From a virus (taxonomy: Duplodnaviria > Caudoviricetes), in IMG/VR virus record IMGVR_UViG_3300018492_000150, positions 1 through 64,000 of that record: DNA of 64,000 nt; one strand, 5' to 3'. Position 1 is the stretch's first letter; every line of letters starts with the position of its first letter. A model generated the notes under the pieces. The model ran no database searches, was not told the DNA's origin, and saw only the letters and a list, made by a program, of their open reading frames with translations. Below, piece by piece: positions 1 to 64,000 of the stretch. Position numbers and translations under genes: made by a program.

Positions 1-897
1 CATAAGGATGAGCGTGATGGTTGCGAAAGCAGAAAAAAGTTGTCTGGATGATAATATGGTGAAATAAAAGCCTTATTCAGAAGGTCCTAAGTTATCGATA
101 ACAAGCCTTAGTTTAGCAGCGAAATATCGTAAATAAAAATAATATACACTTACATTAAAAGTGTATTATGAAAGGAGAATGAATATGATTAAAGATATAT
201 GTGGTTATGAAGATTTATATTCTATCAGTAGTGATGGGTATGTAATAAGTAAAATAACCGGAAAAATATTATCTCCTGGTATTAGGAGTGGATATAAATT
301 TGTAGTATTATGTAAAAGTCCAACAGATCATCAAAAATTTAATATTCATAGATTGGTGGCAGAACATTTTGTTCCTAATCCAGAAAATAAACCTATGGTT
401 ATGCATAAAAATAACAATAAACTTGACTGTAGAGCTGAAAATTTAATGTGGGGTACGGCCCAAGAAAATACGATTCAGGCTCATCTTGATGGATTGTGTT
501 GCGACAGAAGAAAAGATTATATACTATTTGATGGAGAGAGTGATATCATCAAGTGCCATGGTATAGATAGTGTATTAGAAAAAATTGAATATAATACCAC
601 AAGTAGAAGTTATGTGACTGGCATGGTAAAAAACGGAACTGAATTATCAAAGGGACCGTATGCTGGTTATGTTATAAAAAGATTAGAAAGACCTTTTGTT
701 TACGATATACGTTCAACGATCAGCCCTTGACGAGGGCGGCGAAAGCCTTAATGTAGAACCTCAAGCTAATGGAGGAAGAAAAATACAGCTCCTATATAAG
801 TATATAGGATGAACAAATGATCTATGCACGCTCTGTAATGGAGGTGACTAGGAATAGACCTAGCAATATAGAGTTGCGTCTATATTGAAATTTACAG
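1..897 (+). mobile_element. Group I intron (5' part outside window) interrupting the DnaB helicase gene
   Basis: Core elements GTTCAACGATCA (~711) and AATGATCT (~816) form P7 (GATCA/TGATC). ATATCGTAAA (~124) pairs with TTTACGATAT (~699), enclosing an HNH ORF. Three P9-type hairpins at 827-887. The helicase frame is open from 898; the 3' splice G at 897 is an estimate. Confidence 0.8.
185..730 (+). CDS. Intron-encoded NUMOD4/HNH homing endonuclease
   Basis: N-terminal KDICGYEDLYSISSDG (NUMOD4-like); IHRLVAEHFVPNPENKPMVMHKNNNKLDCRAENLMW (HNH_3 pattern); AGGAG upstream of ATG 185. Confidence 0.9.
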   Translation: MIKDICGYEDLYSISSDGYVISKITGKILSPGIRSGYKFVVLCKSPTDHQKFNIHRLVAEHFVPNPENKPMVMHKNNNKLDCRAENLMWGTAQENTIQAHLDGLCCDRRKDYILFDGESDIIKCHGIDSVLEKIEYNTTSRSYVTGMVKNGTELSKGPYAGYVIKRLERPFVYDIRSTISP

Positions 898-1761
898 AAT
901 ACTGTAGTTGAGACTATACAGAGATTATTTCAGATTTGTACAGGTGAGGAATTTGCAAAACAATCTTCTCCTCAAGAAGCGATTAACAAATTAAGGGCTG
1001 AGGGAGAATTATATTTAACAGATGAATCTCCTATAGATATTATAATAAAATTTGTTCCAAATAAATCAGTAGATACAAGTTATTTATATACACTTGTAGA
1101 GGATTTAGAGGACGAAGGATATGAAGTAGTAGCATTGTTACAAGACCATGCTAAACGTATTAGATCTACATTAAAAAATCCAGATGTACGTTTAGAGTTG
1201 GGTGATGTAATCAATGAATTTAAAACATTTGCAATGCTTAAAGATATTCCTGTTATAAGTAACTCTCATCTTAACAGAGAGGGTGCCAGAGTTATAGATG
1301 CAAATTCAGGAAAATCTAAAGCTGATTTAACAAGAATGCTCGGAAAAAGTAATATTGGAGAATCATTGTTGATGCTTGATAATGTAGATTATGCATGTAT
1401 TATTAACTATGAGTATGATAATGAAAATCAGAAATATATGGTATTTAAAGAAATCAAAACTCGTGTCAAGACATTTAGAGATTATGTATGTCAACCATTT
1501 GATATCAATAATGAGATCAAGTTAGTTGAAGATTATTATTCTCCTATACCTGTATTTAAAGATACTTTATATTCTGCTCCTGTATTGAATGCTGGAACAC
1601 CTAATATTCCGAATGTATCTGCAAATAATAGTAGATATGTGAATAATATTCCAGTAGATGATGAAGATCAGAATATCTATGAATTTAGTACACGTTATTC
1701 TTCTATAAAAGAAGAACCGAAGAATTTGGTGAGACCTTTTACGTTTGACGTTGCGTCTTAA
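898..1761 (+). CDS. dnaB: DnaB-like replicative helicase, 3' exon
   Basis: Frame reads NTVVETIQRLF...LLQDHAKRI...FKTFAMLKDIPVISNSHLNRE...GES...DNVD, matching SF4 helicase motifs. Confidence 0.8.
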   Translation, partial: NTVVETIQRLFQICTGEEFAKQSSPQEAINKLRAEGELYLTDESPIDIIIKFVPNKSVDTSYLYTLVEDLEDEGYEVVALLQDHAKRIRSTLKNPDVRLELGDVINEFKTFAMLKDIPVISNSHLNREGARVIDANSGKSKADLTRMLGKSNIGESLLMLDNVDYACIINYEYDNENQKYMVFKEIKTRVKTFRDYVCQPFDINNEIKLVEDYYSPIPVFKDTLYSAPVLNAGTPNIPNVSANNSRYVNNIPVDDEDQNIYEFSTRYSSIKEEPKNLVRPFTFDVAS

Positions 1762-1873
1762 AATGAAAAGAAAGTTCCAGTAGTGCGTAACAGCACTACT
1801 GGACACCAAACATAACACAGAGGATTAAAAAATACACCAATTTCAAAATACAACTTATACCCTTACTGCATTG

Positions 1874-2332
1874 TTAAGATTCATATATTTCAAGATTGGT
1901 TCTATTTAATACAATATGTCTTCTCTCGGCATTATATATATCATTCATAAACATAGCAAGATGGGAAGGAGTAAGAGCAAAGAATCTATTTTCATCTAAA
2001 GTAAATTCTTTTAAATTACACATACCGTTCATTGCTAGTATAATAAAATAAGCTTCAGTTGATCCATATATATCGTATGATAATAATTTAGGTTTATATT
2101 GATACTTAATTTTATCATCCATGCCAACTGTAACTATTTTTCTATATTGTTTTAACTCATCCATGTATCCATAGATTACATTATCTATTGCATATACTAA
2201 TTCGGGATGGGTTAAAGATCTTTCCATTATTGAGTATTTTGGATATGTAACTTTATCTGAATCTTTTAAAGAGATAAATTGATCTAACGTATAAGTCTCT
2301 TGAGGTTCTGATATTTGATTGAATACTGACAT
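1874..2332 (-). CDS. Putative baseplate wedge protein (T4 gp53/LysM-like)
   Basis: YKPKLLSYDIYGSTEAYFIILAMNG resembles the gp53-type motif. Confidence 0.55.
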   Translation of the reverse strand: MSVFNQISEPQETYTLDQFISLKDSDKVTYPKYSIMERSLTHPELVYAIDNVIYGYMDELKQYRKIVTVGMDDKIKYQYKPKLLSYDIYGSTEAYFIILAMNGMCNLKEFTLDENRFFALTPSHLAMFMNDIYNAERRHIVLNRTNLEIYES

Positions 2333-2676
2333 TAATCTTCATACCTCCTTAATATTGATGGTTTGTTTATATCTCCACCTATGAATATTAATATAACTTT
2401 ATCTCCTTTATCTAATGATTTGATATCACTAGGTAAAGTCATAGTTATATAATTTGATATAGTACAAGGAGATATATACATTGCTGTTTTATCTGATATT
2501 ATATTGCTAGTACTTATAGCTAATTCTTTATTATCATAAGCTTGGTCTAATGGTAATGTAGGAGTAGCTATAGGTATAGCTATTTTAACTTTTGGTCCAT
2601 TTGTTTTTTCCATGCAAATGCCTATTTCTGGATATTTAAAATCGGTATTTGCTTCTTTATAAAAATCACTGGTCAA
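2332..2676 (-). CDS. Putative baseplate hub/spike OB-fold protein
   Basis: C-terminal KGDKVILIFIGGDINKPSIL resembles the gp5/gpV OB-fold motif; AGGAGG before the TTG start. Confidence 0.5.
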   Translation of the reverse strand: MTSDFYKEANTDFKYPEIGICMEKTNGPKVKIAIPIATPTLPLDQAYDNKELAISTSNIISDKTAMYISPCTISNYITMTLPSDIKSLDKGDKVILIFIGGDINKPSILRRYED

Positions 2677-2738
2677 TATTTACACCTCCTGAAACACATT
2701 AATATATAGTTTTGCGATTAAACCGAAAGGAGTCTATT

Positions 2739-3200
2739 ATGACAGAAGAACAACTTTATTATGAGATTTTAAATATGCTTGGATTAGAGATAATCCAAGG
2801 TAGAATATATGATAGTGACGCTGGTTCTTTTCTTATATATAATGGCGGTTTCTTATATACTAATGATTCTGTTATTGTACATAAGAAAGATACTAGATTT
2901 AACCCGCTATATAATAACAAACTTGCAGAGTATTTACTAAATGTCCTGTTTGAAAAAGAGAAACAGGATAATGGTCTATACGTTAAATTATTTGGCTCTA
3001 ATGAAGGGCAGAGATGTGGTCTTAGAACTATTTCTCTAAGTATTATAACTAATAAGATGAATATAACTACAGGGTATTTTTATAACTATTGCTTAGCTTG
3101 TATTCATGCTATGTATATTCTAGCAGATATGTTTGTGCCTAATTTATCTGCTTTTGATTATACGCCGGAGATGTTAACTACTACTAAGAAAGGAAAATAA
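2739..3200 (+). CDS. Hypothetical protein
   Basis: ORF with AAGGAG RBS. Confidence 0.7.
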   Translation: MTEEQLYYEILNMLGLEIIQGRIYDSDAGSFLIYNGGFLYTNDSVIVHKKDTRFNPLYNNKLAEYLLNVLFEKEKQDNGLYVKLFGSNEGQRCGLRTISLSIITNKMNITTGYFYNYCLACIHAMYILADMFVPNLSAFDYTPEMLTTTKKGK

Positions 3201-3204
3201 AATT

Positions 3205-4404
3205 ATGATTTTATTTAATCCTGGTCAAGAAGCAGTCATTCAGGCTGGAGTTCATCATATAAAACATTCGAGCAAACAAGTGTTTGAGTTTACTGGTGGA
3301 CCTGGAACTGGAAAGACTGAATGTATACATGAAATTGTTAGAAGATCTGGTATACCTTTAAACAGAATAGCACCTATGGCATTTATTGGTCAGGCTGCTA
3401 TAGTTATGAGATTAAGAGGTCTTCTAAATGCTAGGACGATACATTCATGGTTATATGAGTGTATCGAGGAAGATGTTTTAGATGAACACGGGTTTCCTGT
3501 TATGGATCCAGTGTTCAATAAACCTATGAAACGATATACATTTATACCTAGAGATTTAAATGATATCGATTTATTCATTATCGATGAGGGATATACTGTA
3601 CCTAGATGGATGAAGAAAGATATAGAATCTAGAGGCAAAAAAATTATCGTATGTGGAGATAGAAATCAATTACCTCCTGTAGAAGATGAACCTGCATATT
3701 TAGTGAATGATGATGTAATGATGCTTACTCAAGTAATGAGACAAAACGAGTGGTCATATATCGTTCATTTAGCTAATTTAGTATTACAGGGTATTGAGCC
3801 TGATTTAGGATTACATGGGAATGTTCTTGTTATAGAACAAGATGATCTTACTCCAGAAATGATTAAAAATTCTCAAGTTATCATTTGCGGTACAAATAAG
3901 ACTAGAGATTTTTATAACGATTACATACGCCACGAAATACTCCATAAAACTACAACATTACCTGGAGTTGGAGAACGAGTAATGTGTAGAAAAAATAACT
4001 GGAACATAGAAGTTGACGGAATTAATCTCACTAATGGATTAACAGGTACTGTAGCTAGGCCTGCTGATGTATATAATTTTGATGGTAAGACTTTTAATAT
4101 AGATTTTAGATCGGATCTATTAGGTCTATATTTTAACGATATTACTTGTAATTATCAATACTTTACAGCAAAAACTAGACAAGAGAAGGAGTTTATAAAA
4201 AACTCTAGATATGCTATAGGTGAAAAGTTTGAATATGCATATGCTAAAACAACTCATCTTTGTCAAGGTAGTCAGTATTATAACGGAATTTATATATCTG
4301 AATATCTACACAAGGATATTCAGAGACAGTTAGACTTTACAGCTGCTACAAGATTCATTAATCATATGATTTACGTTGTAAAGAAACGTAGACGATATTA
4401 TTAA
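3205..4404 (+). CDS. RecD/Dda-like SF1B helicase
   Basis: Walker A GGPGTGKT, ARTIHS, IIDEG, GDRNQLPPV, LTQVMRQ, YAKTTHLCQGSQY. Confidence 0.9.
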   Translation: MILFNPGQEAVIQAGVHHIKHSSKQVFEFTGGPGTGKTECIHEIVRRSGIPLNRIAPMAFIGQAAIVMRLRGLLNARTIHSWLYECIEEDVLDEHGFPVMDPVFNKPMKRYTFIPRDLNDIDLFIIDEGYTVPRWMKKDIESRGKKIIVCGDRNQLPPVEDEPAYLVNDDVMMLTQVMRQNEWSYIVHLANLVLQGIEPDLGLHGNVLVIEQDDLTPEMIKNSQVIICGTNKTRDFYNDYIRHEILHKTTTLPGVGERVMCRKNNWNIEVDGINLTNGLTGTVARPADVYNFDGKTFNIDFRSDLLGLYFNDITCNYQYFTAKTRQEKEFIKNSRYAIGEKFEYAYAKTTHLCQGSQYYNGIYISEYLHKDIQRQLDFTAATRFINHMIYVVKKRRRYY

Positions 4405-4470
4405 TATTCTCAATAATCGTATATTATACTATTGATAAAGAATATTAATATTTTAAGGAGGATTTTTAAA

Positions 4471-4920
4471 ATGGAAATGATTAAACCTTTTACAAGACCA
4501 GAAGAGAATATAGAGGTCAATATTGAAAAGAAAGATACTGTTCATAAAGAAGAACAGCCTAAGTTAATTAAACCTTTTACTAGAGTAGAAACTCCATCTA
4601 CTAAATTGTACTTAGTATTGAAGTATTATGATGAAAAAGATTTAGATGGAGAGGAGATTAGAGATTTTGAGTTCTTTGAAGGAACATCTCAAGATCTTTA
4701 TGATTATCTTAAAGCAGAGATTGAAGCTGATTCTGATACTCAGTTAGATGTAATGAGATCTAGAATTTTAGTAGACAGCCCAAAGATTTCAATATCCCAT
4801 AAATGCTCAGTATACATGTTTATGAAGGATTTAAGAAATAGAGGAGTAGTAATGGACGATACAAGTTTTGATATCGAAGACTACTTCTATTCATTTGAAA
4901 ACGAAGAGAAAGGAGAATAA
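4471..4920 (+). CDS. Acidic hypothetical protein with two N-terminal IKPFTR motifs
   Basis: AAGGAGG RBS; TATATTAT motif upstream. Confidence 0.75.
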   Translation: MEMIKPFTRPEENIEVNIEKKDTVHKEEQPKLIKPFTRVETPSTKLYLVLKYYDEKDLDGEEIRDFEFFEGTSQDLYDYLKAEIEADSDTQLDVMRSRILVDSPKISISHKCSVYMFMKDLRNRGVVMDDTSFDIEDYFYSFENEEKGE

Positions 4921-4922
4921 CA

Positions 4923-5531
4923 ATGGGCAAGAATAAAGGTGGAGGAAATAAACAAAGACCACCACAGCCATCATTCTTTGTTCAACAACAACAGAAACTT
5001 GGCACTGGTTTTATGAACAGTATTAATACAGAATTTGTTAGAAAGAACGCATTGAAAATTTTTAAAGATTTGGCATGTGGTGCTATTAATCCTGATACAG
5101 ATTGTGAGTATTTTGCACAATATGATTTTACTTACAATTTAGCTATAGCTGCAAATGATAATGCAAAATATAGATACTATGTTTGGATTGGACTTACAAA
5201 CAATCCTCAGTATCAATATGATGCAGAAATGCAGAGAGTTGCAGCTGAAGTTTATGATCAGATGAACACTTATAATACTATAGTGATACATCTAAATAAT
5301 ATACTTCAAGACATTACGATGTCTAATGGAGTATATATAAGATTCTATTTACAACAACTTATTGCTGAGATTAGATGGAAACGGAATGCATTCAATGGGC
5401 TATTTGTAACATTATCTCAGGAAGATGATAAGTTAGTAAGACAGAGAAGGAGGCAAATTCAAAATGACCAAGGATACGGTAATGAAGATGAGAGAGGCTT
5501 TTTCCAAAAGCCCTATAAAGATAACATGTGA
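4923..5531 (+). CDS. Hypothetical protein
   Basis: ORF with AAGGAG RBS, operonic. Confidence 0.75.
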   Translation: MGKNKGGGNKQRPPQPSFFVQQQQKLGTGFMNSINTEFVRKNALKIFKDLACGAINPDTDCEYFAQYDFTYNLAIAANDNAKYRYYVWIGLTNNPQYQYDAEMQRVAAEVYDQMNTYNTIVIHLNNILQDITMSNGVYIRFYLQQLIAEIRWKRNAFNGLFVTLSQEDDKLVRQRRRQIQNDQGYGNEDERGFFQKPYKDNM

Positions 5532-5847
5532 CAACATGATTATCGTTTGGGATAATTCTCGAAATTATCCCAACGTAATCTGGGATGATGATAACCAGGT
5601 ACTTACAGCTTTTAGAGTTAACACTGAGGATATTCAGCAGGGATATCCATTTGAAATTCTCAGAACTGAATATGATCATATTCAGTATATGGAAGCTTTA
5701 GTTACACCTAAAGATGCAGTGGAATTCTTAAAACAGAATAAAGATCAGATGGGTGATTCTTATCAATTGGCGCTTGATATGGTTTCTAAAACTATATCTC
5801 AAAGAGGATATACTGGTACCCTTCCAATGGCAAATGTACAGAAATAA
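5464..5847 (+). CDS. Hypothetical protein
   Basis: AAGGAGG RBS at ~5447; overlaps the upstream gene. Confidence 0.7.
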   Translation: MTKDTVMKMREAFSKSPIKITCDNMIIVWDNSRNYPNVIWDDDNQVLTAFRVNTEDIQQGYPFEILRTEYDHIQYMEALVTPKDAVEFLKQNKDQMGDSYQLALDMVSKTISQRGYTGTLPMANVQK

Positions 5848-5969
5848 ACAGGCGTAACAGTATAGTAAATTTTAGATATCTAATCGTGAATATAATTATA
5901 TATTATTATAGCGATTCAAGATATATATTGATATCAATATTATAATTTTATTTCAAGGAGGAAGCAATT

Positions 5970-6830
5970 ATGAATGCATTCACAAATCAGATGAACCAGG
6001 GATATTACATGGGGCCTATGGGAGGAGTACAGCCGATGGGATACACTCCTCAGCCAAACATGCTTAATAGACCGGCAATGTCAAACCCACTTACAGATGA
6101 ACAGCTTAAATTATTAGCAACAGCTGAGGACAGTTTTGATCTTAAGATTAAACCGGAAGAGATCGCTAAGGCTGTTTGTACACACAAGAATACACAGAAA
6201 GGTGTATTTGAAATCGTTCCAAATAACAATCCGGAACAGCCTGGATTGGTTACATGTAAAATTTGTCACGCTACATTTAACCCAGATCTTGTAAATGAGC
6301 AGTATGTTCATCAGGCAACAGATATGGTATTAAATGTGCTGCAGACATGTAAACTTATCGGTGTAGATCTTAACGACGAAGTTATTCGTCAGTATTTCAC
6401 AATCATTCCGTTGATTGAAAGAATTCCGAAGTTATACAAACTTGTAAACAAATCATTCAAGAAATACAATGATCCTCAGGCACTTGCTCCGCAGAATGGA
6501 CCGAATATGATGGGTATGTATAATGCTATGGTTAACCCTGCAGTTCCAATGGGAATGCCTGGATATGGTTACGGAATGGGATTTGGTCAGCCACAGATGC
6601 AGCAGACACCTATGATGAACATGCAAGCACAGATGGTAAATGGAGGTAATCCGTTATATCAGCAGCCAATGCAGGCACCGTTCGGACAGCAGCAGCCAAT
6701 GAATGGATTCGGACAACCGATGAATCAGCCTATGATGAATCAGCAGCAGGCAGCACCTCAGCAGAATGTACAGCAGGCACAGCCAGCAGCTGGTGAACAG
6801 GTTAATATCAAAGAACAGGTTAAGCTGTAA
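5970..6830 (+). CDS. Protein with putative Zn site (CTH...CKIC) flanked by Gln/Met/Pro/Gly-rich low-complexity arms
   Basis: Composition seen directly; own TATATTAT motif, AAGGAGG RBS and terminator. Confidence 0.8.
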   Translation: MNAFTNQMNQGYYMGPMGGVQPMGYTPQPNMLNRPAMSNPLTDEQLKLLATAEDSFDLKIKPEEIAKAVCTHKNTQKGVFEIVPNNNPEQPGLVTCKICHATFNPDLVNEQYVHQATDMVLNVLQTCKLIGVDLNDEVIRQYFTIIPLIERIPKLYKLVNKSFKKYNDPQALAPQNGPNMMGMYNAMVNPAVPMGMPGYGYGMGFGQPQMQQTPMMNMQAQMVNGGNPLYQQPMQAPFGQQQPMNGFGQPMNQPMMNQQQAAPQQNVQQAQPAAGEQVNIKEQVKL

Positions 6831-6840
6831 TAGCAAAGAT

Positions 6841-6878
6841 ATAGAGTGAGGATAAAACCTCACTCTATTTTCTTTTTT
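6841..6878 (+). terminator. Intrinsic terminator
   Basis: ATAGAGTGAGG-ataaaa-CCTCACTCTAT followed by a T-tract. Confidence 0.8.
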
Positions 6879-6934
6879 ACTTTACTGTCTAACTACTGAA
6901 TAAGACTATAACAATGACAGGAGGAAGTATAGTT

Positions 6935-9301
6935 ATGGCAAAAGCAGTCAAACAACAATCATCGTTGTCTGATGAAATGATCAAAAATATACAACAGTAT
7001 GGTTCTCAAATTAAAACACTTGAGAACTTCGTTAAAGTAGTACGTCAAAATCCAGGATATCATCTTGGTAGTATTGGGAATAAAGGTGTACGAAATATGG
7101 CTAGAGAAATTTGGCAGAACTCTTTTGATGAAATGGATAAAGCAGATTCTCCATGTACTTGGGTTAGGATTACTTTTGATGAAAGAACTTGTTGTTTCAC
7201 TACAGAGGATAATGGTAGAGGTATTCCGTTAGGAGATATCTTAAGAATTTTTATGGACCCAAACACTTCATCAAACTATGTAAAGAAACCGGGAGAATAT
7301 TCTTCAGGTCTTCATGGTGTTGGTGCTAAAGTTACTAATGCAATGTCTAGTAGATTTATTATTGAATCTTATAGATTTGATGGATCTGCTAAGAGAGTAG
7401 AATTTACAGAGGGTTATCCTTGGGATAAGGGAGAAGTTGATATTCCTAACCCTCAGCATAAACAAGGTACTATCATTTCATTTATACCATCTGTAGAAGG
7501 TTTAGGCGAAATATCCATATCTTGGAAAGATGTGTATAAATGGCTTATCAATATTACACCGTTGAATGCAGTTGGGGATACAGTGTTCTTTACAGCATAT
7601 GATAGAAATGGTAAAGAGTATTCTGAAAAAATTGTTAATGAGGATGGAATTTTCACATATCTTATTAGAGAAACAGATTCTCCGCTAGTAGCTCCATTAT
7701 ATCTCTCAAGAGATACAGGACAAATGAAAATGGATATTGCATTTACTTGGGATACATCAGAATCAGCTACTGATCATATTGTAGCATTTGCAAATAAATG
7801 TCCAACTACATTTGGTACTCATATTGATGGATTTGAAGATGGTATCACTACGTTCTTTACAAACTATATGAACAAGATCTATCTTGCATCTCAAAAGAAG
7901 AATAAGATAACAGTAGTAAAGAACGATATTAAATCAGGACTTAAAGCTATTGTTACAGTAGCGGCATTAGTTCCAATTTTTGATGGTCAGTCTAAAGAGA
8001 AACTCAGTAATGCTGAGATGAGACCATTTGTAAAAGATACTACTATCGAATTGATGGATCAATGGGCTAAGAATAATCCTAAAGATCTTGCTACTTTATG
8101 TGGGTATTTTAAGGATATTGCTACAGCTCGTTCAGCTGCAGACAAACAGAGAATTCGTTTAACTGATAAGTATAAAAAATCTAAACTTAGTGGATTGCCT
8201 ACGAAATTTGTAGCACCTAAGAATATTAAGAATGGAGAGTTCTTTATAACAGAAGGTGATTCAGCTGCAGGTCTTATAAAGAATCACAGGTTAAATGAAT
8301 CTCAGGGATATTTCCCTATCAGAGGTAAACTTCCAAATGCATTTAGAACTTCTAGAGAGAAATTCTTAAACAATGCAGAAGTTGCAGGTATTATTCAAAT
8401 CATTGGTGGCGGATATGGAAGAAACTTCGACATTTCGAAAGTTAAATGGGATAAGATTATATTCTGTACCGATGCCGACCCTGATGGAAATCATATCAAA
8501 GCTTTGTTATTGAGATTCTTTATTCTGTATATGCCACAGCTTATTGAAGCTGGTAAAGTATACGCAGCATTACCTCCATTATATGGTATTAAGATAGGTA
8601 AAGGTAAATATATCTATCTTAGAGATAGAATGGAGTATGTAAAGTATGTTCAGAAAGACTTTGCAAAGAACAATACAGTTGCTCTTGTAGATAATAAAAA
8701 GCAGATTCAAAGTAGGGAATTATCTAAGATCCTGTATACAAATATCGATTATGTTCGTGAAGTTAATAGGGTTGCAGATAACCATGCAGTGGATCCTATT
8801 CTTCTTGAGAGTGTTTTGACTCTTGTATACAACAAAGCAAGCAAAGCTAAATTTGATTCTAGTATTAAGAAGCAGTTTAAGTTTATCGATTCTATTACTA
8901 GAAAGAATGGGATGATTATAATTGAAGGGCTTGTTGGCTCTAAATATCAGACTATGTTTGTTAATGATACTCTTATTGCAGAGTCAAAACATATCATGGA
9001 TATTATGGCACAGAATGAGTATCTTGCTTATCTTGTAAACGGAAAAGTATCTTCAGTTTATGAGTTGATGGCGCTGTTTGAAAAATCTGCACCAAACTCT
9101 ATCCAACGATATAAAGGTCTTGGTGAAATGAGTGGAGATAGATTATTCGAATCTACTCTAGATCCAAACAAACGTACGTTAATCAGATATACTATTGATA
9201 ACGTAAAAGAAGAAATTGAACAGATTAAGTTTTATGAAAATAATAATATGAAAGCATTGCTTGAAGATGTGAAAGTATCACGTTTTGAAGTAATAGAATA
9301 A
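6935..9301 (+). CDS. gyrB: Type IIA topoisomerase B subunit (GyrB/ParE-like)
   Basis: GHKL motifs EIWQNSFDE, DNGRGIP, GLHGVG; TOPRIM motifs EGDSA, PIRGK, DADPDG; RYKGLGEM. Confidence 0.95.
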   Translation: MAKAVKQQSSLSDEMIKNIQQYGSQIKTLENFVKVVRQNPGYHLGSIGNKGVRNMAREIWQNSFDEMDKADSPCTWVRITFDERTCCFTTEDNGRGIPLGDILRIFMDPNTSSNYVKKPGEYSSGLHGVGAKVTNAMSSRFIIESYRFDGSAKRVEFTEGYPWDKGEVDIPNPQHKQGTIISFIPSVEGLGEISISWKDVYKWLINITPLNAVGDTVFFTAYDRNGKEYSEKIVNEDGIFTYLIRETDSPLVAPLYLSRDTGQMKMDIAFTWDTSESATDHIVAFANKCPTTFGTHIDGFEDGITTFFTNYMNKIYLASQKKNKITVVKNDIKSGLKAIVTVAALVPIFDGQSKEKLSNAEMRPFVKDTTIELMDQWAKNNPKDLATLCGYFKDIATARSAADKQRIRLTDKYKKSKLSGLPTKFVAPKNIKNGEFFITEGDSAAGLIKNHRLNESQGYFPIRGKLPNAFRTSREKFLNNAEVAGIIQIIGGGYGRNFDISKVKWDKIIFCTDADPDGNHIKALLLRFFILYMPQLIEAGKVYAALPPLYGIKIGKGKYIYLRDRMEYVKYVQKDFAKNNTVALVDNKKQIQSRELSKILYTNIDYVREVNRVADNHAVDPILLESVLTLVYNKASKAKFDSSIKKQFKFIDSITRKNGMIIIEGLVGSKYQTMFVNDTLIAESKHIMDIMAQNEYLAYLVNGKVSSVYELMALFEKSAPNSIQRYKGLGEMSGDRLFESTLDPNKRTLIRYTIDNVKEEIEQIKFYENNNMKALLEDVKVSRFEVIE

Positions 9302-9302
9302 G

Positions 9303-9343
9303 ATAAGTAGAGTAGGTTATTCCCTACTCTACTTATATTTTTT
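9303..9343 (+). terminator. Intrinsic terminator
   Basis: ATAAGTAGAGTAGG/CCTACTCTACTTAT stem plus T-tract. Confidence 0.8.
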
Positions 9344-9389
9344 ATGGTTATATATTATAAAAATGAATAATAAGAAAGGAGAATTAGTA

Positions 9390-9965
9390 ATGGGTACTAA
9401 TGAAATTATCGAAGAAAAAACCGAAGATGAGCGGACAGATGTGAGGAGGATGGTTGATTTTAAACGAGGGCAGATTTATATCTGCACGCTTGATGATTAC
9501 AGAGTAACTCAGAGCGGAGAGCATCTGTTTTCTAAAACTGGGTTAATTGGCAAATCAAGACCGTGTATGATATGGTCAAATGATGATTATAACAAGGATA
9601 GTAGAAATACTTATACTATTATTCCCATTAAGTCCAATCATACAAGTTTATCTACAAAACAATATATTCAAGAATCTTATGATATTCTTGTTCCTATTTG
9701 GATAAATGGAGTAGAGAAATTTTTAGCCGTAAGCCAAGCTAGACCGATTAATGCTATAAATATTAGATCTTATATGGGTACAATAACTAATCAAGAAATT
9801 TTAGATGAAGTAGATAAAGCATTTTTGGTAAACCATATGAGAGATAAGAAAATAATGGAGCAGATTTTTTACAAGTATGGCAATGTTGAAAATATTATAG
9901 AATTTCTTAATTCAAATAAAGCATATAATTGCTATCTGAATTATGTGAAGAGAGGGAAACAATAA
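9390..9965 (+). CDS. PemK/MazF-family endoribonuclease-like protein
   Basis: KRGQIY...GKSRPCMIWSNDDYN...TIIPI...SQARPI...YMGTI...LDEVDKA follows the MazF pattern. Confidence 0.7.
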   Translation: MGTNEIIEEKTEDERTDVRRMVDFKRGQIYICTLDDYRVTQSGEHLFSKTGLIGKSRPCMIWSNDDYNKDSRNTYTIIPIKSNHTSLSTKQYIQESYDILVPIWINGVEKFLAVSQARPINAINIRSYMGTITNQEILDEVDKAFLVNHMRDKKIMEQIFYKYGNVENIIEFLNSNKAYNCYLNYVKRGKQ

Positions 9966-10438
9966 TGTATGTAGCTAATTGGTATACCATACCAGGATTT
10001 ACTTCATATGAAATAAATATTCATACTAAAGATATACGATCTTTGAAGCACTATAAGAAAGATTGTTTTCATATTATGAAAGTATACGACGATGGTAATG
10101 TTAGGATAGTCGATGATACAGGAAAGCCTACCAGGATATCTCCAGAAGAAGCATATGATTTAACTTTTAATTCTGGATATGAATTAGTTCCTAGAGAAGA
10201 TGGTGCTGTATATAAAAGTGGAATGGTAAAAGGTATGAGGAAGATGAAAAGTAATGTTGATGTGATAAATGGAACTGTTGAAAATCTTCCTATAAAACCA
10301 GAAAAATTTCAAATATATGATTTTTATGAAAATTACACTATAGATGATAGTGATGATGAAGAAACTGTTATTCCTGATTATATGAAATTATTTGAGCAAC
10401 CAAAGATTAAACCATTCGTAATAAATCCCAAAAACTGA
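9965..10438 (+). CDS. NUMOD4-like domain protein
   Basis: WYTIPGFTSYEIN...IRS; no HNH catalytic motif visible; C-terminal KIKPFVI. Confidence 0.5.
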   Translation: MYVANWYTIPGFTSYEINIHTKDIRSLKHYKKDCFHIMKVYDDGNVRIVDDTGKPTRISPEEAYDLTFNSGYELVPREDGAVYKSGMVKGMRKMKSNVDVINGTVENLPIKPEKFQIYDFYENYTIDDSDDEETVIPDYMKLFEQPKIKPFVINPKN

Positions 10439-10477
10439 TAAAACTAACAAATAAGCTATACAAGGAGGATTATACTA

Positions 10478-12859
10478 ATGAGTGAAGAAATTATTGAACG
10501 AAACTCGGTCGAACAATATAAAATGGATATGGTTCGATACAGTATAGAAACAAACAGGAGACGTGCGTTTCCTGATTATAAAGATGGACTTAAATTAGTT
10601 CATAGAAGAATTTTATATGCTATGGCATTTGATTTAGCATCATTTAAATCACTTGTCAAAACAGCCCAGGTTACTGGTAAAGTAATGGGAGAATATCATC
10701 CGCATGGTGATAGTAGTATTGATAATGCTATTGAGATTTTATGTAACTGGTGGTCTACTTATGTTCCTCTCATTGCATCTGAATCAAGTATGGGTTCAAT
10801 GCAGGGTGATGGTGCAGCCGCTTCACGTTATACTGAAGTAATGCTATCAGACTTTGCAAGAGAAGCTATATTTGCTGATATGAAAGAGAATCAGAATATA
10901 GTAGACTGGACGCCAACCTATACAAACAAAGATAAGGAACCAGTATATCTTCCAGTAGCAGTTCCATTGTTACTCATCAATGGCTGTCTCGGTATTGGTA
11001 CTGGTAAATCTACTTCAGTTCCAGCTCATAATATCAATGAAGTTATTGATGCTACATTGAATCTTATTGATAATCCAGATGCTCCAGTAGTGTTGATTCC
11101 AGATCAATGTATGCCGTGTGAAATCATTGAAGCTAATTGGAAACAGATATCTAACTCTGGAGTTGGTACTTTTAAAGTAAGAGGTATTATTGATATTGAA
11201 ATTAAAGACAAAGGTAAATCAAATGAACACTATGCTCTTGTAGTTAAGAGTAAACCTGATAGGGTTATTATTGATGACGGAAAAGAGAACGGTGTGCATT
11301 ATCAGATCAATGATCTTGTAGAGAAAGGTAAACTTCCTCAGATTACAGATCTATATGAGAACTCTCATGGTAAAGACCTTAGATATGAGATTCATCTTAA
11401 AAAAGGAGCAGATCCTAATTATGTTAGGGATTATCTATATAAAGCAACTTCACTAGAGACAACGCAGTCAGTAAACTTCGAAGTTCTTGATGATATTGAA
11501 ATGATGAGAATGTCTTATAAATCTTACCTCCAAGCATTCATCGAGCAGAGAAAGATTACTAAGTTTAGAAAATATTGTATCAAATTACAAGACGCAAGAA
11601 CTAAACTTCACGAGACAGAGATTTGTATTATGCTTATTAAGACAGGTAAGATCGATGATATCTATAAGAGAATAAGAAAATCTAAATCTAAAAATGATCC
11701 TGAACTTCTTGATTGGATTATGAAGTTTTTGAATATCACTGACTTGCAGGCCAAGTTTGTAATCAACTACCCTCTTAAGAATCTTACACCAGCTCACTTA
11801 GCTTCATATGAAGAACAGGCTGCTAAAATTAGAGAGGTTGAACAACAGTGTATGAAAATCATTCTTGATGAAAGATTGATCTTGCAAGAGATTAAAGATG
11901 ACTTGATTTACTTTAAGAACAAATATGGTTTTCCTAGAAAATCTAAAGTTCTTAGTCAATCTAAGATTTCCAATATCCCGAAAGGAACTTTCAATGTAGT
12001 TATTACTGAAAATAACTATATTAAGAAACTTCCTGTAAATGAATCTATTGGTTCTTATAGAGGAGATAATCCTGTGAGAGTTATTAGAATTGAAAATACG
12101 AGTGATCTTATTTTAGTCACTTCTCAGGGAAGAGGATTTAGAGTTCCTGTAAGTAAAATACCTATTACTGAAAGAAACTCTATTGGATTAGATGTACGAA
12201 TTATGATCAAAGGAATCTCATCAAATATTGTAGCGATGTTCGATGGTGATCTTGTATCTAAGTTATCTAATCTTAAACAGAAACATTATGCTGTATTCTG
12301 TACAGAACAGAATTATATAAAAAAGCTCGATTTAAAAGATATTCTTATTGCTACCCCTAGTGGTATCATCATGACTAAACTTAACTCAGGAGATCAAGTT
12401 AAGGATGTTATGATTGCGCCAAATACAAGGGATCTGGTGATCTATTCTAAGAAGAAAGCTTTGAGATGTAAGCTTACAGATATTCCTAATTATAAGAGAA
12501 ATACGTTAGGGGTATATGCAATGAATACTAAAGATCCTATTGATGGTATTAGTATCATTGATGAAAATGCAACCGATATTGTAGTTATTACAGAATCAGG
12601 AAAAATTAACAAGTTCGATATTGCAGGATTACCAATGTCTGAAAGATATAAAGCTGGTAATACGGTTATCAAATTAGGAAAGATGGATACAATTCATTCA
12701 TTATTTAGTGTAAATGATTCGAACGCTCTTCATATTCTTACACGGAATAATAGAATCGATATCCCTGTAAATGAAATTCAACGGACTTCATCTATATCTC
12801 CAGGATCTAAAAAGATACCGATGAAAGGTGATAATATTATAAAAATTACCGTTGAATAG
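10478..12859 (+). CDS. gyrA: Type IIA topoisomerase A subunit (GyrA/ParC-like)
   Basis: DGLKLVHRR, YHPHGDSS, catalytic AASRYTE, beta-pinwheel C-terminal repeats. Confidence 0.95.
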   Translation: MSEEIIERNSVEQYKMDMVRYSIETNRRRAFPDYKDGLKLVHRRILYAMAFDLASFKSLVKTAQVTGKVMGEYHPHGDSSIDNAIEILCNWWSTYVPLIASESSMGSMQGDGAAASRYTEVMLSDFAREAIFADMKENQNIVDWTPTYTNKDKEPVYLPVAVPLLLINGCLGIGTGKSTSVPAHNINEVIDATLNLIDNPDAPVVLIPDQCMPCEIIEANWKQISNSGVGTFKVRGIIDIEIKDKGKSNEHYALVVKSKPDRVIIDDGKENGVHYQINDLVEKGKLPQITDLYENSHGKDLRYEIHLKKGADPNYVRDYLYKATSLETTQSVNFEVLDDIEMMRMSYKSYLQAFIEQRKITKFRKYCIKLQDARTKLHETEICIMLIKTGKIDDIYKRIRKSKSKNDPELLDWIMKFLNITDLQAKFVINYPLKNLTPAHLASYEEQAAKIREVEQQCMKIILDERLILQEIKDDLIYFKNKYGFPRKSKVLSQSKISNIPKGTFNVVITENNYIKKLPVNESIGSYRGDNPVRVIRIENTSDLILVTSQGRGFRVPVSKIPITERNSIGLDVRIMIKGISSNIVAMFDGDLVSKLSNLKQKHYAVFCTEQNYIKKLDLKDILIATPSGIIMTKLNSGDQVKDVMIAPNTRDLVIYSKKKALRCKLTDIPNYKRNTLGVYAMNTKDPIDGISIIDENATDIVVITESGKINKFDIAGLPMSERYKAGNTVIKLGKMDTIHSLFSVNDSNALHILTRNNRIDIPVNEIQRTSSISPGSKKIPMKGDNIIKITVE

Positions 12860-12926
12860 TTTTATAAAAGTATATCTGGTAGCTTATTACAAGCTACCAG
12901 ACTTTTTATTAAAAGGAGGAATAATT

Positions 12927-13559
12927 ATGTTGTATATTCAAAAAGAACTTATAAAAGATATTGATGATTTATTAAAACTTGTAGACAAATACAAAGATGA
13001 ATTTGATAACAAGTTTATATTTATAAGATTGTCTGATGTGAAAAAATTTAATAATTCTATTTTTAGTCAGATATATGAGAAACTTTCATCAACTCCGCTA
13101 ATATACTTTTCTGAATTATATGGAAGCATATTATGTGATATGAGAAATCATATATTAAATAATTTTGCTGAATTTGTCACCGAGTACAGATTATATATGC
13201 ATTATATAATAGAATCTGTTACCTTTTATACAATAATGGCAAATACAGAACCAAGATATTTTTATTATAAATACATCAATGCATCTGCTAATAATGATAG
13301 TTTAAGTTTGGTAAAACAAAACAAACCATTATTTGGCGGTGATCCTGATCTGGGAATATTCTTTTTAGCATTTACCAAAATTATAAACAGTATATCTGAA
13401 AAAATTAAAAAAGTGTATAAGAATGTAAATAAATTTTCTGAAAATCTATCCAGAGATATATTGTCTTCATCTGTTAATTTATGTAATGATGAAGAACTAA
13501 ATGAATACTTTAATAGTATTTGTGAATTTGCTAAGAATTATAAGAAGGAGGAGAATTAA
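12927..13559 (+). CDS. Hypothetical protein
   Basis: AAGGAGG RBS. Confidence 0.7.
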   Translation: MLYIQKELIKDIDDLLKLVDKYKDEFDNKFIFIRLSDVKKFNNSIFSQIYEKLSSTPLIYFSELYGSILCDMRNHILNNFAEFVTEYRLYMHYIIESVTFYTIMANTEPRYFYYKYINASANNDSLSLVKQNKPLFGGDPDLGIFFLAFTKIINSISEKIKKVYKNVNKFSENLSRDILSSSVNLCNDEELNEYFNSICEFAKNYKKEEN

Positions 13560-13560
13560 T

Positions 13561-14274
13561 ATGTTATATTGTATCATTGGTAACAGTGGTGTAGGAAAAG
13601 ATACTATCTTAAATAAGTTATTAGCTGATAAAAAGCTAGGACTCAAGAAAGTAGTTACTTGTACTACTCGACCTATGAGGGATAACGAGGTTCAAGGAGG
13701 AAACTATCATTTTGTGAGCAAAGCGTTAGCTTTCAGGATAATTAAATCGAGAAAATATAAAGTAGCTAATGGAGATTATTGGTACTACTTTACTCCGGAT
13801 TTTTGCTTAACGAAACATGAAGTAGAAAATGATAATCTCATATGTGTTGCAGCACCGGAACAGTTTAGGGCATATTATAAAGCGTTTCCTGGCTACGTTG
13901 TTCCTATAATTATTAAAGTGCATGATAAAATTAGACTTATGAGATCTTTACAAAGAGAAAATAATCCTGATTGTAAAGAAATATGTAGAAGATTTCTTGC
14001 AGATATAGATAGTAACGAATGGCTATACAAAGATATTAACGATAATCTTATATTCTATAATGATAACGATGTAGATGATGTAGTTGAATCTATATCTGAA
14101 AGTATATATGAGTCAAATGCAATATCGCTGATATTTAAGGGAAATTTTATATATTATGATTGCATAAAAAATGGATCTGCATTTGCATCACTTATTAGCG
14201 GAATTGAGCCAGATACTTTAATAAAATATAGACATGAAGAATACGTAAAGATGGAGGAGAAAATAGATGAATAG
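13561..14274 (+). CDS. gmk: Guanylate kinase-like protein
   Basis: GNSGVGKDT, TTRPMRDNEVQGGNYHFVS. Confidence 0.85.
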   Translation: MLYCIIGNSGVGKDTILNKLLADKKLGLKKVVTCTTRPMRDNEVQGGNYHFVSKALAFRIIKSRKYKVANGDYWYYFTPDFCLTKHEVENDNLICVAAPEQFRAYYKAFPGYVVPIIIKVHDKIRLMRSLQRENNPDCKEICRRFLADIDSNEWLYKDINDNLIFYNDNDVDDVVESISESIYESNAISLIFKGNFIYYDCIKNGSAFASLISGIEPDTLIKYRHEEYVKMEEKIDE

Positions 14275-15277
14275 AGTATTAATAGTACATCATAATGACG
14301 ATGATGGGATTTGTGCAGCTGCAGCAGCAAGCTTTTATGGAACTAATGGTAGTAATGTGAGATTTAAAGCAGTAAACTATGATCAAAATTTACAAGAAAT
14401 TCTTGGTGATACTGTATATGATTTTGATACTATATTCTTTGTAGATTATAGTATTTCTAAAGAAGAGAATGCAAAGTTTGTGTTAGAATTATATAATCAT
14501 CCAAAGAAAGTAGTAAAATGGTTCGATCATCACAAATCATCTATAGATTTTATTGAATCTAACCCAGAATATCACGAATTAATTGATATTGGTGGGTATA
14601 GAATTATTGGTATTGCTGGATGTGCTTTAGTATGGTTATATTATAATAATGATTTAGTTAGTGATCAAACTTTGTTGTATGATACAATTGCACGGCACAA
14701 TTCAAATATTTCTGTATCTTATGATGATGCTAGATCACTTGTTAGATATGCACCTTCAATAATTCAATATGTACATCGATATGATATTTGGGACCCGTTT
14801 GATAAAGATATGACAAATCTCTTTCATTATGGATGGGATTGTAAAGATCCTACTGAATATTATACATACTTTCACAAAGATTATAAAGGTAGTATTATTA
14901 GAGATACTATAGAGAAAGGGAAAGCTATAAAATGTTACCTTGACAGTGAGAATGAAGAACATTGTAAAGATAATGGTTTTAATATAACAATACGATTTGA
15001 GAAAGATGGTATTATTAAAGATTATTCGTGTTTTGCACTCAACACCTATCATTGTACATCATTAGCATTTGGAGATATGATTAATATGTATGATATAGTA
15101 CTGCCATTCTTCTTTACAGGAAAGAAATGGAGACATTCTATGTACACTGTAAAAGAAGATATCGATGTGTCTGAAATATGCACATTACTTGGTGGTGGAG
15201 GTCATCCTAAAGCGGCAGGATATACGAGCGATCAATTGGACATTTATCCTGATACTATAATATCAGTATATAAATAA
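14267..15277 (+). CDS. DHH/DHHA1 phosphoesterase (nanoRNase-like)
   Basis: HHNDDDG, FVDYS, FDHH, GGGGHPKAAG. Confidence 0.9.
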   Translation: MNRVLIVHHNDDDGICAAAAASFYGTNGSNVRFKAVNYDQNLQEILGDTVYDFDTIFFVDYSISKEENAKFVLELYNHPKKVVKWFDHHKSSIDFIESNPEYHELIDIGGYRIIGIAGCALVWLYYNNDLVSDQTLLYDTIARHNSNISVSYDDARSLVRYAPSIIQYVHRYDIWDPFDKDMTNLFHYGWDCKDPTEYYTYFHKDYKGSIIRDTIEKGKAIKCYLDSENEEHCKDNGFNITIRFEKDGIIKDYSCFALNTYHCTSLAFGDMINMYDIVLPFFFTGKKWRHSMYTVKEDIDVSEICTLLGGGGHPKAAGYTSDQLDIYPDTIISVYK

Positions 15278-15345
15278 AAAATATAGGGATATGGTTTTAA
15301 ACCATATCCCGTTTCTTTTTTTGTAAATTTAGATATTTTTATTTA

Positions 15346-15353
15346 TATATTAT
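15346..15353 (+). promoter_or_regulatory. Putative early promoter motif TATATTAT upstream of array 1 and the Tas-like gene
   Basis: Same 8-mer lies upstream of genes at 4420, 5899, 9351, 18911, 25566, 30223, 34818 and 40067; resembles the phiKZ early motif TATATTAC. Weak on its own in AT-rich DNA. Confidence 0.55.
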
Positions 15354-15464
15354 TATAGTGAACAAGTCATGATGACTTATCTACATACTCGCAGTCAAAT
15401 ATTAAAAAGAATGGAGGTGGTGATAAATATGATTTGATCGTATTATTAGTATTAAATTGTTTCA

Positions 15465-15736
15465 ATATATCATCCAAATGGAAAGACTCAGCTCTCTCGA
15501 TATATCGTAATAGATAAAAGATTTACGTATGGGAATATATCGTATGGAGGAAAAGATTCATTCAACTAGATATATCTCACAAGGATAAAGATTCAGGTCA
15601 TGAAATATATCATTGATAACAAAAGATTCAGATGAATGCGATATGTCAAAAAAAGGAAAAGATTCAGTTTCATCAATATATCATACCAATTAAAAGATTC
15701 TCATGTGGCTATATATCATCATATCGAAAAGAATCA
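15465..15736 (+). repeat. TIGR-like dual-spacer array 1 (8 units, 35-nt period)
   Basis: ATATATCA-like repeats at 15465, 15500, 15535, 15570, 15605, 15641, 15676 and 15711 alternate with AAAGATTCA-like repeats; intervening variable segments are 9 nt. Confidence 0.9.
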
Positions 15737-15771
15737 AAAATAATAAATAAAATACTCAGGAGGAAATAAAA

Positions 15772-17229
15772 ATGGAAAACAAGAAAATGTTATTTGAGGC
15801 AATGTTAGAAGCTGAGGAATTAAAGATCTCGGCTAAATTATCTAATGAGGAAATATTAGAACTTAGAGATGCAGCTAATGACCGAAAGATCGTTGGATTT
15901 TTGGTTGATCAATACTATCAGTCCCAAGAATATAGAAAAGCTGTGCAAAATCAAGCACGGTCATTATTGCAGGGTTATGATCAGTCAAGAGAAGATCATC
16001 CAGAGTTTATTAAAACTTTGCTTCTCAATGTAACAAAACAGGAAGCCAGAAACAAAGCAATGATGGATGTCATTACTGAAGAGATTCCTATTTGTCGGTG
16101 GATGAAATCTATTAAAGGTATTGGTCCTGTAATCTCTGCATATCTTTACAGTGCATTGGTAGTTAATGTATGGGAAGAAGTTGATCTTGATGATATCCCT
16201 GATTACGTTGACATTGCTGGTATAACTGAATGGACAAGAAAAACTCAGTATGAGATCAGTTCATATTGTAGATTTAGAGGAAAATTTTACAGAGCTAATC
16301 AAACAACTTATAGTATGCCTGGCACTATAAGATATGGTACTGATTTCTCCTCATATACTGGATTAAATGATAACAACAATCCATGGCTTGGAGAGAAAGG
16401 TGCTGCTGAAGTTATGAAAAAAGCATTAGCAAAACGAGAAGCTTTCTATGGTACTATCGATAGTACACTTGAAAGTTTCATTCCAGATGCTAAGATGAAG
16501 AAAGTTAAAACTAAAGTTAAGTCTTATATTAAGACTCTTGGTGTTTTTGATTTAGTAGATCTTGGAAAAATTATTCAGGATACTACTGGTATTGTAGCGG
16601 ATTTATCTGATCTATTAACACAGACTCAGGTTATATATTTAGAGGACTGGGCTAAATGGGTAGAGAATGACAAGAACGTTGATCAATATTTATACGACAC
16701 TGTCCATGAGATTACTGGAAGAAAGGTTGAACTTATTGAACAAGGTACAATTACTACCTGGATGTCAAAGAAAAAGAGGCCTAAAAAACCTACCACTGCA
16801 GAATTGAAGTCTTATCTTTCTAAACCACCATATAATAAAGACCTCAAGAAATTGATGTTTAATATTGGAGATTGTTTTATAAAGAACAGCTCTAGAGGAT
16901 CTTTATATGGAGAGATTTTCAGAAAGAGACTTGATGATGAAATGGTAAAAAATGAAGCTCTTGAATATGCAGATCAGGCTGCTAAAATTCTTGAAACAAA
17001 GGATATACAGGATTCTGCTACGAAAAAGACATTACAATCCGGAAAGTTGACGCAGGGTCATCTTGTAGCTAGAGCTAGAAGATATGCAGTAAAACTTTTT
17101 ATATCTCATGTGCACGAAGCAATGTGGTATGCAGAGTTTCATGAAGACAGTCCATCTCCATATGTGATTAGCCATATGGGGCATAAAGACTATGTGGCAC
17201 CAGAAGTTGATTATCATGAGTACCTCTAA
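15772..17229 (+). CDS. Nop/IS110-C-terminal-domain protein (Tas-like RNA-guided binding protein, no recognisable nuclease domain)
   Basis: Coiled coil LVDQYYQSQEYRKAVQNQ, HhH WMKSIKGIGPVISAYL, FSSYTGL, PYNKDLKKLMF...LYGEIFRKR, HLVARARRYAVKLFISH; no DEDD/RuvC N-terminus; flanked by arrays. Confidence 0.75.
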   Translation: MENKKMLFEAMLEAEELKISAKLSNEEILELRDAANDRKIVGFLVDQYYQSQEYRKAVQNQARSLLQGYDQSREDHPEFIKTLLLNVTKQEARNKAMMDVITEEIPICRWMKSIKGIGPVISAYLYSALVVNVWEEVDLDDIPDYVDIAGITEWTRKTQYEISSYCRFRGKFYRANQTTYSMPGTIRYGTDFSSYTGLNDNNNPWLGEKGAAEVMKKALAKREAFYGTIDSTLESFIPDAKMKKVKTKVKSYIKTLGVFDLVDLGKIIQDTTGIVADLSDLLTQTQVIYLEDWAKWVENDKNVDQYLYDTVHEITGRKVELIEQGTITTWMSKKKRPKKPTTAELKSYLSKPPYNKDLKKLMFNIGDCFIKNSSRGSLYGEIFRKRLDDEMVKNEALEYADQAAKILETKDIQDSATKKTLQSGKLTQGHLVARARRYAVKLFISHVHEAMWYAEFHEDSPSPYVISHMGHKDYVAPEVDYHEYL

Positions 17230-17260
17230 TTAGAGGTACTCTTTTGATTAAATTGAAATG

Positions 17261-17639
17261 ATATAGCAAAGAACCTAAAAGATTCAAGAACATAAACATA
17301 TCAGTTGAAAAAAAAATATTCATCAATCTAAATATATCAACCAAAGAAAAAGATTCACTTCTTTTAATATATCATGCATTGAAAAAGATTTAAAATTTGT
17401 AATATATCGTATTACAAAAAAGATTCACCACTCATAATATATCAAAGAATTTAAAAGATTCATTAGGCGTAATAAATCATATAATAGAAAAGATCCAATG
17501 TAAGTGTATATATCATACTACAAAAGAGATTGATGGAAATTAATATATCTAGAAAGGAAAAAGATTCGAGAAGTTTAATAATTTCTATTGAGGAAAAAGA
17601 TTCAGTTTAGTCAATATGTCACGATGGGTAAAAGAATTA
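17261..17639 (+). repeat. TIGR-like dual-spacer array 2 (11 units)
   Basis: First repeat at 17261, 17296, 17332, 17367, 17402, 17437, 17472, 17508, 17543, 17578 and 17614, alternating with AAAGATTCA. Confidence 0.9.
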
Positions 17640-17676
17640 ATAGAAAGAGATTAATTTCTCTTTCTATTTATTTTTT
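17639..17676 (+). terminator. Terminator closing array 2
   Basis: AATAGAAAGAGA...TCTCTTTCTATT plus T-tract. Confidence 0.8.
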
Positions 17677-17694
17677 GTTTATTTAGGTATCTGA

Positions 17695-17706
17695 AACATT
17701 GAAGTA
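17695..17706 (+). promoter_or_regulatory. Putative late promoter AACA-N6-TA (AR9 non-virion RNAP type)
   Basis: Same motif upstream of genes at 2693, 27245, 28177, 28987 and 53076 (+) and at 48974, 58358 and 59168 (-); AACT variants at 6891, 10442, 19502 and 33543. Confidence 0.6.
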
Positions 17707-17732
17707 ATATAAATAAGGATGGTGAAATAATC

Positions 17733-18902
17733 ATGAAAGTTACTAGAGTAGCAGTAAATAAAATATATCCTATTGTAGAAAAAAGCTTACAAAAAAATAC
17801 ACCGGCATATAAGAAAAATGTGCAAGAGTTTATTAAAGATAGATCTAAAGATTTATATGATATTGTTCCAGTAAGAAGAATACCATTTGGATCTGAAGAT
17901 ATAGATAGTTTCTTCAAAGCTATGAAAATAGATAAAAATGAGATCACACAATGTTTGAGCGAAACGTACTACTGGAACATGAACTTTAATCCTAGAGCAG
18001 CTAAGGACGAATTTACAATGACTATGATGATGGTAATACGGTACTTTCTGCTTAAGAATAAACAAACTGATGCAGAAATATCTACTATTTATTTAGCATT
18101 TTCTGGAAAATTTTATCCTTCTATTCATTCACAGAAATTTAAAATTCCGCCAGAGAAGTACAGACATATTATGGAATATGTATTAAATAATGTGCTTACT
18201 CAGAAGTATGACCTTAAAAGAGAAGGTTCTGTATTTGGAGCTGTTAGATCTATTTGCAGAACATGGTTAAGAACTTACACTCCTAAATTTAAAAATCCAG
18301 ATGATGAAGATGTTGCTGATATGATACAGCAGCTTCATGGTAGAATTAAATCATTCTTAGGGAATATAGCTGCAGCTTATTATGATACTTATGAAAAGAG
18401 AGATTCATATTTTGCTTATGCATCAGATTCTAACGATCAAGATTCTTTCAGAATTGCTGATAATGATTCTTTATTAGCAGAAAGATGTGTAGAAAATGCT
18501 ATGAATTGGATCACAACAAAACAAGTGGACTATAAATTATGTAAATGGGCTTCAGATAAGAATGTAAAGGTGGATGAAATAAAATCTATTATAGAATCAA
18601 TACAGGAAGATAGTGATAATTTACTTCTTATACGAGAGATGATGCAATTGATAATTGCTGATTATTTCTCTATATCTAATAATAAAGATGTCACGTCATA
18701 TGAGTTTATTAACAAATCAATTGTCGCTAAACCAAATAGTAAAAATAAGTATGTAATTCGCCAGAAAGAAATTATAGAATATTTTCTTGATGAGAATTCT
18801 CCTGCTTATAGAAAGAGAAAAAGTAGACCTGACACAAAGTCATCTTATTATAAATCTATCTTGACATATTATGTTTTGGTAATAAATGAATCTAATAAAT
18901 AA
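17733..18902 (+). CDS. Hypothetical protein (389 aa) between arrays 2 and 3
   Basis: Long ORF with late-type promoter; no motif recognised. Confidence 0.8.
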   Translation: MKVTRVAVNKIYPIVEKSLQKNTPAYKKNVQEFIKDRSKDLYDIVPVRRIPFGSEDIDSFFKAMKIDKNEITQCLSETYYWNMNFNPRAAKDEFTMTMMMVIRYFLLKNKQTDAEISTIYLAFSGKFYPSIHSQKFKIPPEKYRHIMEYVLNNVLTQKYDLKREGSVFGAVRSICRTWLRTYTPKFKNPDDEDVADMIQQLHGRIKSFLGNIAAAYYDTYEKRDSYFAYASDSNDQDSFRIADNDSLLAERCVENAMNWITTKQVDYKLCKWASDKNVKVDEIKSIIESIQEDSDNLLLIREMMQLIIADYFSISNNKDVTSYEFINKSIVAKPNSKNKYVIRQKEIIEYFLDENSPAYRKRKSRPDTKSSYYKSILTYYVLVINESNK

Positions 18903-18940
18903 TATGATTATATATTATTAAGATGATTATAAGAAAGGAG

Positions 18941-19456
18941 ATATATCATAAGCCATAAAAGATTCATTACCATGGAATATATCAGGTTATGCAAAAGATT
19001 TATCCGCAATAATATGTAAAGAGGCATTAAGAGATTCAAAAACATAAATATATTGGCAGAAAAAGATTCAGTAAAGTCAAATATATCATTACGTATAAAA
19101 GATTCACAACCACAATATATCAGGAGGCATAAAGATTTATACGCTGTAATATATCATTAGAAATAAAAGAATCAAAGTATCCTATATATCATCAGTATTG
19201 AGTGATTCTTGTGTACTTATGTGTCTTAAAGAAATGAAGATTCATTATATAAGCAAATATATCAAGCGGATAAAGAGATTCAACTTCTCAAATATTTCAA
19301 GTTATGCAAAAGATTCATTTCTGAGAATATATCATTATATATAAAAGATTCTTGATTCATATTATATCACAAAACAAAAAAGATTCTAGCGAGATAATAT
19401 TTCATTAAATTTTAAAGATTCAATAGACTCAAGATGTCAAGTAGATGAAAAGTTAA
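18941..19456 (+). repeat. TIGR-like dual-spacer array 3 (about 15 units, more degenerate)
   Basis: Same alternating ATATATCA / AAAGATTCA repeats with mostly 9-nt spacers; TATATTAT at 18911 upstream. Confidence 0.9.
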
Positions 19457-28981: not shown

Positions 28982-29025
28982 GCTTAAACATTCTTATAAA
29001 TACTTATTTATAAGGAGGTAATAGT

Positions 29026-29466
29026 ATGCTATTGCAAAATAATTCACAGCTTTTGTTTTCAGTAGATATTCGATTATTATTTGATAATGGATCTACTAAA
29101 AGCGGAGTGTTCAATGTAAATGATTACTTATTGCTCAAATTTAACTATAATGGCAATAAATTACTTAAAGCTTGTAAGTTAGTAGATATTAGACCGGTTG
29201 TTATGAATACACAACCTGAATCTTATTCTTCTAAGCTTGTAATTGATTGCTCTGATAAATTTGCAGCTAAGAGATTAATTATACCTACAAAAGATATCCT
29301 TAACTTTAGAATTGTGAACAAAGATTTTATTGATTCTCTTGCTCCGGATTATAAAGTAACAGAGGATATGTTTAAAGGAGATACGCTTGCTCCTGTTCCT
29401 GAAGAGAAATATAAACGCCCTGGTGTTAATATTGGTGGAGTTGGACAAGCAAGATTCATTAGATAG
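29026..29466 (+). CDS. Hypothetical protein
   Basis: AAGGAGGT RBS; late-type promoter. Confidence 0.7.
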   Translation: MLLQNNSQLLFSVDIRLLFDNGSTKSGVFNVNDYLLLKFNYNGNKLLKACKLVDIRPVVMNTQPESYSSKLVIDCSDKFAAKRLIIPTKDILNFRIVNKDFIDSLAPDYKVTEDMFKGDTLAPVPEEKYKRPGVNIGGVGQARFIR

Positions 29467-29477
29467 GAGGGTTTCCT

Positions 29478-30215
29478 GTGGCTAAAACAATTTCACAGGC
29501 TCAGAGAAAGAAGATAGAATCTTATATAATTGGATTTTTTGATATACTTGATAAATCAGGTACAAATTCAAGATATTATAAAGAGCTATTTTCTACAATG
29601 ACAGATACTAAGTTTATGGAGTTTATTTCAAAGAAATACCCATTTAAATTCCAGATGCGACAAACTGTTACAGAACCTTCTATGGCGGATTGCGTAAAAG
29701 CATGTGACTATACAGGAGTTCCATTACTCGAAGAGATATATTTACCATATCTTTATAGAGATAAAAATGGAAATCCTGTTAAAACTGCTAAGTGTATGGT
29801 TGGATATCAACATCACAAAAAAGTTCAACAAATTGTTACCAAGAAAAGTAAATGGAGCTTGGAAACTGAGAACCGAGATATGAAAGGTGGCAGACTTATC
29901 GGACAAGATAAAGGTACTGCTATATCTGACAGAGAATTCGAAGGCCTTGCTACTCTTGGATTATATGACACTATGTATGAATTTGCAAGACCTAAAGCTG
30001 ATTCAATGAAAGCTAAAGCCGCTATGAATGCTGCTATAAGTACAAAAGGTTTTGTTACTCAGGATGATATACCAAATGATCCGAATGATTCTTTATCCAG
30101 AAATCTTGTAGATGTATATATGATGAGTGCGTTACTGGAAACCAATCTTGTAAATGAAGATGGTTACACTGCATATACTCTTAAAAATAAACACCGACAA
30201 GTGCAAAGACAATAA
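29478..30215 (+). CDS. RNA polymerase beta C-terminal fragment (probably virion RNAP)
   Basis: MVGYQHHKKVQQIVTKK...GQDKGTAISDREFEGLATLG...YEFARPKADS parallels the beta C-terminal vGymY..KL.H...GEME...kSD region. Confidence 0.65.
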   Translation: MAKTISQAQRKKIESYIIGFFDILDKSGTNSRYYKELFSTMTDTKFMEFISKKYPFKFQMRQTVTEPSMADCVKACDYTGVPLLEEIYLPYLYRDKNGNPVKTAKCMVGYQHHKKVQQIVTKKSKWSLETENRDMKGGRLIGQDKGTAISDREFEGLATLGLYDTMYEFARPKADSMKAKAAMNAAISTKGFVTQDDIPNDPNDSLSRNLVDVYMMSALLETNLVNEDGYTAYTLKNKHRQVQRQ

Positions 30216-30259
30216 ATAATGATATATTATTTATATGGAAAGGAAAGGAGGACTTACAT

Positions 30260-30421
30260 ATGGAACGTAATAACCAGAATGGTTCTTATTGTATTACTGA
30301 ACAGGGAGACCTTGGTTTAGGTACTACACCTATCAGTAAAGATTATGTTGACGAGAATGAAAAAATTTCTATTCCGAAGAATGCCACAGAGTTTGGTAAA
30401 GACAAGTCAACTGACAAGTAG
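30260..30421 (+). CDS. Small protein (53 aa), not in ORF track
   Basis: AAGGAGG RBS and TATATTAT upstream; MERNNQNGSYCITEQGDLG... Confidence 0.6.
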   Translation: MERNNQNGSYCITEQGDLGLGTTPISKDYVDENEKISIPKNATEFGKDKSTDK

Positions 30422-30491
30422 TTTTTTGAAATTGAAAGCTGGTGAGAGAATATCTCACCAGCAATTTTTTATCACAGGAGGAGTTTTATCA

Positions 30492-31280
30492 ATGGAAACT
30501 AAAAGAAAAAAATATGAAAAAGAAAATAAGAGACTTAGAATTTTAACAGTTGTAGCATTAATGCTTATGATTGCGCTTATTGGATTGCTAACTACATTAT
30601 TCATATCAGTAATGGTGAACAATGCCGAACATATTGAGAGACTAGAATTATCTCTTAGTGAATATGAAGGGCGATATAGAGAGTTAGTTGGTGCTAATAT
30701 GACACTAGATGTAGTGGAAGATCAAATAAATCAACTTAATGAAGAAATAAAAACCAAACAAACAGAGCTGACTAATTTAGAGGAACAAATAAAAATAAGG
30801 CAAGAAGTTTTTAATGAAGTATCATATAAGGCAGAAATAACAACAAAGTACGATTATGCTTTGTATGATACTGAGGGCAAAAGGAATGATTTGAATTTTG
30901 AATTGTTAGAGTTAGGTCACAATCTCATGACCGAATACGGATTAGATCCAAATTTATTATTTGGTATTATTATGGTAGAATCAGAAGGTCATGCTGGAGT
31001 TACAAACTCATCTTCTGGTGCTGCAGGATTAGGACAGTTTATGCCGGAAACAGGAGAATATGTTTCTACTAAATTTCTAAATACATCATATGATCATTCG
31101 GTAACTCCGTATGATCCGGCAAGTAATATAAGAATGATGGCTAGCTATTTAGATTATTTATATAAGAAATATAATGGTAATACAATGAGAGTATTAAAAG
31201 AATATTGTGGTGGAGATGATAGCTTTACTCAGCAGTATTATCAGAGAGTATGTAATGCGGTTGGATATTGTATAGAATAA
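30492..31280 (+). CDS. Membrane-anchored lytic transglycosylase (SLT domain)
   Basis: TM helix, coiled coil, IMVES, GAAGLGQFMPETG, YDPASNI. Confidence 0.88.
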   Translation: METKRKKYEKENKRLRILTVVALMLMIALIGLLTTLFISVMVNNAEHIERLELSLSEYEGRYRELVGANMTLDVVEDQINQLNEEIKTKQTELTNLEEQIKIRQEVFNEVSYKAEITTKYDYALYDTEGKRNDLNFELLELGHNLMTEYGLDPNLLFGIIMVESEGHAGVTNSSSGAAGLGQFMPETGEYVSTKFLNTSYDHSVTPYDPASNIRMMASYLDYLYKKYNGNTMRVLKEYCGGDDSFTQQYYQRVCNAVGYCIE

Positions 31281-31339
31281 GCTTTTAAGCTTATTTCAAC
31301 AATTTCAATAATAAAAATTTTTAAGGAGGATACATAACA

Positions 31340-32554
31340 ATGTATTGTAGATTAATTGGAGTTGGAGCAGCAGGAAATAAAGCATCTATTACGGCTGTAG
31401 AGAATGGTATTATTAATGTAAAGCACACTATGCTCGTAAACAGTACGCTTAAAGATATTCCTGCAGAATATCAGAACAAAGAAGGTGCTATCGTAAGACA
31501 GTATGTAAATGCTTATGGTGGCTGTGGAAAAGAAAGAAATTTATCTTTTGACCTTTGTAGAGATAGTCTTATGAAAGATACTCTTGGTCTTGAAGAATTT
31601 TTAGGAATTGGAGAAGAAACTGAATGTGAACTTTGTATTATTGTAGCTTCTACTGAAGGTGGTACAGGATCAGGTTCTGCTCCGTTACTTGCTAAATATA
31701 TAAAGGAATCTCTTGGAGTTCCTGTTCACGTATTTGGTATTGCAGGATTTGAAGATGATGTTCGTGGTATGGCTAATACTGTTGAATTCTTCAAAGAAAT
31801 GCAGAACAATTACACTGTAAGTTGTATTAAGAACTCTAAGTTTTTAACTGAGTGTAACAATAACAAAATCAAAGCTGAGAAAAAAGCTAATGAAGAATTT
31901 TGTAAAAAGATCTCAGTTCTTATGGGTCTTCAGCTGAGAGATTCAGAACACAATATCGACCCTACAGACTTATTGAAGATCTCTACAGAAGAAGGATATA
32001 TGATCATTGAGACTTGTGTATTCACAGAGAAAATCAAAAATAGAGAACAATTCAGACAGGCTGTTATTGATACTCTTGATAACTCCAAAGCTTTAGATAT
32101 TGATACTAAAGGTATGGCTAGGCTTGGAGTTATCATGAATATCAAAGAAGAAAGTGCTGACTTTATTGATTATGCTGATATAGTGATCGATAGATTTGGT
32201 CAGCCATATGAAAAATTTGAGCATATTCAGAATGAAGTAAACAGTATGCCAGAGTTTATCTCGTTCATTGCGTCAGGTATGCAGATGCCTACAGATGAAG
32301 TCGAGGCTATCTATAAGAATTACGAAGCTACCGTTAATCGTGTCAACAAGAACAATGACCCGTTCTTCAGTACAATTCATGAGAAACAGATCGATGCTTC
32401 CGATAAGAAATTTGATTTGAAAGACAAACAAAAATCAACTGTAAGTAAAGCTGATTTCTTTAAGAATATGCAAAGCCCAAAAGAAGCAGGCTTTAAAAAT
32501 ACCAAAACAAAAATGGTATCAGTTCCAGATGGAGCTAATAGTGAATACGAATAA
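31340..32554 (+). CDS. Tubulin/FtsZ-family GTPase (TubZ/PhuZ-like)
   Basis: IGVGAAGNK, GGCGKE, signature GGTGSG. Confidence 0.9.
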   Translation: MYCRLIGVGAAGNKASITAVENGIINVKHTMLVNSTLKDIPAEYQNKEGAIVRQYVNAYGGCGKERNLSFDLCRDSLMKDTLGLEEFLGIGEETECELCIIVASTEGGTGSGSAPLLAKYIKESLGVPVHVFGIAGFEDDVRGMANTVEFFKEMQNNYTVSCIKNSKFLTECNNNKIKAEKKANEEFCKKISVLMGLQLRDSEHNIDPTDLLKISTEEGYMIIETCVFTEKIKNREQFRQAVIDTLDNSKALDIDTKGMARLGVIMNIKEESADFIDYADIVIDRFGQPYEKFEHIQNEVNSMPEFISFIASGMQMPTDEVEAIYKNYEATVNRVNKNNDPFFSTIHEKQIDASDKKFDLKDKQKSTVSKADFFKNMQSPKEAGFKNTKTKMVSVPDGANSEYE

Positions 32555-32568
32555 AATGAGGTGATCAA

Positions 32569-33453
32569 ATGTATATCAAACCAGCAGAAGATACTGGATC
32601 AGTAACAATAGACTTTTCAGCCAATGTGCTACTAACAAATGATATGCTTGCAGATAAGATCAAATCATTAGATAATCTTAGCGATCAGGATATTTATATC
32701 CTGGTCCGTGATTATTATGATACTATTCTTACGGATATCTTTGAGTCTAAAGATAATAATAAGAAGAGTGACTTTATTGATTTATTTATGCAACCTAAAT
32801 TTATTATAGCATTGACTCAGGTAATGTATAATATTCCGCCAGAAAATATCACATCTCAAACAAAACGTCGATTGAATAAGATGTCATTTGACTATCTTAT
32901 GATTGATGAAAACGATAGAGATAAATATATCAGTGGGTTGCTGATGGCATTATCTAAAACAGTCAATAGGGATAAGATACCAAGATTATGTACTATTCCT
33001 CTTCCCGAGGATATGGCATCTCTTCTAGCATTAGCTAGATATTCATCTGAAAAAGAAGTTTTAAATGTAAAGAGACTTAATAAAGTTCTTATGAGCCAGC
33101 CATTAACTTCTTTATCGGAACAAAAAATTGTCGATATATATTTGGCGTTATTTGAGCATGTACTTCCACTGTTTACTGGAGTATTACTTGACGTAGTATC
33201 TCCGCAAAATATGAATTCAAACTCAAGTGAAATTTATGGTTTGATCACATTAGCAATGCTTGATATTATGAATGAGCTTCCAATAGCCGACATCAAGACA
33301 GGATTAGTGAGATTTGAAGAGACCAGACAAATATGGTACCCTGACAGTCCATTAAGATTGAATCTTGAGAGCTGTTCAGAAGAAGATTACCCGAGAGTAT
33401 TATGTGCAATTGATCAGTTGAAAACTGAAGGAGTTTATATAACGACAAAATAA
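32569..33453 (+). CDS. Hypothetical protein
   Basis: GAGGTG RBS; operonic with the tubulin gene. Confidence 0.75.
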   Translation: MYIKPAEDTGSVTIDFSANVLLTNDMLADKIKSLDNLSDQDIYILVRDYYDTILTDIFESKDNNKKSDFIDLFMQPKFIIALTQVMYNIPPENITSQTKRRLNKMSFDYLMIDENDRDKYISGLLMALSKTVNRDKIPRLCTIPLPEDMASLLALARYSSEKEVLNVKRLNKVLMSQPLTSLSEQKIVDIYLALFEHVLPLFTGVLLDVVSPQNMNSNSSEIYGLITLAMLDIMNELPIADIKTGLVRFEETRQIWYPDSPLRLNLESCSEEDYPRVLCAIDQLKTEGVYITTK

Positions 33454-33578
33454 ATATAACCAGGTGCAGTTTATGCACCTGGTTTATTTTTTCCTAATTA
33501 TATGGTTTTAGGTACAATCAGGTTATTTTTTATTATAGTAAAAACTATATAGTAAAATTTATTAAGGAGGTTTTTGTT

Positions 33579-34814
33579 ATGGGTTTAGTGGAAAGTCTAT
33601 TTAGAACCAAAATGAAAGCAATTAAAGACCCAAGAATGAGTAAAGAAAGTGAGCCAGATTTTGCATATCCGACAGGATTTCTTACATTTGATTTTATGAA
33701 TGGAACAGTTGTTCATGTCAAGAAAGATGATATGAAATTTACATATAATTCCATTGGTATTGTAGACGGTTCAATGGTTACAGTTATCGGTAGATCTAGT
33801 AGTGGTAAAACTACTTGGTGTGTACAGACTGCTGGAAATATCATTAGACCATTTAAATCTTCATGTATTTGGATGGATAGTGTTGAAGGTGGTATTGTTG
33901 ATACCAGAGCACAGGCATTGTTGAATATGTATGGAGAAGATTTCAAAGAAAGATGGATTCCTAGAAATACAGGTGTTACTGCAGAGAACTTCTATGAACG
34001 TATCAGATACGTTCATGATTTAAAAATGGAAGTTGCAGATCAGATTACATATGATACAGGTGCATATACTGCTAACGGTGAAAAAATTTATAAGATGGAA
34101 CCGTCCGTATATATTCTTGATAGTTTGGCTATGCTTACACCAGATAAATATACAGAGGAAGAAGAATTATCTGGACAGATGTCAGTTACAGCTGCAGCTA
34201 AGGTTAATACTACGGTATTTAAACGTATTATTCCAATGCTTAAATCTGCAAATATCATCTTATTTGTAGTAAACCATATTACAGAAAATGTAGATATCTC
34301 ACCATTTTCTAAGAGTCAAGGGCAGTTATCATATCTTAAACCTGGAGAAAGATTAGGTGGAGGTAGAGCTGCTATTTATGTAACAAACTTACTGGTTAGA
34401 CTTGATGACCATTCGAAGATGAAATCTGACGAGGGGTTAGGCATTGATGGTTCTCTTGTAGACTTTACATTGTTGAAATCAAGAACTTCAGCTGTAGGTC
34501 AAAAGACAACATTAGTATTTAATTACAGTGGAGGCTTTGATGCTGAGTTATCATTATACTACTTCTTGAAGACTAAGAAGTTGGTTAATGGCGCAGGTAT
34601 TGGATTGTATCTGGGAGATAGAAATGATTTGAAATTCTCTCAGAAGAATCTTAAAACTAAACTTAGAGAAAACGAAGAGTTTAGAAAAGTATTCATATCA
34701 TATTGCTTACAGGCACTTCAGGAACTTATCTATGATCCTGGGGTTGATGAATCTCAAGAAAATACATTTGATCTTACATCACAGATCTTGTCACAGATTC
34801 AAATGGCTGCTTAG
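33579..34814 (+). CDS. recA: RecA/UvsX-like recombinase
   Basis: PTGFLTFD, GRSSSGKTT, DSVE, ILDSLA, FVVNH, GGRA. Confidence 0.88.
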   Translation: MGLVESLFRTKMKAIKDPRMSKESEPDFAYPTGFLTFDFMNGTVVHVKKDDMKFTYNSIGIVDGSMVTVIGRSSSGKTTWCVQTAGNIIRPFKSSCIWMDSVEGGIVDTRAQALLNMYGEDFKERWIPRNTGVTAENFYERIRYVHDLKMEVADQITYDTGAYTANGEKIYKMEPSVYILDSLAMLTPDKYTEEEELSGQMSVTAAAKVNTTVFKRIIPMLKSANIILFVVNHITENVDISPFSKSQGQLSYLKPGERLGGGRAAIYVTNLLVRLDDHSKMKSDEGLGIDGSLVDFTLLKSRTSAVGQKTTLVFNYSGGFDAELSLYYFLKTKKLVNGAGIGLYLGDRNDLKFSQKNLKTKLRENEEFRKVFISYCLQALQELIYDPGVDESQENTFDLTSQILSQIQMAA

Positions 34815-34849
34815 TGATATATTATATATTTGAAGGAGGTATAGTGTAT

Positions 34850-35032
34850 ATGCCTGATAAAAATATATACTGCGATATGGCTACATATATAGAAGAGGAG
34901 TATATTTGTTGGTACACGGGTCGTCCGTGTACCATCTCTCCTATTCCTAATAAGTATCTATGCCATACATATGACAGTAATGTACAGAAACATAATAAAC
35001 ACAGAGAGGAGAAAAACGTCAATGGAAAGTAA
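34850..35032 (+). CDS. Small Cys-containing hypothetical protein
   Basis: AAGGAGGT RBS; four Cys. Confidence 0.55.
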   Translation: MPDKNIYCDMATYIEEEYICWYTGRPCTISPIPNKYLCHTYDSNVQKHNKHREEKNVNGK

Positions 35033-37235
35033 TTTCAGTCAAGACATTAAACAGAATGCGGAGAGATTAAACAGCAAAGAAGAAATTTTAGGAAAAGGGT
35101 TATGTCAACCGTTTGTCGACTGTAATTCTGGATCAAGAAAACTTATGTTTTCTATTCATATGGAACAATCATTACCTCTTGTTCATCCAGAAGTCCCATT
35201 TGTAATGACTGGTTATGAACAAGAATATGGAGATAGATCTTCATCTATTATTAAAGCTGATACTGATTATGAAGTTGTGGCAAAGGTATCTAAGTTTGCT
35301 GATGCTCCACAGCACCATTATTTCTTAATCTTAAGAAATATCCATAACAATAAACTCAATTTTATTGAGAGAAAAGAATATACTCATTCAACAGAGACGT
35401 ATGGATATGCTTATGACAATACCGTTCTTGATAATTTGGATATTTCGTACGAAGTTCCAAAAGATGAATTATTGAGAAAATCAACAGCATTTGACCAGAG
35501 TATGAATCCAATGGATAGTGTAAACTTACTTGGAACTTATGTGGCTACTGATGTAACTATGGAAGACAGTATCTGGTTATCAGAATCTGCAAGACAAAAG
35601 TTAACGTCAAGATTATATAAGAGAGTAACAGTAAATATCAATGATAATGATATCCTTCTTAATCTTATGGGAGATGATGATCATTATAAGAGTTTTCCTA
35701 TGATCGGTGAATCTATTAAAAATGGCATTTTATGTGCAGTAAGACGAGAGAAGATTGAAGATTCTTTATTCACTCAGTCAGTAAGTATGCTTCAGAATAT
35801 TCTTATGTCTGATGATAAATACACTCCAGGTGAAAATGGAATAGTTATTGATATGGATATTCATTGTAATAATCCTGAGATTTTAAAAGAGAAGTACTCT
35901 AATTCTCAGGTTCTATATTGTTATAATGACCATATTAGGTTTATAACTGAGTTTGTTAGCACTATTGACAGACTTAAGAAACAATATAATCTTATCGACA
36001 CTGATTTAGACTATCATTTAGGTAAGATGTATTACAACTTTAAAAGAGAATTGGATGGAGTTCAGTTTAGAAATCAGAAAGTCTATAGCGGTATTGTTAT
36101 CGACTTTATTGTAAAAGAATTGAATATTCCATCTACAGGAGATAAATTGGCAAATAGATATGGAGGAAAAGGTGTTATCGCTAAAGTACTTCCAGATGAT
36201 CAGATGCCAAGATTGACTCTTACAGATGAACCTATTGAGATCCTTATCAATAGTTCAACTTGTATTAACCGTGAGAATATTGGACAGTGGCATGAAATGT
36301 CACTCACTCATGTCGGTAAATGTATTACTGACTTAATTAAATTAGGATACTTTGATACAAATGAAGCGTTTCAGGAAATTATTAAATTCTTGGGATTCTG
36401 TGCACCTAAGGAAGCTCAAGATATGGTACAATATATCAATGCGTTATCTAGTGAAGAAAGAGATATTTTCTTACAGTCTATTGTAGATAGTGGAAATATT
36501 GTATTATCTATTCAACCTATGACAGAATCAATGAGTCTTGATATGCTTGCAGAGTTATACAAAGCATTTGATTATGTAACTCAGAGAAGAATAATGATGC
36601 CATTAGAATCATCTACTGGACAGATTAGATTTGTACCAGCAAGAAGACCTGGAGTTGTTGGTCATATTGCAATGTACAGATTACAGCAGTATGCTGAAGA
36701 GAAACATTCAGTTACTTCATTATCTTCTACTAACCTTAGAAATGAGAATAGTAGAAATAAAGCTAATAAGTATTATAAGTCTACACATCAAGCTACTCCT
36801 GTAAACTTTGGAGATATGGAATGTGGAGACCTTGGTCATATTGGATTTGAAAATGTAATCACAATGCTGATGATTCATTCAGTATCACCACATGCAAGAC
36901 GACTTGTAGAGAACATGTTTATTGATGATCCGTATTTGGTAGATATTAAACTTGATGAAAATTCAAGTAATCGTAGTGCAGAAATATTAAACACATATCT
37001 CAAGTCTATCGGGTATAAACTCGAGTTTGAAAAGGTTAGAAAGAAAACAACTAAACCGTTTACTAGAAAACCATTCACTATTACAAGAGATACAAGTATA
37101 AAACCATTTATACAAGTAGATAAACAGATTATCCAGAATATGGAAGATTATCTTAACTGGATGGCTGCTTGTGAGGCTGCTGCTAGAAAGAAACCTTTCA
37201 AGTATAGACCATTCACCTACAGAGATGATAAATAG
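35022..37235 (+). CDS. RNA polymerase beta subunit, C-terminal half (probably non-virion RNAP)
   Basis: MEDSI, GDKLANRYGGKGVI, INRENIGQ, FGDME. Confidence 0.92.
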   Translation: MESNFSQDIKQNAERLNSKEEILGKGLCQPFVDCNSGSRKLMFSIHMEQSLPLVHPEVPFVMTGYEQEYGDRSSSIIKADTDYEVVAKVSKFADAPQHHYFLILRNIHNNKLNFIERKEYTHSTETYGYAYDNTVLDNLDISYEVPKDELLRKSTAFDQSMNPMDSVNLLGTYVATDVTMEDSIWLSESARQKLTSRLYKRVTVNINDNDILLNLMGDDDHYKSFPMIGESIKNGILCAVRREKIEDSLFTQSVSMLQNILMSDDKYTPGENGIVIDMDIHCNNPEILKEKYSNSQVLYCYNDHIRFITEFVSTIDRLKKQYNLIDTDLDYHLGKMYYNFKRELDGVQFRNQKVYSGIVIDFIVKELNIPSTGDKLANRYGGKGVIAKVLPDDQMPRLTLTDEPIEILINSSTCINRENIGQWHEMSLTHVGKCITDLIKLGYFDTNEAFQEIIKFLGFCAPKEAQDMVQYINALSSEERDIFLQSIVDSGNIVLSIQPMTESMSLDMLAELYKAFDYVTQRRIMMPLESSTGQIRFVPARRPGVVGHIAMYRLQQYAEEKHSVTSLSSTNLRNENSRNKANKYYKSTHQATPVNFGDMECGDLGHIGFENVITMLMIHSVSPHARRLVENMFIDDPYLVDIKLDENSSNRSAEILNTYLKSIGYKLEFEKVRKKTTKPFTRKPFTITRDTSIKPFIQVDKQIIQNMEDYLNWMAACEAAARKKPFKYRPFTYRDDK

Positions 37236-37246
37236 GAGGTAACGTT

Positions 37247-37546
37247 ATGAAAATATTTATTAGTCAACCCATGAGAGGAAAAACAGAACAGCAAATTTTA
37301 GATGAAAGAATGAAAGCTGTAGATAAAGTATCTAAGATTTTTAATGATGAAGAAGTTATTATAGCAGAGTCATACCAAAAAGATCTTCATAAAAATGCAA
37401 ATCCGTTATACTGTCTCTCTAAATCATTGGAATTAATGAGCAAGTGCGATTTGGTTGTATTTGTAGAAGGATACCAGAATGCACGTGGATGTAAAATTGA
37501 GCATGAATGTGCTAAAGAGTACGGATATAATATATTATATCTTTGA
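37247..37546 (+). CDS. DUF4406/nucleoside deoxyribosyltransferase-like protein
   Basis: KIFISQPMRG...CD...GYQNARGCKIE...A. Confidence 0.7.
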   Translation: MKIFISQPMRGKTEQQILDERMKAVDKVSKIFNDEEVIIAESYQKDLHKNANPLYCLSKSLELMSKCDLVVFVEGYQNARGCKIEHECAKEYGYNILYL

Positions 37547-37605
37547 TAATAATACAGGTAGGATAGCAAAATATCCTACCTGTAAAAATTCGAAGGAGGT
37601 TTAAA

Positions 37606-40041
37606 ATGATATCTTTAAAAGAGATACTACAGCAATTAAAGTCTGGTAATTTTTCAGCAGCTTATGATAATATAGAATTCATAAATGAAAGAGCTATGGA
37701 AATATTGAATTATCCAGACGATTCTATCAAGAATACAAGTTCATTATTAGATGATTTAACCAATCTTATTTATATTGGTAATATTACGTATAACTATAGC
37801 GATTCTGATGTATTGCCGATAGATGATGGCATATATGATCTATTGATTGCCCAGTTGCAGCGTATAGATTATAATCGTTGTCCTGTAGGAGCGATACCTA
37901 TCGATACTATCAATGTGAATGATAAGTATTCTCCAAAACTTGATTCTGATGAACCTATTAAACCGTTCACAAGAATGACTACTGAGGATATGATTAAATT
38001 GGAAGAAAGTTTCTATCCATCTATCCTCAATATGAACAAAGCATTTGACCCAAGAGCTAATATGGAGAAGCCTTTTATACGATTAGGTGTAAAAGATTCT
38101 TATATAAGTAAAAGGGTTAGAACCGTTTCTCATAATTATCCTAATCTTGTGGGTACTCTTGAGAAGTGCAAGTTTGTTTTAGATAAACAGGCTATTGATT
38201 TAGGGGTATTTGAAGATTCGAATGTCACTGTATTAGAAAGAGACTTCTTTGTTCCATTATTGAACAGAGGTTTGATTGATTATAATACTCCAATTCAAAT
38301 GATTGGTACTCTTAAGTATGATGGAGTATCTATAGAGGCAGATGTAAATACAGAGATTATATCTGCAAGAACAAGAGGAGATACTGATTTAAACGAAGCT
38401 AGTGATTTAACGCCTATCTTCGAAGGTTATAAGTTCCCTAATGCTAGAGAATTATCTGAACCTATCGGTATGAAATTTGAAGCTATTGTACTATATGATG
38501 ATTTAAAGAAACTTAATGAGTTATATGGTACGAATTATATCAATGGAAGAACAGCTATCATTGGATTATTAGGATCATCTGATGCTAGAGCTTTAAGAGA
38601 TTTTATAACTCTAGTTCCATTACAATGTGATTTTGGCCCAGATGTTGTTAAACCTGATAGGGTTACAGAAATACAATTTCTAAATAAATATTATGCAAAC
38701 AGAGAGTATTTGAGATGGGTTGTTATTGAGGATACCTATACCAATTTATTATTCAGAATTAAAAAGTACGTGGAAGAGGCAGAGTATTTTAGAGCATGGT
38801 CTAGATTCATGTATGATGGCGTGGTGCTTGAATTTACAGATCCATATCTTGTAAATACTTTAGGAAGAAAGAACTCTATCAACCAATATGCCATGGCAGT
38901 TAAGTTTAATCCATTAAAAAGAATAACTACCTTTACCGGATTCACTTATACTGTAGGACAGAACGGAGCAATAACTCCAATGATTCATTACACTCCAATA
39001 GAATTTCTTGGTTCTATTCATACTAAGTCTACAGGATCATCATATGAAAGATTTAGAGATCTAAATCTATTCATTGGTGATAAGATTGAAGTGACTTATG
39101 TAAATGATGTGATGCCGTATGTCAATAAACTTGATATAGATGCAAATACTCAAAATCATTTACGAGAACCAAATCCAGAAGAAATGTTTCCAACTCATTG
39201 TCCTTGTTGCGGAACAGAACTTGTAGAATCAGCTAGGGGTAAAACAATGTATTGTCCCAATATGAATTGTGAAGAGAGACAAAATCAGAGACTTACTAAT
39301 ATGCTTAGTAAGTTAGGAGTTAAGAATTTCTCTCAAGCAGTAATAGAAACATTAGGGTTATATACTTTGAAAGATTTCATGAATTGTTCTACAGATGATT
39401 TAGCGGTACTTGGACCTACAAATAAAGTTAAGTTCTACGAAGAGCTTCATAAATTAAGAACAAATCCGTTACCTGATTATATGGTAATTGGAGCTCTTGG
39501 GTTTACTAATATTGCTTCTAAGAAATGGAAGTTGATATTCAGTAATATTAGTCTAGAGAGATTATATATGTCATATATTCAGGAAAATGCTAATCCTGAT
39601 ATGTTTACGATTATGTCTACTTCTGGAGTTGTATATAACTCTTTAGAAGATTTTATATCAAATATAAAAGGAGTAGGGCCTATCACTGCAAAAACTATAT
39701 GTGAAGAGTTCGACTTCTTTATAAAAGATATAGATTATATAATATCTAATAGATTATATAGAGAAACTCCTATAGGTAATTCTGAAGAAAAATACCAGAT
39801 TAGATTCACAGGATTCAGAGATAAACAGTTAGCTGAAGTTCTTAACAAATTTCCATTCATTGATTGTGATGGAGATGCAGGAATTACAAAGAAGACAACA
39901 ATACTATTAGTACCGTTCAAGGGTCATACTTCTACTAAAGTAACTAAAGCTTTAAAGTATGGAGTTAAAGTAGTAGATGTAAAAGAATTTCTAGAACATC
40001 CTGGTTTATATATACCAGAGATGGACGATGTAGAAATTTAA
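37606..40041 (+). CDS. ligA: NAD-dependent DNA ligase
   Basis: KYDG, TRGD, YDGVV, AVKF, VGQNGAITP, CPCC...C...C zinc finger, HhH and BRCT (FTG). Confidence 0.93.
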   Translation: MISLKEILQQLKSGNFSAAYDNIEFINERAMEILNYPDDSIKNTSSLLDDLTNLIYIGNITYNYSDSDVLPIDDGIYDLLIAQLQRIDYNRCPVGAIPIDTINVNDKYSPKLDSDEPIKPFTRMTTEDMIKLEESFYPSILNMNKAFDPRANMEKPFIRLGVKDSYISKRVRTVSHNYPNLVGTLEKCKFVLDKQAIDLGVFEDSNVTVLERDFFVPLLNRGLIDYNTPIQMIGTLKYDGVSIEADVNTEIISARTRGDTDLNEASDLTPIFEGYKFPNARELSEPIGMKFEAIVLYDDLKKLNELYGTNYINGRTAIIGLLGSSDARALRDFITLVPLQCDFGPDVVKPDRVTEIQFLNKYYANREYLRWVVIEDTYTNLLFRIKKYVEEAEYFRAWSRFMYDGVVLEFTDPYLVNTLGRKNSINQYAMAVKFNPLKRITTFTGFTYTVGQNGAITPMIHYTPIEFLGSIHTKSTGSSYERFRDLNLFIGDKIEVTYVNDVMPYVNKLDIDANTQNHLREPNPEEMFPTHCPCCGTELVESARGKTMYCPNMNCEERQNQRLTNMLSKLGVKNFSQAVIETLGLYTLKDFMNCSTDDLAVLGPTNKVKFYEELHKLRTNPLPDYMVIGALGFTNIASKKWKLIFSNISLERLYMSYIQENANPDMFTIMSTSGVVYNSLEDFISNIKGVGPITAKTICEEFDFFIKDIDYIISNRLYRETPIGNSEEKYQIRFTGFRDKQLAEVLNKFPFIDCDGDAGITKKTTILLVPFKGHTSTKVTKALKYGVKVVDVKEFLEHPGLYIPEMDDVEI

Positions 40042-40138
40042 AAAAGTGTAAACCATATCATAATAGTATATTATATACTTGATATACACTATGGTATATT
40101 ACAAAATAAAATATTTTATTTCAAGGAGGACCATGATC

Positions 40139-40753
40139 ATGGCAAACGTAACAAAATTAGAACAGAGCACAGTACCACAGAACTACAGCACATTATGTGC
40201 ATCAATCGGATGGGAGTTAACTCCAGACGATACATTATTCTGGTTTAAATCAGCATTCGCAGGAATCACTGATGCACTGAATATTCTGAAAAACAAAACA
40301 AATCCGGTAGCGATCCTTATTCAGGATCTCAAAGGAAACAAAGTAGTTTATGCATGTGTACAGTACATTCCATCTGAAGATGCAAGCGAAGCATCTGCAG
40401 GTAACTGGACATACTTCTGGAGCTGGGATTGTGATGACATTGCAGAAGATACTGTAATTTATACAATCGATCAGGAACAGATTCAGAAGATTATCAGCAA
40501 CAGAGCATATGATCTGTATAAGATTTCAATGACATCTCTGTCATTTGTAAGTCAGCTTACAGTATACATGTTTAACGTTCTTTATGACGCTCTTGATCAG
40601 CAAGCTGTTGAAGAAGGCGGCTCTTGGACAATTGAACTTGATGGATTCTTTGAAGCATCAGTTGAAGTTGTTGAAGGTAAGAAAGAATTCTCACTTCTTC
40701 CAAAGGGAGAAATGAAAACGTTGATTAAAGATGACGCAGGTAGCGAAAAATAA
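40139..40753 (+). CDS. Acidic hypothetical protein
   Basis: AAGGAGG RBS, TATATTAT upstream, terminator downstream. Confidence 0.75.
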   Translation: MANVTKLEQSTVPQNYSTLCASIGWELTPDDTLFWFKSAFAGITDALNILKNKTNPVAILIQDLKGNKVVYACVQYIPSEDASEASAGNWTYFWSWDCDDIAEDTVIYTIDQEQIQKIISNRAYDLYKISMTSLSFVSQLTVYMFNVLYDALDQQAVEEGGSWTIELDGFFEASVEVVEGKKEFSLLPKGEMKTLIKDDAGSEK

Positions 40754-40820
40754 TCAACAATAGTAAAAAGCAGAAGGGGTAAATCCTCTTCTGCTTTAAT
40801 TTTTTAGGAGGTTACACAAA

Positions 40821-41474
40821 ATGGTTGACAAACGTGAGATACTTATAAATGGAAGACTATATGAAGTTGCGGATATTGAGCACTATGTTAAACATCAGGA
40901 TGCTTATCTTAATGGGTATACGGCAGTAGATATTGGACAGGATATGATATATCCAGTCATCCCCTCAACAAGTATGGATGCTGGTATTGTAATTAGAAGA
41001 AATGCCCCGTTTAATTATGTAAGAAGACCAGATGAGAACAATGCAGCTCAGTATAACAGATCTAATATGATCGATTATAGAGATGCTGCTAATTATAAAG
41101 AGTTTGCTGAAAAGCAGAATATGGTAAGAGAACTGGAGAAAGATATCCTTACATCTCCAGATAATATCTATGTTCCACCAGAAGATCCAGATGATAGCCC
41201 AGCAATGAAAGCCCTTAAGCAAGCTGTAATTGCGAAGCATATTGATCTGGATAAATATGAACCTAGATTCGGTTCAAACTATAATAATGATAAAAGGATT
41301 TTCAATAAGCCTAATATATCATTACCGATGATCGTTAGAATTGCAAATGCTTTAGATATTAAAGCATCGTTGACATTAGAAGATCAGACAACAGATTCAG
41401 GCGATACTGTTCCTAATCCTATGGGGAATATCATTACAGTAGAATTGACATCAAAGCAGAATTTCGATGAATAA
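40821..41474 (+). CDS. Hypothetical protein with XRE-like helix-turn-helix end
   Basis: NISLPMIVRIANALDI. Confidence 0.55.
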   Translation: MVDKREILINGRLYEVADIEHYVKHQDAYLNGYTAVDIGQDMIYPVIPSTSMDAGIVIRRNAPFNYVRRPDENNAAQYNRSNMIDYRDAANYKEFAEKQNMVRELEKDILTSPDNIYVPPEDPDDSPAMKALKQAVIAKHIDLDKYEPRFGSNYNNDKRIFNKPNISLPMIVRIANALDIKASLTLEDQTTDSGDTVPNPMGNIITVELTSKQNFDE

Positions 41475-41489
41475 GGGAGAGGTTTAAAT

Positions 41490-43226
41490 ATGAGCAACAA
41501 CATAGGACAATTTCAATTTATCAGAGAGTTTAACGATAAAAACAGAACTCCATTCAACGATAAATTGTTTGACAGATCAGATGATGAAATCATCAATGAA
41601 CTAAAGAAAGTTATTTTATCTTGTGAAAGAAGTAAATACTTTACTCTTAAAGTGCAGAACTTCTTTGTAGTAGATGATTATCCTACTATGATGAAGATGC
41701 TTAGAGAACAGGAGAAAGTAAAATCAGATTCAAAAGATAAAGATTTCAATAGATATGATTATATTGCATTGAAAGATTCTGATATAAGACTTTTGGTAGT
41801 TGACTATTTTATCAAAGTAAAATACCCAAAAAAAGAATCTTTAGGAGAGAAAACTCTTCGTGTATTAATCATGGTTCCACGATTTGTGGATAAATATTAT
41901 TTCAAGATATTTGGGAATTACTATTGCCCTAAATATCAGATTGTTGATGGTTCTACCTACAACAACGCAAATAGTAACGCTAAGTGCCAGAATGTGACTT
42001 TCAAATCATTATTCATGGCAACACGTATTTATAAATATAACGCAGACTTTAAATTTATCAATACTCCAGTTGCAGTTAAAGGAAACTTTTATCAATCTGC
42101 TATATTTAACAAAAGTGTACCAGTAATGAAATATATTCTTGCAAGATATGGATTGCTTGGTTCTATGAATGCTCTTGGTGTTCCAGAATTATATATCCAT
42201 AACGAAGATCCTAAGAATGATAATTGGTATACTCTTAAACAGCACAATGTGTATATTTCTATACCAAAATTCTTATTTGATAATGACGTAGTAGCTCAGA
42301 GTTTAATGTATACTGTATATCTTGGTATCACAAACAAAGAGTTCACTGCAGAAATGGTTTGGACAACAGAGTTTTGGTTAAGATCATTAGGTGAGTCTTA
42401 TAGTAATAAGACTCCAGAAAAAGGAATGTCTGTATTAGAGTCATTAGAGTCTATCTATGATATTCCTACAAGAGAAGCATTGAGACTTCCAGATCAATAT
42501 AAGAAAGATATTTATCATGTATTGATCTGGATTATCAGAGAATTTTCTGAATTGAGAAAGAAAAATAATCTTGATGTTGGTACTAAGAGAGTAAGACTTG
42601 CAGAATATATTGCAGCTCTCTATGCATTGAAATTATCAAACGGAATGTTTTCATTCTCTGAGGAAGGTGATAAGATTCAGGTATCTCAAATTGAGAAGAG
42701 AATCTTTACTTTTCCAGATTATCTTCTTAAAGCTATTTCTAGAGATAGAATCATGGCAAGCAAGAATAATGTAAATGACATGGATGCTTTCAGTGCTATT
42801 AAATGGACATTTAAAGGAGTATCTGGATTAGGGGATTCAAAAGATTCGGCTATCCCGCAAGGTTATAAGCAGGTACATCCATCTCATCTTGGAAGAATCG
42901 ATTTGGATTCATCATCGCCTAATGATCCAGGTATGTCTGGAATGTTATGCCCTATGGCTCCAATATTCGATAATTATTTCTCTGATTTTAGTGAACCTAA
43001 TAACTGGAGAGAAGATGTAAGAAATATGCTTCTTGAATATCGTAAGATGAAAGGGTTAAAAGAAGTATTTACATTCCAGAAAGAGATTGGGATTATTCCT
43101 GACGATACAGCAGAAGGGACTGTTGATGAAACTATTGATATTGTAGAGAAAAGAATTGTACCTTTCATTATCCAAGTAGATGAAAGAATGCTTGATATTT
43201 CTCCAGTAAAATTTAGCGAGGTGTAA
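41490..43226 (+). CDS. RNA polymerase beta subunit, N-terminal half (probably non-virion RNAP)
   Basis: KRVRLAE, QVHPSHLGRIDLDSSSPNDPG (beta region D). Confidence 0.85.
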   Translation: MSNNIGQFQFIREFNDKNRTPFNDKLFDRSDDEIINELKKVILSCERSKYFTLKVQNFFVVDDYPTMMKMLREQEKVKSDSKDKDFNRYDYIALKDSDIRLLVVDYFIKVKYPKKESLGEKTLRVLIMVPRFVDKYYFKIFGNYYCPKYQIVDGSTYNNANSNAKCQNVTFKSLFMATRIYKYNADFKFINTPVAVKGNFYQSAIFNKSVPVMKYILARYGLLGSMNALGVPELYIHNEDPKNDNWYTLKQHNVYISIPKFLFDNDVVAQSLMYTVYLGITNKEFTAEMVWTTEFWLRSLGESYSNKTPEKGMSVLESLESIYDIPTREALRLPDQYKKDIYHVLIWIIREFSELRKKNNLDVGTKRVRLAEYIAALYALKLSNGMFSFSEEGDKIQVSQIEKRIFTFPDYLLKAISRDRIMASKNNVNDMDAFSAIKWTFKGVSGLGDSKDSAIPQGYKQVHPSHLGRIDLDSSSPNDPGMSGMLCPMAPIFDNYFSDFSEPNNWREDVRNMLLEYRKMKGLKEVFTFQKEIGIIPDDTAEGTVDETIDIVEKRIVPFIIQVDERMLDISPVKFSEV

Positions 43227-43228
43227 CT

Positions 43229-43531
43229 ATGGCTAAATGTAATGCATGTGGAAAAGAAATGTTAGATCATGTTTCATGTGATTATAACTTTGTAACTGAT
43301 GGTAAAGAAATTAGAAAAAGAATAAAATGTGGAGATCCAAAAGATCTCCACAATATATCCCCAGGTGAAACTTGTTATGACTGCGGAGCTCCATATGGAG
43401 GTTATCATCATATTTATTGTGATTCAGAAACATGTCCGATATGTGGAGGTCAGTTATTATCTTGCGATTGCGAAATTTATTATACAAAGATTGGTAATAT
43501 ATCTACAAAACCATTTGTATATGAAAAGTGA
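43229..43531 (+). CDS. Cys-rich zinc-binding protein
   Basis: CNAC, CYDC, HHIYCD, CPIC, SCDC. Confidence 0.75.
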   Translation: MAKCNACGKEMLDHVSCDYNFVTDGKEIRKRIKCGDPKDLHNISPGETCYDCGAPYGGYHHIYCDSETCPICGGQLLSCDCEIYYTKIGNISTKPFVYEK

Positions 43532-43595
43532 TTTTTCTTTAAAATGAAAAGACATCTCAATAATCGAAAAGTTTTAAAGAAAGAGGTGTAATTAA

Positions 43596-43859
43596 ATGCT
43601 TGGAACTACAAGTGGCAAGAAAAGATATAGATACTTTTTATTTTCACAATCGCAATATAAATTAAGATCGGAAGCAGAACTTTCACTAGGAAAAACATAC
43701 ATTCCAGGGAAAGTTAGATCAAGAGGAAGATGGCAAGATTTTACAGAAATCTCATCTACACCGTCTAATTCTAAATATGCAGATTCTAAAATAGTAGCAG
43801 AAGGCTATCTTGAAGATATGACATACATGATGAATAAAAGTGAATGGAAGGTGAGATAG
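43596..43859 (+). CDS. Hypothetical protein
   Basis: GAGGTG RBS. Confidence 0.65.
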   Translation: MLGTTSGKKRYRYFLFSQSQYKLRSEAELSLGKTYIPGKVRSRGRWQDFTEISSTPSNSKYADSKIVAEGYLEDMTYMMNKSEWKVR

Positions 43860-43861
43860 AG

Positions 43862-44134
43862 ATGAAAAAAATAAAACCTATACAGTTTTTAAAAGCAAAC
43901 CAATGTCCAGTATGTAGGGGGAAACTTGAATTAGTTGAAGAAGAAACATATGTGGCAGCAATAGACTCAAAAGGACTACCTATCGGAGGGCAATCTTTTG
44001 TAGAACAGAGATTAAGATGTGTGAAATGTCATGCAGAATATAACTGTGAAAAGAAAGGTCCATGCTATCATATAGCTCCAGTATTACCACCTTTACCAGT
44101 TATAGTTGAGGATTTTAATCCTTTTTATCAATAA
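43862..44134 (+). CDS. Zinc-ribbon protein
   Basis: CPVC...CVKC. Confidence 0.7.
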   Translation: MKKIKPIQFLKANQCPVCRGKLELVEEETYVAAIDSKGLPIGGQSFVEQRLRCVKCHAEYNCEKKGPCYHIAPVLPPLPVIVEDFNPFYQ

Positions 44135-44194
44135 AAATACAAAAAGCATACCCAGTAAGATTCTAATCTTACTGGGTATGAGGAGAAAATAATT

Positions 44195-44953
44195 ATGAAA
44201 AAATTAACCTTACAGCTTCGTAGCAAAGAACAGGCAGTGACAATAATAGAAAGAACTCTATTAGAACTACTACAGACACTTGATACAACTCAAATAGATT
44301 CCGGTCGGAGCTATATCAAAATAGTCCTATCTAAAGATCAATCTATTATTATCAAAATGTTAAACAGTTATGGAAGCAGTGACTATATTATCCATGCTTA
44401 TTATGTAAAGATGAATAATATACCAGTACCAGTATTTAGTACAGTTATAAATGAATATACTAGAAATGGAAGTATTCTTAATCTATCCCATATGATATCT
44501 GATATATCGATAGATAACAATATCGATGAAATTGCAGTTGAATACAGTTTAGATGAAGATCCTACACTTTCATTTAAAAAAGGAGATGCCACTAATCGTA
44601 CCAATGATGAAATCATAAACTATATCTTCAAATACATGGATAGATATAATGATTGTATTATGATAAAATTAGATTATCTAATTAATGTAGGAACTCCAGA
44701 AGAAATTGCATCTGAGTATACAATGAAAATTCAGTACACTACATCATATGGAAATGAGTATTACTCGATTTTTACTAAAGATACTACAGGTGATACTGGA
44801 GACTTTGTAGATCTAGATAAAGAAGAAGCAGCAATGACTATTGATGATATATTAAATATAATGAGAAAGATAGCTAGTACTGCTATAAAAGAGAAACATG
44901 AAAAAGGAAGAATATTATTATATACATTAATGGAGGAAAGTTACAATGTTTAA
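44195..44953 (+). CDS. Hypothetical protein
   Basis: AGGAG RBS. Confidence 0.7.
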   Translation: MKKLTLQLRSKEQAVTIIERTLLELLQTLDTTQIDSGRSYIKIVLSKDQSIIIKMLNSYGSSDYIIHAYYVKMNNIPVPVFSTVINEYTRNGSILNLSHMISDISIDNNIDEIAVEYSLDEDPTLSFKKGDATNRTNDEIINYIFKYMDRYNDCIMIKLDYLINVGTPEEIASEYTMKIQYTTSYGNEYYSIFTKDTTGDTGDFVDLDKEEAAMTIDDILNIMRKIASTAIKEKHEKGRILLYTLMEESYNV

Positions 44954-45695
44954 TGAAATTTATAATGGATTCGTAGAGATTTTAAAAAGAGGACCAGAAG
45001 AAGAAATTGAATATATGAAGAAAGATAAAGGTAGAGTTCCTCACCTGCTATCTTTACTGTATGACTTCGATCCTCTAACTATAGTTAGAGTTAAAACTAT
45101 CAAGATGTCAGAAGGTCCTGATATCGTATTGGTTTTGGCATCTTCGCCAGATCATAATCCGAATATCAAATATATTGAATATCTTACACTTGATGGAAGA
45201 TTGAGTAAGTTAATACTGATCAATATAGACGCACTGATGTCGGAAGAAGACAAAGATGGTTATTCTAGAACAGCTATCTATTCAATTGCATCTTCATTGC
45301 GTAGTGCTATTTCTGGAGTAATGAATTATCATCTTAGAGGATTAGATGATAATATGAGCGAAGTAAGATACATGGGAAGATTTGCTAAACTTATGTATTA
45401 TGCTTCTCCCATCATGATAGTAAAACTTCTTGATAGAATATATGGAGATGGTAAAATAGGAGATGTTGAGATGACAGCAATGTTAGCTGCTATTCATAAT
45501 ACTCCAGATAAAATCAGCATTCAGACTATACAGTCTATTAGAGATCTGTTGAAAGGAACTTCTCTATATGATCTTCTTGACAACAGTTTATTATTAGCTG
45601 CTGATGAAAAGGCATATCCAGGATTATTCTATCAGGATACTGATGAAGATGATACTACAGATATCGAAGAGGGTGATGACGATACGACCGTTTAG
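44946..45695 (+). CDS. Hypothetical protein with acidic tail
   Basis: GGAGG RBS. Confidence 0.7.
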   Translation: MFNEIYNGFVEILKRGPEEEIEYMKKDKGRVPHLLSLLYDFDPLTIVRVKTIKMSEGPDIVLVLASSPDHNPNIKYIEYLTLDGRLSKLILINIDALMSEEDKDGYSRTAIYSIASSLRSAISGVMNYHLRGLDDNMSEVRYMGRFAKLMYYASPIMIVKLLDRIYGDGKIGDVEMTAMLAAIHNTPDKISIQTIQSIRDLLKGTSLYDLLDNSLLLAADEKAYPGLFYQDTDEDDTTDIEEGDDDTTV

Positions 45696-45966
45696 TTATG
45701 ATAGGGCAGATACATGTCCATTATGCGGAGAGAATAGATCGGTAGAAGCTTATACAGTTAATGATAAACCTGTTCAGTTAAGTTTGTCTATAGATAGAAA
45801 TAGAGAGCTAACCGGTTTAGGAATTAAATATCTTAAGTGTAGAAGTTGTAAATCAGAATTCTTCCCAATGTGGTTACATAATCATCCATACCCTATGATA
45901 GATATAAACTATTCATACTTTATGAATGGATATATTCAAAGTTTAAAAACATCAGAGACTGTTTAA
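45676..45966 (+). CDS. Zinc-ribbon protein
   Basis: CPLC...CRSC; begins MTIRPF. Confidence 0.65.
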   Translation: MTIRPFSYDRADTCPLCGENRSVEAYTVNDKPVQLSLSIDRNRELTGLGIKYLKCRSCKSEFFPMWLHNHPYPMIDINYSYFMNGYIQSLKTSETV

Positions 45967-46033
45967 TTACAGTCTCTGATTTATTTTTATTTATTCCAGA
46001 ACCTAAAATTAATAAATTTGGAGGTTTTAGATT

Positions 46034-48730
46034 ATGAAATTATTATCAGCTAGATTCAAAGGATTGCAAGGAATATATAATAAATCTGGAATCAAAGACA
46101 TTTTTATAGATTTTACAAAATGTCAGCATAACATCATATACATTATTGGAGCAAATGGTAGTGGTAAATCTACATTGATGAGTGTATTACATCCTTTACC
46201 AGATAGTCCTCAAGTGTATATAGATAAAGAACTTGGAGAAAAAGAATTAACGTATGAACAAGATGGGACTGTATATAGAATACTTATACAGTATCCAGTT
46301 TATGGTAATGGATCGAGAGCTACAACCAAAGCATTCTTTACCCAGATGGAACTATCAGGAGCAGTAGAGTTAAATGCTAATGGTACAGTTGGATCATTTA
46401 AAGATATACTTTTTAACAAGTTTAACTTGGATCCTAACTTTATGGCATTATCTCATATTTCTGTAGAAAATAGAGGTATTGTAGAAAAAACTCCTGCAGA
46501 GAGAAAGAAATATGTAGGATTCTTATTAGACTCAGTTGCTGAGTATAATGATATATATAAGACCTTGGTTAAAAGATCTAGTTCATTTAAATCTATCATT
46601 AATAGTATTACTGCTAAGATAGATAGTATTGGAGATGAGCAGAAACTTTTAATGGATAAGAGTGCTGCTGACGCTAGATATGTATCGTTAGAAAACCAAA
46701 AGACGACTTTAACTTCTCAGATATCATCTGCAGAAACTACAATAAAGATATTAGACCCTGAAGGAAAGAATCAGGAGTCTTATAAAAAATTATTTGCAGA
46801 ATATTCTCAAGTAAAAGATACATTGGAATTTTATAATCATTCTTTAAATGGTTGCAAGATAAAATCATTAGAAGATGCCAATAAGTTGTATATGGAGTTA
46901 TCTGGTCAGAAAATGAGATTGGAGACTGATATATTATCTATAGATGAATCTATTCAAGATACTATTCTTTTAAGAGAAGAAGAGTCTAAAATTATATTTA
47001 TAAAGACTCAAAAGTACAATTCAATGACTGCTAATAGCAATATAGACCAGTTAAAGAAATATATCACAGAGTATAGGAAACGTATATTTGAATATGAGAG
47101 TATATTTAAGAAATGTGGAATAGAACCAGGTACTATTACTAAAGATGAATATATCACCGCAATATCTATATTTGAGCAGATACGATCTTCTGTATTAACT
47201 GTGAAATCATATGCAGATGATAGTTCCATTTCAATGGCATGTGATATTATATTAAATGGGGGAGATGCAGCTGTAGAGTTAAATAGGATAGTAGATGAGC
47301 ATCTTGATATAGTAAACAGGCTTAAAACAACTAAAGAATCTATTCAATATTATTTAGGATTGAAAGATAGATTAGATATTCTAAACAATAGACCATCATC
47401 GTGTAATATAAATGAGTGTAGTTTTATTAAAGATGCACTAATCGCTCAATCTAAAGAACCAGAAAAAAATCTAAAAGAATTATACGCTACCTTAGATAAT
47501 CTTGTTTCTGCAGAATTACAGGTACGAAATAAAATGGATAAATCTAACGAGATAATGAAAGTGTATAATGATATAAAGATTATATTAAGATCTATAGATA
47601 CAAATAAAAATATAATTCAAAAATTCCCAATAGCAAATCAATTCCTTGATAAATCTATTTTTATAAATAAGATAAAAATAGGTGATCAATTTAATGAGAT
47701 ATATAATATGACTCAGTATATTGATAGTGCTAATATATTTGAATTATATATTAACGATAAAAAAGTATTGTTAGATTTTGAAGCAGATTATAAAGTAGCC
47801 AAATCTCAAGAAGATATTATTTTGGAATTGCAGAAAGAGATAGAAGAGACTACAGCTAAGCTTAACAATATCGTATCTACTATAGAAAATAAACAATCTG
47901 AAAAGTTAGAAAAACAGAAAGCTTTAGCTTCTATAGAAACTGAAATATCTGCAACAAATAGAGCTATTGATATTTATACTAATATCAATAATGCTACTAA
48001 TAAGAAGATGGAGTTGGAATCTAAACTTAGAGTAATATCTGATAATATTGAAAAAATATCAAGAGAGATAGATACTATAAATAAATCTAACTCTATGCTA
48101 AATTCTATAATTAGAGAATTAGAACCATTGAAGAATATGAAAGATGAGATTAATTATTCTCTGAATAAATTAGCAGAATATAAATCGGAGTTAGAAATAT
48201 ATACAAAGAAGTATTCTACTATAGAATTACTTAAGAAATATTCATCTCCAACAAAGGGAGGTATTCAAACTATATTCATTAAATTGTATATGGATAAAAT
48301 TCTTAACTTAACTAATCAGTTATTAGGAATGCTGTTTAATGGAGAATTAGAATTACTTCCTTATATTATAGATGAAAATGGATTTAAGATACCTGTAAGA
48401 TGTAAAGTGAATAATTTATCTGTAGATGATGTGAGTAACTGTTCTACCTCAGAAAAATCTATGATAGCTGTTATAATGAGCTTTGCTTTGGCATTTCATT
48501 CTAGTCAGATATATAATATTGTAAGGTTAGATGAAGTTGATGGCGGACTAGACCAAGCAAACAGAGCAATGTTTCCTGTCATACTTGATGCTATATGTAG
48601 AACGCTTGATATATCTCAAACTTTCATTATATCACATTCATCTGAATCTGATATGACTAATGTAGATATAATAAGTTTAACACCAGTATCTAATGAAACT
48701 TTAAGAGGAAATGTTATATTTCAATTATAA
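46034..48730 (+). CDS. sbcC: SbcC/Rad50-like ATPase
   Basis: GANGSGKST, long coiled coils, central CNINEC hook, CSTSEK signature, LDEVDGGLD, IISH. Confidence 0.9.
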   Translation: MKLLSARFKGLQGIYNKSGIKDIFIDFTKCQHNIIYIIGANGSGKSTLMSVLHPLPDSPQVYIDKELGEKELTYEQDGTVYRILIQYPVYGNGSRATTKAFFTQMELSGAVELNANGTVGSFKDILFNKFNLDPNFMALSHISVENRGIVEKTPAERKKYVGFLLDSVAEYNDIYKTLVKRSSSFKSIINSITAKIDSIGDEQKLLMDKSAADARYVSLENQKTTLTSQISSAETTIKILDPEGKNQESYKKLFAEYSQVKDTLEFYNHSLNGCKIKSLEDANKLYMELSGQKMRLETDILSIDESIQDTILLREEESKIIFIKTQKYNSMTANSNIDQLKKYITEYRKRIFEYESIFKKCGIEPGTITKDEYITAISIFEQIRSSVLTVKSYADDSSISMACDIILNGGDAAVELNRIVDEHLDIVNRLKTTKESIQYYLGLKDRLDILNNRPSSCNINECSFIKDALIAQSKEPEKNLKELYATLDNLVSAELQVRNKMDKSNEIMKVYNDIKIILRSIDTNKNIIQKFPIANQFLDKSIFINKIKIGDQFNEIYNMTQYIDSANIFELYINDKKVLLDFEADYKVAKSQEDIILELQKEIEETTAKLNNIVSTIENKQSEKLEKQKALASIETEISATNRAIDIYTNINNATNKKMELESKLRVISDNIEKISREIDTINKSNSMLNSIIRELEPLKNMKDEINYSLNKLAEYKSELEIYTKKYSTIELLKKYSSPTKGGIQTIFIKLYMDKILNLTNQLLGMLFNGELELLPYIIDENGFKIPVRCKVNNLSVDDVSNCSTSEKSMIAVIMSFALAFHSSQIYNIVRLDEVDGGLDQANRAMFPVILDAICRTLDISQTFIISHSSESDMTNVDIISLTPVSNETLRGNVIFQL

Positions 48731-48736
48731 CAACAA

Positions 48737-48781
48737 AAACTAGGAGTAAGGCTATAGCCTTACTCCAGTTTATTTTTTTTT
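48737..48781. terminator. Bidirectional terminator
   Basis: GGAGTAAGGC-tata-GCCTTACTCC with A- and T-tracts on the two sides. Confidence 0.75.
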
Positions 48782-48787
48782 CGAAAT

Positions 48788-48963
48788 AGCATTTATCTAA
48801 ATGCTCTTAGTACAATTAATGACCTACTGTTGTTGTTTTTACAATGAAAATCATTTTTTCATATCCATCATGGCAAGACGAATATAATGAAGAAAGCCCC
48901 GAATTCACACATTGAAATTTTCAAGGAGGTGCACTTTTCAGCCAATTGTACCGTAGTATATTT
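48788..48963 (-). ncRNA. Candidate small RNA with anti-Shine-Dalgarno motif
   Basis: AACA-N6-TA at 48974(-); closing stem GTACAATT/AATTGTAC; CACCTCCTT on the minus strand; no ORF in the track. Confidence 0.4.
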
Positions 48964-48977
48964 ACCATTATGTTGGA

Positions 48978-49970
48978 TTAATATTCATTCATCAGAGGTT
49001 GTCCTATCAGTACCAGTGGATAGGTTTCTCCAATATTGATATTTCTTGCCACTTTATTCTTCAAATCTATTGTAATATCTTCTAAGAACATAGCATCATG
49101 TTTCTCTGCATTAGGAACAGACTGCCCTGTAGACATATCAATTACATCAAAATATCTTGCACCATTTTCCTGGTTATATACAACAACCTGCTGTATATTA
49201 GGATTTTCTTCAAGATGCATCATATTCTGTTGAGGTGTTAAATTATTTAAATAATTAGCAAAGTTTTCTTCCTGAGACCCTATTGCCATTGTCTGTACAG
49301 GAGAGCCTGCTATCGCCATCTGACTTACATTAGGGAATGGGTTTGTTGAAACAGGAGTATTTACAAATGCTTTATACATTTCCATAACTCTTTGATCATC
49401 ATCGCCATCGTTAGCTGCATTCGCTGCTTTGATTTCTTTGTATCGTTTCATCTCGAAATCATTACATTTAGAAATGGTATTATTTAATTCTCTCGCTGCA
49501 GATATTTTATTTGCAATCATAGTACCCATACTACCTTGTAATAAAGATAAATATTGGTATTTATTTCTCATTGTTTTTGAATGACGAATATCTTCAATAT
49601 CCCCCTGAAGTTCTGTCATTGTAGAATCAAGCTGAACAATTGCAGATCTAAGGATATTGTTAGTTTCCTGATATTTCTTTTCATATGGCTCGTTTGTTTC
49701 CATAAAAGATAATTCACGTTTACTTTTATCATCACCCACGTCAAAATTTTCTGCAACTTGCGTCATATGAGAAGGACTAGAAAACAATGATATCCCTGAT
49801 CCAGCATCATTCTTTCTAGGTCTTCCTCTTTTTTTCTTTCCAGTAGAAGTAGTTTCTTCTACATCTGATGCCATAATAGGGACATCTATAGATTTAGTAA
49901 AATCTATAATAATAGAACCATCAGTAGGTTGTTCTATTTTTGTTTCTATTTCTCTAGTAAATGGTTTCAT
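48978..49970 (-). CDS. Coiled-coil protein with AT-hook
   Basis: KKKRGRPRK; starts MKPFTR after GGAGG. Confidence 0.75.
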   Translation of the reverse strand: MKPFTREIETKIEQPTDGSIIIDFTKSIDVPIMASDVEETTSTGKKKRGRPRKNDAGSGISLFSSPSHMTQVAENFDVGDDKSKRELSFMETNEPYEKKYQETNNILRSAIVQLDSTMTELQGDIEDIRHSKTMRNKYQYLSLLQGSMGTMIANKISAARELNNTISKCNDFEMKRYKEIKAANAANDGDDDQRVMEMYKAFVNTPVSTNPFPNVSQMAIAGSPVQTMAIGSQEENFANYLNNLTPQQNMMHLEENPNIQQVVVYNQENGARYFDVIDMSTGQSVPNAEKHDAMFLEDITIDLKNKVARNINIGETYPLVLIGQPLMNEY

Positions 49971-50099
49971 TACTAATACCTCCAATTCTTATAAATCATT
50001 AATTTGATGTGTAAACCATATAATTGTAATTTTACAAGCAGAATTACATATAAATAATACATAATTGCACCAGAACTGGGCAAGATAGGAGAGGTTATT

Positions 50100-52061
50100 A
50101 TGGCGCTTTTAACAAGACATCCGAATGGATCTGATTTAACAATTTTAAATACTTCGTATCATTATCCAAGAAGAGATGAAGATACAGGTAAATATAATAA
50201 AGATTTTATTACAGTTGTGTATAAAGATAATATAACAGGAACAAAACATCATGAGATTATCTATGAACCGAATTATAGATTTTATCAAGCTAACGATGAT
50301 GTGAATATAGAACATAATATGTTTTATATTAGTAAAGATAAAGTTCATCCTATGGAATGTAAGTTTTCTGAATTACAGAAAACAATAGCAGAAGTAACTG
50401 GAAATTTAGATTTCTTCTATGAGAATATTAAAACTGGAAATAGAAGAGCTAATAGAGCTTTAAATACGATACCTAGTATTTTTAGTAGTGATGTAAATAT
50501 TGAAGATCATTATAGAGCTAGATTTGCTCAAGATTATGTAAATGAAGTTCATCCAGTAACTAAAGGATATTTCGATATCGAGGTTGATACTAAAAGAATG
50601 AGAGGAGATTTCCCTCAAATGGGAGAATGCCCTGTCAATGCAGTATCATATATAGATGATAAAACTAATACAGTTAATGTGTTCTTATTAAGAGATATCG
50701 AAGGAGATAATCCTTTGATAGAAGAATTTGAAACATCAAATTTTAGTAATCAACAATCTGCCCAACAGTTATTTCAAGAACTTCAACAGTTCATAATTGA
50801 TAATGTTGGAGGTCCAGAGAAAGCAAAGAAATTTGGAGTTGATAATTTAAACTTTCAGTTCATGTTTTTTGATGATGAAGTTAAATTATTATATACATTA
50901 TTCCAAGTTATAAATTCAAATTCTCCAGATTTCATGTTAGCATGGAATATGGCATTCGATATTCCTTATATAATAGAAAGATGTTATACTTTAGGTATAG
51001 ATCCGGCAATGGTATTATCTGCAATGGATTATGTTGAAAAGTATGCTACCTATTATATAGATGAACAGCATAGGAATGAATATGAATTAAGAGGAGATTA
51101 TTATGATATCGCTGCAGATACAGTATATCTTGATCAGTTAGTTCAGTTTGCTTCTAGACGAAAAGGTCAAGCAGCATTCCCAAACTTCAAGCTTGATACG
51201 GCTGCGGATATTATCACTAAAGGAGCAGTAAGAAAGTTAGACTATAGTCATATTACCACAAATCTTACAGAGTTGCCTTATAAAGACTACAAGACATTTG
51301 TTTTTTATAATATCATGGATACAATTGCTCAGAAATGTATCGAAGTAACTGTTGAAGATGTAGATTATATCTATGCGGTTAGTGTAGATAATGATACACG
51401 ATACTGTAAAGGTCACAGACAAACAGTATATCTTACTAATAGAACTAGAAAGTTCTTTTATAGTAAAGGATATATTTTAGGAAATAACTGTAATAGCGGA
51501 GAATCATCTCACTATGCAGGCGCATTAGTAGGAGATCCAACTCATAATAGCGATTACGCTAAATTAAAAGATGGAGATCAGACATATAATATTGTAGATA
51601 ATAGTGATGACTTTGACTTTAAAGCTCTATATCCGAGTGTTGATAGAGAAAATAACTTAGCACCTGATACTATTATCGGAAAGATTCTTATAGATGAACC
51701 TGTTCATAATTTAGAGAATCCGTATCATGATGAAGATTATGATAGAGGAGGACAATTTATTGAAGATCTTGTAACTGGAAATAATCTTGAATTTGGTAAG
51801 AGATGGTTAGGATTAGCTGACGTGAATGAAATGCTCAAAGATATTGATGAATACTTTGAAGTTCATAATCCGTTTAGACCTGTTAATGTATTTACTGAAT
51901 CTGGAAATATCAAACCATTTATCTTTATGCCTAATATTAAAGACGGAGAAATGACAAGACCGTTTATAGTATTGGAAGAAGACGAAATGGTACGTCCATT
52001 TGTACGACATAACGGAGATAAAGATGAAATGGTGAAAAGTGTACTTGATAGTATATTATAA
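50100..52061 (+). CDS. Split family-B DNA polymerase, exonuclease plus motif A part
   Basis: Exo I FDIEVD, Exo II AWNMAFDIPY, Exo III YNIMD, motif A DFDFKALYPS; motifs B and C absent. Confidence 0.9.
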   Translation: MALLTRHPNGSDLTILNTSYHYPRRDEDTGKYNKDFITVVYKDNITGTKHHEIIYEPNYRFYQANDDVNIEHNMFYISKDKVHPMECKFSELQKTIAEVTGNLDFFYENIKTGNRRANRALNTIPSIFSSDVNIEDHYRARFAQDYVNEVHPVTKGYFDIEVDTKRMRGDFPQMGECPVNAVSYIDDKTNTVNVFLLRDIEGDNPLIEEFETSNFSNQQSAQQLFQELQQFIIDNVGGPEKAKKFGVDNLNFQFMFFDDEVKLLYTLFQVINSNSPDFMLAWNMAFDIPYIIERCYTLGIDPAMVLSAMDYVEKYATYYIDEQHRNEYELRGDYYDIAADTVYLDQLVQFASRRKGQAAFPNFKLDTAADIITKGAVRKLDYSHITTNLTELPYKDYKTFVFYNIMDTIAQKCIEVTVEDVDYIYAVSVDNDTRYCKGHRQTVYLTNRTRKFFYSKGYILGNNCNSGESSHYAGALVGDPTHNSDYAKLKDGDQTYNIVDNSDDFDFKALYPSVDRENNLAPDTIIGKILIDEPVHNLENPYHDEDYDRGGQFIEDLVTGNNLEFGKRWLGLADVNEMLKDIDEYFEVHNPFRPVNVFTESGNIKPFIFMPNIKDGEMTRPFIVLEEDEMVRPFVRHNGDKDEMVKSVLDSIL

Positions 52062-52118
52062 ATATGATGAGACTAATCATATGATTAGTCTCATACTTTT
52101 AATTAGGAGGACTGAATA

Positions 52119-52271
52119 ATGTACGATGAAGAAAATGCAAAAGAAGGCAGAGAGCATATGTCTTGTTATGGTAAATTCTATGGAGAAGAAGGAACAGAAA
52201 CATGTTCTGATGGTGTAAGTGGATTATGTTCTTATTGCAACGAATGTCAACAAGACGATCTGCACTATTGA
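52119..52271 (+). CDS. Small Cys-rich protein (50 aa), not in ORF track
   Basis: AGGAGG RBS; SCYGKFY...C...LCSYCNEC. Confidence 0.6.
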   Translation: MYDEENAKEGREHMSCYGKFYGEEGTETCSDGVSGLCSYCNECQQDDLHY

Positions 52272-52285
52272 TAAGGAGATAGGAT

Positions 52286-52429
52286 ATGAAAAATAAACCG
52301 ATATTAACGAAGATAATAATACTTGCCGTATTTATATTATATTTGCTTATATTCAGCGGTATAGTACCAATATACATAAATCTGATATTAGGTGGTATTG
52401 TTGGATATATTTTAGGGAGGATGGGTTAA
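52286..52429 (+). CDS. Small membrane protein (47 aa), not in ORF track
   Basis: AAGGAG RBS; MKNKPILTKIIILAVFILYLLIFSGIVPIYINLILGGIVGYILGRMG; stop overlaps the next start. Confidence 0.6.
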   Translation: MKNKPILTKIIILAVFILYLLIFSGIVPIYINLILGGIVGYILGRMG

Positions 52430-53037
52430 TGTATGATATTGATGCTACGATGAAGATAGCAAAGAGCATGAAGAGACCTATAGTGCATGTAGGTAATAAT
52501 TATATGCTCGGTACTGATTTAGAATTTTGTACTTTAAGTATAATAGAAACCAATTCGATTATACCAAGACCATTTACAACTACAATAAATGGTTGGTTAA
52601 ATAAAATGGCTAAAGATAAGTATGCTCAAGATCATCCAGAGATATTCTTTACTGAATATTCTCGCTTAGATGATAATCTATATATAAATATATGGGAAGA
52701 AGACACTTATACAAGAAAAATATTTGAATTATTTGGTAAAGTAAATAATTACTTATATGGAAGAGTTCCTATTTATTCAGGAAGTAATTTTGAGAAAGAT
52801 GAAAATTTTATCAGAAACGTAAGTAAACTTAAAGTATCAGATGGACTGAAAACTTATACTATTGATAACACTTACTTGATTACAAGTTTCAATAAAGTGC
52901 ATTGTATTAATGCATCTGATAAAGTATCATTGAATATCTATGATATCGATACTGAATCTTATTTATATGAATTTATTATAGATAAGAAAAAATATATCGT
53001 AAAAGAATACATCAGATATAGAAAGATGAGCATTTAA
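52429..53037 (+). CDS. Hypothetical protein
   Basis: GGGAGG RBS. Confidence 0.7.
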   Translation: MYDIDATMKIAKSMKRPIVHVGNNYMLGTDLEFCTLSIIETNSIIPRPFTTTINGWLNKMAKDKYAQDHPEIFFTEYSRLDDNLYINIWEEDTYTRKIFELFGKVNNYLYGRVPIYSGSNFEKDENFIRNVSKLKVSDGLKTYTIDNTYLITSFNKVHCINASDKVSLNIYDIDTESYLYEFIIDKKKYIVKEYIRYRKMSI

Positions 53038-53116
53038 CCATGCTCATCTTTATTTTTTGTCTTATTTATACCCAAAACATAAGAATAATTCGTATTAAGC
53101 AAAGGAGGTTATTACT

Positions 53117-55414
53117 TTGGCTAAGAAAGATGAGAATAAAAATCAGATATCAAAGAATATAATGTCAAAGTTATGGTCTCTACGAAAGCAAATGGCTGGT
53201 GTATATAGAGATACTTATAGCACTGACATTACGAGTAGAGATGAACTTGATAGAATTGGTACTGATATTGAAGATAATATAAGTAAAATCTTATCGAGAA
53301 ATAATACCAAAGATGTTTCTAATATATCTCAGTTGTATTCAGTAGCTAATCTCAAAACTAATTTGAGTGATAAGAAATACACTGAAGGTATTTTAAGTTA
53401 TTTCGAAGATAGTGCAGTAACTGACCAGTTACTTAATTCTTATCTCGATAATAAATGGGTAGTTGAATTAGACAGAGAAATAGATGTAGTTTGTAAATAT
53501 ATGCCTAAAATGGTAGAGGCATTAGACGCTATTAAAGATTCTGTACTTACTGCAGATAATTTTGATAAAGAATACCTTACATTCCAAAGTCCCAATATAG
53601 GATCAGAAGATAATTCTGCATTTATAGAGGAAATTGAGAGTATTAAAAAGACTTATCAATTATATGATAGAGTAGAAAGGTGGTACGATAATACTTCTAA
53701 ATATGGAGAACAGTTTGTATATAAAGTCCCATATAAGAAAGCATTATCTGTATTATTAAATAGACGAAAGAATACTAGATTTACTGGGGTGATGCCAGCA
53801 TTATCTGGTATTGGTGTTAGAGAATCTTCTTTAATTCATGAAGGAGGATTTCCTGTCTCTATGAACAATAATAGAGAACTTTTCGAATCCTATCAAAATG
53901 CTGCTCCGATAATAAAAGAAAATGGTATTCAAAATATTAAACTTGAGATAGTAAAAGACTCTTTATTGATCAGTGCTATAGAAGATAAATCTCATATAGA
54001 AGAAATGACAAATATGATGGAGCAGGTATCTTTTATGTCAGAAGCTTCTTCTACAGATAGAGTAATCGATAATGAGATTTTTGATGTTCCTAAGAATATG
54101 AAAAAAGATACCACTTCTCAAGAAGGAATTATTGGAGATGGTAGGGTAGAACCAGATCAATTAAAAGTTCCAGGTTTATTATTAAAAGAACTTAAGCATG
54201 AAAATATTATCATGCTTTATATGGACGATATTTGCCTGGGATATTATTATCTTGAGTTTATGGATAAAGATGGAGTGTCTATATATCAAGATAACTTATT
54301 CCAAAGAAAATCAGTAAGTTCAGTAGGATATAGTGCAGGTGTTAAATTAGCAGATGAACAGAATCAGCAGAAAGCTACTGATGACTTGCTTAGGTATTTA
54401 TCATCTGCGATTGTTGCAAACTTAGATGATAAGTTTATCAATAACAATCCTTATTTGAAGAAAGAGATTTACTCTGTTCTCAAATATAACGATATGTTTA
54501 ACGGTGGCGGTATAGATAGAGTTAGAGTTACTTATCTTGCTCCTAATGATGTAGAACATATCATGTTTAAAGAAGATCCAGATACCCATAGAGGTATTTC
54601 TGATATCGTTCCTGGATTAATTCCTGCTAAAATGTGGTGTTGCTTATACATTGCAAACACTATAGGAATGCTTACTAGAGGGCAGGATAAAAGAGTATAT
54701 TATGTAAAACAAAATGTTGAACAGAATATTGCTCAAACATTATTGAATGTAATTAACCAGATTAAGAAACAAAATATGAATATTATGCAAATAGAGAATA
54801 TGAATAGTATTCTTGGGATCACTGGTAAATTTAATGACTATATAATTCCAGTAGGTCCTAGTGGAGACCCTCCGATTCAAATGGAAGTCATGCAGGGTCA
54901 AGAGATAGATCCTCAGACTGAGTTTATGGACAAGTTAGAAGAGACTGCTATTAACGCTACAGGTATTCCAATAGAATTAGTAACAGCTAGATTATCTTTA
55001 GACTTTGCCACTCAGCTTACTATGAGTAATAGTAAATTCTTGAGATTTGTATTTAAAAGGCAATCTAAATTTGAAACTCATATTGGAAATATTATGACAG
55101 ATATATACAATACTGAGTATGAAAAGAATAATAATGCTATTACGATAAAATGTGTATTACCAGCGCCACTTATGCTGAATATCAATAATCTTAATCAGAT
55201 CATTGACCTTATATCTCAACAGGCTGATACATTAGCGACAATAGAATATCCAGATACTAATGATGAAGATAATGAATCTAAGAAAGCATTCTTCAAGAAA
55301 GAATACGTTCATTATAAGTTAGGATCATATATCAAACAGAATGAGATAGATATGATTAAAGCTAAAGCTGAATTTGAATTTAATAAAAACAAACCTGTAG
55401 AAGATAATCAATAA
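53117..55414 (+). CDS. Portal protein (T4 gp20-like)
   Basis: W...KYGEQF, KRVYYV, DYIIPV...IQMEVMQG, AINATGIP pattern; late promoter; next to tail genes. Confidence 0.7.
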   Translation: MAKKDENKNQISKNIMSKLWSLRKQMAGVYRDTYSTDITSRDELDRIGTDIEDNISKILSRNNTKDVSNISQLYSVANLKTNLSDKKYTEGILSYFEDSAVTDQLLNSYLDNKWVVELDREIDVVCKYMPKMVEALDAIKDSVLTADNFDKEYLTFQSPNIGSEDNSAFIEEIESIKKTYQLYDRVERWYDNTSKYGEQFVYKVPYKKALSVLLNRRKNTRFTGVMPALSGIGVRESSLIHEGGFPVSMNNNRELFESYQNAAPIIKENGIQNIKLEIVKDSLLISAIEDKSHIEEMTNMMEQVSFMSEASSTDRVIDNEIFDVPKNMKKDTTSQEGIIGDGRVEPDQLKVPGLLLKELKHENIIMLYMDDICLGYYYLEFMDKDGVSIYQDNLFQRKSVSSVGYSAGVKLADEQNQQKATDDLLRYLSSAIVANLDDKFINNNPYLKKEIYSVLKYNDMFNGGGIDRVRVTYLAPNDVEHIMFKEDPDTHRGISDIVPGLIPAKMWCCLYIANTIGMLTRGQDKRVYYVKQNVEQNIAQTLLNVINQIKKQNMNIMQIENMNSILGITGKFNDYIIPVGPSGDPPIQMEVMQGQEIDPQTEFMDKLEETAINATGIPIELVTARLSLDFATQLTMSNSKFLRFVFKRQSKFETHIGNIMTDIYNTEYEKNNNAITIKCVLPAPLMLNINNLNQIIDLISQQADTLATIEYPDTNDEDNESKKAFFKKEYVHYKLGSYIKQNEIDMIKAKAEFEFNKNKPVEDNQ

Positions 55415-55458
55415 AAAGAATCCCAGTACCAATTAAGGTACTGGGATTTTTATTGTTG

Positions 55459-56388
55459 TTAGATATTTTCATCTCCAACTTTTTCAACGTAATTAGCAAG
55501 ATCAGATTTGCTATTTGCTGCTGTATAGCTAAATCCTTCAATACTAGCCTGGTCTCCACCAACAGGTTGACCGCCGTCGTATTCAAGATGAACAACTTTA
55601 GCTTTGTCAATCTGACCAATGTTACCAAGATCAACACCTGTAGAGTTAACTCCAGCTGTAGTAGCAACAGCATTCTTAACTGCATTGGACTCGTTGATAA
55701 ATGCAAGAACCTGAAGAGCTCTCATATCAACTTCTGGACCATCAATTACGAAGCACTGCCATGTAAGTTCAACATCTTTCTTTTCGATAGAACCTTTTTC
55801 TGTCTCATAGATAGATGTAGGTACCTTTGTAGGCCAAGCGTTACATAACAGATAAGATTTCTCAAGCTGAAGCATAGTATTGTCTGTAACAAGGTACAGC
55901 AAGTTAAATACTTCATTCTCGAATCCACCTGCCATCTTACCATATTTAATAAGACCATGGTATGTTTTAGCCTGAGTACGAGGATCCTTAATACCTTCAA
56001 GATAATATCTCAAGAAGTTAGTAATAAGAGATCCAGATTTTTCTGTAAATGACATAGATACTTCAGTAGCAGACTGTTTGTTTACTTTACCTACTACATT
56101 CATTGTAGATATACCATCAGTAACTTCCAGTGGATCTACTGTAATATCTTCGATACCGCTAAGACCTTTGAATTCGAATTCAAGAATATAGCAGAATGCA
56201 TCGAGCATCTTAGCTACATCATCATCGACTTTAGCGATCTCTTCAAGATAAGCCGGTTTACTGATTACGCACAGATGTGAATAACCAGATTCATATAAGT
56301 TAAACTGAGCTGCATTAGAGAAGTCAGTAACACCTCTCATCATCGCATATTCAGCAACAGATAATGCTTTCTTTGTATACATTTTCAT
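55459..56388 (-). CDS. Putative tail tube protein
   Basis: Directly downstream of the sheath gene; YLLCNAWPTKV...DVELTW tube-like pattern. Confidence 0.65.
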   Translation of the reverse strand: MKMYTKKALSVAEYAMMRGVTDFSNAAQFNLYESGYSHLCVISKPAYLEEIAKVDDDVAKMLDAFCYILEFEFKGLSGIEDITVDPLEVTDGISTMNVVGKVNKQSATEVSMSFTEKSGSLITNFLRYYLEGIKDPRTQAKTYHGLIKYGKMAGGFENEVFNLLYLVTDNTMLQLEKSYLLCNAWPTKVPTSIYETEKGSIEKKDVELTWQCFVIDGPEVDMRALQVLAFINESNAVKNAVATTAGVNSTGVDLGNIGQIDKAKVVHLEYDGGQPVGGDQASIEGFSYTAANSKSDLANYVEKVGDENI

Positions 56389-56406
56389 ATCTTATTCACC
56401 TCCCTT

Positions 56407-58299
56407 TTAATACATTGGTTTGTAGCTAGTATCACTATTAGCCACAGTAGCCTGCTCTGTTCCAAGAGTGTAGATATTAAGAATCTCGCTCTGAACGAAG
56501 TCTTTATGTTTAACTTTAAGGGATGCTTCGAAGATCTTATTAGCCTTCATAATATCATCCTGTACATATACGAATTCGAGAGACTCGAACCATCCTGTAT
56601 ATTTATTGATGATACGATTTACTGCTTTCTTGTAAGATTGCAGATCATCTGTAGAAATGAAGCTGTATCTGAACTTCGGACAGTTATCACGTACGTCTTT
56701 AACGATAGCCTGAATAGCAATAACGTTATTAGCAAATGATAATTGTGTAAGCTCTGCCTGACTTGTAAACTCTGTTTCCATTGTAAGGACATTGTTAAGA
56801 ACAGAAGCATAGTTCAGTCTAATATCATCCAAAGCAATTTTCTGGTTTGTAACCGGAGTGATCTTTGGAGTGAAGTTTACTGTACCTTCGATTGCTTCTG
56901 GGAATGTCCAGCCATACAGAATACCACAGTAAGGCGTATTTCTCTTTGTATTGAGATGATCAATAATACATCTTGAGATACCGTAACTAATTGTTACGTT
57001 GATACGACGTTTTGTGAATGGGTTGAGAATCTGATAAGATTGTCCATACCATCCTGTAAACTTATCTCTAGGCATATCAATCATTTTCATCTGAGCATTT
57101 TCGAAAGTATTTACATCCAGACCAAGGTCTCCGAAGAAATAGAAATCTTTACGGAATTTAGCAAGGTCGTAAATAGCTTTCTTAACTGCATATGGGTAGT
57201 TTGCATCGATACATGCATCTGGTTTATACATATCCAGATTAAAGATATCACTGTCAAATGTACCATTGTAGAACTCAACAAGTTCTTGTTCATATTCATC
57301 AGTGTCGATCGGCTTATCACCGAAAGCACCATTAGTTCCAGATTCAAGGCCAAATCCCATTGTGATACCAAGGTTCTGGCTTGTTTCATCAAGAGCGTAG
57401 CCCTGTACAGGTGCTCCTTTGCTGTCTTTTCCGAACAGAACATCGATTTTATATAATTCATCTACAGAAATACCTGAGATTTCGGAAACTCTAGCATAGA
57501 ATGCGTCTACGCATTCTTCCAAAGCTTCTGCTCTACATTGAAGCATTTCTGTTGATGCCATACCTATATCCATAGATTTTTCCAGATAAATAACACCTGG
57601 AGTTAATGCAAAGTAAACGGATTCAGCATCTAAATCTTCAGATCCGAGATATTTGAATCTATAGATCATGAAGTTCTGATTTTTACTGATACCATACTGA
57701 GGATCAATTCCAAAACGTTTTGTAGAAACACCACGACCATTATCTACGATAACAGCAAGTGGATAAGTGAAGATATTCTCATCTTCATTTTCAACAAAAG
57801 ATTTTCTTGCCTCTTCGGCAATTTCAGCCTGAGTTTTCTTTCCTGTAACAGTAACAAGTTCGAATTTTGTTTTAGCAATGTTGATCATTACTTTTTCATT
57901 GCTCTCGCCAGGATCTGTTGTCTCTTCATGAGTAACAGAATCGATATATAATGGTTTACCGTCTTTGTCAGTTTTCTGAACTCTGTCAGTAGAAACCTTA
58001 GCGACGATAACGATATTTGCAAGAGTTGCATCTTTAGCAACTACACGTTTGATCATTAATTCGCCACCATTGTTGATGATATTGGCAGCCTGGATTGCAG
58101 CCTGTCCATATTTTTCAAAATCGATAAAATAGCCGAATAACTTGTAGAAGTTTTGTCCGACTACACGAGTAATTTTTTCAGGTCCTCTATCGAATGCAGC
58201 CGCCGTTAACAGTAACGGGTTCGGTGTCTTTTCAACAGTAGGTTGTGATTTGATACCAGATTGATCAATCCAGTTATTTATTGTTCCTGGATACTGCAT
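56407..58299 (-). CDS. Tail sheath protein
   Basis: YPGT N-terminus, DRGPE, IKRVV, LAKFRKD, sheath-like C-terminal domain. Confidence 0.8.
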   Translation of the reverse strand: MQYPGTINNWIDQSGIKSQPTVEKTPNPLLLTAAAFDRGPEKITRVVGQNFYKLFGYFIDFEKYGQAAIQAANIINNGGELMIKRVVAKDATLANIVIVAKVSTDRVQKTDKDGKPLYIDSVTHEETTDPGESNEKVMINIAKTKFELVTVTGKKTQAEIAEEARKSFVENEDENIFTYPLAVIVDNGRGVSTKRFGIDPQYGISKNQNFMIYRFKYLGSEDLDAESVYFALTPGVIYLEKSMDIGMASTEMLQCRAEALEECVDAFYARVSEISGISVDELYKIDVLFGKDSKGAPVQGYALDETSQNLGITMGFGLESGTNGAFGDKPIDTDEYEQELVEFYNGTFDSDIFNLDMYKPDACIDANYPYAVKKAIYDLAKFRKDFYFFGDLGLDVNTFENAQMKMIDMPRDKFTGWYGQSYQILNPFTKRRINVTISYGISRCIIDHLNTKRNTPYCGILYGWTFPEAIEGTVNFTPKITPVTNQKIALDDIRLNYASVLNNVLTMETEFTSQAELTQLSFANNVIAIQAIVKDVRDNCPKFRYSFISTDDLQSYKKAVNRIINKYTGWFESLEFVYVQDDIMKANKIFEASLKVKHKDFVQSEILNIYTLGTEQATVANSDTSYKPMY

Positions 58300-58389
58300 A
58301 TCTTTTCCTCCTTTATATTCTATTATACATTTTATACTAATGTAATTACTGATATGTTTATAATAGGCAATATGTATGGACTATAAAAA

Positions 58390-59130
58390 TTAGCCCGTAA
58401 GAACCCTTTCTAGAGGCGTAGAATCGTTGTTTTTATTCATTACAGCTCCTACTACAGCCTTATCAAAGTTCTCACTTGTAAGCGATGTGAATGGACTTAC
58501 TAATTTAGGAACAGTCTTTACGGATATAGGATTATACGAACATAAATCGTTATCTAAAGATTTGCCTAATCTAAATGGTTTATTGATATCTTTTGGATCT
58601 CTACATAATTCTGAAACTAGCAATCCAAACAATGATGCTGGTAATTTATATGACGAACCATTGATTGCAATTGAATCTAAAAAGTATTTATATAATTCAG
58701 TATACGGTATAGTTTTTGGTATATTACCAGTATCTACAAATAACCTAAAGAAATCCTCTACATTAGTTATATCCTGGGGAACTTTGGTAGATACTATAAT
58801 TTGGTCTTCTCCATTATTTTCATAATGAAAGATACTATAATCTGATACAAAATTATCAGTAATAGCAAAGTTTTTTACTTTTTCTATTCTTCCAGGTTTA
58901 GTTATAAATCTAGATGGAAAATAAAAGTTTTTAATCTTCTTTCCTGTTTCAATTTTATCAGATTTATTATTTATACTATAATTACAGATACCAATCAATT
59001 CAACAAAGTTACCTTCAATAACTGCAACTTTTCTATCGAAATAGACTTCTGGTACAAATAGTAAGAATTCTCCTTCTCCACTATAATACACAGATTCTTC
59101 TTTAACTTTTAAAAATCCAGGTATTGGCAT
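58390..59130 (-). CDS. RNA polymerase beta' C-terminal fragment (probably virion RNAP)
   Basis: LLVSELCRD...SPFTSLTSENFDKAVVGA...PLERVLTG parallels beta' region H. Confidence 0.55.
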   Translation of the reverse strand: MPIPGFLKVKEESVYYSGEGEFLLFVPEVYFDRKVAVIEGNFVELIGICNYSINNKSDKIETGKKIKNFYFPSRFITKPGRIEKVKNFAITDNFVSDYSIFHYENNGEDQIIVSTKVPQDITNVEDFFRLFVDTGNIPKTIPYTELYKYFLDSIAINGSSYKLPASLFGLLVSELCRDPKDINKPFRLGKSLDNDLCSYNPISVKTVPKLVSPFTSLTSENFDKAVVGAVMNKNNDSTPLERVLTG

Positions 59131-59196
59131 TTTGTGTCCTCCTTTCTTTTAGTCTTTATAGAAGTGTTCTAGACAAAAAGATATACCAGCGTAGAT

Positions 59197-59622
59197 CTAC
59201 GCTGGTATATATGCATTTAGATATATATTTGCTACATAGGCACTCCAATCGCCTGTAGTTGTTAGCATTATTTCTTTAGTATCTTTTCGCAAAAATATGC
59301 TTGCCATTTGATTATTATTATCTGACCATTGTATTGGATAACTTGCCCAACTCGATAAAATACATGATGATTCTGTGTCTATAGTATAGTCAACAGCCCT
59401 GGATGCTATTTCTGGATTTGCATCTAATATATTTTTAAACCCTATACGATACGTTTGTGTGGCATCAGAATTGGATAAAGTATACGTAATAATTGTTTCA
59501 TATACTTCTAAATCTGAACTTGATTTAAAACCAATTCTTCTTATCATATTTTTTCTAGTAAATTTATAAGGAGCATATTTAGATCCTACAGTATTAAAAT
59601 CTAAAATATCACTATATGCCAT
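59197..59622 (-). CDS. Hypothetical protein (tail-fibre-associated)
   Basis: GGGAGGT RBS; downstream of the fibre gene. Confidence 0.65.
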   Translation of the reverse strand: MAYSDILDFNTVGSKYAPYKFTRKNMIRRIGFKSSSDLEVYETIITYTLSNSDATQTYRIGFKNILDANPEIASRAVDYTIDTESSCILSSWASYPIQWSDNNNQMASIFLRKDTKEIMLTTTGDWSAYVANIYLNAYIPA

Positions 59623-59627
59623 TCTTA

Positions 59628-60026
59628 TATACCTCCCTAACATTCATGAAATTCATGAATGTTAGGTAAGATTATTGTCTTGTGATATTATTTTTTTATA
59701 CATCCAGCCATCGGTCTTAGTTTTTATCAATCTATGCATAGCTCCCCAACTGAAATAATGCAGAACTAAACAATCTACATAATTTGTATATTTTTTATAT
59801 CCAAAAACTTCATAACTTGATCCTTTACTTGCAACGAAATGTAAAGAAAACACGCCATCGTAAATATCAGAATCTATTATTTTCTGTATAGATGATATAG
59901 CTTGAGAATCATCTACATTTACTTCTCTAGATATTCGTTGTATCCAAGATACATCCTTCATTATCACTTTATCAATATTACTCATATTATACCTCCCTAA
60001 CATTCGAAATAATTTCGAATGTTAGG
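59628..60026 (-). repeat. Two copies of a 31-nt hairpin fused to the RBS (59636-59666 and 59996-60026)
   Basis: CCTAACATTC-N11-GAATGTTAGG with 14-bp stems, followed by GAGGTATA on the minus strand. Confidence 0.8.
59662..59985 (-). CDS. Hypothetical protein (tail-fibre-associated)
   Basis: GGGAGGT RBS. Confidence 0.65.
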   Translation of the reverse strand: MSNIDKVIMKDVSWIQRISREVNVDDSQAISSIQKIIDSDIYDGVFSLHFVASKGSSYEVFGYKKYTNYVDCLVLHYFSWGAMHRLIKTKTDGWMYKKIISQDNNLT

Positions 60027-60083
60027 AAGATAAAAAAGAAATAAAACTCCCAGTAGGATTTTCCTACTGGGAGTATTTTTTTA

Positions 60084-63000
60084 CTATAATGCTTTCTTTT
60101 TATGCATATATAATGTAAGAGTTGTAGACGAATTTATAATTGTATCAATATTACCAAGAACTTCCCAAGTTCCTCCGCATGTAGATGAGAAGAATGTCGC
60201 ACTTGAACTTGTAGTCCATAATACTGTTCCGACAGGGAAATCTACTTTCTTAGCACTATTAGCAGGACCTCCTGCAGAAGAAGAACCTGCATAATTGTGG
60301 GTATGGCTTGTCGGAGCATACCCAGAATGAGAGTGAGATTTTGCCGCGGCACCTATAGCTGCAGGAGTAATGTTAACCTCTTTAGCAGCAGAACCATCAT
60401 AAGTTGCTGCTGTAGTACCATTTGTCTTAACTGTCAAAGCATATGGATTCTTAAGCGATGTAGGTAATCCAGTAATTTGACTTGCTGGATGTGTATGGCT
60501 AGAAGCTGCATAATTGTGGGTGTGTGAAGCAGCAGCAGCACCAATTTCTGACGGAGTTGGTTTATTTACTGAGCTATATATTTCACTCCAACTATTGAAA
60601 GATGTGCCATTATGAAATCTATAATATATAATATTATCACTTCCATGAAGTTTTTGTGCAATATTACCACCAGCTATTCTATACACTTCTAGACCAAAGT
60701 GTTCTACCGATGATGGTTTATTTTTTACAGTATTACCACCAGCAGCAAAATAATTTCCTGGAGTAAGCAAACTGTTCAAATCTTCTGAAGTTAATTGCTT
60801 AGAGTAACTATTTGGGATTTCTATATTCTTAGTTCCGTCGAATGAAATTCCATTAATAGTTCTAGCTGTTGCTAATTTTATTGCACTATTCGCAGACCCT
60901 CCTGCTGATCCAGACCCTGCATAGTTATGAGTATGGCTTGTTGGAGCATATCCAGAGTGAGAGTGGGATGCTGCAGCAGCACCTATAGCTGCAGGAGTAA
61001 TATTTACTGTCTTCGCAGACCCTCCGTTAAAAGTAAATTTATTAGTATCTTCAGTTGTACCGCCATTAAATTGCATGGTAAGTGCATATGGACTTACCTG
61101 TGCTGTTGGAATATTTACTGTTACTGCCCCCGAACCATCATATGTAGCTGTAGCAGCTCCAGTAAACTTAAGAGCATATGGGTTAGACAGCTTAGTAGGA
61201 ATCCCTGTAATTTGACTTGCTGGATGAGTGTGACTAGCCGCAGCTTTACCGTTTAATTGTGTTTGAACTGCACTTGTAACACCTTTCATATAGTTCAATT
61301 CAGTTGCTGAAGCAGTTACTCCTAATGCTGATAATGTTAATGATATAGGCTGCCAAGTCCCATCTCCTCTAAGATACTTGTTATTTTCTCCAACTCCTGG
61401 AGTTGGAACAAAACCAGTACCTCCTGCAGCTGAAGTAGTTGCTCCTTTAAATGTACTATGTCCATGACTAGCAGCTGCAGCTCCTACAGATGATGCCGTA
61501 ATATTAACTTCTTTAGATACAGAACCGTCATATACTGCAGCTGATGTTCCATTTGTCTTAACTGTCAAAGCATATGGATTCTTAAGCGATGTTGGAAGTC
61601 CTGTAATTTGACTTGCTGCATGAGTATGGCTAGCAGCTGCAGCTCCTATTAACGCAGGTGTTATATTAACATTCTTAGCTACTGATCCGTTAAAAGTAAA
61701 TTTATTAGTATCTTCAGTTGTACCGCCATTAAATTGCATGGTAAGTGCATATGGACTTGCCTGTGCTGTTGGAATATTTACAGTAACAGCTCCAGACCCA
61801 TCATATGTAGCTGTAGCAGCTCCAGTAAACTTAAGAGCTTGAGGATTAGGTAATTTAGTAGGTAATCCAGTAATTTGACTTGCTGGATGTGTATGGCTAG
61901 AAGGCGCTGCTCCTATTTCTGCAGCTGTAGGTTTGGCAGCTGCACTATATACTTTCTGCCAAGCCCCAAATGAAGCATTATCACGAACTCGATAATATAT
62001 GATATTATTATTTCCATGTAATTTTTGTGCAATAGGCCCACTAGCTATTCTATACACTTCTAGACCAAAGTAGTCTACCGATGATGGTTTATTTTTTACA
62101 GTATTACCGCCAGCACCAAAATAATTTCCAGGTGTAAGCAATTCATTAAGATCTTCTGAAGTTAATTGCTTAGAGTAATTATTTGGAATGTCTATATTCT
62201 TAGTACCATCAAATGAAATTCCATTAATAGTTCTAGCTGTAGCTAATTTTACTGCACTATTGGCTGATCCTCCAGCTGATCCTGAGCCAGCATAATTATG
62301 AGTATGGCTTGATGATGCTTTACCATTTAATTGTGTTTGAACTGCACTTGTAACACCTTTCATATAATTTAGTTCAGTTGCTGAAGCAGTTACTCCTAAT
62401 GCTGATAATGAAAGTGGAACTACTTGCCATGTCCCATCCCCTCTTAAGAATTTACTTTGTTCTCCTATTGCAGGTGCAGGAACAAATCCAGTACCACCAG
62501 CTGCTGAAGCAGATGCCCCTTTAAATACACTATGGCTATGACCAGATGTAGCAGCTCCAATTGAAGATGGTGTTATATTAACTTCTTTAGCAGCAGATCC
62601 ATCATAAGTTGCTGCAGTTGCACCATTAGTTTTAATACTAAGGGAATATGGATTTTTTAATGATGTAGGCAATCCAGTAATTTGAGATGATGGATGTGTA
62701 TGAGATGAAGCTGCAGCTCCAATTGAAGCTGGTGTTATATTAACTTCTTTAGCAGCAGAACCGTCAAATGTAAATTTATTGGTACCTTCAGTAACGCCAC
62801 CATTAAGTTGTAATGTGAGCTGTGAATTTGTTTTTGAGGTCGTAGGAATATTTACAGTAACAGCTCCAGACCCATCATATGTAGCTGTAGCAGCTCCAGT
62901 AAACTTAAGAGCTTGAGGATTAGGTAATTTAGTAGGTAATCCAGTAATATCAGAAGCAGCAATTTTTTGCCAAGATTCTGATCCTGCAGTAGCACCTGCT

Positions 63001-63296
63001 TTTAAGAATTTACCAGAATTGGTTGTTCCTGTAGCAGGAACATGATGGTTACCATCTCCAGTAGGATGCTTATAAGGAGCTCCTGTTGTGAGAGGATCCC
63101 ATTTAGAACCAGTATATACATAACTTGTACTGTTTTCTTTTACAAATACTCTTAAACCTGCGGTAGCGGCTTTAAGAGTAACGAGTCTATCTCTTTCGGC
63201 AATTGTTTCTACTTGTTGCCGCACATCTAATAACGCTTCAGCTTGAAGCTTAAAAGGTGATGCAACAACAATGCCTTTTTTATCTTCGAATGCCAT
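60084..63296 (-). CDS. Tail fibre protein with internal repeats
   Basis: Repeated HTHPASQITGLP, YDGS, ARTINGISFDGT, FLRGDGTW and two knob-like DLNxLLTPGNY domains. Confidence 0.9.
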   Translation of the reverse strand: MAFEDKKGIVVASPFKLQAEALLDVRQQVETIAERDRLVTLKAATAGLRVFVKENSTSYVYTGSKWDPLTTGAPYKHPTGDGNHHVPATGTTNSGKFLKAGATAGSESWQKIAASDITGLPTKLPNPQALKFTGAATATYDGSGAVTVNIPTTSKTNSQLTLQLNGGVTEGTNKFTFDGSAAKEVNITPASIGAAASSHTHPSSQITGLPTSLKNPYSLSIKTNGATAATYDGSAAKEVNITPSSIGAATSGHSHSVFKGASASAAGGTGFVPAPAIGEQSKFLRGDGTWQVVPLSLSALGVTASATELNYMKGVTSAVQTQLNGKASSSHTHNYAGSGSAGGSANSAVKLATARTINGISFDGTKNIDIPNNYSKQLTSEDLNELLTPGNYFGAGGNTVKNKPSSVDYFGLEVYRIASGPIAQKLHGNNNIIYYRVRDNASFGAWQKVYSAAAKPTAAEIGAAPSSHTHPASQITGLPTKLPNPQALKFTGAATATYDGSGAVTVNIPTAQASPYALTMQFNGGTTEDTNKFTFNGSVAKNVNITPALIGAAAASHTHAASQITGLPTSLKNPYALTVKTNGTSAAVYDGSVSKEVNITASSVGAAAASHGHSTFKGATTSAAGGTGFVPTPGVGENNKYLRGDGTWQPISLTLSALGVTASATELNYMKGVTSAVQTQLNGKAAASHTHPASQITGIPTKLSNPYALKFTGAATATYDGSGAVTVNIPTAQVSPYALTMQFNGGTTEDTNKFTFNGGSAKTVNITPAAIGAAAASHSHSGYAPTSHTHNYAGSGSAGGSANSAIKLATARTINGISFDGTKNIEIPNSYSKQLTSEDLNSLLTPGNYFAAGGNTVKNKPSSVEHFGLEVYRIAGGNIAQKLHGSDNIIYYRFHNGTSFNSWSEIYSSVNKPTPSEIGAAAASHTHNYAASSHTHPASQITGLPTSLKNPYALTVKTNGTTAATYDGSAAKEVNITPAAIGAAAKSHSHSGYAPTSHTHNYAGSSSAGGPANSAKKVDFPVGTVLWTTSSSATFFSSTCGGTWEVLGNIDTIINSSTTLTLYMHKKKAL

Positions 63297-63307
63297 TTTT
63301 TCGCCTC

Positions 63308-64000
63308 CTACCATTGAAATTTATTATTAAAATTGGTTACTGTAGACTTATCACTAACGTAAACATAATAATCTACAGTAGAGCCATCTAGACATTGAAT
63401 TGGTACGGTATATATTGTAAATGTGCTAGTTACATTGAAATTGTTCTGGTCGTAAATAGCACTTAAAGTACCGTATGATTTTGGATAAGCAAAAACAAAA
63501 CGTTGGTTATTTGCAGTAAATGAATAGGTCTTAGTTCCTTTACTTTCAATATGTTTTGTCAAAGCTTTAATTTCTTCTTGTGTTGGAATTGTATCTGTTG
63601 ATAAACTTCCATGATATATAGGATGAACAAAGGTAAATGTACCTGTGTTTTTTGATACAACTGCTCCTGTGTCATCATATACTTTAGCAGTAAAATATTT
63701 ATTGGTTCTAACTGCTATATTCAAAACAAAATCAAAAGTTCCACCTTTAGAAACTCCATCTGTTTTAGTAGCAATAATATTAGAACCTTCTACAATATCA
63801 ATCTTTGTAAGATTATTTGATTTAATTGTAGCATTAACTCTTATCTTAGTCACAGATACCAATGTACCCATCTCATAAGTTCCTCCATTTCCAGGAGTTA
63901 AAACTTGAGCAGATACAGTTGGAGAGACGTATGGATATAATATCATATCAAACATTTCTTGAAGAGTTTTATTATTAAATGTAGTACCAATAGGTATACC
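63308..64000 (-). CDS. Virion structural protein, 5'-truncated
   Basis: Frame open to the window edge; Ig-like beta-rich sequence, FAYPKSYG; adjacent to the fibre gene. Confidence 0.6.
   Translation of the reverse strand, partial: GIPIGTTFNNKTLQEMFDMILYPYVSPTVSAQVLTPGNGGTYEMGTLVSVTKIRVNATIKSNNLTKIDIVEGSNIIATKTDGVSKGGTFDFVLNIAVRTNKYFTAKVYDDTGAVVSKNTGTFTFVHPIYHGSLSTDTIPTQEEIKALTKHIESKGTKTYSFTANNQRFVFAYPKSYGTLSAIYDQNNFNVTSTFTIYTVPIQCLDGSTVDYYVYVSDKSTVTNFNNKFQW

Follow-up and report, generated by a model that had tools for sequence, protein, structure and literature searches.

Lineage-specific peptides on the DNA and RNA enzymes of an uncultured giant gut phage are probably docking tags, with a predicted clamp-fold protein as candidate reader

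The DNA polymerase, late RNA polymerase, ligase, helicases, and selfish nucleases of an uncultured giant gut phage carry the same six-residue peptide, with the consensus [IVM]-[KR]-P-F-[TVI]-x, which probably tags them for docking to a single partner, because related phages respell it in concert on all of its carriers. The analysed window of 64,000 nucleotides (IMGVR_UViG_3300018492_000150, positions 1–64000) is part of a 46%-complete contig of 113,639 bp. The first-pass annotation of the window proposed a phage-specific linear motif that is read by one hub, and, judging from the genome sequences, the co-variation of the peptides across related phages strongly supports this proposal. We give roughly even chances to the more specific reading that the tag is a linear docking motif recognised by one co-evolving phage partner, most likely a 202-residue protein with a predicted gp45-like clamp fold. 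This candidate reader, a previously unannotated protein that is sliding-clamp-like in its predicted structure, is encoded just after the polymerase gene. No published description of the [KR]PF tag was found, in agreement with the annotation, which knew of none.

Every motif instance listed in the first-pass annotation is present in the sequence, and the window coordinates were recovered; features are on the plus strand unless stated otherwise. The tag ERPFVY (686–703) is located 12 residues before the C-terminus of an HNH endonuclease with NUMOD4 and HNH_3 domains (ORF 161–730). VRPFTF (1729–1746) is eight residues before the end of a C-terminal fragment of a DnaB-like helicase (ORF 1135–1761), which is 77% identical to residues 364–582 of the complete 582-residue divDNAB of G002, a complete sister genome with a 65% identical polymerase. 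A 169-residue protein of no known family (ORF 9929–10438) has IKPFVI (10406–10423) eight residues before its C-terminus, and TKPFII is found in its G002 orthologue. TKPFVY (43505–43522) is six residues before the C-terminus of a 100-residue cysteine-rich, zinc-ribbon-like protein (ORF 43229–43531), and the relaxed tag IHPFYF (28146–28163) is at the C-terminus of a 155-residue protein (ORF 27708–28175; phrog_5018, function unknown). Close to N-termini, there are two copies of IKPFTR (4480–4497 and 4567–4584) within the first 50 residues of a 162-residue protein of no known family (ORF 4432–4920), IRPFSY (45682–45699) at residues 3–8 of a cysteine-rich protein of about 96 residues (probable start 45676, end 45966), and MKPFTR (49953–49970, minus strand) at residues 6–11 of a 335-residue protein (ORF 48978–49985, minus strand), which contains an AT-hook-like KKKRGRPRK stretch and is encoded divergently from the polymerase gene.

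Several carriers have more than one tag. The 60-residue C-terminal extension of the C-terminal half of the non-virion RNA polymerase beta subunit (ORF 34971–37235), a homologue of AR9 gp089, contains TKPFTR, RKPFTI, IKPFIQ, KKPFKY, and YRPFTY (37050–37220). The N-terminal half of the beta subunit (ORF 41490–43226), a homologue of AR9 gp105, has a single relaxed tag, IVPFII (43155–43172), near its C-terminus, and the context of this tag, KRIVPFIIQVDE, resembles the third copy in the beta tail. The N-terminal half of the DNA polymerase (ORF 50100–52061), which includes the family B exonuclease domain, carries IKPFIF, TRPFIV, and VRPFVR (51909–52007) within its C-terminal 50 residues. An N-terminal insertion of the NAD-dependent DNA ligase (ORF 37606–40041) contains IKPFTR (37957–37974) and EKPFIR (38065–38082). 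The PRPFT stretch (52564–52581) inside the 202-residue protein, previously listed with the tags, is probably a chance occurrence, since it is not conserved in relatives.

The proteome-wide enrichment, a check proposed in the first-pass annotation, was calculated for the 114 ORFs of the whole 113.6 kb contig. [KR]PF occurs 30 times against 6.1 expected, [KR]PF[TVI] 25 times against a mean of 1.24 and a maximum of 6 in 2000 residue shuffles, and [IVMTL][KR]PF[TVI] 19 times against a shuffle mean of 0.37. The unbiased ranking of tripeptides has HTH and AAA at the top, followed by PFT, RPF, and KPF in positions 3–5. The enrichment of HTH originates from a tail-fibre repeat, which also holds half of the AAA copies. 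Twenty-one of the 25 [KR]PF[TVI] copies are at most 60 residues from a terminus, a zone that contains 38% of the residues (binomial p = 4e-6), in line with the terminal position noted previously. The codons differ from copy to copy (Pro CCT/CCA/CCG, Phe TTT/TTC, Lys/Arg AAA/AAG/AGA/CGT/CGA), and the tag is therefore not a DNA repeat. Together, the terminal placement and the varied codons indicate that selection acts on the peptide. The probability that the tag results from chance, or is a compositional or DNA-level artefact, is negligible: beyond the low-complexity look of some tails nothing speaks for it, and it is ruled out by the shuffles, none of which came near the observed count, and by the conservation of the tag at orthologous sites in G002 and its concerted replacement in a second relative, G003.

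The tag is a short hydrophobic and aromatic peptide on flexible termini and loops of many DNA-transaction enzymes, among them the ligase and, at its C-terminus, the polymerase. The polymerase tails vary in length and sequence among lineages except for the tag, and in the predicted fold of the polymerase from the relative L010 the tail has a pLDDT under 50. A comparison of the consensus with the patterns QL[SD]LF, Qxx[LIM]xx[FY][FY], and SLDFLF gave no match, which confirms the earlier remark that the motif differs from bacterial clamp-binding and T4-type motifs.

Seven more carrier proteins are encoded in the rest of the contig, six of which have the motif at most 20 residues from an end. They include the beta-prime half of the non-virion RNA polymerase, a ResIII helicase with two copies, and two HNH endonucleases. 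Thus, the contig has tags on three HNH endonucleases in total and on non-virion RNA polymerase subunits homologous to AR9 gp089, gp105, and gp154, with five, one, and one copies. A PD-(D/E)XK nuclease is tagged in a relative. The tagged class comprises non-virion DNA and RNA enzymes and small zinc-ribbon or AT-hook proteins. The previously reported absence of the tag from the portal, fibre, NrdD/G, dUTPase, kinase, and tubulin holds and extends to the sheath; the tag is also absent from a 245-residue RNA-polymerase-beta-like protein, the phiR1-37 homologue of which, g203, is annotated as structural. Several DNA enzymes have no tag, namely the topoisomerase II subunits, a UvsX-like recombinase, a Dda-like helicase, an SbcC-like protein, and, in relatives, RNase H. 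Two internal [KR]PF that the first-pass annotation did not list, at residue 370 of the GyrB-like protein and residue 90 of the UvsX-like protein, were rejected as tags and considered structural, because even a lineage with a different tag has conserved them.

The orthologues in G002 retain [KR]PF. In this genome, PFT and KPF head the ranking of enriched tripeptides and RPF is the fifth; its 18 tagged proteins contain 24 copies, 21 of which are at most 70 residues from a protein end. The G002 ligase has VKPFTI and YKPFYT, and the counterpart of the 162-residue protein has LVKPFTV and LERPFTT. In the more distant G003 (54% identical), [KR]LFxKI replaces the tag at orthologous positions on seven orthologues, the carriers being DnaB, the 162-residue protein (IPLMQKIE), the ligase (KRLFEKI), the polymerase (three copies), beta-prime, and the helicase (two copies); the 335-residue protein has a less exact version, LIRLM. 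The polymerase tails of about 15 further lineages have two or three copies of a peptide of their own, for example NAF[IS], GMxY, R[IE]MC, EPM[IV]F, or FM[VT]R. Across 17 lineages, the match between the polymerase tail and the N-terminus of the neighbouring 335-residue protein is better within a genome than between genomes (permutation p = 0.0007). This lineage-by-lineage co-variation of the tags implies one co-evolving reader. A role as a degron, or as a signal for processing or packaging, for example in the timed proteolysis of early or middle proteins, is very unlikely. Degrons are typically short exposed terminal peptides, and many carriers are tagged a few residues from the N- or C-terminus; however, arrays of three to five tandem copies and the internal copies in the ligase insertion would be unusual, some carriers are enzymes on which replication and late transcription depend throughout, none of the tagged proteins is linked to a phage protease, and a host protease as the reader would not predict lineage-private spelling.

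The choice of carriers would also suit an address label for a replication compartment (a shell, condensate, or membrane vesicle), the reader of which would be an importer or scaffold and not the clamp-fold protein. The tagged set approximates the proteins that need access to phage DNA, selfish HNH endonucleases included, and the cytoplasmic metabolic enzymes, tubulin, and virion proteins are without tags. The chimallivirus nucleus is similarly selective, as import by PicA/Imp1 admits phage proteins that act on DNA and keeps out those of metabolism and of the virion. The phage studied here has a gene for a PhuZ-like tubulin (weak match, E = 1.4e-4), it has the split polymerase, the divergent DnaB, and the multisubunit RNA polymerases in common with nucleus-forming phages, and several copies of a label would increase import efficiency. 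However, the chimallin models phrog_4795 and PF25677, which may miss a very divergent shell protein, retrieved nothing at E ≤ 1 from the contig and four 95–100% complete relatives, whereas PF25677 retrieved PhiKZ gp054 at E = 0 as a positive control, and the reading of the tag as a nucleus-import signal is therefore weakened. The closest cultured kin, PBS1/AR9, PALS_2, and phiR1-37, are reported to be without chimallin, and chimallivirus import relies on surface patches of folded proteins, not on terminal peptides (PMC12908238). Furthermore, topoisomerase II, UvsX, Dda, SbcC, and the clamp-fold protein act on DNA and yet have no conserved tag. We consider an address label unlikely.

The protein that we regard as the most likely of the readers considered, based on its predicted structure, has 202 residues and is encoded immediately downstream of the polymerase gene (52429–53037). 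In the AlphaFold2 model (pLDDT 91.8, pTM 0.86), two tandem clamp domains composed of beta-alpha-beta-beta-beta repeats span the whole chain. Nearly all top matches of the model in Foldseek are sliding clamps, with weak E-values, and an independent all-against-all structural search of 48,161 chains has a clamp or viral processivity factor in each of its first 37 places. First among them is T4 gp45 in complex with a ligase peptide (6drt_A), which could be aligned over 171 of the 202 residues with a Z-score of 9.4 and rmsd of 3.8 Å; after the clamps, unrelated folds fall to Z 3.4. Neither Pfam nor PHROG has a family that matches the protein at E ≤ 0.01 or 0.001, and its sequence shows no similarity to the gp45, PCNA, or beta-clamp families. 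None of 131 clusters of its homologues is named, and one among the 120 listed has a Pfam match (PF04326). Of 43 related loci, 42 have this gene directly 3' of the polymerase gene, and the relatives searched contain a single copy of it. Its identity to G002 is 46%, compared with 65–68% for the neighbouring genes; this faster evolution is not specific evidence for co-evolution with the tag. Among the hubs suggested by the first-pass annotation, the sliding clamp gains from the predicted fold and position of this protein and from a client list like that of gp45, whereas the phage-nucleus import factor loses ground with the lack of detectable chimallin in the four relatives.

No RFC-like or gp44/62-like clamp loader was found, and PF00004 matches only the Dda-like helicase in the 46%-complete contig. 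The same model identifies classical AAA proteins in the relatives G002, G003, and G005, that of G002 without an RFC-specific domain, and none above the cut-off in the 95%-complete G004. Since co-variation points to the existence of a reader and not to its identity, the tag could dock on a different replisome hub: a phage single-strand-binding protein, an AAA+ machine such as those encoded by some relatives, the polymerase or helicase, or the host beta clamp. This is improbable, as the AAA genes are not universal and G004, with none above the cut-off, nevertheless has three tags in its polymerase tail. The highly conserved pocket of the host clamp would not cause respelling in each lineage, the tag is unlike QL[SD]LF, and no further conserved candidate with a peptide-binding fold was identified beside the tagged proteins.

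In the proposed model with the clamp-fold protein as reader, the tags on flexible termini and insertions of the non-virion DNA and RNA machinery would serve docking, and one phage-encoded partner would read and co-evolve with every copy, so that the spelling would differ by lineage. We infer that the DNA-bound clamp-fold protein may function as a tool-belt, which would tether the polymerase for processivity, deliver the ligase, the helicases, and the nucleases to DNA that is being replicated, and directly recruit the late, non-virion RNA polymerase. Late transcription would thereby be coupled to replication, as it is in T4 by gp45 through gp33 and gp55. The tandem tags, three on the polymerase and five on the RNA polymerase beta subunit, could provide avidity for a clamp that is presumably multimeric. 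Several observations argue against the model: a DnaB-type replicative helicase and the catalytic subunits of an RNA polymerase do not belong to the classical clients of clamps, the topoisomerase II, UvsX-like, Dda-like, and SbcC-like proteins and the RNase H of relatives are untagged, and neither an RFC-like loader nor sequence similarity to known clamps was found.

Late transcription in T4 is activated by the clamp gp45, which binds short linker motifs on the polymerase, ligase, gp33, and gp55 (PMC7892883). The phage studied here resembles T4 and RB69 in the whole-length structural match of the predicted reader to gp45, in the position of the motifs on linkers or termini of the polymerase (C-terminus), ligase, and late-transcription machinery, and in the hydrophobic, aromatic core of the motif; by analogy, the proposed clamp-coupled late transcription would follow the same logic. 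In contrast to T4, the candidate reader and gp45 are not similar in sequence, the consensus of the tag bears no relation to SLDFLF-type motifs and is respelled in each lineage, no gp44/62-like loader was found, and the tags are on catalytic subunits of the phage multisubunit RNA polymerase, not on sigma-like adaptors, as well as on the DnaB-like helicase and homing endonucleases. The tags of this phage also come in arrays of three to five. The candidate system shares with the PIP box of PCNA and the QL[SD]LF motif of the bacterial beta clamp the principle that many DNA-transaction enzymes present a short motif in a disordered region to one and the same pocket. In those systems, motifs are also known in tandem or multivalent form, and they are conserved across whole domains of life. 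The tag described here has another consensus, is confined to a phage lineage, and differs between close relatives.

Clamp folds are able to act as monomers, as exemplified by Rhc and UL42. Rhc (RNase H-clamp; PhiKZ gp155, Goslar), described in preprints of October 2026, is a clamp-derived subunit that works with the split polymerase of chimalliviruses, binds its thumb as a monomer through a large surface of about 1,800 square angstroms, and also supports late transcription (PMC13648687, PMC13648698). The clade with Rhc was previously thought to lack clamps (PMC7824862). No linear motif network has been described for Rhc. The 202-residue protein is predicted to be a stand-alone clamp fold without an N-terminal RNase H domain, whereas in relatives RNase H is encoded by a separate, untagged gene of about 225–270 residues. 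The comparison of a profile with the single PhiKZ Rhc sequence detected no similarity (E = 0.63) and the profile of the 202-residue family had no match in the PhiKZ record, although remote homology may escape such comparisons, and no longer, fused homologues of the protein were found, which is weak evidence. The two systems are alike in that a clamp-derived accessory protein, predicted as such here, accompanies a family B polymerase split into DNAP-N and DNAP-C, alongside a divergent DnaB. The exonuclease-domain half of the polymerase (ORF 50100–52061) matches the AR9 partial polymerase, and the second half, encoded further along the contig (ORF 77760–79421), matches positions 453–681 of Pfam divDNApol.

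The peptide [KR]PF occurs 30 times in the 114 open reading frames (ORFs) of the whole contig, compared with 6.1 expected copies. This proteome-wide enrichment bears out the recurrence noticed in the first-pass annotation, all of whose listed instances were found in the sequence. The form [KR]PF[TVI] is present in 25 copies, whereas 2000 within-protein shuffles average 1.24 and never exceed 6, and [IVMTL][KR]PF[TVI] in 19 copies, against 0.37. In an unbiased ranking of tripeptides, HTH and AAA lead, followed by PFT, RPF, and KPF in the third to fifth places. The HTH tripeptides and half of the AAA copies are located in a tail fiber protein (60084-63314, minus strand) containing many repeats with an S-x-H-T-H motif; these repeats account for the excess of HTH across the proteome and partly for that of AAA. 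Twenty-one of the 25 copies are positioned at most 60 residues from a protein end (p = 4e-6), and the consensus of the tag is [IVM]-[KR]-P-F-[TVI]-[RFIVY]. Because the codons for K/R, P, and F differ between copies, selection acts on the peptide and not on the DNA, and a DNA-level repeat is ruled out. Relaxed copies, in which H or V replaces K/R, are found at the C-terminal ends of ORF 27708-28175 and the N-half of RNA polymerase beta. The PRPFT within a 202-aa protein lacks conservation and was rejected as a tag. The [KR]PF peptides at residue 370 of the GyrB-like protein and residue 90 of the UvsX-like protein were also rejected, since they are kept even where the tag of the lineage differs.

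The N-terminal, exonuclease half of the DNA polymerase (50100-52061) carries three tags in its C-tail, and the C-terminal half (contig 77760-79421, equivalent to L001:14760-16421; Pfam divDNApol) has one internal, uncertain copy. In the non-virion RNA polymerase, five tags are found on the beta C-half (homologue of gp089 from the cultured phage AR9), one relaxed tag on the beta N-half (AR9 gp105), and one tag on the beta-prime C-half (AR9 gp154). A 294-aa RNA-polymerase-related protein and a 335-aa AT-hook-like protein each have one tag at the N-terminus. The NAD ligase bears two tags in an N-terminal insertion, the ResIII helicase two in its C-tail, and the DnaB-like helicase one at its C-terminus. 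Three HNH endonucleases and two small cysteine-rich proteins have one tag each, and two proteins of no known family, 162 and 169 aa long, have two tags and one, respectively. The tag is absent from NrdD/G, dUTPase, guanylate kinase, the PhuZ-like tubulin, portal, and fibers, in agreement with the first-pass annotation, and also from the sheath and from a 245-aa RNA-polymerase-beta-like protein, the phiR1-37 homologue of which (g203) is annotated as structural. The topoisomerase II subunits, UvsX-like recombinase, Dda-like helicase, and SbcC-like protein act on DNA yet are without the tag. Inspection of polymerase and non-virion RNA polymerase tails of AR9 (gp132, gp089, and gp105) identified no obvious common tag. 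Only the C-terminal 208 residues of the DnaB-like helicase are present (1135-1761), with 77% identity to residues 364-582 of the 582-aa orthologue from the relative's genome G002, and a tagged HNH endonuclease gene (161-730) is located upstream. An intron or a mobile insertion seems to break up the DnaB-like gene, whose 5' exon is beyond the contig start.

The IMG/VR virus contig has a length of 113,639 bp, a G+C content of 31%, and a CheckV completeness of 46%; its first 64 kb constitute the window. The contig covers only part of an uncultured jumbo phage genome, because near-identical contigs reach 160-168 kb and more distant relatives, 95-100% complete, measure 210-265 kb. DNA of the phage is found in animal-gut metagenomes (bovine, canine, and others; 12 studies). 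The closest cultured phages are AR9/PBS1, Staphylococcus S6-like phages, and Yersinia phiR1-37, with protein identities of only 27-32%. Multisubunit virion and non-virion RNA polymerases are common to these phages, the chimalliviruses, and the phage studied here, as are a family B DNA polymerase encoded by two separate genes and a divergent type of DnaB, whose complete orthologue matches Pfam divDNAB. The two polymerase genes are ~26 kb apart; this DNAP-N/DNAP-C arrangement equals that recently described for PhiKZ (PMC13648687).

The key result comes from comparing the polymerase neighborhood in 43 related loci, together with two complete relatives. In G002, the polymerase of which is 65% identical, orthologues retain [KR]PF[TVIY] at the same positions; PFT and KPF head the ranking of enriched tripeptides, with RPF in fifth place, and a PD-(D/E)XK nuclease and zinc-ribbon proteins are additional clients. 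In the genome G003, with a 54% identical polymerase, [KR]-L-F-x-K-I replaces the tag at the same sites: the C-termini of DnaB and beta-prime, the N-terminus of the 162-aa protein, the insertion in the ligase, and the tails of the polymerase (three copies) and the helicase (two copies). In the 335-aa protein of G003, the N-terminal match is just a looser one, LIRLM. Polymerase tails of further lineages contain two to three copies each of other peptides (NAF[IS], GMxY, Q+[IV][IV]xFN, R[IE]MC, EPM[IV]F, and FM[VT]R). The divergently transcribed 335-aa neighbor bears at its N-terminus a peptide matching the polymerase tail, and this match is stronger within than between genomes (17 lineages, permutation p = 0.0007). 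A single co-evolving reader would be expected to produce such joint changes of spelling across many unrelated proteins. The pattern rules out chance, a pocket conserved in the host, and a signal at the DNA level. A degron would be a poor fit to tandem arrays of tags and to their presence on essential late enzymes.

The candidate reader is the 202-aa protein (52429-53037) encoded directly after the polymerase gene. It has no Pfam or PHROG match, and a Protein Atlas feature search provided sub-threshold, unrelated leads alone. Members of the family built from the related loci immediately follow the polymerase gene in 42 of the 43 loci, in some overlapping its end, and the family is single-copy in the relatives searched. 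It comprises more than 130 unnamed clusters in metagenome collections, one of which is also at NCBI. The AlphaFold2 model, based on a 21-sequence alignment, has a pLDDT of 91.8 and a pTM of 0.86. Its Foldseek matches are almost all sliding clamps, with weak E-values, and in an independent exhaustive structural alignment the top 37 matches are clamps or viral processivity factors. The best of them is T4 gp45 bound to a ligase peptide (Z 9.4, 171 residues, rmsd 3.8 Å), and unrelated folds drop to Z 3.4. The clamp-fold protein evolves faster than its surroundings, with 46% identity to G002, compared with 65-68% for its neighbors. A search for longer fused forms found none, which is weak evidence. 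Of the AR9 genes at the same position, neither g131 (E = 0.23) nor g129 (E = 0.14) matches the clamp profile significantly; the C-terminal collinear alignment of g129 is a hint at most.

In loci L020, L023, L035, and L038 (around 11775-12750), the clamp-fold ORF overlaps the polymerase 3' end in a different frame, and in L008, L010, and L013 it is in the polymerase frame, one to two codons past the stop. Coupling of the two genes is tight and possibly extends to translation. Contigs from RNA libraries (two studies) span the tail of the polymerase and the greater part of the clamp gene, although such contigs are no proof of transcription. The polymerase-clamp spacer contains a 92-aa minus-strand ORF (52102-52377) without a homologue in the related loci; contigs from two other gut samples have an unrelated 295-nt segment in place of the spacer, with nearly identical flanking genes.

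We infer that the clamp-fold protein would bind DNA and offer a pocket to the tag. Docking of the three-tag polymerase tail would provide processivity, and the ligase, helicases, nucleases, and small DNA-binding proteins would use the same pocket in a tool-belt fashion. The late, non-virion RNA polymerase would be tethered directly through the tags on beta, beta-prime, and accessory subunits, in a proposed analogy to T4, the late genes of which are activated through gp45-gp33/gp55 (PMC7892883). Homing HNH endonucleases apparently acquired the tag for access to replicating DNA. The proposed dual role parallels that of the clamp-derived protein Rhc (PhiKZ gp155), recently reported in chimallivirus replication and late transcription (PMC13648687, PMC13648698).

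Complex prediction for the clamp-fold protein, using the family alignment, and polymerase residues 590-653 gave a score of 0.00 and no verdict on binding in either direction. A natural in-frame read-through chain of L010, consisting of the polymerase tail, the stop read as Gln (table 6), two codons, and the clamp gene, was folded with a pLDDT of ~90 in the clamp part. All three tags had pLDDT <50 without ordered docking, which is uninformative on binding; the L010 polymerase tail is predicted to be flexible. A search for AAA+ proteins found no consistent loader or unfoldase and no RFC-like loader. The clamp-fold protein may work in monomeric form, as Rhc and UL42 do, or it may have an unrecognisable loader. 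Three successive classical AAA ATPase genes (open frames of 335, 344, and 393 aa) are located at G005:C1:35225-38093 (L049, L053) in another, complete relative; one such gene is present in G002, one in G003, and none in G004. They are not RFC-like by Pfam, the G002 member being the one tested. The tag could instead be read by another hub, such as a single-strand-binding protein or an AAA+ machine, but AAA genes are not universal in tag-bearing lineages.

A compartment or import signal would fit the division into tagged and untagged proteins. However, no chimallin was detectable in near-complete relatives by a search in which the positive control worked, the closest cultured kin are reportedly without chimallin, chimallivirus import is so far known to operate without terminal signals, and the clamp-fold protein itself carries no tag.

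Taken jointly, the two readings, a clade-wide private peptide code read by a clamp hub or a compartment signal, are put forward tentatively, with more doubt than confidence. According to the former, a large clade of jumbo phages, uncultured and from gut and rumen, might operate all of its DNA-transaction machinery through a private code that evolves fast, with the multisubunit RNA polymerase tethered directly to the replication clamp. Concerted respelling could then set up a barrier of incompatibility when relatives co-infect, and the homing endonucleases resident in the genome might copy the code for DNA access. According to the latter, the tag might be the first linear targeting signal of a non-chimallin phage replication compartment. 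If the clamp reading is true, it would identify the missing processivity and organising factor of a large jumbo-phage clade, a type said in a 2021 survey to be without a classical clamp (PMC7824862). It would also constitute a second, independent wiring of late transcription to replication, with tags on RNA polymerase subunits and not on sigma-like adaptors, and would provide natural orthogonal peptide-reader pairs, one per lineage, useful for studying the co-evolution of hub-motif networks. As a simple sequence rule, the tag predicts DNA-acting proteins among phage unknowns, here the 162-aa, 169-aa, zinc-ribbon, and 335-aa AT-hook proteins.

Clamp-client motif networks as such are of a known kind; our literature search found no paper on these tags or this clamp family. 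Rhc, described in 2026 preprints, has a fused, surface-binding clamp domain, and no motif network is described there. The candidate novelty is a lineage-private, co-evolving clamp-client network that reaches the phage multisubunit RNA polymerase, DnaB, and homing endonucleases.

The PhuZ-like tubulin (31340-32554) has a weak PHROG match (E = 1.4e-4) in a clade without detectable chimallin. The anaerobic NrdD is split into two ORFs, 20918-22195 (profile 1-395) and 22558-23400 (profile 424-711), and the gap of ~360 nt between them is probably an intron. A 485-aa ORF (15772-17229), the C-terminal part of which matches transposase phrog_4285 (E = 5e-28), is located amid replication and nucleotide-metabolism genes.

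Follow-up and report, generated by a model that had tools for sequence, protein, structure and literature searches.

A nuclease-free TIGR-Tas protein of a human-gut jumbo phage with two insertions in its Nop core

A jumbo phage of the human gut carries a gene, tasA, for a TIGR-associated protein (TasA) that lacks a nuclease and whose core is enlarged at two sites. The larger insertion is, in our structural models, an expanded wedge: an eight-helix domain without a known fold relative, grown out of the strand-separating loop. The smaller one is probably a recent, lineage-specific small beta module resembling CBM5/12 domains, judging by its sequence, and lies at a new site. We consider it likely that, taken together, the locus encodes a dual-repeat TasA that is a nuclease-free guided binder or repressor, and that the insertions (an oversized wedge and a CTD1 module) are selected accessory modules, neither of them a nuclease.

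The TIGR-Tas family, including the nuclease-free RNA-guided DNA binder TasA, has been known since 2025 (Faure et al. 2025, PMC12045711), and its proteins draw interest as very small programmable DNA binders. What is new here is that a dual-repeat TasA can carry a domain of 150–280 aa, predicted to be folded, at the strand-separating wedge with its guide arrays unchanged, a pattern found in a clade of 60 or more sampled lineages. The helix-hairpin-helix of CTD1 is a second site that can apparently take a folded module. Both would be natural sites for inserting domains without destroying the scaffold, which would be useful in engineering fusions.

A TasA between guide arrays

The original prediction described a TasA-like protein of 485 aa with no RuvC/DEDD or HNH motif ahead of its coiled coil, and this description held: only ~37 residues precede the coiled coil, the core is a Nop core, and TIGR arrays lie on both sides of the gene (Table 1). 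Within the window, by which we mean the whole 64,000-nucleotide stretch of DNA analysed, tasA is preceded by a ribosome-binding site, AGGAGG, at 15758–15763. The protein scored 106.6 bits against NCBIfam model NF052498 (“TIGR-Tas system RNA-guided endonuclease”), for which the curated cut-off is 100, and profile alignment to TaTasR gave an E-value of 1e-17. Its C-terminus matched PHROG 4285, labelled “transposase,” and a Pfam scan of the whole protein returned nothing significant.

An AlphaFold2 model of TasA, built with 79 homologues as input, had a mean pLDDT of 88.5. It matched SpTasH (PDB 9w03/9vzx) with a Z-score of 18.2 over 228 aligned residues and TaTasR (PDB 9mty) with a Z-score of 17.0 and an rmsd of 2.1, compared with Z-scores of ~12 for ISCro4/IS621 and 7.4 for Nop5; after the Tas and IS110 matches, generic coiled-coil matches dominated the list. 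The structural alignments began at residue 33–38 of the model, as against residues 64–66 of TasH and residue 111 of TaTasR. Thus, the HNH and RuvC domains of TasH and TasR have no counterpart here, which makes the protein a TasA. Neither the ORF nor its insertions matched a nuclease family in Pfam or NCBIfam. The PHROG family “HNH endonuclease” gave a weak match (E 0.055) to residues 118–176; there are 0 histidines in this stretch, which rules out an HNH site within it.

From P352 to the C-terminus there are ~134–140 aa in most aligned relatives. Near the C-terminus, H471 was invariant, and Y464 occurred in no fewer than 90% of the 79 sequences. The processing residues of SpTasH, Y289 and H296, have a spacing of 7 (SpTasH paper), equal to that of Y464 and H471. 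From these sequences we infer that the two pairs are equivalent and that the guide-processing site has been kept.

Table 1. Features of the tasA locus (positions in the window)
Feature	Position	Strand	Description
Terminator-like hairpin ending the upstream DHH phosphoesterase gene	15286–15310	+	11-pair stem, then T run
TIGR array 1	15446–15736	+	~8 units of 35–36 nt
tasA	15772–17229	+	485 aa; ATG start
Coiled-coil helices (residues 38–105), Tas dimerisation element	15883–16086	+	Helices 38–66 and 78–103 in the model; aligned to the TasH/TasR coiled coil
CTD1 insertion (insertion 1; residues 129–185)	16156–16326	+	52-aa insert in the helix-hairpin-helix turn of CTD1
Wedge-position domain (site 2; residues 196–352)	16357–16827	+	GLNDNNNPWLG loop, then predicted eight-helix domain
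Part specific to the long-wedge clade (~residues 222–305)	16435–16686	+	
Helical segment of ~35 aa at the published “insertion 2” position (TaTasR V267–S269)	16954–17055	+	Common to the whole subfamily
Y464...H471	17161–17184	+	Candidate metal-independent tigRNA-processing dyad; 7-residue spacing
Hairpin overlapping the tasA stop codon, just before array 2	17218–17241	+	10-pair stem, then TTTT
TIGR array 2	17243–17631	+	~11 units
Terminator hairpin after array 2	17639–17668	+	
orf389 (PHROG 2921)	17733–18902	+	Conserved jumbo-phage core gene between arrays 2 and 3
TIGR array 3, downstream of orf389	18923–19454	+	~14 units, some degenerate (32–38 nt)
Terminator hairpin after array 3	19454–19489	+	Sequence near-identical to the array 2 terminator

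Three dual-repeat TIGR arrays flank tasA. Their units of 35–36 nt consist of an edge repeat AAAGATTCA, ~9 variable nt, a loop repeat ATATATC and ~9 more variable nt, an architecture described by Faure et al. 2025 (PMC12045711); no Rfam family matched the arrays. The TIGR-tasA unit begins downstream of the terminator-like hairpin behind the DHH phosphoesterase gene, and the hairpin at the tasA stop codon may be an attenuator, or a terminator parting tasA from array 2. The terminators of arrays 2 and 3 share the sequence AATAGAAAGAGA...TCTCTTTCTATT almost exactly, and orf389 is sandwiched between these two arrays.

Guide content turns over fast. Phages with TasA proteins 94–99% identical have only part of their units in common, and some common units occupy different arrays in different phages (the window compared with L001–L003 and L081–L084). 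The phage L081, whose TasA is 99% identical, has 0 array 2 units in common with the window, and the array 2 units at 17419–17525 are found in array 3 of L002 and L083. The tasA-proximal unit at 15693 (CATGTGGCT / ATCATATCG) alone is kept in every relative from which this stretch was recovered, including the one whose protein is 78% identical. Two guides are unusual. In the unit at 17384–17418, spacer A, extended into the beginning of the loop repeat, is the reverse complement of spacer B (TTTGTAAT...ATTACAAA), and the two spacers of the unit at 15517–15551 both contain almost the same 7-mer (GTATGG-). Guides were also searched against the 113.6-kb contig for self-targets in the adjacent 9+9 geometry, in both orders and with shuffles as control. 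This revealed no perfect target; there were 3 matches with two mismatches against ~0.2 in shuffles, which is not compelling and which we did not take as targets, and the counts at three mismatches equalled those of the shuffles.

The window DNA is AT-rich (~31% GC). Distant homologues of orf389, at 20–27% identity, are found in jumbo phages of Bacillus (BpSp), Listeria (LPJP1), Staphylococcus (Machias, PB50, SA1) and Yersinia (phiR1-37, whose homologue g205 is annotated “structural”), which places the source phage among the jumbo phages. The gene order DHH phosphoesterase–tasA–orf389 is kept throughout the long-wedge clade described below. As a Tas accessory gene, orf389 was rejected: it is far better conserved, with 79% identity to the L004 lineage as compared with 35% for TasA, and a tblastn search with the window TasA found no match in the catalogued phage collection that holds the jumbo-phage homologues of orf389. 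We therefore read orf389 as a core phage gene and not as a Tas partner. Nothing Tas-specific was found among the neighbours; the DHH gene and orf389, both conserved, are syntenic genes of the jumbo-phage core. Genes of nucleotide and DNA metabolism surround the locus (10478–15277 and 20918–22195), and the neighbourhood includes a GyrA/topoisomerase-like protein of 793 aa, a guanylate-kinase-like protein, a DHH/DHHA1 phosphoesterase and, by the appearance of its sequence, an anaerobic ribonucleotide reductase.

Two insertions in the Nop core

The insertions were mapped by profile alignment to TaTasR together with the segment definitions of Xu et al. 2026 (preprint, 10.64898/2026.09.09.750476). 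There, the wedge of TaTasR is G210–K230 (21 aa), insertion 1 is Q247–T249 and insertion 2 is V267–S269, and the wedge is already named as a variable site. In the window TasA, 153 aa separate YTGL (195–198) from PPYN (352–355); profile alignment gives an interval of 19 aa in TaTasR and of 17 aa in SpTasH. The insertion of about 150 aa originally predicted between these motifs is therefore correct relative to TasR and IS110 proteins. However, the wedge is ~40 aa in the published sequence of FpTasA and ~80–94 aa in the nearest shorter sisters, and relative to the closest sisters ~73 of the 153 aa are extra.

The family is large and comprises 1640 clusters at 50% identity (E up to 0.001). In an alignment of 79 relatives, including the window TasA and P0002, the wedge-internal segment G207–R317 was 36 aa in 13 sisters (proteins of 362–435 aa) and 101–156 aa in the 66 longer proteins. 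The relatives stem from human-gut metagenomes and from viral contigs of 137–274 kb. Across the loci that we fetched, the whole wedge region ranged from 94 aa (L096) up to 279 aa (L008); the latter, the largest seen here, belongs to a protein of 584 aa (IMGVR_UViG_3300031555_004524, ORF 2815–4569). A maximum-likelihood tree placed the window TasA within a long-wedge clade of 60 rows (SH-aLRT 100), and a few further long-wedge lineages fell outside this clade with weak support. Within a large clade the wedge grew stepwise, from ~21 to 40, to 80 and to 150–280 aa. This expansion does not track guide architecture, because the arrays of the sister L096, with its wedge of 80–94 aa, have edge and loop repeats and a 35-nt period identical to those of the window arrays. 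The L008 arrays have other repeats (ATATAGT / AAATGAAT) and a 36-nt period. We also looked within the tasA ORF for hidden TIGR units as an origin of the insertions, and found none at the DNA level.

When folded alone, using 15 sequences from the fetched loci, the wedge domain was predicted to form eight helices (pLDDT 89). No structural relative was found among 48,161 PDB representatives (best Z 4.6), a structure search of BFVD gave nothing below E 0.6, a sequence profile search gave no match, and a search of the ESM Atlas with the wedge part returned only scores of 0.82 or below. Nor did a nuclease fold appear among the structural matches of the whole model or of the isolated domain, in agreement with the original view of the insertions as something other than a standard nuclease. 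The sole conserved motifs of the wedge are GLNDNNNPWLG at its start and R317...L349-KPPYN at its end, both of which are also present in the shorter sisters; conservation is low in between. The part specific to the clade carries a net negative charge (median −4 in 66 sequences), whereas the remainder of the protein is basic (median +9). Such a composition would fit contact with proteins, or strand mimicry, no less well than the binding of nucleic acids.

The smaller insertion, predicted as about 60 aa following the GIGP hairpin, is real and measures 52 aa: from GIGP119 to S194 there are 74 aa in the window TasA and P0002 and 21–22 aa in the 77 other aligned relatives. It contains WTRKTQYEISSYCRFRGKFYRANQTT, the segment quoted in the original prediction, and is restricted to proteins at least 78% identical to the window TasA. 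Its position, the second helix-hairpin-helix turn of CTD1, is not among the insertion sites named by Xu et al. 2026. It was modelled at low confidence (pLDDT 58–83), with a beta-hairpin at residues 165–175.

The loose likeness to CBM5/12 domains that had been remarked on is echoed by consistent matches below threshold. In a Pfam scan of this insertion alone, the sole match was CBM_5_12 (PF02839), at 12.7 bits and E 0.13 against a gathering threshold of 26.2 bits. CBM_5_12 was matched by 6 of 7 variants, which represent ~3 distinct sequences, with a best E-value of 0.0013 and all below the gathering score; CBM_5_12_2 was matched by four of the seven, again below the family threshold. A profile of the insertion searched against the PDB gave, likewise below threshold, a chitin-binding domain first (2rts_A, E 0.0099) and a cellulose-binding domain third (1aiw_A, E 0.18). 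The insertion carries a CBM5/12-like sequence pattern, W/Y...Y...[VC]x[FY]xGKxYxA...P. Carbohydrate binding is nevertheless unlikely, since the module is embedded in a nucleic-acid-binding protein. The insertion has no paralogue elsewhere on the contig, and in a set of 5.8 billion proteins it occurred in no other protein family, only in close TasA relatives; a search of the ESM Atlas gave nothing usable.

We compared the window gene with the gene of L084, whose product is 78% identical. With dS near saturation, dN/dS was 0.23 for the CTD1 insertion, 0.20 for the clade-specific wedge and 0.06–0.09 for the core. Both insertions are under purifying selection, and both are less tightly constrained than the core.

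Proposed mechanism and alternatives

Dimerisation, guide processing, DNA binding, repression and a role for the insertions can be proposed for the window TasA. By homology, TasA would dimerise through its coiled coil. It would then cut the transcripts of the three arrays into tigRNAs of 35–36 nt, probably via Y464/H471, and each guide would use its two spacers of ~9 nt to base-pair with both strands of its DNA target. As it has no nuclease, TasA would bind without cutting and act as a roadblock or repressor; repression by MbTasA, likewise nuclease-free, is described in a preprint (10.64898/2026.09.09.750476). That guides turn over so quickly between near-identical phages suggests that TasA serves in conflict with other mobile elements or with the host. 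The insertions, which we infer to be accessory modules on this RNA-guided binder or repressor, may stabilise or modulate the RNP–DNA complex, for example by capping displaced strands or by closing the DNA groove that the nuclease domain helps to close in TasH and TasR.

The original prediction went further and suggested that the insertions may be a new effector or partner-docking module on a programmable binder. The TasA-like identity stands; the large insertion lies at the known variable wedge site, and no Tas-specific neighbour was found. We consider it unlikely that the insertions are a platform for docking partners or recruiting effectors, with which TasA would direct a factor from host or phage, or an enzyme encoded by a separate gene, to the DNA site that its guide specifies. 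Such a function would be consistent with the acidic clade-specific wedge segment, unlike a typical nucleic-acid binder, with a wedge fold that lacks a known relative, with purifying selection on both insertions and with the generic binding role of CBM5/12-like modules; in SpTasH, moreover, the HNH domain docks on a surface made up of the wedge loop and a beta-hairpin (SpTasH paper). However, no Tas-specific neighbour was found beside the syntenic core genes, and the wedge varies continuously in length (149–279 aa) with a poorly conserved middle, unlike a fixed interface. Less probable still is the specific form of this proposal, in which the eight-helix wedge and the CBM5/12-like module together would make up a recruitment surface and TasA would be the targeting subunit of a multi-protein effector whose enzyme is encoded elsewhere. 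If true, TIGR-Tas systems would include a functional class that has so far gone undescribed.

It is improbable that the insertions are instead tolerated loop expansions without specific function, decorating permissive surface sites. No other site of the Nop core varies as much in length as the wedge, the central part of the domain shows little conservation, and the CTD1 insertion is limited to one shallow lineage. Against this, dN/dS is ~0.2 across both insertions (dS near-saturated), which points to constraint, and the wedge domain is predicted to be compact with confidence and is kept throughout the clade of 60 sampled lineages.

That this TasA is the decayed remnant of an IS110 transposase, or that one of its insertions conceals a nuclease or recombinase, is scarcely credible despite the “transposase” label of PHROG 4285, the fold in common with the C-terminal domains of IS621 and ISCro4 and the weak “HNH endonuclease” match: IS110 model NF033542 scored 12 bits against a cut-off of 140, the ~37 aa ahead of the coiled coil leave no DEDD domain, the conserved loop after YTGL (NDNNNPWLG) is without Ser where IS621 has its serine loop, the stretch with the HNH match has no histidine, neither model matches a nuclease fold, and the gene sits between guide arrays in a family that forms over 1600 clusters at 50% identity and is under purifying selection. 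This outcome accords with the original assignment to the Tas proteins.

Comparison with known systems

The window TasA shares with the bridge-RNA recombinases of the IS110/IS621 group a coiled coil and the fold of the C-terminal RNA-binding domain (Z ~12). In contrast to these enzymes, it lacks both of the family's features, the N-terminal DEDD/RuvC-like domain and the catalytic serine after the AGL motif, and it has guide arrays in place of transposon ends. With CBM5/12 domains (PF02839; 2rts, 1aiw), the CTD1 insertion has in common its sequence pattern and the predicted beta-hairpin at 165–175; unlike them, it scores below the family threshold throughout and forms part of a nucleic-acid-binding protein.

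Among Tas proteins with nucleases, TaTasR and SpTasH superpose on the window TasA in their Nop core, and the GIGP helix-hairpin-helix, the PPYN-type helix and the C-terminal GH-DY loop are conserved. Both of these proteins carry a nuclease domain (RuvC or HNH) at the N-terminus and have 17–21 aa in the wedge loop, whereas the window TasA has no nuclease and ~230 extra residues inside its Nop core.

Expansion of the Nop core at named sites, the wedge among them, is shared with the Tas proteins that bind stem-loop guides, in which clade-specific expansions at three segments (wedge, insertion 1 and insertion 2) go together with extended tigRNA stems, while dual-repeat Tas proteins are described as compact (Xu et al. 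2026, preprint, 10.64898/2026.09.09.750476). The window TasA differs in that its arrays are ordinary dual-repeat arrays, its expansion does not follow guide architecture, and its CTD1 site is not named there.

FpTasA of Flavonifractor plautii (PMC12045711) is likewise a nuclease-free Nop-domain protein with a coiled coil and a C-terminal H/Y loop, encoded beside dual-repeat arrays with units of ~36 nt in a mobile-element or gut context. As originally proposed, the insertions set the window protein apart from this described TasA. FpTasA is ~290 aa long, with a wedge of ~40 aa and a CTD1 turn of 22 aa; the window TasA, in contrast, has a wedge-position domain of 153 aa, a CTD1 insert of 52 aa and three arrays.
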